Positions 1 to 64,000 of a DNA stretch of 64,000 bases are shown here, piece after piece. Below the pieces are notes generated by a model, which was given only the letters and a program-made list of their open reading frames with translations, was not told the origin of the DNA and did not search any database. Each line of letters begins with the position of its first letter. Position 1 is the first letter of the stretch. Location of the stretch: the NCBI RefSeq assembly GCF_009914755.1, contig NC_060946.1, one strand, 5' to 3'. Source of the stretch: the human T2T-CHM13v2.0 reference genome, Homo sapiens. The position numbers and the translations under genes were made by a program.

Positions 1-2310
1 GCAGTTCCAAACTTATTCCATGAAGCCACCATTAGCTCATACCGAAGCCAGACAAAGATACTACAAAAACCCATAGACTAATATCCCTTATGAACACGGA
101 TGCAAAACTAGTCAGCAACATCCTAGCTAACTACATTCAGCAGCATACTAGCAAGATTACAACCCATGACCAAGGGGAGTTTATTATTGGAATGAAAGGA
201 AGTTTTAGCATATGGGTGGTTTCAGTGCAGTGGTGTTTACAAATAATTGATCACAACCAGTATAGATTTCTTTATTCTTTTTCCAGTCTCACTGGTTCAC
301 TTAGCTAGCCTTTCTTAACAAAAGTTTAAGCATATGAAAATTAATCAATGCATATGCCACATTGACAAAATTTTTAAAAAGTATTCTCTCATTAATACAG
401 ATAACATATTTTACAAAATTCAAAATATTTTATAATAAAAACAATAAATTAGGAATAAAAGGAAACTAGCTTTGTAAAATTCACATATAAAAACCCACAG
501 CAAACAACATATTCCAGAGGAAAAGATCAAAAGTGTTTCCTCTAAGCTCCGAAGACAGAGTGAATATCTGCTCTTGCCAGCCACTTTTATTCAACACTGT
601 ATTAGAAGTTTCATTCAGAGAAATTAAAAAAGACAATGAAATAAACTGCATCAAAGTGTGTACAGAAAATATATTCTTATATGTAGAAAATCTTTAAGAT
701 TCCACACAAAAAATATTACAACTAATAAATTCAGCTGAATAGTAGCATACAAAATCAACATACAAAAACAAACTGCATTTTATGTAGTAACATGAATAAT
801 CTGAGAAGAAAACTCTGAAAACAATTCAATTTACAATAGTATCAAAAGAATAAAGTAGTTAGGAAGTAACGAAGAAGTAAAATGCCAATTACTCTTGTGT
901 AGATATTAAAAAATCAATTTTTAAGTTTATGGGGAATCTCAAAGATCTTTAAATTGCAAAAATAATTTTGAAAAAAATACCAAAGTTAGACAAGTCACAC
1001 TTAATGATTTCAAGACTTACTACAAAATTCCAAAATAGCATGCTACAAAGAGACTAATGGAGTAATATAGAAGGCCCATATAAATAAACCCTCATATATA
1101 AGGTCAAATGATTTTTATGGGAAATGAACTGCCTTTACAACAATTAGTGCTGGGGAAATTGGGTGCCCACATGTAAAAGAGTGAAGCTGGGCCCTTAACT
1201 TCTACTATAAGAAAAAATTAACTAACTGGATCAAAGACCTAAATGTAAGAGCTAAAACTACAAAATTCTTAGTATAAAATGTAGGTAAAACACGTCATAA
1301 GGCTGGATTTGGCAGTGATTTCTTTTAACAGGACACCAAAAACGCAAGAAACAAAAGAAAAATAGATAAAGAGGACTCTATCCAGAATATACAAAGAACA
1401 ATTCAGCAATAATAAACTACTTGTTTAAAATATGGGCAAAATACTTAAACAGATATTTCTCTAAAAATTATGTGAAGTGGCTTATAAGCCCATGAAAAGG
1501 TACTCAACAAAACCTTTTCATTTTCATTAGTAAAATGAAAATCTAACCCCAAATGACATATCACTTAATGCACATCAGCATAACTAGTACAAAAAGAAAA
1601 AAAAACAGAAAATCACAAGTGTTGGTGAGGAAGTGGAGCAGTTAGAACCCTTGTACACTTGGTGGAAATGTAAAATGCTGCAGCTGCTATAAAACAACAC
1701 CATAGTAACGAAATAATTTACACTCAAAATCACCGTATGATCCAGCAATTTCACATCTTGGTATGTTGCAAAAGATGTGAAAGCGAAGACACAAAATAAT
1801 ACACGTACACCTAAGCTCATAGCAGCATGACTCACATCACTCAAAAGGTTTTTGAATTACCTGTGTTGTTTGAATTATCATCAATGAATAAATAGATAAA
1901 ATGTGATTTATACATACAGTGGGATATTATTCAGTTATGAAAAATAAGGAAATTCTGACACATGGTACGTCATGCATGAACCTTAAGGACATTGTGCAAA
2001 GTGACATGAGCCAGTCATAAAAGGACAAATACTGTATCATTCCACTTATGAGATACTTAGAGTAGTTAAATTCTGGAAACCCACGTAGAAGAGTGGTTCC
2101 TAGGAGCTGGAGGGGGAGTAACAGGGAGCTGTTATTTAATGTGTATTGAATTTTGGTTTGGAAGTTGAAAAAAGATCCTTATGAATGGGAATAATAGTTG
2201 CAAAACAATGTGAGTGTAGTTAATTTCTCTGAGCTGAACACTTAAAATAGTTAAGATGGTTAATTTTATGTATACTTTGCCAAAATGTAAAAAATATTTT
2301 TTAAATAAAC
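1..2310 (+). mobile_element. Old LINE-1 (L1M/L1MB-like) ORF2 remnants and 3' end, degenerate
   Basis: ORF 90..308 begins [19 protein letters not shown], matching L1 RT 'MNIDAKILNKILANRIQQH'. An L1M-type 3' end lies at ~1900-2300 (ggaaattctgacacatg...aaggacaaatactgtatcattccacttatgag). Many stops. Confidence 0.85.
214..313 (+). pseudogene. Y3 RNA retropseudogene inserted in L1
   Basis: gggtggtttcagtgcagtggtgtttacaaataattgatcacaaccag...cacttagctagccttt follows the hY3 sequence (GGCTGGTCCGAGTGCAGTGGTGTTTACAACTAATTGATCACAACCAG...CACTTGACTAGCCTTT). 14-bp TSD aagttttagcatat (200-213) / aagtttaagcatat (322-335). Confidence 0.92.
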
Positions 2311-2901
2311 AAACTATAGCTATCTGCAATAGCATGAATTAATATCATAAATATAAAGTTGCCTAGAAGAAAGTAGATGTAAAAGTATACATATTATATA
2401 ATTTCACTTATATAAAATCCAGAAAGTGAACACAACTGAGGTTCTGGTTTCCAGTAATAATGAAGTAGACTAGTTCGTTGAATAACTATTTCACAGATAA
2501 CAATAATAAAGCTTAATAAAATACTATATTTTGCTATATAGAAAGGCACACTGTTTAGAAGACTGAATGAAGATTTTATCTATGCCACTGTGGAAGAGAT
2601 AAGGATTGGGGTTTGAATCTATTCAAATTAACTCTCTCTTAAAATAATAATTTTCAAAGAAATACAACAGAATCCAGAGTCCCTGTAGTTCCTATCACAC
2701 AATTTAAAAATTCATGAGATGTGTGAAGAAGCATGAAAGTGTAATCGATTCACAAGATAAAAAGCAGACAATAGAACCTATTCTCAAGATGTGCAAGATG
2801 CTGTAATCAGTAGATAAGATTTGAAAGAAGCTATGGTAAGTACGTTCATGGGGGTAAAAGAAAACAGTCTCATGACAAGTGAACAGAAGCGTAACTGTAC
2901 A

Positions 2902-3354
2902 TTTCATGCGCGTCCGTGTGAAGAGACCACCAAACAGGCTGTGTGTGAGCAACATGGCTGTTTATTTCACCTGGGTGCACGCGGGCTGCGTCCGAAAAGA
3001 GAGTCAGCGAAGGGAGATAAGGGTGGAGCCGTTTTATAGGATTTGGGTAGGTAAAGGAAAATTACAGTCAAAGGGGGTTTGTTCTCTGGCGGGCAGGAGT
3101 GGGGGTCGCAAGATGCTCAGTGGGGGTGCTTTTTGAGCCAGGATGAGCCAGGAAAAGGACTCTCACAAGATAATGTCATCAGTTAAGGCAAGGACCGGCC
3201 ATTTACACTTCTTTTGTGGTGGAATGTCATCAGTTAAGGTGGGGCAGGGCATATTCACTTATTTTGTGATTCTTCAGTTACTTCAGGCCATCTGGGCGTA
3301 TACGTGCAAGTCACGGGGGATGCGATGGCTTGGCTTGGTCTCAGAGGCCTGACA
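2902..3354 (-). mobile_element. HERV-H solo LTR (LTR7), close to consensus
   Basis: Reverse complement runs TGTCAGGCCTCTGAG...CACACGGACGCGCATGAAA, with TATAAAA and AATAAA. 'taca' flanks both sides. Confidence 0.95.
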
Positions 3355-3390
3355 TACACTCCCAGTCTTTTGGTCACAGGGCTGTGGGAC

Positions 3391-4420
3391 TGAGGAGGGA
3401 AATTAAAGAAAAATAAAATTAAAAAGAAAGAGAAATAAATTTTCTTGTATTGGGCTGACTTGTCCCAGAGGCTTCAACAGGCACAGCCCAGAACCAGGAA
3501 TAGTCTTGATAATATTATCTAATGTGCTCTGGAGGTTCTCCCAACGCTCCCCCAACATCGGGAAAAGAAAAACAAATTTCCTTTTTTTACGGAATGAGTT
3601 TATAGATTCTTGTTCTCTGTAACTAGTGACTTCAAGTATTCTGTTTTATCTAAGAAGTACAATGTAAGTCATGAGAAGCCTGAGTAGGCTGAACTACAGC
3701 TGTTTGGGCACCATAGTGAGGGTTATAGGATAAGCCCATGCCCAGGGAAACCTAGAAAATGGACATGTGGGTTGCTTGGCAACGGTCATGTGCAATCCTG
3801 TCTGTCCTGCCTCTGTATCCCTGCTTTCACGCCACTGTAAACTTGCTTCAAGCTAGCCCACCACCTTTTGTGAAATGTGCATAAAAGTCAGGTTCTGTCT
3901 TTGTTCCGGGCCCAGTCTTTTTGATGTGAGTTAGCTTGTCCTCAGTTTCATGCGCGTCCGTGTGAAGAGACCACCAAACAGGCTTCGTGTAAGCAATAAA
4001 AGCTTTTAATCACCTGGGTGCAGGCAGGCTGAGTACGAAAAGAGAGTCAGCAAACGTAGATAGGGATGGGGCCATTTTATAGGATTTGGGTAGGTAAAGG
4101 AAAAAGGGGGATTGTTCTCTGGCGGGCAGGAGTGGGGGGGTCACAAGGTACTCAGTCGGGGAGCTTTTGAGCCAGGATGAGCCAGGAGAAGGAATTTCAC
4201 AAGACAATGTCATCAGTTAAGGCAGGAACAGGCCATTTTCACTTCTTTTGTGGTGGAATGTCATCAGTTAAAACAAGAACCGGCCATCTGGATGTGTACG
4301 TGCAGGTCACAGAAGGTACGATGGCTTAGCTTAGGCTCAGAGGCCTGACACTGAGTGCACTCAATAAAAATTCTCCTGTTTCAACCCGGGGTCTCTCTCA
4401 TCCTCCTGAATCCCGCAACG
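3391..4420 (+). mobile_element. ERV1 solo LTR (LTR6-like), inserted in a 139-bp satellite unit and interrupted by an LTR7
   Basis: Starts tgaggagggaaattaaagaaaaataaaattaaaaag and ends aataaaaattctcctg...tcccgcaacg. Flanks ggac/ggag. Satellite sequence lies on both sides (3355-3390 and 4425 onward). Confidence 0.75.
3946..4350 (-). mobile_element. Second HERV-H solo LTR (LTR7-family, shorter variant) nested in the LTR6-like element
   Basis: Same termini as 2902-3354 (tttcatgcgcgtccg...aggcctgaca), with ATTAAA polyA signal. 5-bp TSD ctcag/ctgag. Confidence 0.93.
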
Positions 4421-7310
4421 GGAGAATTCCAGCATGCACCAGGTTCACGGGACAGTGCGCGGTCACTGAAAGAAGAGGGGGGCGGGGAGGGTGGTGTGCG
4501 GCTGTGAGCACCTCTTGTGCTTGCTGGGAGATGTAGTCTTATAAAGACTCCCAGCCCTTTGGTCACAGGGCTGCAGCACCCCAATTCCAGCATACACCGG
4601 AATCAGAGACAGTGCGCGCTGGCAGAGGAAGAGGTAGAGCTGTGCGTGACTCGCTGGGCTTGATGGAAAATGTAATCTCATGAACACTCCTTAATGAACA
4701 GTGCGCCTCACTGGAGGAAAAGGCGGGGCTGTGCAGGCCTTGCTTTGCTTGCTGAGAGATGCTGTCTCATAAACACTCCCAGCCCTTTGGTCACAGGGCT
4801 GCAGGACTACATTCCCATCATGCACCGGGATCAGGGATAGTGCATGTGCCTGGGTGAAGAGACACAGTTTTGCGAGCCTCCTTTGGCTTCCTGGGAGATG
4901 TAGTTTCATAAAGACACCCAGACTTTTCATTACAGGGCAGCCGGACTACAATCCCAGTATGCACCAAGATCAAGGATAGTGCGCGTAACTGCAGAATGAG
5001 GCGGCATTGTGCACGCCTCGCTGGACTTGGTGGGATATGTATTCTCATAAACATACCCAACCCTTTGGTCATAGGGCGGGAAGACTACAATCCCAGCATG
5101 CACCTGGCTAAGAGACAGTGCCTGTCACTGGAGGAAGAGGCGGAAGACTACAATCCCAGCCAGCACCGGGCTCAGGGAAATTGTGCGTCAGTGGAGGAAG
5201 AGGCGGGGTTGTGTGCTACTCGCCAGGCTTGCTGGGAGTTGTATTCTCATAAAACCTCCCAGCCCTTTCATCACAGGGCTGAAGGACTACACTTCCAGCC
5301 CCAGCATGCACTGGGCTCAGGGACAGCGCGCGTCACTGGAGGAAGAGGGAGGGCTTTGCGCTTCTAGCTGTGATTTTTTGGGAGATGTAGTCTCATTAAC
5401 GCTCCCAGCCCTTTGGTCACAGAGATCCAGGACTGCAATCCCAACATGCACCCAGCTCAGGGATAGTGCGCTAATCACTGCAGGAAGAGGCAGGGCTGTG
5501 TGCACCTCCTGGGCGTACTGGGAGATGTATTCTCATAAACACTCCCATCCCTTTGGTCATAAGGCTGCAGGACTACAATCCTAGCATGCACCCAGCTCAG
5601 TGACAGTGCGCTAGTCTAAGGAGAAAGAGGCAGGGCAGTGTGCGCCTTGCTGGGCTTCCTGGGAGATGTAGTCCCATGGCGTCTCCCTGCCCTATGGTCA
5701 CAGTGCTATAAGACTACAATCCCAGCATGCACGGGGCTCAGGGAGAGTCCACATCACTGCAGAAAGAGGGGCAGGTTGTGCGCACCTCGCTGCGTTTGCT
5801 GGGAGATGTTGTTTCATAAAGACTCTCAGACCTTTTGTCACAGGGCTACAGGACTACAATCCCAGGATGCATCGGGATCAAAGCAGTATGCGACACGGGG
5901 AAAAGATGCGGAGCTGTGTGCGTCTCCCTAGGTCTTCTGGGAGATGTGGTCTCTTGGCCCTTTGGTCACAGGGCTGCAGGACTACAATGCCAGCATGCAG
6001 CGGGTTCATGGACAGTGTGTATCACTGGAGGAAGACGTGGAGCTGTGCGTGCCTCGCTGGGCTTGCAGGGAGATGCAGTCTCATAACTACCCCAGTCGTT
6101 TGGTCGCAGGGCTGCAGCAGTACAATTTCAGCATATCTTTGGCTCAGGGAGAGTGCACTAGTCACTGAAGGAAGAGGTAGGTCTGTGCGCACCTCTCTGG
6201 GCTTGCTGGGAGAGGTAGTCTCATAAACACTACCAGCCCTTTCATCACATCGCTGTAGGACTACAATTCCAGCATGCACGGGGCGCCGGGGCAGTCCGCC
6301 TCACTAGAGGAAGAGAAAGGCGTGTGAGCGCCTTGCTGGGCTTTCTGGGAGATGTTGTCTCTTTATTTCTCCCAGCCCTTTGGTCACAGGGCTTCAAGAC
6401 TACAATCCCAGCATGCATCCTGCTCAGGGACAACGCGCGTCACTGTAGGAAGAGGTGGACCTGTGCTGTTCTCGCTATGCTTTTTGGGATACGTATTCTC
6501 GTAAACACTCCCAGCCCTTTGGTCACTGGGCTGCATCACTACAATCCCAGCATACATCGGGATCAGGGAGAGTGCGCTAATCAGTGGAGAAAGGGGCGAG
6601 GCTCTGCACACCTCGCTGGTCTTGCTGGGAGATGCAGTCTCATAAACACTCCCAGCCCTTTGGTCACTGGGCTGCAGCGCTACAATCCTAGCATGGACCG
6701 GGCGCAGGGAATGTGCGCGTCACTGGAGGAAGAGGCAGGGTTGTGCAAGCCTCTCTGGGCTTGGTGGGAGTTGCAGTCTCATAAACACTCCCAGACCTCT
6801 CATCACCGGGCTGCAGGACTACAATCCCAGCATGCACCCGGCTCAGGGAGAGTGCGCATTACTGGAGGAAAAGTCTAGGCTGTGGATGCCTCCTTCTGCT
6901 TGCTGGGAGATGTAGTTTCATAAAGACTCCCAGAACTTGTGTCACAGGGCTGCAGGACTACCATCCCATTATGCACTGGGGTCAGGGACACGGCCCGTCA
7001 GTGGAGAAAGAGGCGGGGCTGTGTGCGTCTCCTTCGGCTTGCTGGGAGATGTATTCTTATAAACACTCCCAGCCCTTTGGTCAAAGGGCTACAGGACTAC
7101 AATCCCAGCATGTGCCAGTCTCGGGGGCGAGGTACAGGCCTGGAAGAAGGGGCAGAGTGGTACACGCCCCACCTAATATGCTGGGAGCTGTAGTCTGTTA
7201 ACTGCTCTCAGCCTGTTTGTCGGTGGGCTTCAGAACTATAATCACAGCATGTACCGGGACCCGGGGTGCATAGCCCTGGAGGGAGGGGCAGAGCGGTGTG
7301 GACTTCCCGG
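4421..7310 (+). repeat. 139-bp GC-rich tandem satellite, ~20-21 units (ACRO138-like)
   Basis: GACTACAATCCCAGCATGCAC recurs at ~139-bp spacing (e.g. ~4805, 4944, 5083 ... 6816, 6955, 7094). By-eye consensus: ggactacaatcccagcatgcaccgggctcagggacagtgcgcgtcactggaggaagaggcggggctgtgcgcgcctcgctgggcttgctgggagatgtagtctcataaacactcccagccctttggtcacagggctgca. Confidence 0.93.
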
Positions 7311-8099
7311 TGTCCAAAGCACTGCTGAGTTCTTATGCTATGCCGACTCTTTGCCAAGGAGAATGAGTACATAGGTGGACCTAGAGGACAGGTCTGCGCT
7401 GAGCATTGAGGAGGGTATTACCCTACATAGGCACCTTACCTTTGCCCAAATCGGGCGGGTTGTCCTCAACTGATTGGCCCTATCCTTCTCAAGTTCCTCT
7501 TTCAGCTGCACCCAGGGTTCTTTCCAGAGCATTGCGCCTTCTGCAGCCCAGGGCGCTGCCTTCTTTCCTAAACTGCTGTGGAAACTGTCCTGATGTCTGA
7601 GACACTGTCCATTGTGCCGCAGCCCTCTTTTTTCTCTAGCCAAGCCTCATGCTCAACAGCTTTTGAGAGAAATCTTCCACGTGGCCTGCTTATGAACAGC
7701 TTCAGAATTCTGTAGGGGGTGACAAGGTCTGTGGCTTCCTGGAAATGTCACTCTCAATGGCGCCTTTTTCACGAATGTGAAAGTTGAGGCATCAGGAAGG
7801 TTAATTATTGGGTTGCACAAAATCTGCTAAGAGCAAAGGAGAAAACCTCATTTCCGAGGCATGAGTCTTGTGAGCCATTTTCATCAACCCATTTAAGTGG
7901 ACAAGCTCCAAAATGAAACCTGAAGCTGCTGACTATTTAGGCATTTTACACTTGAAATCATCGGTCTCATCTCAAGTCACTCCTGACTTGCCAGTGTCTC
8001 AGAAACACAAATGGGACCGGATCCCTCAGGAGCAGATAGTGTTCCAGCTTTGTTGGAGCGACATTTAAGATGTGGAGCACTTGGGGTCGTTTGAAACCC

Positions 8100-11000
8100 G
8101 CTATCTTCAGTAGGGACTTTTACTTCTAGAGAACATGTGCATTTTGATTTTATCTGTCCTCAAACTGAACTTTTGCTCATTTTAATAGTAAAAACACATT
8201 CCTAGGTGGAGACTTAAGATGCTAATGAGACATGCAATGTATGCACAAATATGTACAGTTAGTGCACATGTGCACCCAGAAGACCACTCAAAACATGCTT
8301 ACACTAACACTTCTTTCCACCTTCTTATGAATAATCGTGCAAAACCCCCAGAAGGAGGGTTTCTCCAGTAACAATTAATGGTGTCTCACTCTTATGAGCA
8401 GCCTGCCCTGGAATCTCTTTCTCAGAATGTACCGTCTATTCTGCACTTAATTTTCAAAGTAGTCTTTTCTTTTTTTGTGTGCAATAAATTACTCTATGCT
8501 GTACTTCTTTTGCTGTGTGTTTCTTGTTTAAATTCTTTTAAACTAAGAAAATAAGAATCAAGGTATTACATCAGCCATCAACATTTCTTTTGCCATGGCC
8601 TGGAGAGAGGTCTGTCCGCTTCACTGATTTCACTTTCCCTTTACTTGCCGTGAATACTGTGGCACTTCCAGACTACCTGGTTAACTATCGCTGGTTCTTC
8701 CAGCACTGTTTCACTAAAGTTCTGGGGAAACCCTGTCCCTTTAGGCTTTATGCATTTCCCAGCTCCTTGAAATTGTTCTTCAACAGGCTTTCTTTGCTGA
8801 ACAAAAGATGCACAGTCATGGATATGCCCAGTCATAGGGATTGAATCTGAGCATTGCAGGTGTTATAATTGGGCATCATAAATGGCAAACCACTGAATTA
8901 GGGAAAGGCTTGTCAGCCAGACATCTGCTCCCCAGCGAGCAGTGGGGGTCATCTCGGCAGGGCTGGAGATGTCCAGCGCTGGTGAGAGCTAGGACGGTGC
9001 ATGGCAAATGCCTATGACCTCCTAGAGCTTCAGTTAATGGGGTTTCAAGGGGATGAGTTGGACAACTTGGTGGTTCCACTTGGCTCATGGGGCTGCCCAC
9101 AGCCTCCTGGACTTTAGTACATGTTCTGTCGTTTGCAGGATTCTCTTGGCACCATGGGAATCACTTCCTCTACTGTCACTGAAACACACCTGGGATGTAT
9201 ATTTAAAAATTGAAACAGCTTTTGGCTAAATGAAGCAAAAAAACAATTATCTTCTTTTGTAAAACTATTTAGCCTGCATACAGATTAGCTGACAAAACAT
9301 GGCTGGAGAATGAGACTGTGAAATTTAACACCATCATACAGCTAGATCTTTTCTGTAGTAATCAGGGAAAATGGTCTGAAGTATCCTATGTGCAAGACTT
9401 TCTGGCCCGACAACAAAACCCAGCTCTATGCAGCACCTGTGGGCTAAAGCCTAGTAAGCCACAAAGCCCCTCAGAACCATTAGAAGATCATTTGTTTTAT
9501 GGGCAAGGGACTCCAGACCCCACAGCCTAATACCAGCTCCAGATAGGGGCCCTCAGAGGCCTACACCTGCTTTAGAATCCCCAGCGTCCCCACACTATCA
9601 GAGTCTTCTGTAGAATCTAAGCTTGTTTAACCTCCTCCTTATGCTCCTCTATCAGCCTTGCCAGTTACAATAGAGACCAGTCCAGCTGCAGTTACTCACA
9701 GTGGAGCTTCACACCATGCAGGGCCAGAGAATTTGATCCGCTTACAGAAAGTCTCAAATGGAGAGAGGACCATCAGAGTGCTTCTTCTCTTCCCAGTAAA
9801 TGATCTAATCCAATGTAAGCAACAGCTCTGATGGCTCTCAGACAACTTCAGCGCGTTTACTGAAGCCTTCCAGTCTCTAACTTTGACCACCATTCAACTT
9901 TACCATCCATAAACGGACCCAATGACTGCTGCCAACTCAGCTGCACAAAACTTTTTCTTATTTGCGAAAAATAGAAAAGACTTAAAACTTTTGCTGCTTT
10001 CACCATTTTAAAGCAGAATACTTTTGCAGCACAAATGTCACCATAAGGTGGATCCTTGGGAATCCAGTATAAACTATCTCAGAAAATCTCAGTGTGTCCC
10101 CAACAGGCAGCAGAGGGCCTCAATAGACTTCAACAACATCTGGACTCCATGGCCACTGCATTCCAACAAAATCAAAGAGCCTGGGATCTTCTCCCAGCCA
10201 AGCAAAGAGGAACATGTTTATATCTAAAAGAAGAATGCTGTTTTTTGAGATCAATCATTCTGGTTTATTCCAAGAAAATATTAATAATATCATCACCCAG
10301 GCAGACAAAATTGAATCTCTAGGAACTTCCATGGGAACATGAAAGCGATGTCCATTGCCTGCCTTGCTCTCTTTAATAGTACCCGTCATTATTATATTTT
10401 CAACTTCTACTTTTGTTCCAATTTTGTTTAAAATGTTAACTGATTTCCTGCTATGTTGCTTGTGGCAGCTCCATGTTTGCATGATGGTTTGCAAGGCTTT
10501 CAATCTTTGGCTGCCAACATCTTCCCACTGGTTCCACGAACGACATGGTTTACACCCTGTTAGATCACACAGGAAGAAACTTTAAGGCCCAGGCTAGGCA
10601 GAAGTAACACCCACTCAGCAGGAAACAGCTCCAGAAAAAGTGGTCTAACCCCTCAACCTCCAATATGGTTATTGCCCTAAAATCTCTTAGGGGGAAATTG
10701 AGGCAGAATAGATAGTACAGAAAATGACCATGATCTCAGGATACAGAAACCATGGTGACTGTACAGCCAAAACAATAAGCCTTAGCATTCGCATTGTAAT
10801 TGGGCTTATTCGAGCAAAGCTATCCTCATTAAGGACTTTCTGTTCTAGAGAGCATGTGTATTTTGATTTTACCTGCCCTCAAACTTAAATTTTGCTTATT
10901 TTAATAGCAAACAATGCACCCCCTAGCCAGGCACGGTGGCTTATACCTCTACTCTCAGCACTTTGGGAGGCTGAGGAAGATGGATCACTTCAAACTAGAA

Positions 11001-11601
11001 GCTCGAGACTAAACTGGCCAACATAGAGAAACCCCGTCTAAATTAAAAATACAAAAATTAGCAGGGTATGATGGTGCATGCCTGTAATCCCAGATACTCA
11101 GGAGGCAGAGGCACGAGCATGGCTTGAACTCAGGAGGCAGAGGTTGCAGTGAGCAGAGATCACACCACTGCACCCCAGCTTGGGCAACACGGCGAGACTC
11201 TGTCTCAAACAAACAAACAAACACACAGAAATACACTCCTGGGTGGAAATATAAGATGCTAAGGAGACATGCAACATATGAACAAGCATGTACAGCTACT
11301 GCGCATATGCACCCAGAATACCACAGAGAACATGTTTACTAGCAACTCCTCTTCCCTCCTCCTTATTAATAATAATGTAAAACTGCCATAAAGGGGTTTC
11401 TCCAGCGACAGTCCACGCTGTCTCACTCTTATGAGCAGTCCGCCCTGGAGTATCTCTCTCAGGGTGTACTGTATTCTGCACTTAACTTTCAAATATTTTC
11501 TTTTCCAATAAATTATGCTGTACTTTTTTTCTTTGTGTCTCTTGTTTAAATTCTTAAAATCTAGGAAGACAAGAACAGAGGTATCACATCAGTTGTCAAC
11601 A
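8100..11601 (+). mobile_element. Defective ERV1 provirus: 5'-truncated LTR (8100-8583), gag remnant, pol deleted, env TM remnant, 3' LTR (10699-11601)
   Basis: Two homologous LTRs end in ccatcaaca/gttgtcaaca. Gag MA motif FNTIIQLDLFCSNQGKWSEVSYVQ (9318-9530). Env ISD and CX6CC motif QQNQRAWDLLPAKQRGTCLYLKEECCF (10056-10322). PPT ttagggggaaat precedes tgaggcag. Confidence 0.88.
10925..11230 (+). mobile_element. Alu inserted in the 3' LTR
   Basis: Dimeric Alu with A-rich linker and (AAAC)n tail; absent from the 5' LTR. Confidence 0.95.
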
Positions 11602-14600
11602 CAGCAATAAGTCAGCCTCCTTCTTGTAAGCATAGCCCATGCAGAAAAGGAGAGTCGCATCACCTCGGTGCTGGATCCAGAGGTATGTCACAATTTATCC
11701 CATGCACAAAGTTAAGGTCATTGAGGAGAGTCATATTAAATAATTTCTGGGCCCAGGGATTTGTCACAACAGCTCCTGTGAGAAGAGATCAGGCAGCATA
11801 ATCACATAACCGGTGTGCTGGACACAGCGATAAGCCACCTTTCATCTGTGGGCATGACCCAGGCAAGAAAGAAGAGTCACGGCATTTAGGTGCTTGCTGC
11901 AGAGGTACGTAACAATCTCTCTTATGGGCAAAGCTCAGGTAAGAGAGAAGAGTCAAATCTCCAAGGTGATTCATGTAGAAATTTGTCACAAGAGACTTTT
12001 TAGGCAGGGCCCATGTTGGATCTTCTTATCTTCCAGAAGTTAGGTACAGGGATATGTCAGAATACCCAAAATACACAGGGCTCAGTCAATAAAGAAGAGC
12101 CACATCACCCAGGTGCTGGGTCTAGACATATGTCACATCTCTTTTATGGGGAAAGCTCAGGTAAAAAAGGAAGGTCATATCAAATAGTTGATAGACCCAG
12201 AGATATGTCACATTGCCTCCTGCTTGAAGTGTCTAGGCCAAAGACTCACATCACATTGGTGCTAGGCCTGTGTTCATATATAAACATTCAACCAGAGTTG
12301 AAATGGTGGCTCGTTTCTAAACCCAGCTTATAGGCAAGGGATGAGTCTCCTATCCTGACATAGTTAATTGTAATGATGTTGACTCTCATCCCTGGGCTTA
12401 ATGTTACAAGTATGATCATGGGTCCCTACCATTAGGAAGGTCTCAAAGTTGATTACGACTCTCATTCATACAGTATAGGGCCATTGGGTAGTACACAGAG
12501 CGTGCTAACTGGGCCGAGCACACAGGTGAGATTGTGACACTCATATGCATACCCAGGCAACAGTAACTATTGTCATCCTCTCACGGGAACACAAGTCAGT
12601 CTGCAGAGGAATTGAGGCTCTCATGCGCAAATCCAGTCTGGTGTTGAGATGGTTATTCGTGGGCTTAGACCCAACATACAGGAGGTGTTGAATGTCATGC
12701 CTACCACTGAGACAGCTGTGTGATTGTTAATCTAATTCCTGGACCATTCTGCAGCTTCCATTGTCAAATTTCCCAGTGCCTAGCACCTAAGTGACTTGAC
12801 GGGCTCGCATGGACCCAGCCCACAGATGGGATATTAACATATTGCTGGATCCAGCACATTGAGGATGTAACTCTATTCTCCTTCGTTGGCACTGCCCACA
12901 GTGAGCAGTTTGACATATCGCTAGACCTTACACCCAGGTGATGTGAGTCTCCTCTTCTGCCTTGGCGCTGCCCTCAGGAAGCGTTGTTATATATAGCTTG
13001 GCCTCGCATCCAGGTTATGTGACTCTCCGGCTTGTGCACTGCCCATATGGGACACTGTGTTAATATTGCTGGGTCCACTACTCAGGTGATGTAACCCAAC
13101 TGCCTGGGCCCTGCCTTACAGGGGCATTGTGACATATCTCTGTGCTCATCAGCCAGGTGATGTGATTCTCTTCTCCTGCCTGGTCCCTTTACACAGAAGG
13201 GATTGTGACACGTTGCTGGGCTTAGCACCAAGTTGATGTTGATGTGAATCTTCTGCCTGGATCGAGTTCACAGAAGGCATCGTGACATACCTCTGGGTAC
13301 ATCACCTATTTGATGAGACTCTCCTCTCTTACCTGAGCATTGCCCATAAGAGAGATTGTGACATATCCCTGGGTCTAGCACTGGGATGATGTGAATTCTC
13401 TCTGCCTGGGTCATGCCCACAGAAGGAAGTGTGACTTATAACTGGGAACAGCACAGGGGTGATGTGATTCTTCTGCCTGGTCCCTACGTACAGGAGTCAT
13501 TGTCAAATGCCTCTGGGCCCATCATCTAGACTATGTGACTCTCTACTTCTTCCTAGGGCCTGCTCACATAAGGATTGTGACATATTACATGCCCTACATC
13601 ATGTGACTTTTCTCTCATGTCTGGGCTCCGTCTTGGAGATGAATGTGACACATACCTAGGCCTGTTCCCTAGGTTCTGTAACTTCTCGTTTTTCAAAATC
13701 CTACCCACCAGGGGCATTGAAACATCTCTGTGGGCACTTCACTTAGGTAATGTTACCCTGTTGCCTGGAGCCTCCCCTCTGGGGGGTATGGTGACATATT
13801 GCTGGACACAGTACCTATGTGATATTCTCTCCTTTCTTGCCTGGGCCTTGTATACATTATGTATTCTAATATACGGCTGGGTTTAATGACTAGGTGATGC
13901 AACTCTTATGCATAGACCCTACCCGCAGGGACATTATGACATTTCTTTAGCTCTGACTCTCCTCTTTTTCCTTAGCCCTGCCAAAAAGGGAGGTGGTGAC
14001 ATATAACTGGACCTAGAAACCAGCTAATATGAGTCTCCTCTTTTGCCTGCACCCAGCATATTTTAGGTGTTGTATCATATCCTTTGTCTCAACACCTGCA
14101 GGATGAAAGGCTCCTGCCTGAGCCCAGCCATCTGTCAAAATTGTTTCTCCCACACGAACATGGACCATAATTGAGGTTCTGAAACTCACACCCAGAGGCA
14201 GTCAAAAGTTGGAAAATTGGCTCTTAAAAGTGGATATTGTCTGCCAGTGGGTTTGTGACTCCCTGACCAAGATCCAAAACACTTGTGAGGCTGTGAGTCC
14301 ACTAAGATAACTCCGTTTTCAAAAGGGATTAAGGCTCTCATGGAAAAAACCCATTCCTCCATTGAGATTGTGACTTATGCACATAGATACAACGTACAGG
14401 AGGCGTTCACTCTCATACCCAGAACCGGAACTTATGTGGGATTGTTAATCTCATCCATGGACCTTCCTGCAGGTGTGATTCTGACATACACCTCTAGCCA
14501 GCACCTGAGTGATTTGACATTTTTGCCTGGGTGTAGCCCACAGATGAGATTGTGATATATCTCTGAATCCAGCATCTAATTAATATGCTTCTATTCTCCT

Positions 14601-16352
14601 GTCTTGGCACTGCCCATAATGGGTATCCTGACCTAACACTGGTCCTGGCACTTTGTTATGTGACTCTGTCCTGTGCTTTGCCCACACGAGCCATTGTGAC
14701 ATATTGCTGGGTCCAACACCCAGGTGATGTAACTCTTGTCTAGACTTTGCCTACAGGGGGCATAGTGACATATCTCTACACTGACCACCCAGGTGATGGG
14801 ACTCACTTCTCCTGACTGCTACCTGTTTATAGCAGGGATTGTTACAAATCGTTGCGGGCAGACTCTAGGTAATGTGACTGTCTTTTTACAGAGCGCTACC
14901 CACAGGAGCCATTGCAAAATATCTGTGGGCCTCTCACTCTTTGCCTGGGCTCATTTCTCAGGGGTATTGTGACATATGGCTGACCTCAGCACCGAGGTGA
15001 ACTGAGTTTCTTCTACTGTAGGGCTCTGACCAAAGAGAGATTACAATGTATCACCGGGCCCAGCACCTGAGCTATTTGACTCTCCGCTCTTGGCTGCACC
15101 CTACATTTATTGTGTATTGTGATATATCACTGGGTCCAACACGTAGGTAATGTGACTCACCTGCATGGGCCATTTCCCCATGGGTACTATGAAGTATCTT
15201 TTTGTTCATCACTTAGGTGATGCAACTCTCCTCTTTGCCTTGGGCCCCACATAATTTAGCTATTGTGATATATCACTGGGCCAATCACCTAGTCAATAGG
15301 AAGCTTCTGCCAAGACCCTGACTACTGAGGGCCTTGTGACATAGCTCTGCATTTATCACCTAGAAAATATGATCCCCCCCCATTTCTGCCTGAACCCTGC
15401 TCACAAGAAAAATTGTAGCATACTTCTGGGCCCAGCAAACAGGTGATGTGTTTCACCTGCCTGTGCTTAGTTCACAGGGAAAATTGTGACATATCACTGG
15501 GCCCAGAACCCAGGTGAGGTGACTCTGCTGCATGTGTCGTGCTTTCAGGAGAGAACAAGAACATATCCCTGGCAGAACTCTTAGGGATGTGACTCTCTTG
15601 CCTTGTCCCTGTCCTCAGGGAAGACTGCAACATGTCCCTGACACAGACCCAGGTGATGAGACTCTCCTGCTTCTGACTACCCAAATGTGAGATTGTCACA
15701 TATATTTTGGCCTAGCATGTAGGTGTGATGATGACATTCATACCTTAAACCAACCAATAGCAGAGATTCTTTCTCTCACAGCCAGGCTTAACAAAACTTG
15801 CAAAATTATGGGTCTTCTCTTACTATGAAGGTCAGAGAAAGTAAGCACTCTTGCATATCCTATAAAGCACTCAGATGGTACAGTGTCATCACAGGGCCCA
15901 GAACACAGGTGAGATTGTGTTCTCTGTGTGCACACCCACCAATCATCAGAATTGTCATTCCTACACAGGAACAGAGGTGATTAGGGAGGTCTAAACCTCA
16001 TACCTGAATGCCGTCCACAGCTGGAATTGTAACTATCACATGTGAACATCCAGTCACAGTTGGGATAGTGACTTATTTCTGAACCCAGTTTACAGCCAAG
16101 TAAAGATCCTCTTATCTGGATCCAGCCAGCTGGAGAGATGTTGACTCTCATACCTGGACTTATGGCCACAGGTATGATCATAGGTTCATATCAGCATGAA
16201 GACCTCAGAGTGGATTATGTTTAATGCATACTCTACAAGTTCCACAGGAGGTACATAGTGTCCTAACAGGGCCCAGCAAACAGGTGAGATTCTAACACTC
16301 ATGCACACTCTGGTGACAATAAAAGTTACCATCCTCAAAAATGGGCACAACC

Positions 16353-16980
16353 GGCATGGCTCAGTGGCTCACGCCTGTAATCGCAGCACTTTGGGAAGCC
16401 GAGGCGGACAGATCATGAGATCAGGAGATCAAGACCATCCTGACCAACATGGTGAAACCACGTCTCTCTACTATTTATGATTATGATTATGATTATGATT
16501 ATGATTATGATTATTATTTTGAGACAGAATCTTGCTCTGTCACCCAGACTGGAGTGCAGTGGCACCATCTAGGCTTACTGCAACATCCGCCTCCCTGGTT
16601 CAAACAATTCTCTTGTTTCAGCTTCCCGAGTAGCAGGGACTACAGGCTCATGCCACCATTCCCAGCTAATTTTTGTATTTTTAGTGGAGACGGGGTTTCA
16701 CCATATTAATTAGGCTGGTCTCAAACTCCTGACCTCAGGTGATCCACCCACCTCGACCTCCCAAAGTGCTGGGATTACAGGCATGGGACACTGTGCCTGG
16801 CCACCCCATCTCTACTAAAAATACAAAAATTAGCTGAGCGTCGTGGCACGTACCTGGAATCCCAGCTACTCGGGAAGCTGAGGCAAGAGAGTTGCTTGAA
16901 CCCAGGAGGCAGAGGTTGCAGAGAGCCGAGATCGCCCCACTGCACTCCAGCCTGGCGATAGAGTGAGACTCCGTCTCAAG
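16353..16980 (+). mobile_element. AluS split by a nested antisense Alu (16474-16802)
   Basis: Left arm 16353-16473, antisense Alu with (TTATGA)n tail, then right arm 16803-16980. Duplicated target accacgtctctctacta/accccatctctacta. Confidence 0.93.
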
Positions 16981-16985
16981 GGACC

Positions 16986-16989
16986 AAAA

Positions 16990-17050
<61 letters not shown>

Positions 17051-17052
17051 AG

Positions 17053-17084
<32 letters not shown>

Positions 17085-17284
17085 AAGAAAGAAAGGAAGG
17101 AAGGAAGGAAGGAAGGAAGGAAGGAAAAGAAAGAAAGAGAAAGAAAGAAAGGAAAAGAAAGAATTAAAGAAGAAAGAAAGAGAAAGAAAGAAGAAAGAAA
17201 GAAGAAAGAAGGAAGGAAGAAAGAAAGAAAGAAAAAGAAAGAAAGAAAAAAGAAAGAAAGAAGAAAGAAGAAAGAAAGAAAGAA

Positions 17285-17336
<52 letters not shown>

Positions 17337-17340
17337 GAAA
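16986..17340 (+). repeat. (GAAA)n/(GGAA)n polypurine tract, ~350 bp, expanded from the Alu tail
   Basis: Almost purely A/G on the + strand. Confidence 0.97.
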
Positions 17341-20300
17341 ATTGACTCTCATATATGGATCTTGTCCACAGGTAGGTGGGTGACTCTCAAACCAAAATTC
17401 ATTACATCTGTGAGACTGTAACTCTCCTAAGGGGAGAAGTTCTTCTCAGCCAGAGAAGACTCATTTATGAATCCAGTTCACTGTTGAGATTGGGACTGTT
17501 GTACCTAGGCCAAACATACAAATTCTCATACCTGGAATCCGGACATGTGTGGAGTTGTTCATCTCATCCCTGTCGCTTTCTGCAGGTGGGATTGTGACAT
17601 ACATCTCTGCCCAGCTCCTGAGTGTTTTAGCTCTGTTTCCTGTGTCCAGCTCACAGATGGGATTCTGATATATCACTGAAGCCAGCACCTAGATGATGTG
17701 ACTCTTATCTCCTGCCTTGGTGCTGCCCACAGGGGACATTGGGACATATCACTTGGCCTTGCACCTAGGTAATGTATGTTTTCTGTCTTGCATTAGTGCT
17801 ACTCACAGGGGTGTTGTGATGTATTGCTGGGTCCCACATCCATGTTATGTGACTCTTCTGCCTGTGCCCAGTCCACAATGGCCATTTTGACATATTGTTG
17901 CATCCAAAACCTAGATGATTTACCTCTCCTTCTTGAGCTTTGCCTAAGGGGACATTGTGAAATATCTATGAGCCCATCACCCATGTGGTGTGATTTTCTT
18001 CTCCTGCCTAGTCCCTGCTTAAATAAAGGATTGTGACATATCACTGTTCCCAACACCTAGCTCATGTTACTCTTCTTTTGTTTTTTAGGATTTGTTTGGA
18101 AGGAGATTGTGATACATTGGTGGGTCCAACTTCTCGGTGACATTACTCTGTTGACTTTGCTCTGCAAGCAGAAAGCACTGTGACACATTATTGGGCCCAA
18201 CACCAAGGTGAGTCTCCTGCCTGAAGCCTGCCTACAGCAATTTGTAACATATGGCATTGGGACATATCTCTGAGCCCATCAACTATTTGACAAGATTCTC
18301 CTTTTTTAACAAAGGCTTTGCCCATAGGAGAGATTGTGACATAATTCTGAGCCCAGAAAATAGGGGATATTTCTTTTGTTTTCTGCTTGAGCCCCACATT
18401 GTGATGTATTTCTCCTCCCAACAACTGAGGGAAGGGAAAGTCCTGCCTGGGTCTTGCCTACAGGGAGCCTTGTGAAATCTTTCCGCGTTCATCACCTTAA
18501 ATATGTGACCCTCATCTTCTGCCGTGGCCATGTTTACAGAAGGGAGAGTGGGTTATTCCTAGACCCAGCACACAGGTCATGTGATTCTGCAACCTGGTGT
18601 CTCCAGAGGGGTCATTTTGACATATCTCTAGACTCATCAACTAGATAATGTAATGCTCCTCTTCCCCCTGAAACCTATCCATAGTGGAGATTGTGAAATA
18701 CAGCCTGGCACAGCACCTACATGATGGTACTCTCTTCTCATGCTTGGGTGCTGCCCACAGGGGTGATTGAAACTTATAGCTGGGTACAGTCTTCAGGTGA
18801 TGTAACTCTCCTCTATTTTTGGGCCCACACACACAGGGCACTACCATATAGCTCTGCTCCTCAGACCTAGGTGATGTGACTCTGCTGTCTGTTACCTCCT
18901 CTTAGGGGGAATTGTGATATATTGCTGGGCCCAGAACCGAGGTGATGTGGCCTTTTCTCTTGCCTGGGCCCTGCATACATGGTGTACAGTAACATATATC
19001 TGGGTTGAACACATAGGTGATGTGACTCTTCTGCATAGGTCTTGCCAACAGGGGTATTATGACATACTCTTCTATTCATTGCCTAGGCGATGTGACTCTC
19101 CACTCTTACCTGGGCCCTTCCAAAAGAGGGGATTGTGACATATCACTGACCCTAACACCAAGGTAATGTGACTGTTCTCTTTTGCCTGGGTTTGCATATT
19201 TTGGGTATTGTGACATATCCCTGGGCCCAACACTTAGGGAATAAGAGGTTTATTCCTCTACCTTACGTGCAGTGAAGCTTGTGACATATTTCTGCATTCA
19301 TCACCAAGAAGATGTGACTCTTCTGCCTGCATCCTGACCACAGAGAGGATTGTGAAATATTGCTAGATCCAGCATGCAGGTGATGTGTCTCTGCTGCCTG
19401 GTTCCTAATGTGAGGAGTGGATTGCAACATACCAATGCCTGAACATTCAGGTAATGTGACTGTTGCCTGGTCCCTGTCCTCAGGGAAGCGACATATCACT
19501 GGCCCAGCGTCCAACTGATTTTACTCTCCTGCTCTCTTCCTATATGCAGGTGTAATTGTGACATATATCTTGGAACACAACACACAGGTGCAATGATGAC
19601 ATTCATATGTCACACCAGCCAATAGAAGAGATACTGCTTCTCCTAGCTACACTTAGGGAAATGAAAAAAAACCCTGGGTCTCCTCGCTAAGATCATCCAC
19701 TCTCTCATATATTACAGAAAGCCCTCGGGTAGTAGAGAGTCTTATCACAGGGCCCAGCACACAGGTGAAATTTGTTACTCCTATGCGCACCCTGCACCCT
19801 CCTGACCATTATGATTTTCATCCTCACATATAAACAGAACCCACTGGTGAGGTCCTGAATTTCACACATGAATGCAGTTTATAGTTGGAATTGCGAATCT
19901 CATATGTAAAGATCTGGCCACAGTTGGAATGGGAACTTCGTTATAAACCCAGCGCATAGAAAGCTGATGATTCTCTTATCTGGACCCCGCCAATTGTAAA
20001 GATGTTGACTCATATATAGGCTTAGGGCCACAGGTTTGATCATGGGTCCATACCAGCATGAAAATCTCTGAAAGAATTGAGACTGTCATGCATACAACAT
20101 AAAGCCGTCAGGTGCAACACAGAAAGTCCTAATAGGGCTCAGCACACAGTAATATAATGACATTGGGATGCACACCCAGCCAACATTAAAGATTGTCGTT
20201 CTTTCACATGATCATAGTTCACTTTTGAGGCTCTGAATCCCATACCCAAAGGCAGATTGAAAAGTTGAAAAATTGACTCTCGTATTTGAGAGTCACAGAT

Positions 20301-23300
20301 GTGTTGATGACTCTCAGATCATGAGTCAGCACACCTAGGAAGCTGTGATTTCAATTAGGGGACAAAGTACGCAAGAGAAAATGGGGCTGCCATGCACAAA
20401 TTTAGTCCACTATTGAGATAGTGACTTGTGTACTTAGATCAAACATACAGAAGGTGTTCACTCTCATGCGTAAAACCAGAATATGTGCGGGATTCATCCC
20501 ATATCTGGACTTTCCTGCAGGTGTCATTGTGACAAGCATACACATTTGTCCAGCACCTGAGTGATTAGACTCTTCTGTTTAAGCCCAGCTCACAAATAAA
20601 ATTGGGACATATCATTGGACATAGAACATAGGTGATGTGGCTCTATTCTCTTGCCTTCGTGCTGCCCACAGGGAGCATTGTAACGTATCACTGAACTTAA
20701 CACCTAGGAGATTAGAGGCTCCTGCCTGAACTCTGTCCACAGTGAGCCTTGTAGCATATTTCTGCTTCCAACACCAGATGATGTGACTCTCCTTTCTGCC
20801 TGCACCTTGCCCACAGGAAAGATTCTGACATATCACTGGGCCCAGTAATCAGTAATCAGGTGATGTTTCTCTCCTGCTATGGCCTTGCCCACAGGGAGTG
20901 TGGTGACATATCACTGAGCTCAATATTCAGGTGATTTGACTCTGCTGCTTGTACTCTGATTTCAGGAGGGGATTGTAACATATCCCCTGTGAGCACACAA
21001 GTGATGGGACTCCCCTCCTAGCCTCTGACCTCAGAAAACATTGTTACATATCCCTGGCCCAGCCTTAGGTATGTGACTCTCCTACCTGTTCCCTGCCATC
21101 AGGGAAGATATTGACAGATCTCAGGCCAAGCATCCTGGTGACGTGACTCTCCTGCTCACTCCCTACCCACAGGAGAGATTGAAACATATATCTTGGCCAG
21201 CTCACAGGTGTAATAATGACTCTCATACCTCAAACCTGCCACTAAGAGAAATGCTGTTTTTCATAGGGAGGCTTTGGAAAACCGGTAGGTCTTAACTCTT
21301 CCTTTTGTATGAAGGTCTTAGAGGAATACAACTCTCTCATATTATATAAAGCTCTTAAATGGTACAAAGAGTGTTATCACAGGGATATGTTGCATAACCT
21401 AGGGGAGGGGCCCAGTTATATGTCACAATTAGCCCAGGGGGCAGGGCACAGGCATGAGAAGAATCTCACCACATATGTGCTGGCCTAAGTGATACATCAT
21501 CATCCCCACTGTGGACAGGTCGCAGTAAGAACAGGAGAGTCACATCATTCTAATAATGGTCTCAGAGATACATCACAATGACTCCCCTGGGCAGAAACAA
21601 GGGATAAGAGTCACATCACCTGTGGGCTAGGCCCAGAGATGTCACTCTTACTTCTGTGGGCATGTCTCAGGCTGGAGAGGAGAATCACATTACCTAAGCA
21701 CTGGATCAAGAAATACGTCACAATCTTTCTCATGGGCAAAGCCCAGGTAAGAGAATAGAACCATATCAAATAGTTCATGGGCTCAGAGATATGTCACTAT
21801 GCTCCCTGTGGGCAGGGTTCAGGTAGGACAATCACATTACCTTGGTGCTTGTTCAGCAATATATCCCAAAGCCTTCTGAGGGCAGAGCCAAGACAAAAGA
21901 GTAAAATCATTTTGGTGTTTTACAAATCGATATGTCACAATCTCCCCCGAGGGCAGAACCTGAAAAAAGGGAAGAGTCACATTAGCTAAATGCTGCGCCG
22001 GGTGATAAGTCACAATTCACCCTGTAGGCAGAGACTAGACAGAAGATAGAGTCACATCATCTAGTGGCTGGTGCAGAGATATGCCACCATGCCCTCTGTA
22101 GGCAGAGTTCAGACAGGAGAGTTATGTCACCTGTGTTTTGGACCCAGAAATATGTCACAAAAGCCCATGGACAGAGCACAGGAAAGACAGGCACATAACC
22201 TGAATATCAGCTTCAGTGGTATGTCCCAATGCCTCCTGTGAGCATTCCAAGGCAGGAGAGGAGACTCACATTACCTGTGTGCAAGACCCAGTGATACGTC
22301 ACACGGAGGAGTACCACTGTCATGCATATTGTGTAAACTATGGTAGAGAAATTGTCACCAAAGGGCTCAGCACACTGGTGAGATTATACTTCTCAGATTC
22401 ACACCACACCAATATTCAGGATGGTCTCTATCACACGTGGAGAGAGCCCACTCTTGAGGTCCTGAATTACACATGCAGACATAGTCCACAACTGGGATTC
22501 TGACTTTCATATGTGAACATCCAGCCACAGGTGGGATGGTGACTCATTTTTAAACGCAGCTCATAGGCAGTTAAGAACTCTTATTTGGACCCATCCAAGT
22601 AGAAAGATGTTGACTGTCATACCAGGGCTTAAAGCTAAAGGCACAAGGAGGGGTCCGTGCCTGCTTAAGGTTTCAGGGAGAATTGTTACATTCATGCATA
22701 CTCTATAAAGGCTTCATATGGTGAAGAGAGTGTCCTGACAGGGCCCAGAACAAAAGTAGATTGTGACACTCATATCTACTCTGAGCCAAGAGTAAAAATT
22801 GTCATCTTTTCACATGAACACAGCCCACTGTTGAGGTTCCAAATCTCACACCTGGAGGCGGTTGAGAGATGAATAATTGACTCTCATAAGTGGATGCGAT
22901 CCATGTTTGAGTCAGTGACTCTAAAACCAACATTCAGCAAACACGTGACGCTGTGACTCCATTAAGGGGCCACGGTCCTCGGGAAAGACTGAAGCTGCCA
23001 TGCACAGATCCAGTGCACCATTGAGACTGTGACTTCTACACTTAGACCCAACAAACACAATGTGTTTGCTCTCACACCTAGATATGGGACATGTGCAGGA
23101 TTGTCAGTCTCAGCCCTGGACTTTCCTGGAGGTATAACTGTGAAATATATCTCGGCCCAGCTCGTGAGTGACTTGACTCTTCTGCGTAGCCCAGCCCATG
23201 ATAAAATTGTGACATTATTGAACCCAGCACCTATGACCCCCCTCTTCTGCCTGGGTCCTGTCAAAAAGAGAGATTGTGACAAATCACTGGGACAAGCACC

Positions 23301-24055
23301 CACATGATGTGACTCTCCTCTTTTGCCTGGGCCCTGCATATTTTGTATATTGTGACATACTGCTGGGCATAATACCTAGGGAATTGATGGCTACTGCCTG
23401 AGCCCTGTTCACAGGGGGCCTTGTGACATCTCTCTGCTTTCACCACCTAGAAAATGTGTGTGCACCCTGCCTACGAAGAAGATTGTAGCAGATCACTTGT
23501 CTTAGCAACCAAGTGATGCGAGTCTCCTGTCCTGCCTTGGTGCTGCTCACAGGGGACATTATAACATATACTTGGTGCTGGCCCCATGTTTTGTAATTTT
23601 TCTGCCAGGGGTCTACCATATAAGCTATATTGCTGGGTCCAACACCCAGGTTATGCAGCTCTCCTTTCCGTGCTCTGCCTACAGGGGACATTGTGACTTA
23701 TCTCTGCACCCATCACTCAGGTGATGTGACTTGCTTCTGCTGACTGATTCCTGTTCAAGTGGACATTGTGACATATCAATGGGGGCACCATCTAGCTGAT
23801 GTAACTATTCTCTTCTGCCTAGGTTCTTCCTGCAGTGGAAATTGTGATGTATCACTGGGCTTAACACCAAAGTGACATTAATTTTTTGCCTTGGTTCTTC
23901 CCTCAGAAGACATTGTAATATATTGCTGGGCTCAGCACCAAAACGATGTGGATTTCCTGTCTGGACCCTGCATACAGGAGTCCCTGTGACATATCTCTTG
24001 ACTCATCAACTATTTGATGTGACTCTCCTCTGTTCCCTGAGCTTTGCCTATAGGA

Positions 24056-27000
24056 AAGCATCAGCCTGGGCTCCAGAGTCAGCCACCCACCCCTGCACAG
24101 ACAAGGAGAGGTCTCATTAAGCTTCAGCACAGTCTGGGACCATAGCTTTTTTTGTAACAATTTGTTCGGCATGAGGCCCACTCACAAGGGCCCTTCGTGA
24201 CTGGACTCAAGGAAAACGAAAAGGCCTACTTGTTTTTGCGATTTTCTGTTGTTTTTCAATAACTATTTCTCAGAAACAGTGCTGGATGAATTCCACAAGG
24301 GGTTCACACAACCTGTTCCAGGGCTTAGTGACCATTGTTTCTGTCCATGTTCATTGAGTTCAAATTTAATATTTAACTTTTCCTCCTCATTCAGCCTCAA
24401 TTTGACACTGAATCATAGGAACATATTTTTACAGTTATACGGGGAAGGCACAACTGGTATAGATTACAGATAGAGCAGAGGAGAATTAAAAGCACATTTA
24501 ATAGAAACCACACCCACCATGGCCAACGCCAATGCTAGTTTGACAGCCAGTCCATGATGGGGTCCTGATGGTTAGATTCTAACTGTTTTACTTGTCCTTG
24601 CATGTCTTCGGCAAGGAGAGTAATACTGCGAGAACTGTCAGGGATACACACAACATTCAGAATGCAGCAAGACTCAAACCCCTCCTTGGGCTGCGGTAAA
24701 CATACCTAATGCCATTCGATTTTGCAACACAACAGTACACAGCTGAACAAGTTCTTCTGATAACAACAGAAGTCCAGTGCTACTATCTTAGGAGCTTTTA
24801 CTATATGTAGACTTAATATTTTAATTTGTTGCTGAAGCAGGATTGTACGAGGGGCAAGGGAGAATACTGTGATAGTTTTCCACCACCAGGGAGTCTGGCA
24901 CGTTCATAACCAGCTACCTTTGTAAGCATCTAGATTATTGGGGAAGGGAATATTATCCCGGATGGTGAATGGAATTAATGGCACCCCCAAGTGAATCTCC
25001 CCATCCAATAAGGGGGCAGATAGGCCACCCATAGGGTCTGCATACCCAGAGGGCCCCCCAGGGGACAGCAATGGTTATACTACAATTATAGTGTATTAAG
25101 ATGTTATTAAAGTAGCAAAGGAAGTCCAGGTTGGATTGCAAGTGTTGTTGTTTTGGCCCCATTTGTAGTGACAGAGCCATTCAGAAATATTGGCAAGGAC
25201 AACTCTGCAAGGCAGTCCATTTCCTGTGGTCTCTGGCAATTTGATGCATAGCCAGCATTGACTGCGGTTGGCTTCTGTTGCAGTGGTTGCTGCCCAGTTG
25301 ATGAATTCACTCTCCACCTCAGACATGATGACCCAGGTACTGATTACTAGTAGACAGGTTATTCTCTGTAACAACAAAACTGAAGGGGAACATGATATTG
25401 TTTTTCATTTTTAGGAAATTGTACTACCCTTTTATTTTCTGCTCCCATAGCTACAAGGTCACCAGCCTTAGGGGCCGGATCTGATGGAGGCTGTATCCAT
25501 ATTTTCGCTCCAGGATTTAAGCTACCTATACCAGTGGATCTTAATTTCCCAGTTCTGTATGTAGCCTCTGTTGGGGCAGAGATTTCCTCAGGGGTTAATT
25601 GTTAACAAGGTACCAGGTACCACTGACAATTGAGCAACCTGAATCTGCAGTCTTGTAACAAAAGAATGTGGAGTGGTATTGTGTAAAGTGAACTTTAACT
25701 CTTCCTGGTAATCATTATCAATTATACCACCATACATTATAATGTGTCTCATCGCCAGGCTTGAACGTGTTGTAATCCATTCACCCACATTCAAGTTTGC
25801 ATTTATGCTGGAAATTTTGGCCTGTTGATCTACCTGCTGTTTAGTCTGTCAAGAGAATGCAGAGATGCATGAAAATCAATATGAAAAACAGCAATAATAG
25901 TAATGTGCATCAGGATTCAGGTATCTTCCTAGTATTGTTTTCTTCAAACCTCTTTATTCATTATTCACCATTTGTTTCATTGCCATTCGGGCAACTAGGT
26001 AGTAAGACCATTTTCTGCTGACCAACAGTCGGTATACAAGCAACAAATTGCTCTGGCCTCCTCCTGAATAGTTCGGAGGATGGCTTCTAGTTCAGCCAGC
26101 TGGCTGCTCACACCCCTCCCTTCATCAGAAATGCTTATGTTTTTAACAGGATTATAAGCCACGGCCTCCCAGCATCAGGTCCCATCAATGTATTTGGTGG
26201 AACCATCAGTAACCAAGGGTGTTTCTGATCCTCTGGGCTTAGTTCTTTAAAGGATTTGCCCCATTGGGCAGGGGAGGTTTCCTTCCCTATATGCAGGACT
26301 TGCCCTGTGGTTTCCTGAGTTGGCAAGTTTTGCACATCTTCATGTAAAAATGATACCGCTTTTAGTTCTGGCTTATCCTGGTCTTGTATGTACCATTTCC
26401 ATTTTATGATACTACATTCTTGAGTGTACCCTATCCAATGGGTTTTGAGGGAGCTCATGACCCAAGTCATAATAGGAATTTGGGGCCTCATAAAAACATC
26501 ATGATTAAAACAAAGGTGTTCTGCTTCCTTCAAGCGCAGTAGCAGGCCAACAGCTGCTTCTCAAAGAGTATAAGCTTTGCCAGCCTCTGGCAGCTTCTGG
26601 GTCTAAAACTCCAAAGGTATCTTCTTCCCATCTTGTTTCTACCTAAGGCTCCAATTAACATGTTGATGCAGGACAGTTACTTGCAGTTCTGTTGACTCAT
26701 CCTATAAGGGCCATAGATCCAGGGCCAGTTGCTCAGCTTGTTTTGCTTGTTGAAAAGCCAGGCTGTCTTTCTCTCTCCAGTGATATTCATAGTGTTTTCT
26801 AGTGACTGCATGCAGAGGTTGTAATATGTTACCCAAGTGGGGAATATGATGTCTCCAGAATCCAAACAAGCCAATACAATTTTGGACCTCCTTTTCAGTG
26901 GTAGGGCTGCAAATTCTAGTATTTTAGCATTAGCCTTTGGTAAAATGGACTGTTTCCCTGCAGTCCATAGGATGCCAAGGAACTTTACACTTTGTGCAGG

Positions 27001-27877
27001 CCATTGAATTTTATTAGAGTTAACTTCCCATCCTTGAGATAGGATTTGGGTTTTTACCCTCTTCTGCCCTGAAAACTGACTAGTTATTCAGTTTTACCCT
27101 GACTGGGCAACTCAGACAGCTGCTTTTTCAGCAATAGGCTGATAGCTTTGAGCCTGATCAGTCAAGACAGGCCTGGCATGGTACCAGGGCCAGTCTGGAA
27201 GTCAGATTAAAATTTTCCTTTTCCAGCTTACATTTCTCTTGTAACAACCAGTCCCTATATTGACACTTTAACTTATAAGCAGTAAGCAAGCATCATCAAT
27301 GCTGGGAAATTCCCTCAGCATTACAATTACCAACTGGGACTCCCTGCTGCACCTCACGCACAGCCAGTGATTCAAACAAACTTTATCCCACTTAAATGGC
27401 AATGCAGATATAATAAGCAAATATATAAGCAAGTTGTAATGGGACGGGGAGAAGGGAAAAGATATATATATATATTTAAACTCACCAAACTATGGAGGAT
27501 TCACCACGAGACTGTGAAGCAACAGCCTGGGCTCCAGATTGGCCACTCATCCGTCCACAGACAACGTGAGATCTCATGAAGCTTTGGCGCAGTCTGGAAC
27601 CCCAGCTCTTTTTGTAATGAGTTATTTGGCATGAAGTCCGGTCAGGAAGGCTATTCACAACGGGGCTCAAGGAACACAAAAAGGTCAACTTGTTTTTTTG
27701 ATTGTCTATTGTTTTTCAATAACTAAGATATAGGAATAAATTGAAATAGAGATTTATCTGAAACAGCGCTGGATGAGGGCTTCAAGGGGCTCACACAACC
27801 TGTTCCGGGACTTGGTGACCATTGTTTGAGTCCATGTTCAATTGAGTTCAAATTTAATATTTACCTTTTACTCCAAA
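24056..27877 (-). mobile_element. Defective ERV-L/HERV-S-class provirus (LTR66/HERVL66-like): LTR, pol fragments, dUTPase, env, truncated LTR
   Basis: LTRs at ~27365-27877 and 24056-24389 begin (-) TG.GGAG.AAAAG.TAAATATTAAATTTGAACTC. Pol tether motif CSIIKWKWYIQD (26135-26533). dUTPase motifs RSSLA..GGIIDNDYQEE..VAQL (25588-25794). Env SU ANRSQCWLC (25096-25377) and TM VLQNRMALGMFTAAQGG..SECCVY (~24645-24733). Confidence 0.88.
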
Positions 27878-28014
27878 AAGTGTCAAAAGTAATTCCTTCA
27901 AATGCAGGAAATTATGTAGCTACTCACAAACTAAACTTCTCAAACAAAAGTCATAAATAGAGTACAGAGATAAAAAATAAAATAAAATCTAACTACATCT
28001 GTCTACAGGGGATT

Positions 28015-28150
28015 CAATTTATTTATTTATTTATTTATTTATTTTAGAGACATGGTATTGCTTTGTTTCCCAGGCTGGTCTCAAACTTCTGGGCTCAAGT
28101 TAACCTCCCACCTCAATCTCCTAAAATGCTCGGATGACAGATATGAGCCA
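28015..28150 (-). mobile_element. Alu monomer (FLAM/AluJ left arm)
   Basis: (TTTA)n followed by gagacatgg...caggctggtctcaaacttctgggctcaag...atgagcca. Confidence 0.8.
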
Positions 28151-28756
28151 TCTTACTATATAGTAACAAAAACAGACTAAAAGTGGCAAGATGCATCAAA
28201 ACAATTTTATGCAAATCGTAATGAAATGAAGACAACGTCACGAGCACATTATGCAAAATACTTTTTAAATAACTGTCTTAGTTTATAAAATAAATTATAA
28301 GTTAAAACTGTCAAAGAAAACAAAGGACAAAATAATAAAGAAGTTTATTCACTGGAAACCTAGAAAAATTATATACATTTATATAATATACGTTTATATA
28401 ATTGTGTGTATTTATCTAATTATGTATACAGACACACATATATATGAACCTCACATGAAGATTTTAAAATAAATCAATAATATGTTGTCAGAACATAAAC
28501 AAAAAACTGCAATATACTGAGAACAATATTTTAATACACCAGTTCTGTAATTAATAATAAAGCCAGAGAGAATGTTAAGAAGAAAACAGAGGACATGAAA
28601 ATACTGTAAAACAGTTAGATGTAACAGATGCATAGAGATCACTCAACACAACAACAAAACTCACAGTCTTGTCAAAAGCTCATAAAACATTGTCCTAAAA
28701 ATAAATATAAGGAAAAAAATTTTTTAACAGAATTAAAAAAAATTGAATGTTACAGA

Positions 28757-31712
28757 AAACACTTCAAAAAATCAATCAACCCAGGAGCCGGTTTTTTGAA
28801 AAGATTAACAAAATAGACCACTAGTAAGACAAATAAAGGAGAAAAGAGAGAAGAATCAAAGAGACGCAATAAAAAACGACAAAGGGGATATCACCACGAA
28901 ACCCACAGAAATACAAACTACCATCAGAGAATACTATAAACACCTCTACGGAAATAAAGTGGAAAACCTAGAAGAAATTGATAAGTTCCTGGAAACATCC
29001 ACACCTCCAAGACTAAACGAGGAAGAAGTTGAATCTCTGAGTAGACCAATAGCAGGTTCTGAAATTGAGGCAATAATTAATAGCTTATGCACCAAAAAAA
29101 GTCCATGACCAGACGAATTCACAACTGAATTCTACCAGAGGTACAAAGAGGAGCTGCTACCATCCCTTCTGAAACTATTCGAATCAAGAGAAAAAGAGGG
29201 AATCTTCCTTAACTCATTTTATGAGGTCAGCATCATCCTGATACCAAAGCCTGGCAGAAGCACAACAAAAAAACAATATCCCTGATGAACATCAATGCAA
29301 ACATCCTCAATAAAATGCTGACAAACCAAATCCAGCAGCACATCCAAAAGCTTACCCACCACGATCAATTCAGCTTCATCCCTGGGATGCAAGCCTGGTT
29401 CAACATATGCAAATCAATAAACATAATTCATCACATAAACAGAACCAATGACAAAAATCTCATGACTATCTCAATAGATGCAGAAAAGGCCTTCAACAAA
29501 ACTCAACAGCCTTTCATGATAAAAACTCTAAATAAACTAGGTATTGATGGAACACATCTGAAAATAATAAGAGCTATTTATGACAAACCCACAGCCAATA
29601 TCATGCAGAATGGGCAAAACCTGGAAGCATTCCCTTTGAAAACCAGCACAAGACAACGATGCCCTCTCTCACCACTCCCACTCAACATAGTATTGGAAGT
29701 TCTGGCCAGGGCCATCAGGCAAGAGAAAGAAATAAAGGACATTCGATTAGGAAAAAGAGGAAGCCAAATTGTCTCTGTTTGCAGATGACATGATTGTATA
29801 TTTAGAAAACCCCATTGTCTCAGCCCAAAATCTCCTTAAATCTGATAAGCAACTTCAGCAAAGTCTCAGGATACAAAATAATGTGCAAAAATCACAAGTA
29901 TTTCCATACACCAATAACAGATGAACAGAGAGCCAAATTATGAGTGAACTCCCACTCAACAATTGCTACAAAGAGAATAAAATACCTAGGAATCCAACTT
30001 ACAAGGGATGTGAAGGACATTTTCAAGGAGAACTACAAACCACTGCTCCATGAAATAAAAGCGGACACAAACAAATGGAAGAACATTCCATGCTCCTGGA
30101 AAGGAAGAATCAATATCATGAAAATGACCATGCTGCCCAAGATAACTTACAGATTCAATGCTATCCCCATCAAGCTACCACTGACTTTCTTCACAGAATT
30201 GGAAAAAACTACTTTGAAGTTCACATGGAACCAAAAAACAGCCTGCATAGGCAAGAAAATCCTACACAAAAAGAGAAAAGCTGCAGGTATCACACTACCT
30301 GACTTCAATCTATACTACAGGTCTACAGTAACAAAAACAGCATGGTACTGGTACCAAAACAGATATATAGAGCAATGGAAAAAAACAGAGGCCTCAGAAA
30401 TACCATCACACATCTACAACCATTGGATCTTCGACAAATGTGACAAAAACAAACAATGGGGAAAGGATTCCTTATTTAATAAATGTTGCTGGGAAAAATG
30501 GCGAGCCATATGCAGAAAACTGAAACTGGATTTCTTCCTTACACCCTATACATAAATTGACTCAAGATGGATTAAAGACTTAAATGTAAGACCCAAAACC
30601 ATAAAAACCAAAGAGAAAACCTGGGCAATACCATTCAGGACATAGGCATGGGCAAAGACTTCATGACTAAAACACCAAAAACAATGGCAACAAAAGCCAA
30701 AATAGACAAATGAAATCTAATTAAACTTAAAAGCTTCTACACAGCAAACGAAACTATCATTAGAGTGAACAGGCAACCTACAGAATGGGAGAAAATTTTT
30801 GCAATCTACCCATCTGACAAAGGACTCACATCCAGAATCTACAAAGAATTTAAACAAATTTACAAGAAAAAAACGAGCAATCCCATCAAAAAGTGGGCAA
30901 AGGATATGAACAGACACTTCTCAAAAGAAGACATTTATGTAACCAACAGACATGAAAAATTGCTCATCATCACTGGTCATCAGAGAAATGCAAATGAAAA
31001 CCACAATGAGATACCATCTTATGCTAGTTAGAATGGGGATCATTAAAATGTCAGGAAACAACAGATGCTGGAGAGGACATGGAAAAACAAAAACGCTTTT
31101 ACACTGTGGGTTGGAGTGTAAATTAGTTCAAACACTGTGGAAGACAGTGTGGTAATTCCTCAAGTATCTACAACCAGAAATACCATTTGAACCAGCAATC
31201 CCATTACTGGGTATATATCCAAAGGATTATGAATCATGCTACTATAAAAACACATGCACACGTATGTTTATTGTGGCACTGTTCAGAATAGCAAAGTCTT
31301 GGAACCAACCCAAATGTCCATCAATGATAGACTGGATTAAGAAATTGTGACACATATACCCCATGGAATACTACGCAGCCTTAAAAAAGGATGAGTTCAT
31401 GTCATTTGCAGGGACATGGATGAAGCTGGAAACCATCATTCTCAGCAAACTATCACAAGGACAGAAAAACAAACACTGCATGTTTTCACTCATAGGTAGG
31501 AGTTAAACAATGAGAACATGTGGACACAGGACAGGGAACATCAAACGCTAGTGCCTGTTTGGGGGTGGGGGGCTATGAAAGGGATAGCATTAGGAGAACA
31601 CTTAATGTAAATGTTGAGTTGATGGGTGCAGCAAACCAACATAACACATGTATACCTGTATAACAAACCTGTACGTTCTGCACATGTATCCTAGAACTTA
31701 AAGTATAATAAA
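28757..31712 (+). mobile_element. 5'-truncated primate L1PA (ORF2 RT to 3' UTR), frameshifted
   Basis: ORFs 29285..29788 and 29944..30555 are L1 ORF2 ([37 protein letters not shown]). 3' end cctagaacttaaagtataata. TSD aaaattgaatgttacaga / aaaactgaaggctacaga. Confidence 0.96.
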
Positions 31713-32101
31713 AACTGAAGGCTACAGACTATAATTTCTGACCAAAATGGATTAAAACTAGAAATCAATAACCGAAGAAAATTCATAAAATTCACAAATA
31801 CATGATAATTAAACAATTTATTCTTCAACATGTTTTTGTTCAAGAGTTAAAAATTTAATATTTTGAACGTGTCTATAATGCCCAAAGTGAGCTGCAGATT
31901 TAATACAATCCCTATGAAATTCTTAATATTATTTTTGACAGAAACAGAGAATGTGACTCCCCAAAGTATACGGAATTTCAGGGGACCACATAAAAAAAGT
32001 TGGAAGCATTACAATTCCTGATTTCAAGACATGTTAGAAATCTACAGTAATCAAAATCTTATGTTACTTGCATAAAGACAGACAATTAGACTAATAAAAA
32101 A

Positions 32102-32999
32102 ATCTTTGCCACTGCTGCAGACAGTGCCTGCATCATCCTGCAGACTGACAATGATCATTTTGCTGCTGATGACTTTAAAGTGTGAGACAGACCTGGCCAT
32201 GTGCCAGTTTGTGGAGTGCGACATTACTGATAACACCAGTGTCAGTCAGCCTCTGCTGGAGACAGAGATGGAGGCCCTCAAGGAAGAGCTGCTCTTCATG
32301 AAGAATCATGAGGAGGAAGTTAAAGGTCTATAATACCTGATTTCCAGCTCTTGGTTGACCATGGAGGTAGATGTCCCCAAGTCTCAGGACCTTGGCAAGA
32401 TCATGACAGGCATCTGGGCCCAATATGACGAGATGGCTGAGAACAGCTGAGAGGAGCTGGACAAGTACTGGTCCCAGCAGACTGAGGAGAGCACCAGAGT
32501 AGTCACCATGCAGTCCGCTGAGATCGGAGCTGCTGAGAGGATGCTCAGGGGGTTGAGATGTACAGTCCAGTCCTTGGATATCGAACTGGACTCAATGAGA
32601 TATCTGAAAGTCAGCTTGGAGAACAGCCTAAGGGAGGTAGACGCAGATGGAGCAGCTCAACAGGATCCTGCTGTACCTGGAGTCAGAGCTATCCCAAAAC
32701 CGGGAAGAGAGGTACCACGCCCAAGAGCACGAGGACCTGTGGAACATCAAGGTCGAGCTGGAGGCTGAGATTGCCACTTACTGCCGCCTGCTAGAAGACG
32801 GGGAGGATTTCAATCTCCTGGATGCTCTGGACAGCAGTAAATACCTGCAAGCTATCCAAAAGAACAGCCCCCGCAGGATAGTGGACGGGAAAGTGGTGTC
32901 TGAGACCAAAAATACAGACGTTTTGTTGTGCTAAGCCATCAGAAGCAAGGTCCCTTTGGGGAGCAGGAGGCCAGTAAAAAGTTCAGAGGTAAAAAAAAA
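32102..32999 (+). pseudogene. KRT18P: Keratin 18 processed pseudogene, 5'-truncated
   Basis: LETEMEALKEELLFMKNHEEEVKGL and IKVELEAEIATYCRLLEDGEDFNLLDALDSS...RRIVDGKVVSET match KRT18. Intronless, with 3' UTR and polyA, stops and frameshifts. Confidence 0.96.
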
Positions 33000-33507
33000 T
33001 TAACTTCAAATCACAGAAGTGTTTCCTTCAACACAAAAGTAATATAGATTCATTAATATATAGAAGTGGAAATTAAGACAATTTCCACAACTACTCACCC
33101 AGAGAGGATTAAAAAAATAATTGACCACCAACTAATAAAACAAATACACAAGTCATAAATAAAGTATGAGTAATGTTTATACAGGCAAATGAACAGAGAA
33201 TTATGTTGGCAATAGACGTGTGGTTGATTCATATTTGACTGATTCATATTCAACTGTACACAGTTGAATATAGTCATACAAAATTATAATATATAGGCAG
33301 AATCTAAAAACACAATTAAATAATGTAAGGCAGCCTATCCTAACAAGGAAATACAAGAATATATAATATTAGAAAATAAAATTAAATAAACATTAGCCTG
33401 TGAAATACCGAATAAACAAAGCATGCAACGGAAGAAGACTCTTTCTAGATAACTAGCATGTTCAACCATAACTGGGCTCCCATAAAGAGCAGATTTTGAA
33501 TTCTTAG

Positions 33508-34112
<605 letters not shown>

Positions 34113-36259
34113 TATAATTTATTATTTTTAAAACAAAGAAAAGCCTTACATTTTTACATATGGGAACAACATGAATATTGTAAAATATGCTGTGGAAAAC
34201 TACAATATAATAAGCAATTAGAAATAAATTATACTATCATTCAGATAAATGTTGAGGAAAGTAAATGGAAACACTAATGATAAGTTTTTCTATGCAGTGA
34301 ACTTAGACACAAACTAAAACTTTTCTTAATGTGATGTGCATACCATCCAATTCACTTTTTATATAACACATAAATTCAAGTATGTTTTCTGAAACCCCTG
34401 AAGCTAAAGTTATAGGCTAATTTGACATACGTAAAAACAGGACAGGGAAAACGTACAGATCACAGTCCCACTAAGCTTTATATAAGATTAATTAATAAAA
34501 TAACTCATTAAGAAATAATGTAACAGTTAAGAATTTGTTCTATTCCTGGCATGTTTCTAAGTTTTTCTATGGATTAAGGTCCTTAAAAATTCTTTGAGAT
34601 GAGTAGATACAATAAACTATTCCACAGGTGACATGTTTGGCATAGAGAGTTCACATTTCTAAGTTAGTTTCTACTAAGGGAAAGAAAACTTTTTGACCTA
34701 CATTACCAGAGATGAAAAAAAGAATAAAGTGAAATAGAAGATTCAACTTTATCATATGTGCTGAGGTGCTTTGGGCTCTGATAAATTTTTTTTCTGATTT
34801 TTTTGCAGGAACACATTTGAAATAATAGGACTGAAAATTATGAGGAAGAAACATTTGTCCTTGGTGTTTCTGAAATATGTGAACCAAACCCCAATGCCTG
34901 CACTTTTGCTCTCACAAACTTCTGACATGAGGCACAGATTTTTACAAAACAGCTTAACATAGAAGTCTCACAAAATGTGCAGATTTCCTCAGATCCCAAA
35001 AACAATGGAAAAGCACTCAGACCACAAGAGCTTCATGGGAATAGCAGAAAGAAGAGGCGAACTTTGGCTGTCACTGTGAATGCCCTGGAATGTTAGTGGA
35101 TGAACAGAGAAGCCTTAGAAGATTTAAGAGCATAATAAGCATAGGGTAGGAAATTTCCACCTGTGGCAGCAAAAGAAGTAAATTTAGAATTTTCCAGAAC
35201 CAATTTCTTTGAAGCAGAACTTCCAACACCACATTTTTAAGGTTTTCTCCTTGGCCTTTGCACCTCTCATCTTTGTTATTTGTTCATTCTTCCCTATTGG
35301 GCTGTTGCCTATTATTGTCTCTCTTTTTACATTCCAAAGACATTTCCTTTACTGTAGGACAGGGGCATCCACGGGAGACTACAGCCATGAGTTCTTAGTT
35401 TCTGTTTCTGGTTGAGCCAGTAAGGCCCTTTCCTCATCCCCCTTTTCCACTTATCACTAGACACAGAACCCAAAAACCATTGCTGCAGGCTGCTAAAAAC
35501 CTAAAACAAAACAGAGCCATAACAAAAACAAAACAAGGCGGGTTGGAAAAGCTTGCTGTACGAGGCAACCAGGTCTGGCTTATATTCACCACATCCCTTC
35601 TTCTTTCCCAGAACAGCAATTGGGCTCAAGAGAAAACGTCCAACTTTTAGTATATCCCTCAGTGTAGAATGAGAACAGTGGAACATATGTTGAAAGGTTT
35701 GGCTTTGTGGGCTACCGCTGATGACTAGATTCTGTCTCCCCAAACAGGGAATGCTAAAGGAAATGGCAGAGTAATGAGAATGATAACTTATGACTGCTGA
35801 GAAGAGAAGTTACATGCTTACCACAGCCTCAGAGAAACAAACACTACAATCAACTGCGGAAGCAAAGGACCACAGTGTCTGGAAAACAATGGGAAAAAAT
35901 ATCTTTACCTTAAAAATACACACACAAGCCCAGAGAAGACACATTGAAGACACTGTTAATGAAGTACCAGGATGTACAGCCTCACTGATTGTTGTATTAT
36001 CTTGTAGTAAGCAAGTTTGTACATACTACATTACACAGTTGTTTTATAAATTTCTGAATCTCATCAAAAGATTGCAGGGCATACAGAAAAGGACGAAAAC
36101 ATGTCCCAATTGAAGAAATAAAATAAACCTACAAATATTGATCTTTAAAAATCTTTATTGACTTTTAAAGGTCAAAATTTGTAGGTTTATTCTTTGTTGT
36201 TGTTGTTTTTGCATTATATAATTTTGAAAATCAAAATAATTATCAAAGCTCCTTAATGA

Positions 36260-39182
<2,923 letters not shown>

Positions 39183-40442
39183 AAAACTGCTTAATGAACA
39201 AAAACAGAACATAGACAACAAAAGAATATTAGAAGAAGTGATACATAAAGAAAATGAGATATCAATAAAAAGATTTTTAAAAACCAACAATTGTGAATCT
39301 GAAGAACATAATAGCTATATTAAAAATTTAATCAACAGTCACAAAAGCAGACTAATAAAGGAGAAAAAATTACACAATTGATGACATTGTAGTTATAAAT
39401 ATTGAGTGATGAAAACAAATTTTTTAAGCAGAATGGAGGAAAAAGTATGGGACGCACTGCACATCGTCAAGTGGACCATTATATTTATGAAAGGAGTCTT
39501 ACAAAAACAATATAGGAGAAAAGTAATAAAGAGGTTATTTTTAAAAAGTAGCTGAGAAATCCCCACATGACAAGATAATTAAACAAGAAGAAATACTTCC
39601 AAACAAAAACCTTCAACTGGAGTAATATCACTTCAGAAATAAAAAAACTAAACCTTTCCAAAATAAATAAAAGTTGATTGTGTTACTAACCACTAGAAGA
39701 GTCCTAAAGGAAGTGTAAAAGAGTCTATCACGTCCAAAAATGAAATGATGCTGCAGAGCATCATAACAGCACATGAAAATAGAAAGCTCTCTATTAAAGG
39801 TAAATATATAAACAGGTAAAGAAATCTCTACTGTCATAATCATGGTGCACAAAACTTTCAAAATATTGCCATGGAGTTTAAAACATGAAGCAAAAATCTT
39901 CATAAATTTGTGATCATAGACCATAAGGAAAGATAATATGCGATATTAATAAAACAGTGGGGGTGTGAAGAGGTACAACTTTGCATTCAGTTGAAATATT
40001 GTTGTTATATATTGTCATAACTTTAAGATGATTTATGAAGTCTTTATTTCTCAGGATGATTACCAAAAAAACCTGTAGAATGTATGCAAAGGCAAATGAG
40101 AAAGAAATTCAATCACGTCACTACAAAATCAACAAACAGAAATAAAGCAGTAAGAGAAAAAATGATAAATAACACATCTACAAGAAACACAGAAGACAAT
40201 TACAAATAATAAAGTAACTTCATTAAATGCAGTAATTACTTCAAATATAAAAAGTTAAATACCTTAAAGAAAATTAATAAATAATTTAATGGATTAAGAA
40301 CAAAGAAGATCCAGCAATTTGCTCTCTACAAGAGTCACTTCAGCTCTAAGGACTCAAATAAGTTGAAAGTAACAGTATAAAGAAAATATATTTTATGCAA
40401 AGAGTAGCTAAAATTGGAGGACCATGGTCATAATTATACTAA

Positions 40443-40795
<353 letters not shown>

Positions 40796-40962
40796 GAGAG
40801 AGATTGGTATTATGTAATGGTGAGATGGATTAACTTTCCAGGAATCTATAACAATAATTTAGAAATCATATATACAACTTGAAAAATCTGCAAAAATATA
40901 CCATTGAGATTTTGACAACAATTACATTAAATTTTTGTATTACTATAAATAGCACTGACATC

Positions 40963-41085
40963 TTTCTTTCTTTTTTTTTTTTTAGAGACAGAGTTTCTTT
41001 CTCTCAGGCTGGAGGGCAGTGGCATGATCTCTCGATAGGCTCACTTCAACCTCCTCCTCCCAGGTTCAACTGATTCTCGTCTTTC
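40963..41085 (-). mobile_element. Truncated Alu right arm
   Basis: polyT followed by agagacagagtttc..caggctggagggcagtggcatgatctc. Confidence 0.8.
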
Positions 41086-41477
41086 AAATATGTAAAACAA
41101 ATATTGACAGAAGTCAAGCAAGAAATACATAGCAACACAACAATGGTGGACTTCAAGACTCCACTTTCAGTAATGACTAGAATAGTCAGAAGTAATATCA
41201 GTAAGAAAGCCAAACCTGAACATTATAGACCCAACCAGCATTTACAGAACTCTCCAATTTAAAGGAGCAAAATCTACAATATTCTAAATCACACATGGTA
41301 CGTTCTGTTAGGGTACATGTCTTATTAAATTTAAGAAAACTGAAGCCATACAATGTAAATGAAACTAGAATTCAAAATCAAGAAAATGTGGCCAATATGT
41401 AAATAAGAGGAAATTAAGCAAAATCTTTCATACTGTCTTGCTCAAGGGTCAGGTGATTTAATATTGTTAAGATGTCA

Positions 41478-41776
41478 GGGCCGGCATGAGGCTCATGCCT
41501 GTAATCCTAGGACTTTGGGAGGCCAAAGTGGGTGGATCACTTGAGATCAGAAGTTTGAGACTAGCCTAGTGAATATGGCAAAACCCTATCTCTACTAAAA
41601 ATACAAAAGTTAGCTAGACGTGATGGTGCACGACTGCAATCCCAGCTACTCTGGTGGCTGAGACTGGAGAATTGCTTGAACCTGGGAAGTGGAGCCTGCA
41701 GTGAGCACATCTCGCACCCCTGCCCTTCAGCCTGAGTGACTCACTAAAACTCCATCTCCAAAAAAAAAAAAAAAAA
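41478..41776 (+). mobile_element. Alu (S/J)
   Basis: Full dimer with polyA tail. Confidence 0.93.
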
Positions 41777-42436
41777 TGTTGTCAGTACTACTCATGATGA
41801 TATAAAAATGTAAGGTAATTTTTGTCAAAATCCCAATGGTATTTTTTTTGCAGAATTTTTGTGTATAATTCTAAACGTTGCTTAGAAAAGGTGACTAGCC
41901 AAACACCCTTTAAAAAGAACAAAGAGGTATTACATTTTCTGATTCAAAATCATGATACAAAGCTACAAAAATAAAAACAATGTGGTATTGCCACAAAAAC
42001 AGATACATAGATGACGAAACAGAATAGAGATCCCAGAAATAAACCCTTGCATATGTGATAAAATAATCTTCCATAAGCTTTCCATGACCACACAATAGAA
42101 AAATAAGAATCCATTTAACAAAGAATTTTCCAAATTGAATATTTACAGAGAAAAAAATAAAGTTGGATGCTTCCTTTGTATCATATATAAAAAGAAAAGT
42201 TTTTAAAATGAATTCAATACTTAAACATAAAACCTAATAAAATTCTTAGAAGTAAACATAAGGGAAAAGTTTATGACATAAGTCTTAAAACTCTTTCCTT
42301 AAGTTTGACATCAAATTCATAAGCAACAAGGAAAAGAACAACGACCAAAAAAAAGGACTACATTAAGCTTCAACTATTCTACACATCAAATAAAACATTT
42401 AGTGCCATACAAACGTCACCTAATAAGTGGGTGAAA

Positions 42437-42552
42437 GCTAGGCATGGTGTCTCATGCCTTTAATTCTACAACTTTAGGAGGCCAAGGCAGAACAATCACT
42501 TGAGGCCAAAAGTTTGAGACTAACCATGAAAACACAGCAAGACCCTGTCTTG
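42437..42552 (+). mobile_element. Alu monomer (FLAM-like)
   Basis: gctaggcatggtgtctcatgcc...gcaagaccctgtct. Confidence 0.75.
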
Positions 42553-43735
42553 TATAGGGTTATATATATGCATACATACATACATATAACAAAAAAGAGT
42601 AAAAATATTTTCTAATCACATATTTGGTAGGTGTTAATTTTCAAAATATATAAATTCCTAAAACTCAACAACAAAAAAAGTTAATAACTTGATTTAGAAT
42701 GGCACATGTTTGAAATGACTTTCTCCAAAGAAGACATAGAAATGACTAGGCATTTAAAAGGATACTCGAGAACTCTCTTCTAGAAAAATACAAAGAAAAG
42801 TCACAATAATCTATCACATCAAACTTATTTTTAAAATAGTATGAAAGCTCTTCAAAAAATTTAAAATGAGATTATTATACAATCCAGCAAACCCCATTCT
42901 GGCTATGTATTTAAAATATACAACACATGATCCGGAAGAGATATTTGCACACCCAAATTTATTGCAGCATTACTAACACAAGCCAAAAGACAGAAACAAC
43001 CCAGCTGTCCCTTGACCAATGAAGAGATTAATAACAAGTGGCACATACACAAAGTCGAATATTATTCAGTCTTTAAAAAGTCACATTATATGATTATTCT
43101 TGAGAATATCACGTTAACTGAAATAAGCCAGGAACAAAGTGACAGTCTATGATTCCATTCATAATCAGGTATCTTAAGTAGACAAACTCATAGGAAAAAA
43201 AAAGTTAGAATGGTGTTAGTCAAGGACTGAAGAGATGGTAAAATGGGAAATTGTCTTAAAAGACATTTAATGTTAGTTTTGCAAGACATAGAAGTTCTAC
43301 AGATCTTTTGCATAACTATGTGAATGTACTTAACGCTAATGAAATATACACTTAAAAAGAATTAAAATGGTAAATTTTACATTATGTGTTTTTACCACAA
43401 TCGCAATTTTTAAAAGGAAAAATATGGACTTATAAAGCTTTCCAAAAATTAAATTTTGTTCACAAAAGATTTTCTCTCACACAAAGGAAGTATAGATTTA
43501 TAATTAAACTCATTGTGAAATTAAGATTATTTCAATGACTATTCATCCACACAAGATAAGACAACCACTGAAAATCAGCCAAAAAATATGGAAGATAAGC
43601 CAGGAGCAAAGTTGGGGACATATTTATAGAGACAAACACATATATAATTTAATTTTGAAAACGTATGACCGATTTATATTTTAATTAAACCCAACATTAG
43701 TTTCCTGAGTGAAATTTGGTTTTTAGTTTGGGCAA

Positions 43736-44297
43736 ATGAAGACCTTTCTGTGGTTAAAAGGATTCTTTCTTCTCCGTTTCTTCATATGGACCTGTGCTGG
43801 GGATTGGTCAGCTGTTCAAGTGCAATGCACTCAGTTTTGGTTCTGTGCCAGGATTAAACCTACGATATTTCACATTTCATATATAAACCCCGATGAAGTG
43901 TTTCTAGGAGATGGCTGCCTCATAACCTATATTTTGCCAAATGTTTACTATGAATTTCACCACCATCCTCTTGAAGGTGGTATTGTAACTAAAACTCTTC
44001 AGGACATTCTACTTAAAACTAAAATCACGTATATCTCAAGACACTCCTTTCTGATTTGAAATGCCTCTGTCATGTATTGTTTGCAATCAGCATCCTCTTT
44101 CAAAGAAAGTGGAAAGGACAGATGAGGAAACTGATAGTGTTACTGCATGGGAGACAGAGGTGAGGATACACATGGCGGATGAAAACATGGAAGTTATTTC
44201 TACAGCACGATCTTGTAAGTGTCTGACTGCTATGCTCCCTTGTATATCAAATGATGTACCTTTATTGCAAGAGAAGATAGTGCGCTGTTTACCTTGA
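43736..44297 (+). pseudogene. OOSP1P: OOSP1 (oocyte-secreted protein 1, PLAC1/ZP-N family) processed pseudogene
   Basis: MKTFLWLKGFFLLRFFIWTCAGDWSAVQVQCTQFWFCARIKPTIFH..NPDEVFLGDGC..LPNVYYEF matches OOSP1 as recalled. Intronless, frameshifted near 44050 before MPLSC, and the third ZP-N Cys is lost (LEGG in place of HDCG). Confidence 0.9.
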
Positions 44298-44737
44298 CAT
44301 TGAGAGGCAATTTTGAATCTCTGTCGTGATTGCTTAGGACTGAGGATTTAATGTGCTATTTTGTGGAAATCTTAGAAGCAGTAATGGGATTTAATGATCT
44401 TAACTATCATCCATCTGAAAAATCTAACGCGATTTTAAATAAAATGGCCGGCTGCTTCCACCGTTCCCTTTTTAAACCAGGAGCTGCCGTTGCTTTTAAC
44501 ATTATGAAGTTGAATCTATGAATAGTTTGTACTATTAACATTTTTTTAAAAATCCACATTGACTTGAAGTGTACAGGCAGAGGTGGAAATTATAACATCC
44601 AAAGTTATAATACATAAGTAAAACCCAAAATAAAATCAACTGCTGCCCTGGAACCTATTCTAAATAATCGAGACAGTAATATGGAATTGTAAAGAAAAAT
44701 AAGAAACATATTTACTCATAAAATCTTGCAAGCAAAG

Positions 44738-46750
<2,013 letters not shown>

Positions 46751-49319
46751 AGACCAGCCAAGACTTTTACTTTATAAAGATATTTATGATGTTTTCTTTT
46801 CTTTTTACAGTATGTATTGCATTTATAATTGGAGATACAAAAAAAGGTGACTGTTACTGTTTGACAGCAAGGCAGTAGTATTATCTTCATCAATATTTGC
46901 AACTTCATTCACAGGAACCTGTAAGAGAAAGCCCAGACAAAACTTTAAGGCAAAGAAGTTACACTTGTAAAAAATGAGAGGACTATTTTTTTATAATAAC
47001 AAATATTCCAGGTGAGGACTGGTCAGGATCTACCACTGCTCCATCTCACTTGATAAGTCTCATGCCTGCCAGGGTAAGAAGGAGCAGAGAGAAGGACAAA
47101 TGCCAGTGAGTTTCCTCTCCCACTAAGGATCTGTTTGTCAAGTTTCCTACCATCAAGTGGAAGATGTACTAAAAATAAAATGTACCCTTGCAGATGCTAA
47201 CAGAGAGGCACAAAATAGAAAAGGAGGTAAGCCCACACATTGTGGAGAAAGAGATCCAACTTAAGATTCAAAATGCACCAGAAAGCTGTGTAAAGTTAAT
47301 AAAATTACTCAAAATCTTGGAACATTTGTTTCCTCACCTGTAAAATGGGGATCATGTGCCTACTTCATAAGTTGTTTTGACAGTTAAATTCACAGAGATA
47401 TTTAATAGAGCCTGCTATGGCAAGTGTTCACATTAACAAAGTAGTATCAAACTTCAAAATATGGGAAAGGTATTTTGAATAATGTCTATGAGGCCAAGGA
47501 CAACATGCCCAGCTTCATAATCAATCCCAGCCACATTACACTGAGGAGATCTACAGGGCAACTATATTTCTTCAACAAATTCCATTAGAGAGGAAGAGTG
47601 TGTAGTCTGAAAACATGACACAAATGTGACCAGTGTACAGTGACTTAGGTAGTCGGGGGTGGAGTCCCTACATATTCTCTGAATTGCAGTTACACAGTGA
47701 GTTCCCAGGAAACAAATGGAATAGAAAAGGTGACACAAAATATACTACCATAAATGGGGTGAGCATAGCAGGTTCACAACCACAAATGTAAGCAGGAGAC
47801 TCAAATCACAAGGAGCACCTAGATCTGTGAACAGCAGCTTGTGGTGGCATCAGGTTCAACTTTCTGAGACCACCGGTGTGGGCAGTGTCTTTGCAGGCAC
47901 ATACTCGGCAGCAGTGTATCTGAAGACAGATCTCAAGGCTCTTCTCTTCATTAATTATTAAGATGATAGATGATGGATACCCTCACGTTACAACATCCCC
48001 ACTAACGCTGTGGACAAGTGAATTCAGAAACCCCCACCTAAATACACAGTGAAGAGTAGGATGAGAATACTGCAGGATAGGTTAGGAATGCAGGCATTCG
48101 ACCCCATAGAGTCTATTTAAAATAAGAGAAGGGCCCTAGTATTGTGCTGTGGTCCTCCTATATATAGTTCTTTATTTTTCCAATTTCATAAAGGCCATAC
48201 AGTTTTTCTTCCTTTCTTCACAAATGTGCTGATGAACCCATGAGTAATTCATCCTGAAGGGGTTAATTCCTCATAAAGTACAGTAACGTGATTCAATTGC
48301 TATGATGAGGTTTTTCAGGATTTTTTTATAGTGTCCCATACTCACCGATCACAAGTGAAAATTATAAGAACATGTAATTTGAACAAAGTATTCTTTTCAC
48401 ATAGAGAAATACACAGGTTTGTACAGATTAGATGCATCATCAAAGTTGGTAACATCTGGGAACAAAAGGAACTATCCTGAGGACATAAGGAACTTAGGAA
48501 CGTCGATTATTAAGAGGCTACCTGCAAGTGGAACTTCTGGGTTTTCATTGTCTAGACAGAAAAATTTAACTGATAAGCCCCAGTATATTAAGGTACATCC
48601 CCAACGGCTGTGGGGGATCAACTTTCCATCCAAAGCAGAGATGTAAAACATGAATGACTTCAAATGCGGCTCAAGTGCTCTGCACCTTGAAAGTCATCCC
48701 CACAAAGCTGGAGCACCACCTGTTCCTGAGGGATGAGGTCACCAACTGCTTTTTTGAGACACTCGTCAGTCAGGACTCAGTTGAGATGAGGCTGGTGATT
48801 TCAACTGTAAAATATCTAAACCATCATCTTTAGGTAGATTCTTATGCCTGGGAATTGTGGTTTTCTCCTCTGCTGTTAGCAGATCCTGAGTAACCCAAGA
48901 AATACCCGCTCTCACCCGTCAAGTTCTATATCACAAGAAAGGCGCTGCAGACGGTGACATTTTCACGAAGGAGCCACAGCCCGCATCACCCCCTGAAAGC
49001 TCTGAAGTTGCGCACGGGTGGGTCACGCAGCAGGTGGATGTCTCAGTTCCCATAGAGTTTAGCAGAGCAGGCGGCTCCCTGGGCTGGAAGAGGTGCGATG
49101 CTCTGGAAACCCCCCACTGGTGTGTATGTGAGAGGACACCGAGATGTGCAGTGGGCTGTGCAGTGAGGACCAGACACCTCCGATTTGAGCAAGGGAGGTG
49201 CACTTCGCAGGGTCACACCGTCCTCATCGCCCAGCCTAGACCTGCCCCTCAAGTCCTTCTGCGGACTCCCTTGGCGAGGGGGTGGCACAGAATCAGCATG
49301 TGGCATCGCTTAGGAAAGG

Positions 49320-50095
49320 ACGAGTCCACACCGCCCTGTCCCTCCCTCCAGGGCTGCGCACCACGGGGGAGGACAGACAGCGCATGCTGGTTTTGTAGTT
49401 AGCAGGTCGGCGACCAATGGGCTGGAAACCGTTAAGACACCATAACTCCCAGCACTCCTAGCTAGGGACGCGCCTCCCTATCCTTCGCTTCCATACTGCA
49501 CACCGCCCCCAAACCCAGCGCATGCTGAGATTGTAGTCCGTTAGCCTCGCGACCAATGGGCTGGAAATACTGAAAGGACTATGACTCCCAGCATGCCTTG
49601 CGAGGTACCCGCCGTCCCGATCCTTCCTCTAGGGCTGCGCACCGCCCCCAAGCCCAACGCATGCTGGGATTGTAGTCAGGTAGTCCTGGGACCAACTGAC
49701 TGGAAACTGTTAAGAGACCATAACTCCCAGCACGCCTGGCTAAGGACGCACCTCCCTATCCTTCCCTTCAGTGCTACACACCGCCTCGAAGCCCGGTGGC
49801 TGCTGGGATTGTAGTCTGCAGGCCGGGGGCCATCGCTGGAAACCGTTAAGAGACCATAACTCCCAGCATCCCTGGCCAGGGACGCGCCTCTCTATCCTTC
49901 CCTCCAGCGTTACACACCGCCCCAATCCCGGTGCATGCTGGCATTGTAGTTCGGTAGCCTTGCGATCAACGTGCTGGAAACCGTTTAAGGACTATGACTC
50001 CCAGGACGCCTTGCGAGGGACCCACCCTGTTGACCCTTCCTCCAGGGCTGGGAACCTCCCCTAAGCCCAGCGCATGCTGGGATCATAGTCCGACT
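49320..50095 (-). repeat. Inverted, diverged ~6-unit copy of the 139-bp satellite
   Basis: gcatgctg(g/a)...tgtagt at 49382, 49520, 49659, 49798, 49933 and 50072 (spacing 138, 139, 139, 135, 139). The reverse complement aligns to the 4421-7310 unit. Confidence 0.92.
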
Positions 50096-50121
50096 GCCGC
50101 GACAGAAAGGCTGGGAGTGGA

Positions 50122-50207
50122 TCTGAGACTACAGTTCCAACACTACGGGGAAAATTTCATCTTCTCTGAGACTACAGTTCCAACACTGCGGGGATAATTT
50201 CATCTTC
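50122..50207 (+). repeat. 43-bp direct tandem duplication (2 copies)
   Basis: tctgagactacagttccaacact(a/g)cgggga(a/t)aatttcatcttc at 50122 and 50165. Confidence 0.95.
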
Positions 50208-51609
50208 TCCTCCGCCCCTCCATGTTTCCAGTGCAATTCCGCCCTGCTGAGGGGAGCCTATCTGTTCCCAAACTTCTGCGTGCGAGGAGACAGCGTGGCC
50301 AGGGCAGGTGGTCTCACTTGTAATTGTGACACAGTCTCCCCACGTGCCAGTTGTACGACTATTTGTGCCTGAAGTTTGATTTCTCTCTGACAAGACAGAG
50401 CCCGGGAGCCTCTAACAGCCTGCCCAGTGTTGCCGTAACGCTTGCTCTCGGGGAGCTGGGCGCGCCCAGACCTTTGCAGGGCCCCTCCCTCAGCCCCGAC
50501 CCTTCTCCTCGCCCCTCCCCTGCCACGCCCCTTTCGACATGCTGGAAAGTCATCTACCTTTAATAACAGTCATCTTTGCAAAAAAAAAAAAAAAAAAAAA
50601 AACTCTGAGAATAACCTATCTCCCATTCTATTTAGTATTTATTTCCATAGTATCCATAAATAGTAGCAATTAGATATCATAGCAAGTCAAGCAAAAGCCC
50701 TGCCTTGCCTGTTTCATAAACCACGATATGGCCTTGCTGTGGTTTTATTTGTATTTTGTTTTGTATTTATTGACCTTTTGGATATAAATATTTAGGTATT
50801 TGGACAGTTTTTGGAAGTATTCCGCTATTAGTTGTTGATTTACTTTTGTTCCCTATTTAATTTTTTTTGTCTCTCCCTTCTCCTTAGACTCAGTCATTCC
50901 ACAGGTCTCGAGAGCTCTGTTCATTTCCTTTAAACTTTTTGTACTTTTTTTTTCCCAGACTGGATAATTTCTATTGCTGTGTCTTCTGTTTTAAATCTAT
51001 GGCTAAACTCAAAAGATTTTTTTCATTTCCTTATCTATAATTTTTTTATATATATGTTCATTTCTCTGCTGAAGTTCCACATCTGTTTGTTTATGAATAG
51101 AATATTTTCTTTTTTCCCCATGAACATATTCATAAAAACTGCCTTCAAATTCTTGTCTGCTGATTGCAACATCCTGGGATAGCTTCTACTGCCTGCTTTT
51201 GATATTGTGTATGGATGACATTTTCACGTTTCTTTACAAGTCTTATGAATTTTAAAATTGTGCACTAGAAACTATAAATGATAATTATAGAATAGAAACT
51301 CTGGATTTTGTTGTTTTACCTTGAAGACTTTTGTTTTATAAACAGGGTTCATTGGGCTAGTGTCAAACCAATGCTTGTGTCCCCTACAGTGGGTATAGCT
51401 GAAATCTTCATTCGGTTGTTAAACACACATATCATATATGTATTATGCATAGGCGTTTTTCTATAATAATATATTTTATTCAAGTTTCATCATTGTTATT
51501 TGTGAGAGTTCAACAAGCTAGTCCACACTTAGTGGAAGTCAGAACCTCAGTTTTATTTGATTGTAGCATTTTATATAAACAAAATTATATAGTATGTATA
51601 CTTGTACAT

Positions 51610-51895
51610 CTGTTTTCTTTATTTCCTTTTCTGTTTTCTTTCTTTCTTTCCTTTTCTGTCTTCTTTCTTTCTCTCTTTCTTTCCTTCTTTCTTTCTCTCT
51701 TCTTTTTTCTTTCTTTCTTTTCCCCAGGTTGGTGTGCAGTGGCATGATCTCACTGCAACCTCTGCCTACCAGGCTTAAGATATCCTTCCACTTCAGCCTT
51801 TTGAGTCACTGGGACCGCAGCCTTGCACCACCATGCCCGGCTAATTGTTTTGTATTTTTGGTAGAGACAGGGTTTCACCATGTTGCCCAAACTGG
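51610..51895 (-). mobile_element. (CTTT)n tract plus partial AluJ
   Basis: Pyrimidine tract followed by ccaggttggtgtgcagtggcatgatctc...gtttcaccatgttgccc. Confidence 0.85.
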
Positions 51896-52579
51896 CATGT
51901 CTGCTTTCTTTTATGCAACATTACATTTGTGATATTCACCCACCAGTTGCAAATAGCTATAGTCTGTTCATTTTAGAAAGTAGTTTTTACCTTTTAGTAA
52001 AATATAAAAATACATGAAATTAACCATTTTATTATTTTTTTTGTGTGCAGTTTAAAGAAATTAAATACATTCACATTGTTTTGCAACCATTGTCCAAGTT
52101 CATAAGGAACTGTTTTTCAATCTTTTAAAAGTGAAACTCTGTACCCAGTAAACAACACTCCCCTTCCATTGCCCTTTGTGTAGTCCCTGGAAACTACTCT
52201 TCTACTTCGTGTTTCTATGAACTTAACTGCTGTAAATATCTCATATGAGTGGAAAGAGACAATATAACAAAAAAATCATGAGGAAGAATAATATATACTA
52301 TATAACATATGTTTATCCATTTTAAGAAAAATGCTAGCAGAGATCAGGTCATGGTGATTATAGAGAAAGGTAGGTAACAGTGAAAAGGGGATTGGTTGCA
52401 TTAAATTTACGACGTGATGCCTCAAGTGCCAGAGCAGTGAGCTTTCTGCCCCACTCGCAGGGCTGGTCAATGGTGTGGCTGGAACCCTACTCGAGCTGCC
52501 TGACTGCCAGAGCCCATGCTTAGTACAAACTTCAATGAGCCATGAAAGCAATTCCAACAACAGGCACTTAATGGCTCTG

Positions 52580-54253
52580 AGATTTTATCACAGCCTGTTC
52601 TTCATGGCTAGCAACTTCAGAGAAGAGTGACAGCTGTGAGGTTCCAGAAGCCACACCTCAGGTCCCCCAGTTCCTCCCCAGCAGCTGGAGTCCAGGTGCA
52701 ACAGGACCTGATGCTGGCCAGGGAACCCTGGCCACAGGCTGTGTGAGGCTGGCGGCAAGACAGTCTCCCCTCCTACCCTCTGCTCATCTGCTAGGTCTTT
52801 GCCTTTTATTCTGATTGTGCTGCTCCAGGCTTGGAACCAAGCCCGAAATTCCTCTTGAGTCTGAAGATGATGATGGTTTCCAGCTGTGTGGAACTGCTGC
52901 ATCTCCTGGAGGACTTTAATCTTCTGGAGACAGAGGGAAAGACAGGATGCTGACAGGGCCTGGGTGAAAGACTCTGTAGGGGCCTTATAAAAGAAGGGAG
53001 GAGGGCTGGTCTCTGAGGTGTTTCTTTTAAGGGGCTCTCACCTCCCCTCCAATATCATGCAGCCCTAACTGGTTCTCAGAGTTGAAAGTAAACGGCCCTT
53101 CCTCTAGGAAGTTGTCATCAACTTCACTCCCCTGATTGCACCCTGCATTAGGATAGGTCTCCTCCTTCTCTGTGTATTACTCCCTTTCAATAAATCTTAG
53201 ATGCGGAAGAAGGGACCAGGGAATGTCCTGTCCAGGGTGATTTCTCATTTCCACCTCCACCCTCCCTCAAAGTGAAGACTTCAGCTACTGCTCACCTTTC
53301 TGTTTTTCTGGGTTTTGATCACATTTCTCTGGAAGACAGAAAGCCAAAGACCATCAGAAAGGTCCGCTGGTCCATAACTAGCCTCCATTTCCAGCGATTT
53401 CCAAGCTTCACCACCACCAGAGCCACCAGGGTCACGGAATGTGCACAAAAGAGGTCTTGCAGCTCTGCAGCTTCACTACTCAGGGAGTGGGACTGATGGC
53501 TGCTGTGGAGCCTCCATCACTCATGAGTAAAATACCCTGTTTACGGGATGGGGAGGACTGCGAGGCCCTCGCAAAAAATTTTGGCAAGGACTGGGATCTA
53601 GGAGCTCAGTTCAAGACTCTCTTCTCCCAGGCCTCAGGATCCTGGTCCCTGACCTGTCTGCTCCAGGCTCACTCACATCCACACATTCCTTCATGGCAAT
53701 GTCCAGCATCACCACATCAGTGAGGAATGTCCCCAGAGAGGGCATGACTTGGGAGGTGCCCACCCAAGTCCTGTCCGCTGAAATCTTATAAACCCCTGCC
53801 TCCTGGCGCCCTCTACCTAGGTTACCCACTTGGAGTAGCTGAGAACCCTCAGCTGCCTTTTCCCAATTCTCTATGTCTTCCCATTAGCTGGCCTCTATTG
53901 CCACCAACCTCACCATAATTACCTCCTTGGTGGGATTTTGACAAGCCACAAGGTCATGTGGTCCCTGGCTCCACCTATTTTAAAAGCCACACGGAGCCCA
54001 GCTCTCCCAGGCCTTGCTCTGGTCTGTCTAATGAACGTGTTTTAGGCACTGCAGCCCCAGGAGAAAAGGGCTGGAGTAGAAAGGCCCTCTGCTTTTTTGA
54101 TTTGGAGGTTTCCAGCTGGGAGAAGTAAGCTCTGTTCTCTGAAACCCTGGAGCCCTTCCCCATCACAGACACATTCACCTTCTGCTGTCACAGCCTCATC
54201 TAAGCTCTCTGGGGCTCCGCTACAGGGTAGACAACTTCTACGGTGTTCACCTG
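52580..54253 (-). pseudogene. Unprocessed RGL4/RalGDS-like (RasGEF C-terminal) pseudogene fragment, five exon remnants
   Basis: Exons with AG/GT ends: 54253-54179 (PQRA*MRL*QQK); ~53760-53677 (PSLGTFLTDVVMLDIAMKECVD, cf. RalGDS-family PYLGTFLTDLVMLDTAM); 53328-53296 (RNVIKTQKNRK); 52923-~52810 (KIKVLQEMQQFHTA..EEFRAWF); 52633 onward. In-frame stops. Confidence 0.78.
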
Positions 54254-54877
54254 CTAGGATGAGGGACAAGGTCAGTGAAAATATGCTTCTTTCAGTTACG
54301 CCTCAGCCACACTAACCTTGGACACGGATAAGTGGCCTGAGTCAGCTTGTCCAATGCTCTGATCATCTCCAGTAAGCTCTGACTCTAGACTCACTCCCAG
54401 GTCCAACACTCCCTGGATGTGTCATTTTGGGCATGCAGTCGGGTTTCCCTGAGCTGTTTCCTCAACTGGAAAGTGTGGTGGGAACCAACTACCTCACAAG
54501 GCCTCTTACCACCTCGGTTTCATGTGGTTGTCATGATTGCTGTCACCATCATCCCTCTCAGGATGAGCCAGACACAAGCACCCTCAGATTCTCTGTCTCC
54601 CTGAGCCCCATCACCACCTTGTGAGGCCTGCCCAACAGGCTCATCATTCCTACATTTTCCACATAAGAAAACAGAGGCCCAAAGCGGCAATGACATGCCA
54701 AGGACCCCACAAGAGAGGCCAGCTCCTCCCTCAACCTAGAGGGACTGTCCCGGCTGCCTTCACCTAACACCCTAGCATCATCACTGACCAGCATTCCATC
54801 TTCTAAACTCTATGAGTGACAATATTCCCAGCAAGGCCCTGTGGCTGTGGACATGGTTCTGAGAATTGGGAATCTAA

Positions 54878-55488
54878 TGTGGAGGAAAAGTTAAATATTT
54901 AATATGAACTCAATTGAACATGGGCACAAACAATGGTCACGAAGTCCTGGAACAGGTTGCATGAACCCCTTGAGGTGTTCATCCAGCGCTGTTTCAGAGA
55001 AATCTTTCAATCCATTCTTATACATTAGTTATTGAAAAAACAACAGACAATTGCAAAAACAAGTTGATCTTTTGTGTTCCTTGAGCCCAGTTGTGAAGGG
55101 CACCTGTGACTGCGCCTCATGCCAAACAACACATTACAAAAAGAGCTAGGGTCCCAGACTGTGCTGAAGTTTCATGAGACCTCTCCTCATCTGTACATGG
55201 ACAGGTCGCTGACTCTGGAGCCCAGGCTGTTGCTTCCCAGTCTGGTAATGAATCCTCCATAGTCTGGTGCGTGTAAATATACATATACATATATGTATAT
55301 TTATATACATGTATATGTATATAAATATACATATATATATTTTCTTTCTGTCCTTCCCATTGCAATTTGCTTATTATATTATTTGCTTATCATGTCTGTA
55401 TTGCCATACACTTGGGATAAACGCTATTTATCCTTAAAACTATTGTGGGTGCCTTTTCTTTTCCCCTCGTTCATTTCCCGCACCGGAG
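54878..55488 (+). mobile_element. LTR66-like solo LTR with internal TA-rich microsatellite
   Basis: tgtggaggaaaagttaaatatttaatatgaactcaattgaacatgg...; same family as the LTRs at 24056 and 27365. Confidence 0.88.
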
Positions 55489-56895
55489 CCCAGGTGATGG
55501 AATCTCGAAGTGACCTCACTTCCTTAGTTACAAACTCAAAGAAAGTTTAGAACTCTGGTAACCTGGAGCCCTAATTCTAGAGACAGCTTTGTATTTACTA
55601 AGGAGACTCTGAAGACAGCAAGATGTTCTCCTGCTATGTCTTGAATTTCTGAGGCTCTCATCTCAGGAAGGCTTGAACAGAGAGACTTTTTTTTTATGAT
55701 GGAGACAGTGCTCATTCTGCACTGCTGGCTCTTCTGGCCATTTGGAAAGGGTTACCCATAGATAACACAAGGCCACCCATGGCAGGCCTATCCAGGCCAG
55801 GCCTCACCTTTGATATCATCTCGGCAGGCACACACCCCTCCTCATCTCCACGTCTCGTGGGAAAGAAAGAGATAATGGGTCCTTTCTTGACAGGAGCAGG
55901 TTTCCAGGTATTGGGAGGCTAAAAGCCTGTCAAATTTATACCGCAGGTTACAGTTGGCAGGAGGGGAAGGTGAGTGCTGGGGGTCACCTTTGTTTGTTCA
56001 GACATTTATTCTAAGGCTTCAAGCTGTCCTCTTGTTTTCTCCCTGGCTGGAGGTCTGCGCAAATGCTCCTATGTGCCTGATCTGGGGAGTAGACTTTCTA
56101 ACTGGAATTTCCCCTGTGGGGAAAGCCAGGATGCCATTGATGCCTCTTGGCCAGGCTTCCAGGCACTCTCTTTGCAGAACTCTATTGAGGAGATCCCTGA
56201 GGAGCTGTTTGATGAGTCCAACTACTCCATCTCATTGAACAAAAGGCAGGTGCATCATGCCAACAACCATGGCCCGTGCTAGTCTGGAGTCAAGGTGGGC
56301 ACAGAGAGGTCTCCAAATGGAAAAGACCAGGGAAGCCCAGGACCCTGACCCAAATGTGAGGATTCCCCAGAAACCGTTTTAGGGCTTTCTCCATTAAGGA
56401 CCCACAGTTCCTTCCCAGAGGAATTTGGCCTCCATTAGTCCATAATGGCAACTTAGGTGCACAGTCCCCGGTCATATGCTTGCAAGAATGTCAAAAGAAA
56501 CACTTTTGTGTTGTTATTACTTTACATTAAGTTGTGAGTATCTTAGCATGTTGCTATTATTTTTATTGTTATATCTACCCACCCCACATACTTCCTGGAG
56601 CAGGCAGCTTCGCTGCCTTGCCAGACCTTCTCTAAGTCCTAGAAGTTCACACTGTTACTAGAGAGAGGTTTCACCCAAAAAGTGGGAGTTATGCAAAAGG
56701 GTCTTATATGACTCTTTACATATGTGTCCCAGAGCCCACCTCTATAGCCCCATCAGGACAGGAGCTGTGTCCTCATATGTCTTCATAAGATTCCATAAGT
56801 GGGGCCTTTCCCTCAGTAATTTAGGCTTTTAATACTGGTGGAGCCTGACATAATAAATTCTATTTCCACTTCAGCCATGCTACAGGGAATATCTT

Positions 56896-57208
56896 TTTTT
56901 TTTTTTTTTGAGACGGAGTCTCGCTCTGTCGCCCAGGTGGGAGTGCAGTAGTGCAGTCTCGGCTCACTGCACTCCGCCTCCTGGGTTCACGCCATCCTCC
57001 TGCTTCAGCCTCCTGAGTAGCTGGGACTACAGGCGCCTGTCACCACGCCCGGCTAATTTTTCTTCTCTGTGTGTGTGTGGTTTTTTTTTTAGTAGAGACA
57101 GAGTTTCACCGTGTTAGCTAGGATGGTCTCGATCTCCTGACCTCGTGATCCACTCGCCTCGGCCTCCCAAAGTGCTAGGATTACAGGTGTAAGCCACCGC
57201 GCCCAGCC
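56896..57208 (-). mobile_element. AluY
   Basis: AluY-type diagnostics; 17-bp TSD gctacagggaatatctt / gctacagggaacatctt. Confidence 0.95.
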
Positions 57209-57244
57209 GCTACAGGGAACATCTTATCTGTGTCCTAATAGGCT

Positions 57245-57630
57245 GTAACGCTTTGCTATGACTTCCCTAATACAGTACCACAGGCTGAAGTTCTTTAACA
57301 ACAAAAACTGAATGTCGCACAATTCTGGAAGTTAGAAATCCAACCTCAAGCTACTGGCTGTGTGGTTTCTCTGAGGTCTCCATTCTTGGCTCGTAGATCG
57401 TCATCTACTATATCTGTGTTCACAAGATCTTCTCTTGTGCTTTTCTGTCCTTCCTGCCTCATCTAATAAGGGCTCCAGTCATCTGGAATTAGGATACACC
57501 CCAATTAATTCACTTAAACCTAACTACATTTGCAGAGGCTATATGTTCAAATATAGTCACGTTCTGAGGCACTAGGTGTTAGGACATGAACATATAATTT
57601 TTAGGAAGGGAATGCAATCTAGCTCACAAC
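57245..57630 (-). mobile_element. MaLR LTR (MLT1-type)
   Basis: gtaccacaggctg...cacaattctggaagttagaaatccaa...gtcacgttctgaggcactaggtgttaggac. Confidence 0.7.
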
Positions 57631-58938
57631 ATTTACTAATCCCTTGTAGATTATAGTCTCCCAGGAAAATGATTACTCAGTGAAACAGTAGGAAAGTGTA
57701 AAGGTTTAATAGGAAAAGCCGGAATATATTCCAAAAGGGTTGTGAAAGCCGTACTGTAAATAGTAGTTTCTGAATTTATCTGCTTTTATGTATCCAGAAC
57801 CTCTTGGTTGTCAACATTCTTTTAATTTTTTTGTCAATCTGCTATCTATGTGGCAAAAAAACATGTTTCTATTTCAATTTTTCAACTGATATATTTGAGT
57901 TACCTTTCAGTTGATTTATACTTATTTGAGTTTTCTGTTCCCTCAGTTAATCCGCTCAATTCCTTGGCCCTGTGAGGGGTTTCTCTCACCTTGGAGTCCC
58001 CAAGCACTGACACCTTTGTCAGGTGTGGGGTTGCTGTAGTTATTTCTCAACACTCCCTTTAAGGTTTTAAAAGACCCAGTTCAGTTGCTTTAAGTCAAAA
58101 GGGTTGTCTTAGGGTATCTTATCCTGTGCCCTGTCTCTAAAACAGAAAGAAAGTGAGCCTTCCCCATGCCCTTCCCCCTAAGTCAGGGACAGACATAGAG
58201 CCTCAGGTAGCTTAAAGGGAATTTCATGCAACCCCCACCGTGGAAGATTCTCTTTCTTACTTGTGTTTTTCTGAGCAGCCATTTGACATCACAAAGCTTT
58301 ATTTTCTCATTTGTAGGCTGAGTATGTTTTTTTGGGAATTCTCTGGGATAATGCTCTTCATAAAGATTATTAATACAAGTGGGTGCTGTTGTCTTACAGC
58401 TGATATGATATCGTGAAGGCCTTGAATGTATTCATGGATTAATTATTCTCTACCTCCACATTAAATTTGATATCAGAGGCCTAAAACCTTTTTCACCATA
58501 AACACCCATGTCCTCCACATGCCCAAGTCTCTGAAGGATGGAGATTTCCTCATCCAAGCTCCACATTCCAAGCCTCTGGTGTTTCATGGTCTTGCCATGA
58601 AAAGTCTTGTCCCCTCCCCAGGAGGAAATGAGTCTATTCTTAACCTAGAGGTGTGAATGATGCCAATGCGCCAAACCAGGCACAACGGAGAAGCTGACGA
58701 AGTCCCTGACAGCAGCCTTCCAGGGTCAAACTCTCTTCTTTTTATCATTTTTCTCAAGTTTTACCAGGACTTCCTCACCACTCTGTAGTTCCTGGACCAG
58801 CTGTCTAGTAGTTGAGCATATGTCTTCTCCAAGGCACAGTGGTGACTCTGCCAGCTACTAACTGTGTCTTAGCATACCAGTGCATCTTTATCAGCCGCCT
58901 CAATTTGCATCTTTATAGAGAATTGTAAAATGAACCTC

Positions 58939-59487
58939 TGTTCTGTACGAGAGACATGCAAGGGGAGAAGAAAACACACCCAAAAAAACCTTTAAGGGTA
59001 AACAAGCTTTATCTGACGTAAATGGCAGTGCAGCTATAATAAGCAAATTGCAATGGGAAGGGGAGAAGGGAAACATATATACATATTTACGCCCACCAGA
59101 CTGCGGAGGATTCATTACCAGACCGGGAAGCAACAGCCTCGACTCCAGAGTAGGTCACCCGTCCCTGCACAGACAAGAAGAGGTCTTAGGAAGTTTCAGC
59201 GTGGCCTAGGGCCCTAGTTCTTTTTGTAATGAGTTGTTTGGCATGAGGCCCAGTCACGAGGGCTCTTCACAACTGGGCTCAAGGAACTTGAAAAGGTTAT
59301 CTTGTTTTTGCAATTGTCTGTGGTTTTTCAATAACTAACACATAGGAATAGATTGAAATAGATATTTCTCCAAAACAGTGCCAGATGAATGCTTCAAGTG
59401 GCTCATGCAACCTGTCTGGGACTTAATGACCATTGCTTTTGTCCATGTTCAATTGAATTCAAATTTAATATTTAACTTTCCCCCACA
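58939..59487 (-). mobile_element. LTR66-like solo LTR
   Basis: tgttctgtacg...tttaactttcccccaca; 5-bp TSD acctc/acctt. Confidence 0.9.
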
Positions 59488-62009
59488 ACCTTATATGTTT
59501 TTTGTGAGAAATGAATGGCATACAATATGAAAAGTGGTTTCCTAATGCTCGGCTTTGTGGAAAGTCTGCTGGGGCATGCTCTGATTGTTCGTATTTATTA
59601 CTTTTTTCTCTTCTTTCACCCCAGAAGGTCTTTCATGTCACAGTGACTCATGTCCCTCTATAATTGGACAATCATATAGAAAACAAACATGTTCTTACAT
59701 TTGTAAAGGGCACTTGAGCTTCCTGTTAGCTGGACTTTGTCCTTGAAACAGAGAGATCCTGTAGGAAAGAGTCCCCAGGCACACTCAGACATAGCTAAAA
59801 AGGTTGTAGTTAGGGCTTATTTATTCATCACATATATATAACGCAGTTTTCCAGACACTTGGTCTAATTCAGTGAAGACAACAGATGACAGTTCCTGGGC
59901 CACAATTTACTTCAGGGAGTCAGACACTCAGAGTGGACATCATAAGCAGGTCATGTTCACAGAATGTGAGAACTGATGTTCTCATGCTCTCCTCTAGGAA
60001 TGGATGCACCTGTCAGCTTCTGATCAGAACGACAGACCCAGGATCAAGCATAACATTTAAATAGACGAATAAAACTTTTTTCCAAAAAGGAACATCGCTT
60101 TATGATAAAAACTCTCAACAAATTAGGTGTAAAGTAAATTCACTTCAAAGCATTAAAGGCCATGTATTACAAATGAATAGCTGGGCGGGCAGATCTGCCA
60201 TAAGGCAAGGGCATCCGCTTCCCTAGATACATATCCAGGGGCACAGAGAATGAGCAGTTCCAGGGTTGTGTCTCACATGGGGTCCTCTCCAGGTCGGTTT
60301 CAAGAGGACAGGACTGGGGTTCTGTATCCACTTCTGTGGAGAGCTGGAAGTAAAATGAGCTATGCTCCACCTCAGCCTAATGTAGACAATGGCTACAGAG
60401 AAGACTGTTTTCTTCCTCATAAATAGGGGTGCTCGAAGTGGGTAACCTTGTTTCACATACTCATAAGTGTCTGCCAGCCTTGATTCTTCATTGGTGAACT
60501 AAGACTCTTTGCTCTGAAACTCTGCAGAAATGCTTCTACTCCCTGGAGGCCCTTCAAATCAGAGAGAGGCATGGCCACTCCAGAGGCATTTTGGGTAGAT
60601 AAAGATGGGATAGAGCTAAAGGTGTCAGAACACTGGACCCTGAGTCTGAAGTCATGGGAAAATGCCAGTTCCTGTTGGGTTTTTGAGCTCCTCATTTGAA
60701 AGTCGTATTAAATAATTTCCCTGGATAAGGGGAGGGTGCCTCATGAGTAAATAGCACACTCCAAATGGTGGAGGCAAAGAGAGGGCAATGGAGGATTCCA
60801 AGGTCACTCAGTATACTTGGAGCCTTCAGATTCTGCTCCTTTGTCCTCTGGAACTCCAAAGAGTCAGTGTCTTGAGGACACAAAACAATGGTACCTGATT
60901 TGTTCCATAATGTTCCTGCATGGGGCTGCAGTGTTAGTGATGGCCTGGAGGTGGTTACAGCCTGCTGTGTTTCTGGTGCCTATTGAGCTTTGCTGGAGCA
61001 GCTGGAGCAAGTAAGAGTCACACACCTCAAGTTATTATCAACAATTTCCACATTGCCCACTTAGCCAATCTTTTTTCCCTTGCACTCACCCTTTGCCAGC
61101 TACCCTGGTGGGTCCAACATGTGGCACAGAAAATGATTACATCATGCCTGCATACCCCTCCAAGGACAGAACAGTCTGAAGCCAGCTCGACAAAAGCACT
61201 AAAGCAAGTATATATAAAAGAAAAGAGCAAGGACTATTATATAAAGTAGAATGTTGAGAAGAAGAGCTGCAAAGTCATTGCATGGGGGGACCCAAAGTCC
61301 TCACTGAGGTGATCTTTAATCCATGATGAGAATGACAACAGGGAGGCATCTCTGCACAAGAATGTGTCAGTGAGAAGCCACCCTTGGTGAAGAGTCTTAC
61401 AGGTGTGAGTTTGGCAGAGATTAGAAAGGGACCAATTTGGTACAGACAGCCTGAGGAAGAGATAAGCAGAGGCATGGAGAATCCTGGGGCTTGGGAGATG
61501 AGGCTAGATATCGGCTCCTTTCTGACAACATTGCCCTAAAACTTAGCACCTTTCAATAGTATATACTATCTCACAATTTGTGTGGACCAGAATCTGGACA
61601 CAGTTTAGTTAGCTGCCTCTGCCTTCAGGTCTCTTATGAGATTGGGGCTGTGGTCTCAACTGAATGTGGACCGGAAAAGCATCAACCTTTAGGCTCATGC
61701 TTGTGAAAATTGGCAGGGTTAAGGGTAGACTGAGAGCATGACTTTACTTCTGTCTACTGCCTGAGCACTCCCTCCGTTCTTTGTTATGTGCGTCTGTACA
61801 TAGAGCATCTCATAGCATTGGAGCTTGCTTCCTCTGTTTGAGGAATACAATTGAAAGACAGAATTAGGCAAACAGTTTCACACAAAGAGACATAAAGAAA
61901 TGGAAAGACTGAGGAAGCAAATAGGAAAAACCCAGTAGGAGGAATAATGACAGCTTTAAAAAAACTTGAGAGTTACAATAATTTGTATTAAAATTGTAAC
62001 CCCCAGTGT

Positions 62010-62296
62010 AATGCTATAAGGAGATAGGTTGTAATTAACTCCTGAGGTTGAGGCCATCATGATTGAGATTACTGGCTTTATACAGGAAAGCCCAGAGGGA
62101 TGTCTATCTCCTTCTACCAAATGAGAATAAAATTTGATGTGTGCAGTCTGAAATTCAGAAGAGTCATCACCAGAGCTCAACCATGCTGATACCCTGATCT
62201 CAAATTTCCAACCTCTAGGAGTGTGAGAAATTAAATCCTGTTGTCTATAAGCTGTCTAGTTCATGGTTCTTTGGTATAGCAGCCTGAACTAATACA
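62010..62296 (+). mobile_element. MaLR LTR (MLT1A-like)
   Basis: accatgctgataccctgatctcaaatttccaacctctaggagtgtgagaaattaaatcctgttg...gtatagcagcctgaactaataca. Confidence 0.75.
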
Positions 62297-62957
62297 AAGT
62301 CATACACTATTCTGTATTCCATTTGACAGAAGCTGAATTTGTGCCTTCAAACTGTTAAAAAAAAAAAAGACTTTAAAAATTGGATATTCAGAATGAAAGA
62401 TAAGAAACAGCTTGTTGAAACACTTAAATCTCCTCTGCTTATAAGATTTTAAAAAATTGGCTGAAATATGTTGGAAGCAATATGGCCAACTGAAGTCCAT
62501 GGAGAATGAGTTTGCTGATGTTAGAGCCCAAATTTCCGTTGCATGTTTCATATTAACTCTCCCTGAATATTCATGTGACCTGTGAGGAAGCAAGAGGAGA
62601 TGACTGTGCATGTCTCATGACTTTCCATATTACTACTTTCCTTCCAGCAATCCCCTCCTAATCCAGAGCCCACTTCTTAAGCATTTTTTAATCAACACCT
62701 TAAAGCCTATATAAGGAAACTGATTTGAGCTGGACTCCTATCTCCTGTTGGCCAACCTACAACAAGATGCCATTTTTCTCAAAACCCAAGTGCCATACTA
62801 CAGGCATCGAGCAGTAGGTCATTTTGTTCAATAACAAACTGAGTCACTAACCACCTAGTGCTGGGAGACTTTGTGAAGGCTTTCCCCAACTTAGGTGAGA
62901 TAAGGCACATGGATATAATTCTATATATAATAAGAAGTCACTAGAAAGTTTAATAGT

Positions 62958-63298
62958 TGTATTAGTCCATTTTTATACCGCAATGATGGAATACCTGGGA
63001 CTGGGTAATTTATAAAGAAAAGAGGTTTAATTGACTCACAGTTCCACAAGATTGGGTGGGGGAGGCTCAGAAACCTTCCAATTATGGTGGTCAACAAGTG
63101 AAGTGAGTGAGAGCAGGGGATACACCAGAAGCTTATGAAACCATCAGATCTCATGAGAACTCACTCACTATCACAAGAACAGCATGAGAAAAACCCGTCC
63201 CCATAATCCAATCAACTCCCCTCAGGTTTCTCCCTTAACACCTGGAGGTTATAATACAAAATGAGGTTGGGGTGGGGACACACAGCTAAACCACATCA
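62958..63298 (-). mobile_element. MaLR LTR (THE1/MST-type)
   Basis: tgtattagtccattttt...gggtaatttataaagaaaagaggtttaattgactcacagttc...ggggacacacagctaaaccacatca. Confidence 0.9.
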
Positions 63299-64000
63299 AT
63301 GCCAGAGGATGATATCTACATTTAATTTCAACCTCGTATTGCAGCAGAATGAAACTGAAGCCCAGTGGGGAAGTGACTTTCCCAAGATTACACTGCTGGA
63401 CCCCAGGCCTACCTGAGTTGTGGCCCATGCTACCTCCCACCTATTCTCCTAATGCTTCCATCTCTAAGTGTGTGCATTATTTACAGGTGAAACTACACCA
63501 CGATTTTTACATTTTGTCTTATATACATCTGATACATTCCCTAGGAAGTAGATAACATTATCCCCACTGTGCACGCTAGGAGGCTGGGGAAGCCTCAAAT
63601 ACACAGTGACTTTTATTAGGTCCCAGAGATGGTAAGAAAAACAAGGTTATTTTCCAGCTGTCTCTTATATCCTGGAACCCAGGATGCATTTAGGTCTTTC
63701 CAGGGAATTAAGGGGAAGTTGTGTTTGCATAATTGTGTACAAATAAAGAGTTGACATGGAAGAGGAGACTGAGCAATCAGTAGCATAGTGGGGCCTTTGG
63801 GTAGGTCTTATAGAAAGAAGGGGCCCAGTAGATGGAACCTTGAAGACTTCAACACACTTTCCTGGTGACAGAACCCCACAGCAGTTAAGAAACCAGGAAC
63901 CCACATTCTTGAGACAGCTCTGTATCCACTTCTGTTGGTGAGAGATGCTCAAGAGAGTGAGATGTCCTTTCATTGTGCCTTGATATTTCTGAGTTCTAGC

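What the first reader, a model, noticed from the sequence alone, without database searches (positions are those of the whole stretch)
4421..7310. Satellite whose unit carries two opposed ZNF143/THAP11-type motifs plus a GC box
Seen: each 139-bp unit has GACTACAATCCCAGCATGCAC on +, GACTACATCTCCCAGCAAGC on - (written gcttgctgggagatgtagtc) and GGCGGGGC between them, giving roughly 40 motif copies in 2.9 kb. Established: ACTACAnnTCCCAG is the ZNF143 (SBS2)/THAP11-HCF1 promoter motif. The minus-strand copy has canonical spacing; the plus-strand copy is 1 nt short. Inference: a promoter element multimerised into a satellite could act as a high-avidity binding platform keeping an open island inside beta-satellite/L1 heterochromatin, or as a factor sink when multiplied over several chromosomes.
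Basis: partly seen in the sequence, partly recalled or inferred. Interest (0 to 1): 0.7.

Follow-up and report, generated by a model that had tools for sequence, protein, structure and literature searches.

The report
ACRO138: an amplified ZNF143-site promoter repeat
This is the known ACRO138 repeat beside the human ribosomal-DNA arrays, already reported as open, transcribed chromatin; its 139-base unit is a roughly twenty-fold copy of one piece of a dispersed, likely promoter module with two facing ZNF143-type sites, which likely bind ZNF143 and likely help keep the repeat open.

Summary
The array is real: window 4425-7308, 22 units of 139 bp, 72% identical to each other. By period, position and its inverted twin 158.5 kb away it is ACRO138 of the rDNA distal junction, published in 2013 as open and transcribed.

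Each unit has two facing ZNF143-type sites: a canonical SBS2 on the minus strand and an SBS1 on the plus strand whose ACTACA is shifted by one base. Many copies are decayed: 10 of 22 plus cores and 6 of 22 minus M4 motifs are intact. The GC box is exact in only 2 of 22 and is among the most variable parts of the unit.

Not found in my literature searches: the array is a burst amplification of one unit of a 2-3-unit, CpG-rich module with relatives at 19p12, 7q11 and 16p11 and 43 kb away in the same window. Its CpGs have decayed less than those of the flanks (50 of 76 kept against 25 of 75).

Motif cores are more conserved than the rest of the unit but not more than the flanks, so selection is unproven. 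A factor sink is numerically implausible. ZNF143 binding was not testable here; public degron data can test it.

The parts
4425..7308 (+). ACRO138 array, DJ ~138-kb block: 22 units of 139 bp (about 20 of one amplified type, plus two older terminal units at 7094-7232 and 7233-7308)
   Evidence: position
5713..5736 (+). Example plus-strand site: ACTACA directly followed by an 18-bp SBS1-type site (one base closer than in SBS2); core intact in 10 of 22 units
   Evidence: definitions
4513..4537 (-). Example minus-strand site: canonical 25-bp SBS2/M4 spacing; its core reads AAGC instead of ATGC in 13 of 22 units; M4 intact in 6 of 22
7012..7019 (+). One of only two exact GC boxes (the other at 4722-4729); poorly conserved
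7309..8100 (+). 3' flank of the ancestral module, shared with relatives on chr19, 7, 16, 9, X, 3, 4, 10, 20. A splice-donor-like GTGAGT is seen at the position of 7363-7368 in arm 2 and most relatives (ATGAGT here)
3350..3384 (+). Orphan fragment of a unit, cut off from the array by an intervening element (about 3385-4420) that arm 2 shares
2898..3354 (-). Arm-1-only insertion, LTR-like (recalled as LTR7/HERV-H type; not tested against a repeat library)
   Evidence: masked in the NCBI file
3941..4350 (-). Second arm-1-only insertion, 89% identical (358 of 402) to the first
49407..50090 (-). Second, independently expanded 5-unit copy of the same module (CpG o/e 0.66), about 94 kb from the rDNA junction, inside predicted lncRNA LOC124905548

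Best explanation
The array is ACRO138, an old tandem amplification of one 139-bp unit of a dispersed, likely promoter module, and the surviving ZNF143-type sites likely bind ZNF143/ZNF76 (with THAP11-HCF1 likely competing at the canonical minus-strand sites), which would start short transcripts in both directions and likely help keep the block open and under-methylated. SHOWN here: the unit anatomy; about 20 units form one clade with the distal unit of the 19p12 modules; the units were not homogenised after the two DJ arms split; the block was spread to all five acrocentrics at 99-100% identity; CpG decay is lower than in the flanks. SHOWN in print: open chromatin and transcription at ACRO138. 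INFERRED: that the ancestral module is a promoter with a first exon, that ZNF143 binds the array, and that this binding causes the open state. The array likely works as a cluster of weak, partly decayed promoters (enhancer-RNA-like), not as a sink.
For: Identity: two blocks 158.5 kb apart, inverted, on all five acrocentrics, against 138 and 290-297 kb in PMC3847771. Sites: the plus site matches the published SBS1 probe at 14/18 and the minus site is a full SBS2 at 12/18; ZNF143 tolerates a degenerate 29-mer around TGGGA. Origin: the 3' flank has 42 genome matches; the unit tree joins the array with the 19p12 distal unit (100/98) and the terminal unit with the 19p12 middle unit (97/86). Relatives are CpG-rich (o/e 0.47-0.72 in 16 of 20 older loci; the four others have lost most or all units), and two 7q11 relatives carry a perfect canonical SBS2. 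Methylation history: CpG kept in both arms in 50 of 76 sites in the array vs 25 of 75 in the flanks, Fisher p=9e-5. Arm 2 lacks the two LTR-like insertions yet is reported open, which points to the array itself. Plus-site cores differ between arms at 12 of 280 positions vs 167 of 1869 in the rest of the unit, p=0.007. ZNF143 sits a median 38 bp from start sites and has a residence time over 20 min.
Against: No binding, footprint or methylation data could be examined. The plus-site rate (12 observed) is not significantly below the flank rate (17.4 expected, p=0.11), and the minus site is no better than the rest (23 of 276). Across 21 family members the penultimate plus site beats the rest of the unit (p=0.004) but not the flank (p=0.12); the minus site and the last plus site beat neither. 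The full 24/25-mer masks were not significant (p=0.09 and 0.27), and 12 masks were tried. More than half of the sites are decayed. Only 10% (479 of 4684) of ZNF143 peaks lose accessibility on acute depletion. The array's CpG o/e is 0.41, below a CpG-island level. Four chr16 relatives have lost the plus site.
Confidence: 0.55

Rival explanations
1. Neutral relic. A promoter piece was amplified by unequal exchange long ago and is decaying. Any open chromatin comes from GC/CpG content or other factors, and ZNF143 binding, if any, is incidental.
For: Motif cores change no more slowly than the flanks. The tree is star-like with no homogenisation. More than half of the sites are broken. Non-motif positions change faster than the flanks (167 vs 121.6 expected). 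Short copies elsewhere appear to have lost most units by deletion (inferred).
Against: CpGs are retained about twice as often as in the flanks. Both blocks are open across cell types. The plus site has about half the substitution rate of the rest of the unit.
Confidence: 0.27
2. A different factor is the main reader: THAP11-HCF1, RBPJ or Ikaros (all use TCCCA/TGGGA or ACTACA half-sites), or a KRAB zinc-finger protein that reads the family-specific short-spacer motif.
For: THAP11 and RBPJ bind overlapping sites, each exclusively of ZNF143. The upstream core RRACTAYR alone held THAP11/HCF-1 in pull-downs, and the plus site has that core. The short-spacer 19-mer is almost private to this family: 65 of 65 exact genome matches lie in family loci.
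Against: In vivo THAP11 was restricted to canonical SBS2 loci, and only 6 of 22 are intact here. The plus site keeps the 3' ATGCACC tail typical of the ZNF143 site.
Confidence: 0.13
3. Factor sink. The multiplied sites titrate ZNF143 or THAP11 away from genes.
For: The blocks are present on all five acrocentrics, and ZNF143 binds very stably.
Against: At most 10 chromosomes x 48 units x 2 = 960 positions, about a third of them intact in the two large blocks, against ~75,000 molecules per cell in mouse ES cells and 4,684 ordinary peaks. That is at most about 1.3% of the pool. THAP11 abundance was not looked up.
Confidence: 0.03
4. The open state of this block is imposed by the two adjacent LTR-like insertions.
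For: Two LTR-like elements lie within 1.5 kb of the array's left end; LTR7 is recalled as a stem-cell promoter.
Against: They are absent from arm 2, whose block is also reported open, in several cell types (cross-mapping between arms is not excluded).
Confidence: 0.02

Closest known systems
ACRO138 (Floutsakou et al. 2013, PMC3847771; McStay 2016, PMC4973289)
   Same: 138/139-bp tandem repeat, two blocks in the arms of the DJ inverted repeat, ~138 and ~297 kb from rDNA; reported open and giving short, possibly eRNA-like transcripts.
   Different: The passages read name no binding factor, motif or origin. The paper's supplement with the repeat sequence could not be read. A third, diverged 5-unit block at ~94 kb and the non-acrocentric relatives are not in the passages read.
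ZNF143 SBS1/SBS2 and THAP11 TBS/M4 promoter elements (PMC3627581, PMC5006282)
   Same: The minus site has canonical ACTACANNTCCCA spacing; the plus site is a 14/18 match to the SBS1 probe; opposed sites as in bidirectional promoters.
   Different: About 40 positions in tandem rather than one or a few; the plus site has ACTACA shifted by one base, a variant nearly private to this family; most minus cores read AAGC.
HSat3 as a transcription-factor platform (bioRxiv 10.1101/2024.10.22.616524)
   Same: A satellite on acrocentric arms whose unit encodes a factor's motif.
   Different: Megabase scale and a simple pentamer, holding a large share of all TEAD motifs. ACRO138 is 3 kb, derives from a complex module and cannot hold a large share of ZNF143. 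ZNF143 and THAP11 do not occur in that text.
MLT1J retroelements carrying SBS2 (PMC3627581)
   Same: A repeat family that spreads ZNF143/THAP11 sites.
   Different: Dispersed by retrotransposition as single sites. This module appears to have spread by segmental duplication plus local tandem expansion (inferred from kilobases of shared flank). Descent from MLT1J was not tested.

Membership tests
ACRO138 | Tandem repeat of about 138 bp | tested here: met
   Period 139
ACRO138 | Two blocks in the DJ inverted-repeat arms at ~138 and ~290-297 kb | tested here: met
   Inverted twin 158.5 kb away. The array lies 144.0-146.9 kb from the first 18S; subtracting ~3.7 kb of 5'ETS (recalled) and ~4 kb gives ~136-139 kb; the twin gives ~295-298 kb
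ACRO138 | Shared by all five acrocentric chromosomes | tested here: met
   99-100% identical copies on chr13, 14, 15, 21, 22
ACRO138 | Sequence identity to the published consensus | not testable with these tools
   Supplement not held
ACRO138 | Open chromatin and transcription | not testable with these tools
   Taken; only the CpG-decay proxy was tested
ZNF143 site (SBS1) | 18-bp site with TCCCA core and ATGC | tested here: met
   Plus site 14/18 to the published probe, shuffle frequency 0.00015; intact in 10 of 22 units
ZNF143/THAP11 site (SBS2/M4) | ACTACA-N-SBS1 spacing, minus-strand site | tested here: met
   6 exact and 10 one-mismatch matches in the array
ZNF143/THAP11 site (SBS2/M4) | ACTACA-N-SBS1 spacing, plus-strand site | tested here: not met
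   One base short in the array and in nearly all older relatives
ZNF143 site | Occupancy by ZNF143 in cells | not testable with these tools
   No ChIP or footprint data available; no position-weight matrix on hand, so no FIMO scan
ZNF143 site | Purifying selection on the site | tested here: inconclusive
   Better than the rest of the unit, not better than the flanks
Sp1/KLF GC box | Conserved GGCGGGGC in the units | tested here: not met
   Exact in 2 of 22 (arm 1) and 3 of 21 (arm 2) units
Homogenised satellite (concerted evolution) | Units within an array more alike than orthologous units between arrays | tested here: not met
   Units 72% alike within the array; 20 of 22 have an orthologue in arm 2 at 86-94%
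ACRO1 (147-bp satellite) | 147-nt unit | tested here: not met
   Period 139; listed as a separate family in PMC8997349

The most novel reading that the evidence does not exclude
ACRO138 is a ZNF143-bound 'promoter satellite': a promoter module from the KRAB zinc-finger-cluster duplications was multimerised next to rDNA, and stably bound ZNF143, a regulator of ribosomal-protein genes, holds both DJ arms open and transcribed inside perinucleolar heterochromatin, linking this factor to NOR organisation. The same module forms the ~94-kb DJ promoter and lies in or beside the DUX4 enhancer DME2 at 4q35.
Probability: 0.2. Interest if true: 0.75.

Novelty: new member of a known kind. Interest (0 to 1): 0.48.

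Why it matters
The DJ is thought to anchor rDNA at the nucleolar edge, and why its ACRO138 blocks stay open and transcribed is not explained in the passages read. A named factor with public degron ChIP, ATAC and PRO-seq data (GSE266489-91) makes that question testable by re-mapping alone. The case also shows a satellite whose parent is still present as 2-3-unit modules elsewhere in the genome, so the steps from a short module to an array can be followed. If ZNF143 does not bind, the finding is a known repeat with a fossil motif.

Tried and rejected
1. First conservation test. Local HMM hits clip unit ends, which inflated the conservation of the plus ACTACA (p=0.003). A wrap-around alignment removed most of this (p=0.07), so the values are not used.

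2. 'Motifs are under selection'. The contrast with the rest of the unit disappears against flank rates. The rest of the unit runs fast, so selection is not claimed.

3. 'All ~45-kb-spaced DJ promoters are built from this module'. On chr13 and chr14, whose lists are complete, the short-spacer 19-mer (<=1 mismatch) occurs in the DJ only in the three blocks (28 of 128 matches on later chromosomes not listed). The exact canonical pattern has no DJ match among 47. Rejected at that sensitivity; the 187- and 238-kb regions were not read directly.

4. 'Short arrays are intermediates of the expansion'. They join the left flank at the window-2513 equivalent directly to later units, while older relatives match out to ~2870, so they look like deletion products.

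5. Factor sink: rejected on numbers.

6. Structured RNA. Rfam found nothing in the array; its only window match was a Y RNA at 214-314. The two sites are inverted repeats and can pair in a fold of the doubled majority unit (no shuffle control), which was not pursued.

7. Rows dropped. One search left out near-duplicate loci L005, L007, L008, L018, L019, L020, the unit-less L021, L024, L027 and L016. One search also dropped L012, L013 and L026 (orthologous unit replaced). One search left out 2 arm-1 units without an arm-2 partner. One search used 12 of 34 sources and units of more than 110 model positions.

8. The original DME paper was not held, so DME2 could not be placed exactly.

Full report
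OBSERVATION. The window holds a 139-bp tandem array. A profile built from its units finds 22 units at 4425-7308. The 16 full-length units aligned are 72% identical pairwise and 83% identical to their majority. The majority unit carries a plus-strand ACTACA followed at once by an 18-bp site matching the published SBS1 probe at 14 of 18, and a minus-strand site with canonical SBS2 spacing matching at 12 of 18. The two sites face each other. Because the units share one origin, chance was measured on one unit: a 14/18 match arose in 0.015% of 20,000 shuffles and an ACTACANNTCCCA site in none. The array is decayed: plus cores are intact in 10 of 22 units, minus M4 motifs in 6 of 22, and the GC box in 2 of 22.

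WHAT IT IS. A 421-bp probe gave 130 matches in the genome (31 of 31 candidates scored; a lower bound). These include 99-100% copies on all five acrocentrics and an inverted twin on each, 158.5 kb away on chr22. The first 18S gene starts at chr22:4,801,291. With ~3.7 kb of 5'ETS (recalled) and ~4 kb to the junction (PMC10097779, passages), the two blocks lie ~136-139 and ~295-298 kb into the distal junction. Floutsakou et al. (PMC3847771, passages) describe two blocks of a 138-bp repeat, ACRO138, with open-chromatin peaks at 138 and 290 kb, a putative promoter at 297 kb, and transcription confirmed at 138 kb. McStay (PMC4973289, passages) calls the transcripts possibly eRNA-like. The sequence itself could not be compared because the supplement was not held, so identity rests on period, position and symmetry (about 95% sure).

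ORIGIN. The 800 bp after the array has 42 genome matches (40 of 45 candidates scored), at 71-91% identity outside the five identical copies, on chr19p12, 7q11, 16p11, 9, X, 3, 4, 10, 14, 20, 21 and 22 (band names inferred from coordinates). Of 20 older loci examined, 16 are CpG-rich upstream of this flank (o/e 0.47-0.72), and 15 of these 16 have unit matches, mostly 2-6 each; the other four have o/e 0.04-0.35 and have lost most or all units. In a tree of 70 units, about 20 array units form a star-like clade with the distal unit of the two 19p12 modules (100/98), the terminal array unit groups with their middle unit (97/86), and the five units of the window's second block (49407-50090) form their own clade (96/81). 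So one unit of a 2-3-unit module was amplified in a burst, and a second copy expanded separately 43 kb away. Twenty of 22 units have an orthologue in the other DJ arm at 86-94%: the expansion predates the arm duplication, and there has been no homogenisation since. The 4-7-unit copies on chr3, 4, 10, 14, 20, 21 and 22 look like deletion products of a longer array (inferred). That the module is a promoter is inferred from its CpG content, its ZNF143-type sites (perfect canonical SBS2 at two 7q11 relatives), a donor-like GTGAGT ~55 bp after the last unit in most relatives (not significantly conserved), and a chr16 relative in four near-identical copies whose minus site abuts a 121-codon ORF. I recall that ORF as TP53TG3; one search confirms only that this family is multicopy at 16p11.2. 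The short-spacer plus motif is nearly private to the family: all 65 exact matches are in family loci, and one of 35 listed one-mismatch hits lies outside the loci identified here; 28 were not listed.

CONSERVATION TESTS, FOR AND AGAINST. Against the majority unit, 28 non-CpG core columns are less diverged than the rest (0.089 vs 0.154, p=0.004 in arm 1; 0.099 vs 0.157, p=0.019 in arm 2; not independent; 12 masks tried). The full-length sites are not (p=0.09 and 0.27). Between arms, plus cores differ at 12 of 280 positions, minus cores at 23 of 276 and the rest at 167 of 1869 (plus vs rest p=0.007). Flank rates predict 17.4, 16.9 and 121.6 differences, so the plus site is not significantly slow (p=0.11) and the rest of the unit is fast. 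Across 21 family members the penultimate plus site beats the rest of the unit (p=0.004) but not the flank (p=0.12), and the other two sites beat neither. Selection on the sites is therefore not shown. CpGs are better kept: present in both arms at 50 of 76 sites in the array against 25 of 75 in four flanking stretches (p=9e-5). The array's o/e of 0.41 indicates partial, not full, protection; conversion between units could contribute.

MECHANISM. ACTACAN is not needed for ZNF143 binding (Kd 1.36 vs 1.58 nM), THAP11 in vivo is confined to SBS2 loci, and the two factors exclude each other (PMC3627581, passages). Pull-downs show the RRACTAYR core alone can hold THAP11/HCF-1 (PMC5006282, passages), so the effect of the one-base shift is open. 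ZNF143 binds a degenerate 29-mer around TGGGA and stimulates initiation, but maintains accessibility at only 479 of 4684 peaks (bioRxiv 2024.05.13.594008, passages). It sits a median 38 bp from start sites, favours same-strand transcripts, stays bound over 20 min and numbers ~75,000 per mouse ES cell (bioRxiv 2024.03.08.583987, passages). The most likely working model (0.55) is a cluster of weak promoters, where surviving sites are occupied and fire short transcripts both ways. Two LTR-like insertions beside this block are absent from arm 2, which is also reported open, so they are unlikely to be the cause. A sink is excluded on numbers (at most ~960 positions). A neutral relic remains a serious rival (0.27).

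NOVELTY. The repeat and its open state are known. I found no paper linking it to ZNF143/THAP11 or to this module. Searches: 'ACRO138' (6 papers, 5 listed; four read in passages); 'ZNF143 + distal junction' (0); 'ZNF143 + satellite + acrocentric + T2T' (3, 2 listed, listing only); 'ZNF143 + tandem repeat + nucleolar + rDNA + acrocentric' (2; one read in passages concerns the rDNA unit); 'ZNF143 + satellite + T2T-CHM13 + ChIP-seq + enriched' (2, 1 listed, listing only). The library lacks most subscription papers, and unread supplements may show motifs or ChIP tracks. The HSat3 platform preprint (passages) is the nearest concept. Verdict: observation partly confirmed; new member of a known kind; interest 0.48.

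Noticed in passing
L004:4563-5196 (chr4:193,417,562-193,418,195): A 5-unit copy of the module lies 10.9-11.5 kb centromeric of the published DME1 G-quadruplex oligo site. PMC13225712 puts DME1 ~4 kb and the 2.1-kb DME2 ~15 or ~19 kb from D4Z4, so the copy may overlap or abut the DUX4 enhancer DME2. Its two distal units are identical, a recent duplication.
   Followed up: partly
window 49407-50090 (-): Second, independently expanded 5-unit block with CpG o/e 0.66, ~94 kb into the DJ and on all five acrocentrics but without a close twin in the other arm. It fits the reported ~45-kb spacing of DJ promoter marks (inferred). A 43-bp duplication at 50122-50209 holds two further ACTACA-like half-sites.
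   Followed up: partly
L029:507-872 (chr16:34,354,606-34,354,971): A 121-codon ORF starts right after a near-perfect SBS2 of the module; four near-identical copies on chr16. Recalled as TP53TG3; the name was not confirmed by a tool.
   Followed up: partly
G000 chr11:64,260,902-64,261,311 and chr1:244,068,988-244,069,143: Other tandem clusters of exact canonical SBS2 motifs: six copies at 61-91-bp spacing, and two copies 137 bp apart. Possibly further promoter-derived tandem arrays.
   Followed up: no
G000 chr13:5,569,473; chr14:1,901,231; chr15:2,309,853: DME1-like sequence (2 mismatches) inside the DJ, ~60 kb distal of this array, suggesting shared ancestry of the DJ arm with the D4Z4-proximal duplication block.
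   Followed up: no
window 12759-24053: Highly diverged 70-76-bp repeat block (53-71% matches), unmasked in the NCBI file; recalled as resembling the complex beta-satellite/SATR-type blocks of zinc-finger clusters. Exons 2-4 of the predicted pseudogene LOC124908462 lie inside it.
   Followed up: partly
window 2898-3354 and 3941-4350: Two LTR-like insertions, 89% identical, present only in this DJ arm; the second sits inside an older element that splits the first unit of the array.
   Followed up: partly
window 214-314: Y RNA-like match just above the Rfam gathering score (42.2 vs 38 bits), probably a pseudogene.
   Followed up: no
L021, L024, L027 (chr9:132.51 Mb, chrX:51.81 Mb, chr9:21.45 Mb): Relatives that keep the 3' flank but have no unit matches and no CpG richness.
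   Followed up: no

What the first reader, a model, noticed from the sequence alone, without database searches (positions are those of the whole stretch)
4421..50095. Two convergent, diverged paralogues of one 'satellite + flank' promoter-like module bracket a ~42-kb domain
Seen in the sequence: the apparently unique DNA after the left array (~7260-8097) aligns colinearly to the reverse complement of ~48657-49380. Examples: gtgcatagccctggagggaggggcagagcggtgtggact vs gtgcgcagccctggagggagggacagggcggtgtggact; tttccagagcattgcgccttctgcagcccagggcgctgcc vs tttccagagcatcgcacctcttccagcccagggagccgcc; atctgctaagagcaaaggagaaaacc vs atctgctaacagcagaggagaaaacc; atccctcaggagcagatagtgttccagctttg vs atccctcaggaacaggtggtgctccagctttg. 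Both flanks abut a 139-bp array. Left-copy homology stops at the truncated ERV LTR (8100). Inference: the CpG island at 49-50 kb and the satellite at 4.4-7.3 kb descend from one duplicated, inverted module. If this is the rDNA distal junction, it would give a common origin for the roughly 45-kb-spaced open-chromatin peaks reported there (Floutsakou et al. 2013, recalled). I do not recall this paralogy being spelled out.
Basis: partly seen in the sequence, partly recalled or inferred. Interest (0 to 1): 0.8.

Follow-up and report, generated by a model that had tools for sequence, protein, structure and literature searches.

The report
Third ACRO138-like promoter array near rDNA
The two look-alike "satellite plus flank" modules are real, but they are two old members of a low-copy duplicated-segment family scattered over many human chromosomes, not the two halves of one local inverted duplication.

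Summary
139-bp arrays lie at 4425-7297 and 49381-50092, and their flanks align colinearly in inverted orientation (69% over 710 columns; BLAST E down to 4e-42). A second, outer flank also matches (2029-2896 vs 52265-51073).

The window is the rDNA distal junction (DJ). The left array is the published ACRO138 block at DJ ~138 kb, inside the proximal arm of the large DJ inverted repeat. The right array (5 units, a CpG island, DJ ~94 kb) is not named in any text I could read. It lies about 3.5 kb outside that repeat, which ends near window 43,259.

Both modules belong to a family with at least 35 further loci (chr7, 16, 19, X, 9, 3, 4, 10, 20 and other acrocentric sites), each with the 139-bp unit beside the same flank.
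- In trees, LEFT groups with its distal-arm copy, 4q35-type copies, chr19 and chr9q; RIGHT groups with chr7, chr16 and chrX copies.
- Holding RIGHT with the DJ-type copies is rejected (AU p = 7e-58). RIGHT as sister to all of LEFT's clade is not rejected (p = 0.19).
- RIGHT is an 8.1-kb block colinear with chr7:64.27 Mb.

No family copy was found at the 187- and 238-kb DJ promoters. Both arrays carry M4/SBS-type motifs, which suggests THAP11/ZNF143-type promoter elements.

The parts
2029..2896 (+). LEFT outer flank, homologous to RIGHT 52265-51073
   Evidence: 73% and 67% minus-strand matches. It is 94% identical to the distal-arm copy.
4425..7297 (+). LEFT 139-bp array of about 20 units. By position this is the published ACRO138 block at DJ ~138 kb.
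   Evidence: Position computed from the hub's rRNA coordinate and the junction ~4 kb upstream of the transcription start (PMC6942050 passage). GC 0.55, CpG observed/expected 0.41. 10 of the 12 ACTACA..CCCAGC hits and 6 of the 9 M4 hits lie here.
7298..8099 (+). LEFT inner flank
   Evidence: It is 91% identical to an inverted copy at chr22:4495152-4495985, the other arm of the DJ inverted repeat.
8100..8583 (+). Dispersed LTR-like repeat where left-right homology ends
   Evidence: 377 first-look candidates. A second copy lies at 11229-11601, 77% identical.
43200..43320 (.). rDNA-side end of the proximal arm of the large DJ inverted repeat (about 43,259)
   Evidence: the last inverted match to the distal arm covers query 956-1459 of 41800-44700, matching chr22:4460071-4460572 at 91%. 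Nothing matches beyond it.
46761..54837 (-). RIGHT copy of the duplicated-segment family, an 8.1-kb block colinear with chr7:64.27 Mb
   Evidence: Present once on each of the five acrocentric chromosomes at 99-100% identity.
48672..49380 (-). RIGHT inner flank
49381..50092 (-). RIGHT 139-bp array of 5 units, inside a CpG island at 49251-50150
   Evidence: (GC 0.59, CpG observed/expected 0.66). 2 of the 12 ACTACA..CCCAGC hits and 2 of the 9 M4 hits lie here.
51073..52265 (-). RIGHT outer flank. The predicted start of lncRNA LOC124905548 (52307, minus strand; hub annotation) lies 42 bp beyond it.
   Evidence: hub gene table.

Best explanation
LEFT (about 2029-8099) is the known ACRO138 block at DJ ~138 kb with its flanks. 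It sits inside the proximal arm of the large DJ inverted repeat.

RIGHT (46761-54837) is a separate, older-looking copy of the same low-copy duplicated-segment family. It carries a 5-unit ACRO138-like CpG-island array at DJ ~94 kb, about 3.5 kb outside that inverted repeat.

The family's ancestral unit already held 1-3 copies of a 139-bp element with M4/SBS-type motifs next to the same flank. The element was amplified to about 20 units in the LEFT lineage and to 5 in RIGHT.

Inferred: the two DJ copies arrived as parts of different duplicated segments during the patchwork assembly of the DJ, not by one local inverted duplication.

Inferred, not shown: the arrays act as multi-site platforms for the THAP11/ZNF143/HCFC1 class of CpG-island promoter factors. 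This would give the open, H3K4me3-marked, transcribed sites reported at ACRO138 blocks, and would probably drive the minus-strand lncRNA across RIGHT.
For: Position. The left flank has 5 identical acrocentric copies and 5 inverted copies at 91% about 162 kb distal. This matches the published blocks at 138 and 297 kb (PMC3847771 passages).

Family. 35 further loci were seen, and the 139-bp unit lies beside the flank at these loci.

Inner-flank tree (30 rows, 887 columns). One clade at 100/100 support holds LEFT, the distal arm, chr3/4/10/20/22 copies, chr19 at 19.9 and 20.2 Mb, and chr9q. RIGHT falls among chr7, chr16, chrX, chr9p and chr19q copies.

AU tests. LEFT + distal arm + RIGHT as one clade: p = 8.7e-5. 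The 8 DJ-type rows + RIGHT: p = 6.7e-58.

Outer-flank tree (12 rows). RIGHT groups with chr7 and chr16 copies at 86/90 support.

Structure.
- RIGHT is colinear with chr7:64.27 Mb over 46761-54837. It shares 48660-46761 with chr7, chrX, chr16 and chr9p copies that LEFT lacks.
- LEFT shares 325-2029 with chr7:56.77, chr19:30.32 and chr3/4/20, and 8100-8503 with chr9:132.5.

Motifs. The pattern ACTACAN{2,3}CCCAGC hits 12 times, all in the two arrays (expected 0.01). The M4 pattern hits 9 times, 8 of them in the arrays (expected 0.62), and also occurs in units of other family loci. M4 and SBS as THAP11/ZNF143 sites comes from the abstracts of PMC5006282 and PMC3627581 (listing).

Not a coding gene or autonomous transposon. 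None of 14 module ORFs and none of the 73 ORFs within family units has a Pfam domain. The only hit among 74 ORFs from family loci is an L1 reverse transcriptase outside the unit.
Against: - The AU test does not reject RIGHT as sister to the whole 11-row LEFT clade (p = 0.187), or, on the outer flank, to the 5 DJ-type rows (p = 0.107).
- The trees are unrooted, and RIGHT has a long branch (0.17).
- The inner-flank and outer-flank trees disagree on where the chr7:56.77 / chr19:30.32 pair sits.
- LEFT does not meet CpG-island criteria (observed/expected 0.41).
- The commoner motif variant in the arrays is one base shorter than strict M4.
- No binding, chromatin or transcription-start data could be examined here.
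- The family could not be named, and no Dfam/RepeatMasker check was possible.
Confidence: 0.62

Rival explanations
1. An ancient local inverted duplication. One family copy in the ancestral DJ was duplicated in inverted orientation about 42 kb away. The LEFT lineage later seeded the chr19, chr9q and 4q35-type copies and was copied into the second arm of the DJ inverted repeat.
For: RIGHT as sister to the whole LEFT clade is not rejected (AU p = 0.187; p = 0.107 on the outer flank). The two copies are close together, inverted, and share the same three-part order of outer flank, array and inner flank.
Against: RIGHT shares 1.9-2.3 kb of inward and about 2.6 kb of outward continuation with chr7, chr16 and chrX copies that LEFT lacks. 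LEFT's outward continuation is shared with chr7:56.77 and chr19:30.32, which are not in LEFT's clade. The free trees place RIGHT with chr7 and chr16 copies. 20 of 28 copies are closer to RIGHT than LEFT is.
Confidence: 0.2
2. The shared unit is an old, non-autonomous transposable or composite element, and the two DJ copies are independent insertions.
For: Copies are dispersed over at least 10 chromosomes at 65-82% identity. No Dfam or RepeatMasker check was possible.
Against: Only about 49 first-look candidates were found per query, clustered in duplication-rich pericentromeric and ZNF-cluster regions: 10 on chr7 and 8 on chr16. Shared blocks reach 8 kb, with different break points in different copies rather than fixed ends. 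There are no coding domains. By contrast, the true repeat at 8100 gave 377 candidates with fixed ends.
Confidence: 0.08
3. The modules are relics of degenerate rDNA units, which would explain the ~45-kb spacing.
For: The array-to-array spacing of about 43.9 kb is close to the rDNA unit length. The periodicity was noted in PMC3847771.
Against: Three genome-wide searches with module pieces listed no hit inside any rDNA array, although hundreds of rDNA copies are present. The 187- and 238-kb promoters have no family copy.
Confidence: 0.03

Closest known systems
ACRO138 repeat blocks of the human DJ (Floutsakou et al. 2013, PMC3847771; McStay 2016, PMC4973289)
   Same: LEFT is, by position, the 138-kb block, and its 91% inverted partner is the 297-kb block. 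[quoted passage not shown] These blocks are reported as open chromatin and transcribed (passages).
   Different: Both papers describe two blocks, inside the arms of the inverted repeat, as a novel acrocentric repeat. RIGHT is a third, 5-unit, 74%-diverged array outside the inverted repeat. The unit with its flank also occurs at 35 or more other loci, including chr7, 16, 19, X and 9.
Large DJ inverted repeat or palindrome (arms ~109 kb, PMC3847771)
   Same: The LEFT and distal-arm copies are a product of it (91-94% identity).
   Different: The LEFT/RIGHT pair is not part of it. RIGHT lies beyond the arm end (about 43,259), has no partner at the far end, and is only about 69% identical to LEFT.
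M4 / SBS core-promoter motif bound by THAP11, ZNF143 and HCFC1 (abstracts of PMC5006282 and PMC3627581; PMC3668359, listing only)
   Same: The motif pattern occurs 8 times in the two arrays against 0.62 expected in the whole window. RIGHT is a CpG island.
   Different: Here the motif is carried on a tandem 139-bp repeat, with two inverted motif-like sites per unit. Occupancy is untested.
4q35 / 10q26 / 3p12 / 20q11 segmental duplications shared with acrocentric short arms
   Same: LEFT with its flanks (about 1126-10000) is 84-91% identical to chr4:193.4, chr10:134.6, chr3:75.69 and chr20:31.07 Mb.
   Different: RIGHT has no such close copies. That these are the FRG2-region duplications is recalled, not tested.

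Membership tests
ACRO138 (DJ tandem repeat) | Tandem repeat with a period of about 138 bp | tested here: met
   Period 139 in both arrays. The two consensus units match at 103 of 139 positions.
ACRO138 (DJ tandem repeat) | Present in the DJ of all five acrocentric chromosomes | tested here: met
   5 of 5 acrocentrics at 99-100% identity for the LEFT flank, the RIGHT flank and the RIGHT array.
ACRO138 (DJ tandem repeat) | Lies at DJ ~138 or ~290-297 kb, within the arms of the inverted repeat | tested here: inconclusive
   LEFT meets this (computed 136-139 kb; partner at ~298 kb). RIGHT does not (about 94 kb, outside the arm). The coordinates rest on a recalled 28S offset plus the ~4-kb junction from PMC6942050.
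ACRO138 (DJ tandem repeat) | Open chromatin, transcribed | not testable with these tools
   Only literature passages are available. 'TF sites and expression' at 6-8 kb of GL000220 (PMC10097779) and 'H3K4me3 sites that flank the IRs' (PMC11795452) may be RIGHT, but this was not mapped.
CpG-island promoter of the M4/SBS (THAP11/ZNF143/HCFC1) class | M4 or SBS motif present | tested here: met
CpG-island promoter of the M4/SBS (THAP11/ZNF143/HCFC1) class | CpG island (GC at least 0.5, observed/expected at least 0.6) | tested here: inconclusive
   RIGHT meets it (0.59 and 0.66). The LEFT array does not (0.55 and 0.41).
CpG-island promoter of the M4/SBS (THAP11/ZNF143/HCFC1) class | Factor occupancy and a mapped transcription start | not testable with these tools
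   Only a predicted RefSeq lncRNA start at 52307 on the minus strand (hub table).
Local inverted duplication of one module | The two copies are each other's closest relatives | tested here: not met
Transposable element | High copy number, fixed ends, coding or known TE sequence | tested here: not met
   About 49 candidates, variable break points, no domains. A Dfam check was not possible.

The most novel reading that the evidence does not exclude
RIGHT is an unrecognised third ACRO138-type promoter of every human NOR, sitting at the rDNA-side edge of the DJ palindrome. The three M4-motif arrays per DJ (about 94, 138 and 297 kb) would be ZNF143/THAP11/HCFC1 landing platforms, co-opted from an old promoter-bearing duplicated segment. 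They would set the H3K4me3 and open-chromatin sites, and perhaps contacts, that organise the DJ at the nucleolar periphery.
Probability: 0.3. Interest if true: 0.55.

Novelty: new member of a known kind. Interest (0 to 1): 0.36.

Why it matters
The DJ is the only conserved non-rDNA part of human nucleolar organisers, and what creates its promoter-like sites is not known. This work gives three things.
- ACRO138 is an amplified piece of an older, genome-wide, M4-motif-bearing duplicated segment, not an acrocentric invention.
- A third copy marks the edge of the DJ palindrome.
- There is a concrete, testable set of factors: ZNF143, THAP11 and HCFC1.

It also removes an attractive but unsupported idea, namely that the ~45-kb periodicity of DJ promoter peaks comes from one duplicated module.

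Tried and rejected
- CTCF core motif scan: 2 weak hits in the window, none in the modules, no more than chance.
- Rfam over the whole window: only a Y_RNA-like hit at 214-314.
- Pfam on 14 module ORFs and 74 ORFs from 8 family loci: nothing except an L1 reverse transcriptase outside the unit. Neither a coding gene nor an autonomous element explains the family.
- Search for left-right homology resuming after the repeat at 8100, between 2897-4424 and 50093-51073, or beyond 2029/52265: none.
- CpG observed/expected of the inner flank across 30 copies does not set the DJ copies apart.
- The genome search with 30000-48000 was swamped by L1, and the one with 52300-56800 by an LTR.
- The family could not be given a published name. 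I considered FRG2-region and TP53TG3-region duplications from memory only, without testing.
- One preprint on acrocentric origins (10.64898/2025.12.22.696095, passages) and one on rDNA epigenetics (PMC11451732, passages) said nothing on these modules.
Full report
**Where this is.** The hub places the window at CHM13 chr22:4,650,001-4,714,000, and the genome search confirms it. The hub lists a 5,071-nt rRNA gene at window 155,561. I take it to be 28S, starting about 7.9 kb after the transcription start; that offset is recalled. The rDNA/DJ junction lies about 4 kb upstream of the start (PMC6942050 passage). The junction is therefore near window 143.6 kb. On that scale the left array lies at DJ 136-139 kb and the right array at about 93.5-94.2 kb.

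TRF finds period-139 arrays at 4708-7112 (two rows, 3.1 and 14.1 copies) and at 49410-50092 (4.9 copies). Self-BLAST extends the left array to 4425-7297.
- The flanks give three colinear inverted matches at 66-78% identity, with E from 4e-42 to 1e-16.
- The consensus units (15 left units, 5 right units) are both 139 bp and match gaplessly at 103 of 139 positions.
- The outer sides of the arrays also match: 2029-2896 against 52265-51073.
- No further left-right homology exists.
- Window 8100-8583 is a true dispersed repeat, with 377 first-look candidates. Of 40 scored rows, 20 are unrelated loci at 78-82% with the same ends.

**What LEFT is.** The left inner flank has 5 identical acrocentric copies and 5 inverted copies at 91% about 162 kb distal, for example chr22:4,495,152-4,495,985. 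That second site computes to DJ ~298 kb. Floutsakou et al. describe two ACRO138 blocks, at 138 kb and at 290-297 kb, inside the ~109-kb arms of the DJ inverted repeat. They report them in open chromatin, with the 138-kb block transcribed (PMC3847771 passages and section 9). LEFT is therefore the known 138-kb ACRO138 block.

**What RIGHT is.** The proximal arm of the inverted repeat runs through the window to about 43,259. The last inverted match is to chr22:4,460,071-4,460,572 at 91%. The stretch 36,436-40,400 still has its 86% inverted partner.
- RIGHT's family block (46,761-54,837) therefore starts about 3.5 kb outside the palindrome.
- It occurs once per acrocentric chromosome (5 copies at 99-100%) and has no partner beyond the distal arm.
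- Its array is a CpG island at 49,251-50,150, with GC 0.59 and observed/expected 0.66. The left array has observed/expected 0.41.
- The library holds 6 papers containing 'ACRO138', of which 5 were listed. I read passages in four of them: PMC3847771, PMC4973289, PMC10097779 and PMC8997349. The two that give a count (PMC3847771 and PMC4973289) speak of two blocks, and none of the four mentions a third block or relatives outside the acrocentrics.
- Two passages may refer to RIGHT, but I could not map them and their figures are in supplements I could not open. [quoted passage not shown]

**The family.** Genome-wide searches with the left flank, the right flank and the right array list 35 loci besides the three DJ positions:
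- 10 on chr7 (56.7-57.6 and 64.3-65.5 Mb);
- 8 on chr16 (32.6-34.4 and 38.6-39.0 Mb);
- 3 on chr19, 3 on chrX and 2 on chr9;
- one each on chr3, 4, 10 and 20;
- 5 other acrocentric short-arm sites.

Only the best 40 of 42-49 candidates are scored in each search, so these counts are lower bounds. At these loci the 139-bp unit (1-3 copies) lies next to the same flank. The 'satellite plus flank' layout is therefore ancestral to the family, and ACRO138 is an amplification of it.

**Are LEFT and RIGHT a private pair? No.**
- Identity: 20 of 28 other copies are closer to RIGHT than LEFT is, and 22 of 28 are closer to LEFT than RIGHT is. LEFT and RIGHT are 71% identical, RIGHT's best match is 77%, and LEFT matches chr19 and chr9q copies at 81-82%.
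One clade at 100/100 support holds LEFT, the distal arm, chr3/4/10/20/22, chr19 at 19.9 and 20.2 Mb, and chr9q. RIGHT sits on a long branch (0.17) among chr7, chr16, chrX, chr9p and chr19q copies.
- AU tests: LEFT + distal arm + RIGHT together, p = 8.7e-5. The 8 DJ-type rows + RIGHT, p = 6.7e-58. RIGHT as sister to the whole 11-row clade is not rejected, p = 0.187.
- Outer-flank tree (12 rows): RIGHT groups with chr7 and chr16 copies at 86/90 support. The AU test for RIGHT + 5 DJ-type rows gives p = 0.107, so it is not rejected.
- Structure adds independent weight. RIGHT is colinear with chr7:64.27 Mb from 46,761 to 54,837. It shares 48,660-46,761 with chr7, chrX, chr16 and chr9p copies, sequence that LEFT lacks. 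LEFT's outward continuation (325-2029) is shared with chr7:56.77, chr19:30.32 and chr3/4/20. Its inward continuation (8100-8503) is shared with chr9:132.5.

Other parts of the window also have 70-76% relatives on chr7 and chr19, so the DJ looks like a patchwork of old duplicated segments. I therefore favour independent arrival of two family members (0.62) over an ancient local inverted duplication (0.20).

**The 45-kb spacing.** The array centres are 43.9 kb apart. However, no family copy was listed at chr22 positions corresponding to the 187- and 238-kb disnor promoters, and none inside any rDNA array. The first-look filter may miss copies below about 65% identity. A shared origin can thus cover the ~94-, 138- and 297-kb sites only.

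**How it probably works (inferred).** The pattern ACTACAN{2,3}CCCAGC occurs 12 times in the window, all in the two arrays (expected 0.01). The M4 pattern ACTAYRNNNCCCR occurs 9 times: 6 in the left array, 2 in the right array and 1 at 3705 (expected 0.62). It is also kept in units of other family loci. M4 and SBS are described as THAP11/ZNF143 promoter sites in the abstracts of PMC5006282 and PMC3627581, seen in the listing. I did not read those papers. Each unit holds two such sites in opposite orientation. The arrays would therefore be multi-site promoter platforms. RefSeq predicts a minus-strand lncRNA starting at 52,307 and running across RIGHT (hub table). A search for ZNF143 together with DJ, acrocentric or NOR terms returned no listed paper holding ZNF143 (15 listed of 596). 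No CTCF motif lies in the modules.

**Verdict.** The proposed origin is largely replaced by membership of a dispersed duplicated-segment family. One member is the known ACRO138 block, and the other is a new, small member at the edge of the palindrome.

Noticed in passing
window 214-314 (+): Y_RNA match from Rfam at 42.2 bits (gathering score 38, E 3e-5). It is probably a Y RNA retropseudogene.
   Followed up: no
window 12,700-24,100: A nest of diverged direct and inverted internal repeats at 66-70% identity. Examples are 15056-16283 vs 18927-20149, 19836-20610 vs 22443-23215, 14123-14777 vs 20175-20837, and inverted 13126-13682 vs 21941-21389 and 17740-18348 vs 22303-21709. This suggests an old local multi-copy segment within the span of the CtBP2-like pseudogene model.
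   Followed up: no
window about 43,259: The rDNA-side end of the large DJ inverted repeat can be placed here. Its partner end is at chr22:4,460,071. The 3.5 kb between it and RIGHT is mostly Alu-like repeats.
   Followed up: partly
window 34,826-36,124 and 41,800-43,700: These stretches have 70-76% relatives at chr7:65.075, 56.92 and 66.54 Mb and chr19:21.4-22.8 Mb. They lie in the same chromosomal neighbourhoods as some family copies. This hints that several DJ pieces came from chr7 or chr19 pericentromeric and ZNF-cluster duplications.
   Followed up: no
window 24,053-24,391; 27,374-27,875; 54,878-55,290; 59,000-59,487: Four copies of one dispersed LTR-like repeat at 75-82% identity. The copy at 54,878 ends RIGHT's colinearity with chr7:64.27 Mb.
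   Followed up: partly
window 50,122-50,209: A 43-bp unit repeated twice at 95% identity, just outside the right array, containing an ACTACAGTTCC-type motif.
   Followed up: no
L025 / L019 (chrX:51.76 and 51.81 Mb): Two family copies that are identical over the aligned flank lie in inverted orientation about 50 kb apart on chrX. This would be a young palindrome carrying the same module.
   Followed up: no
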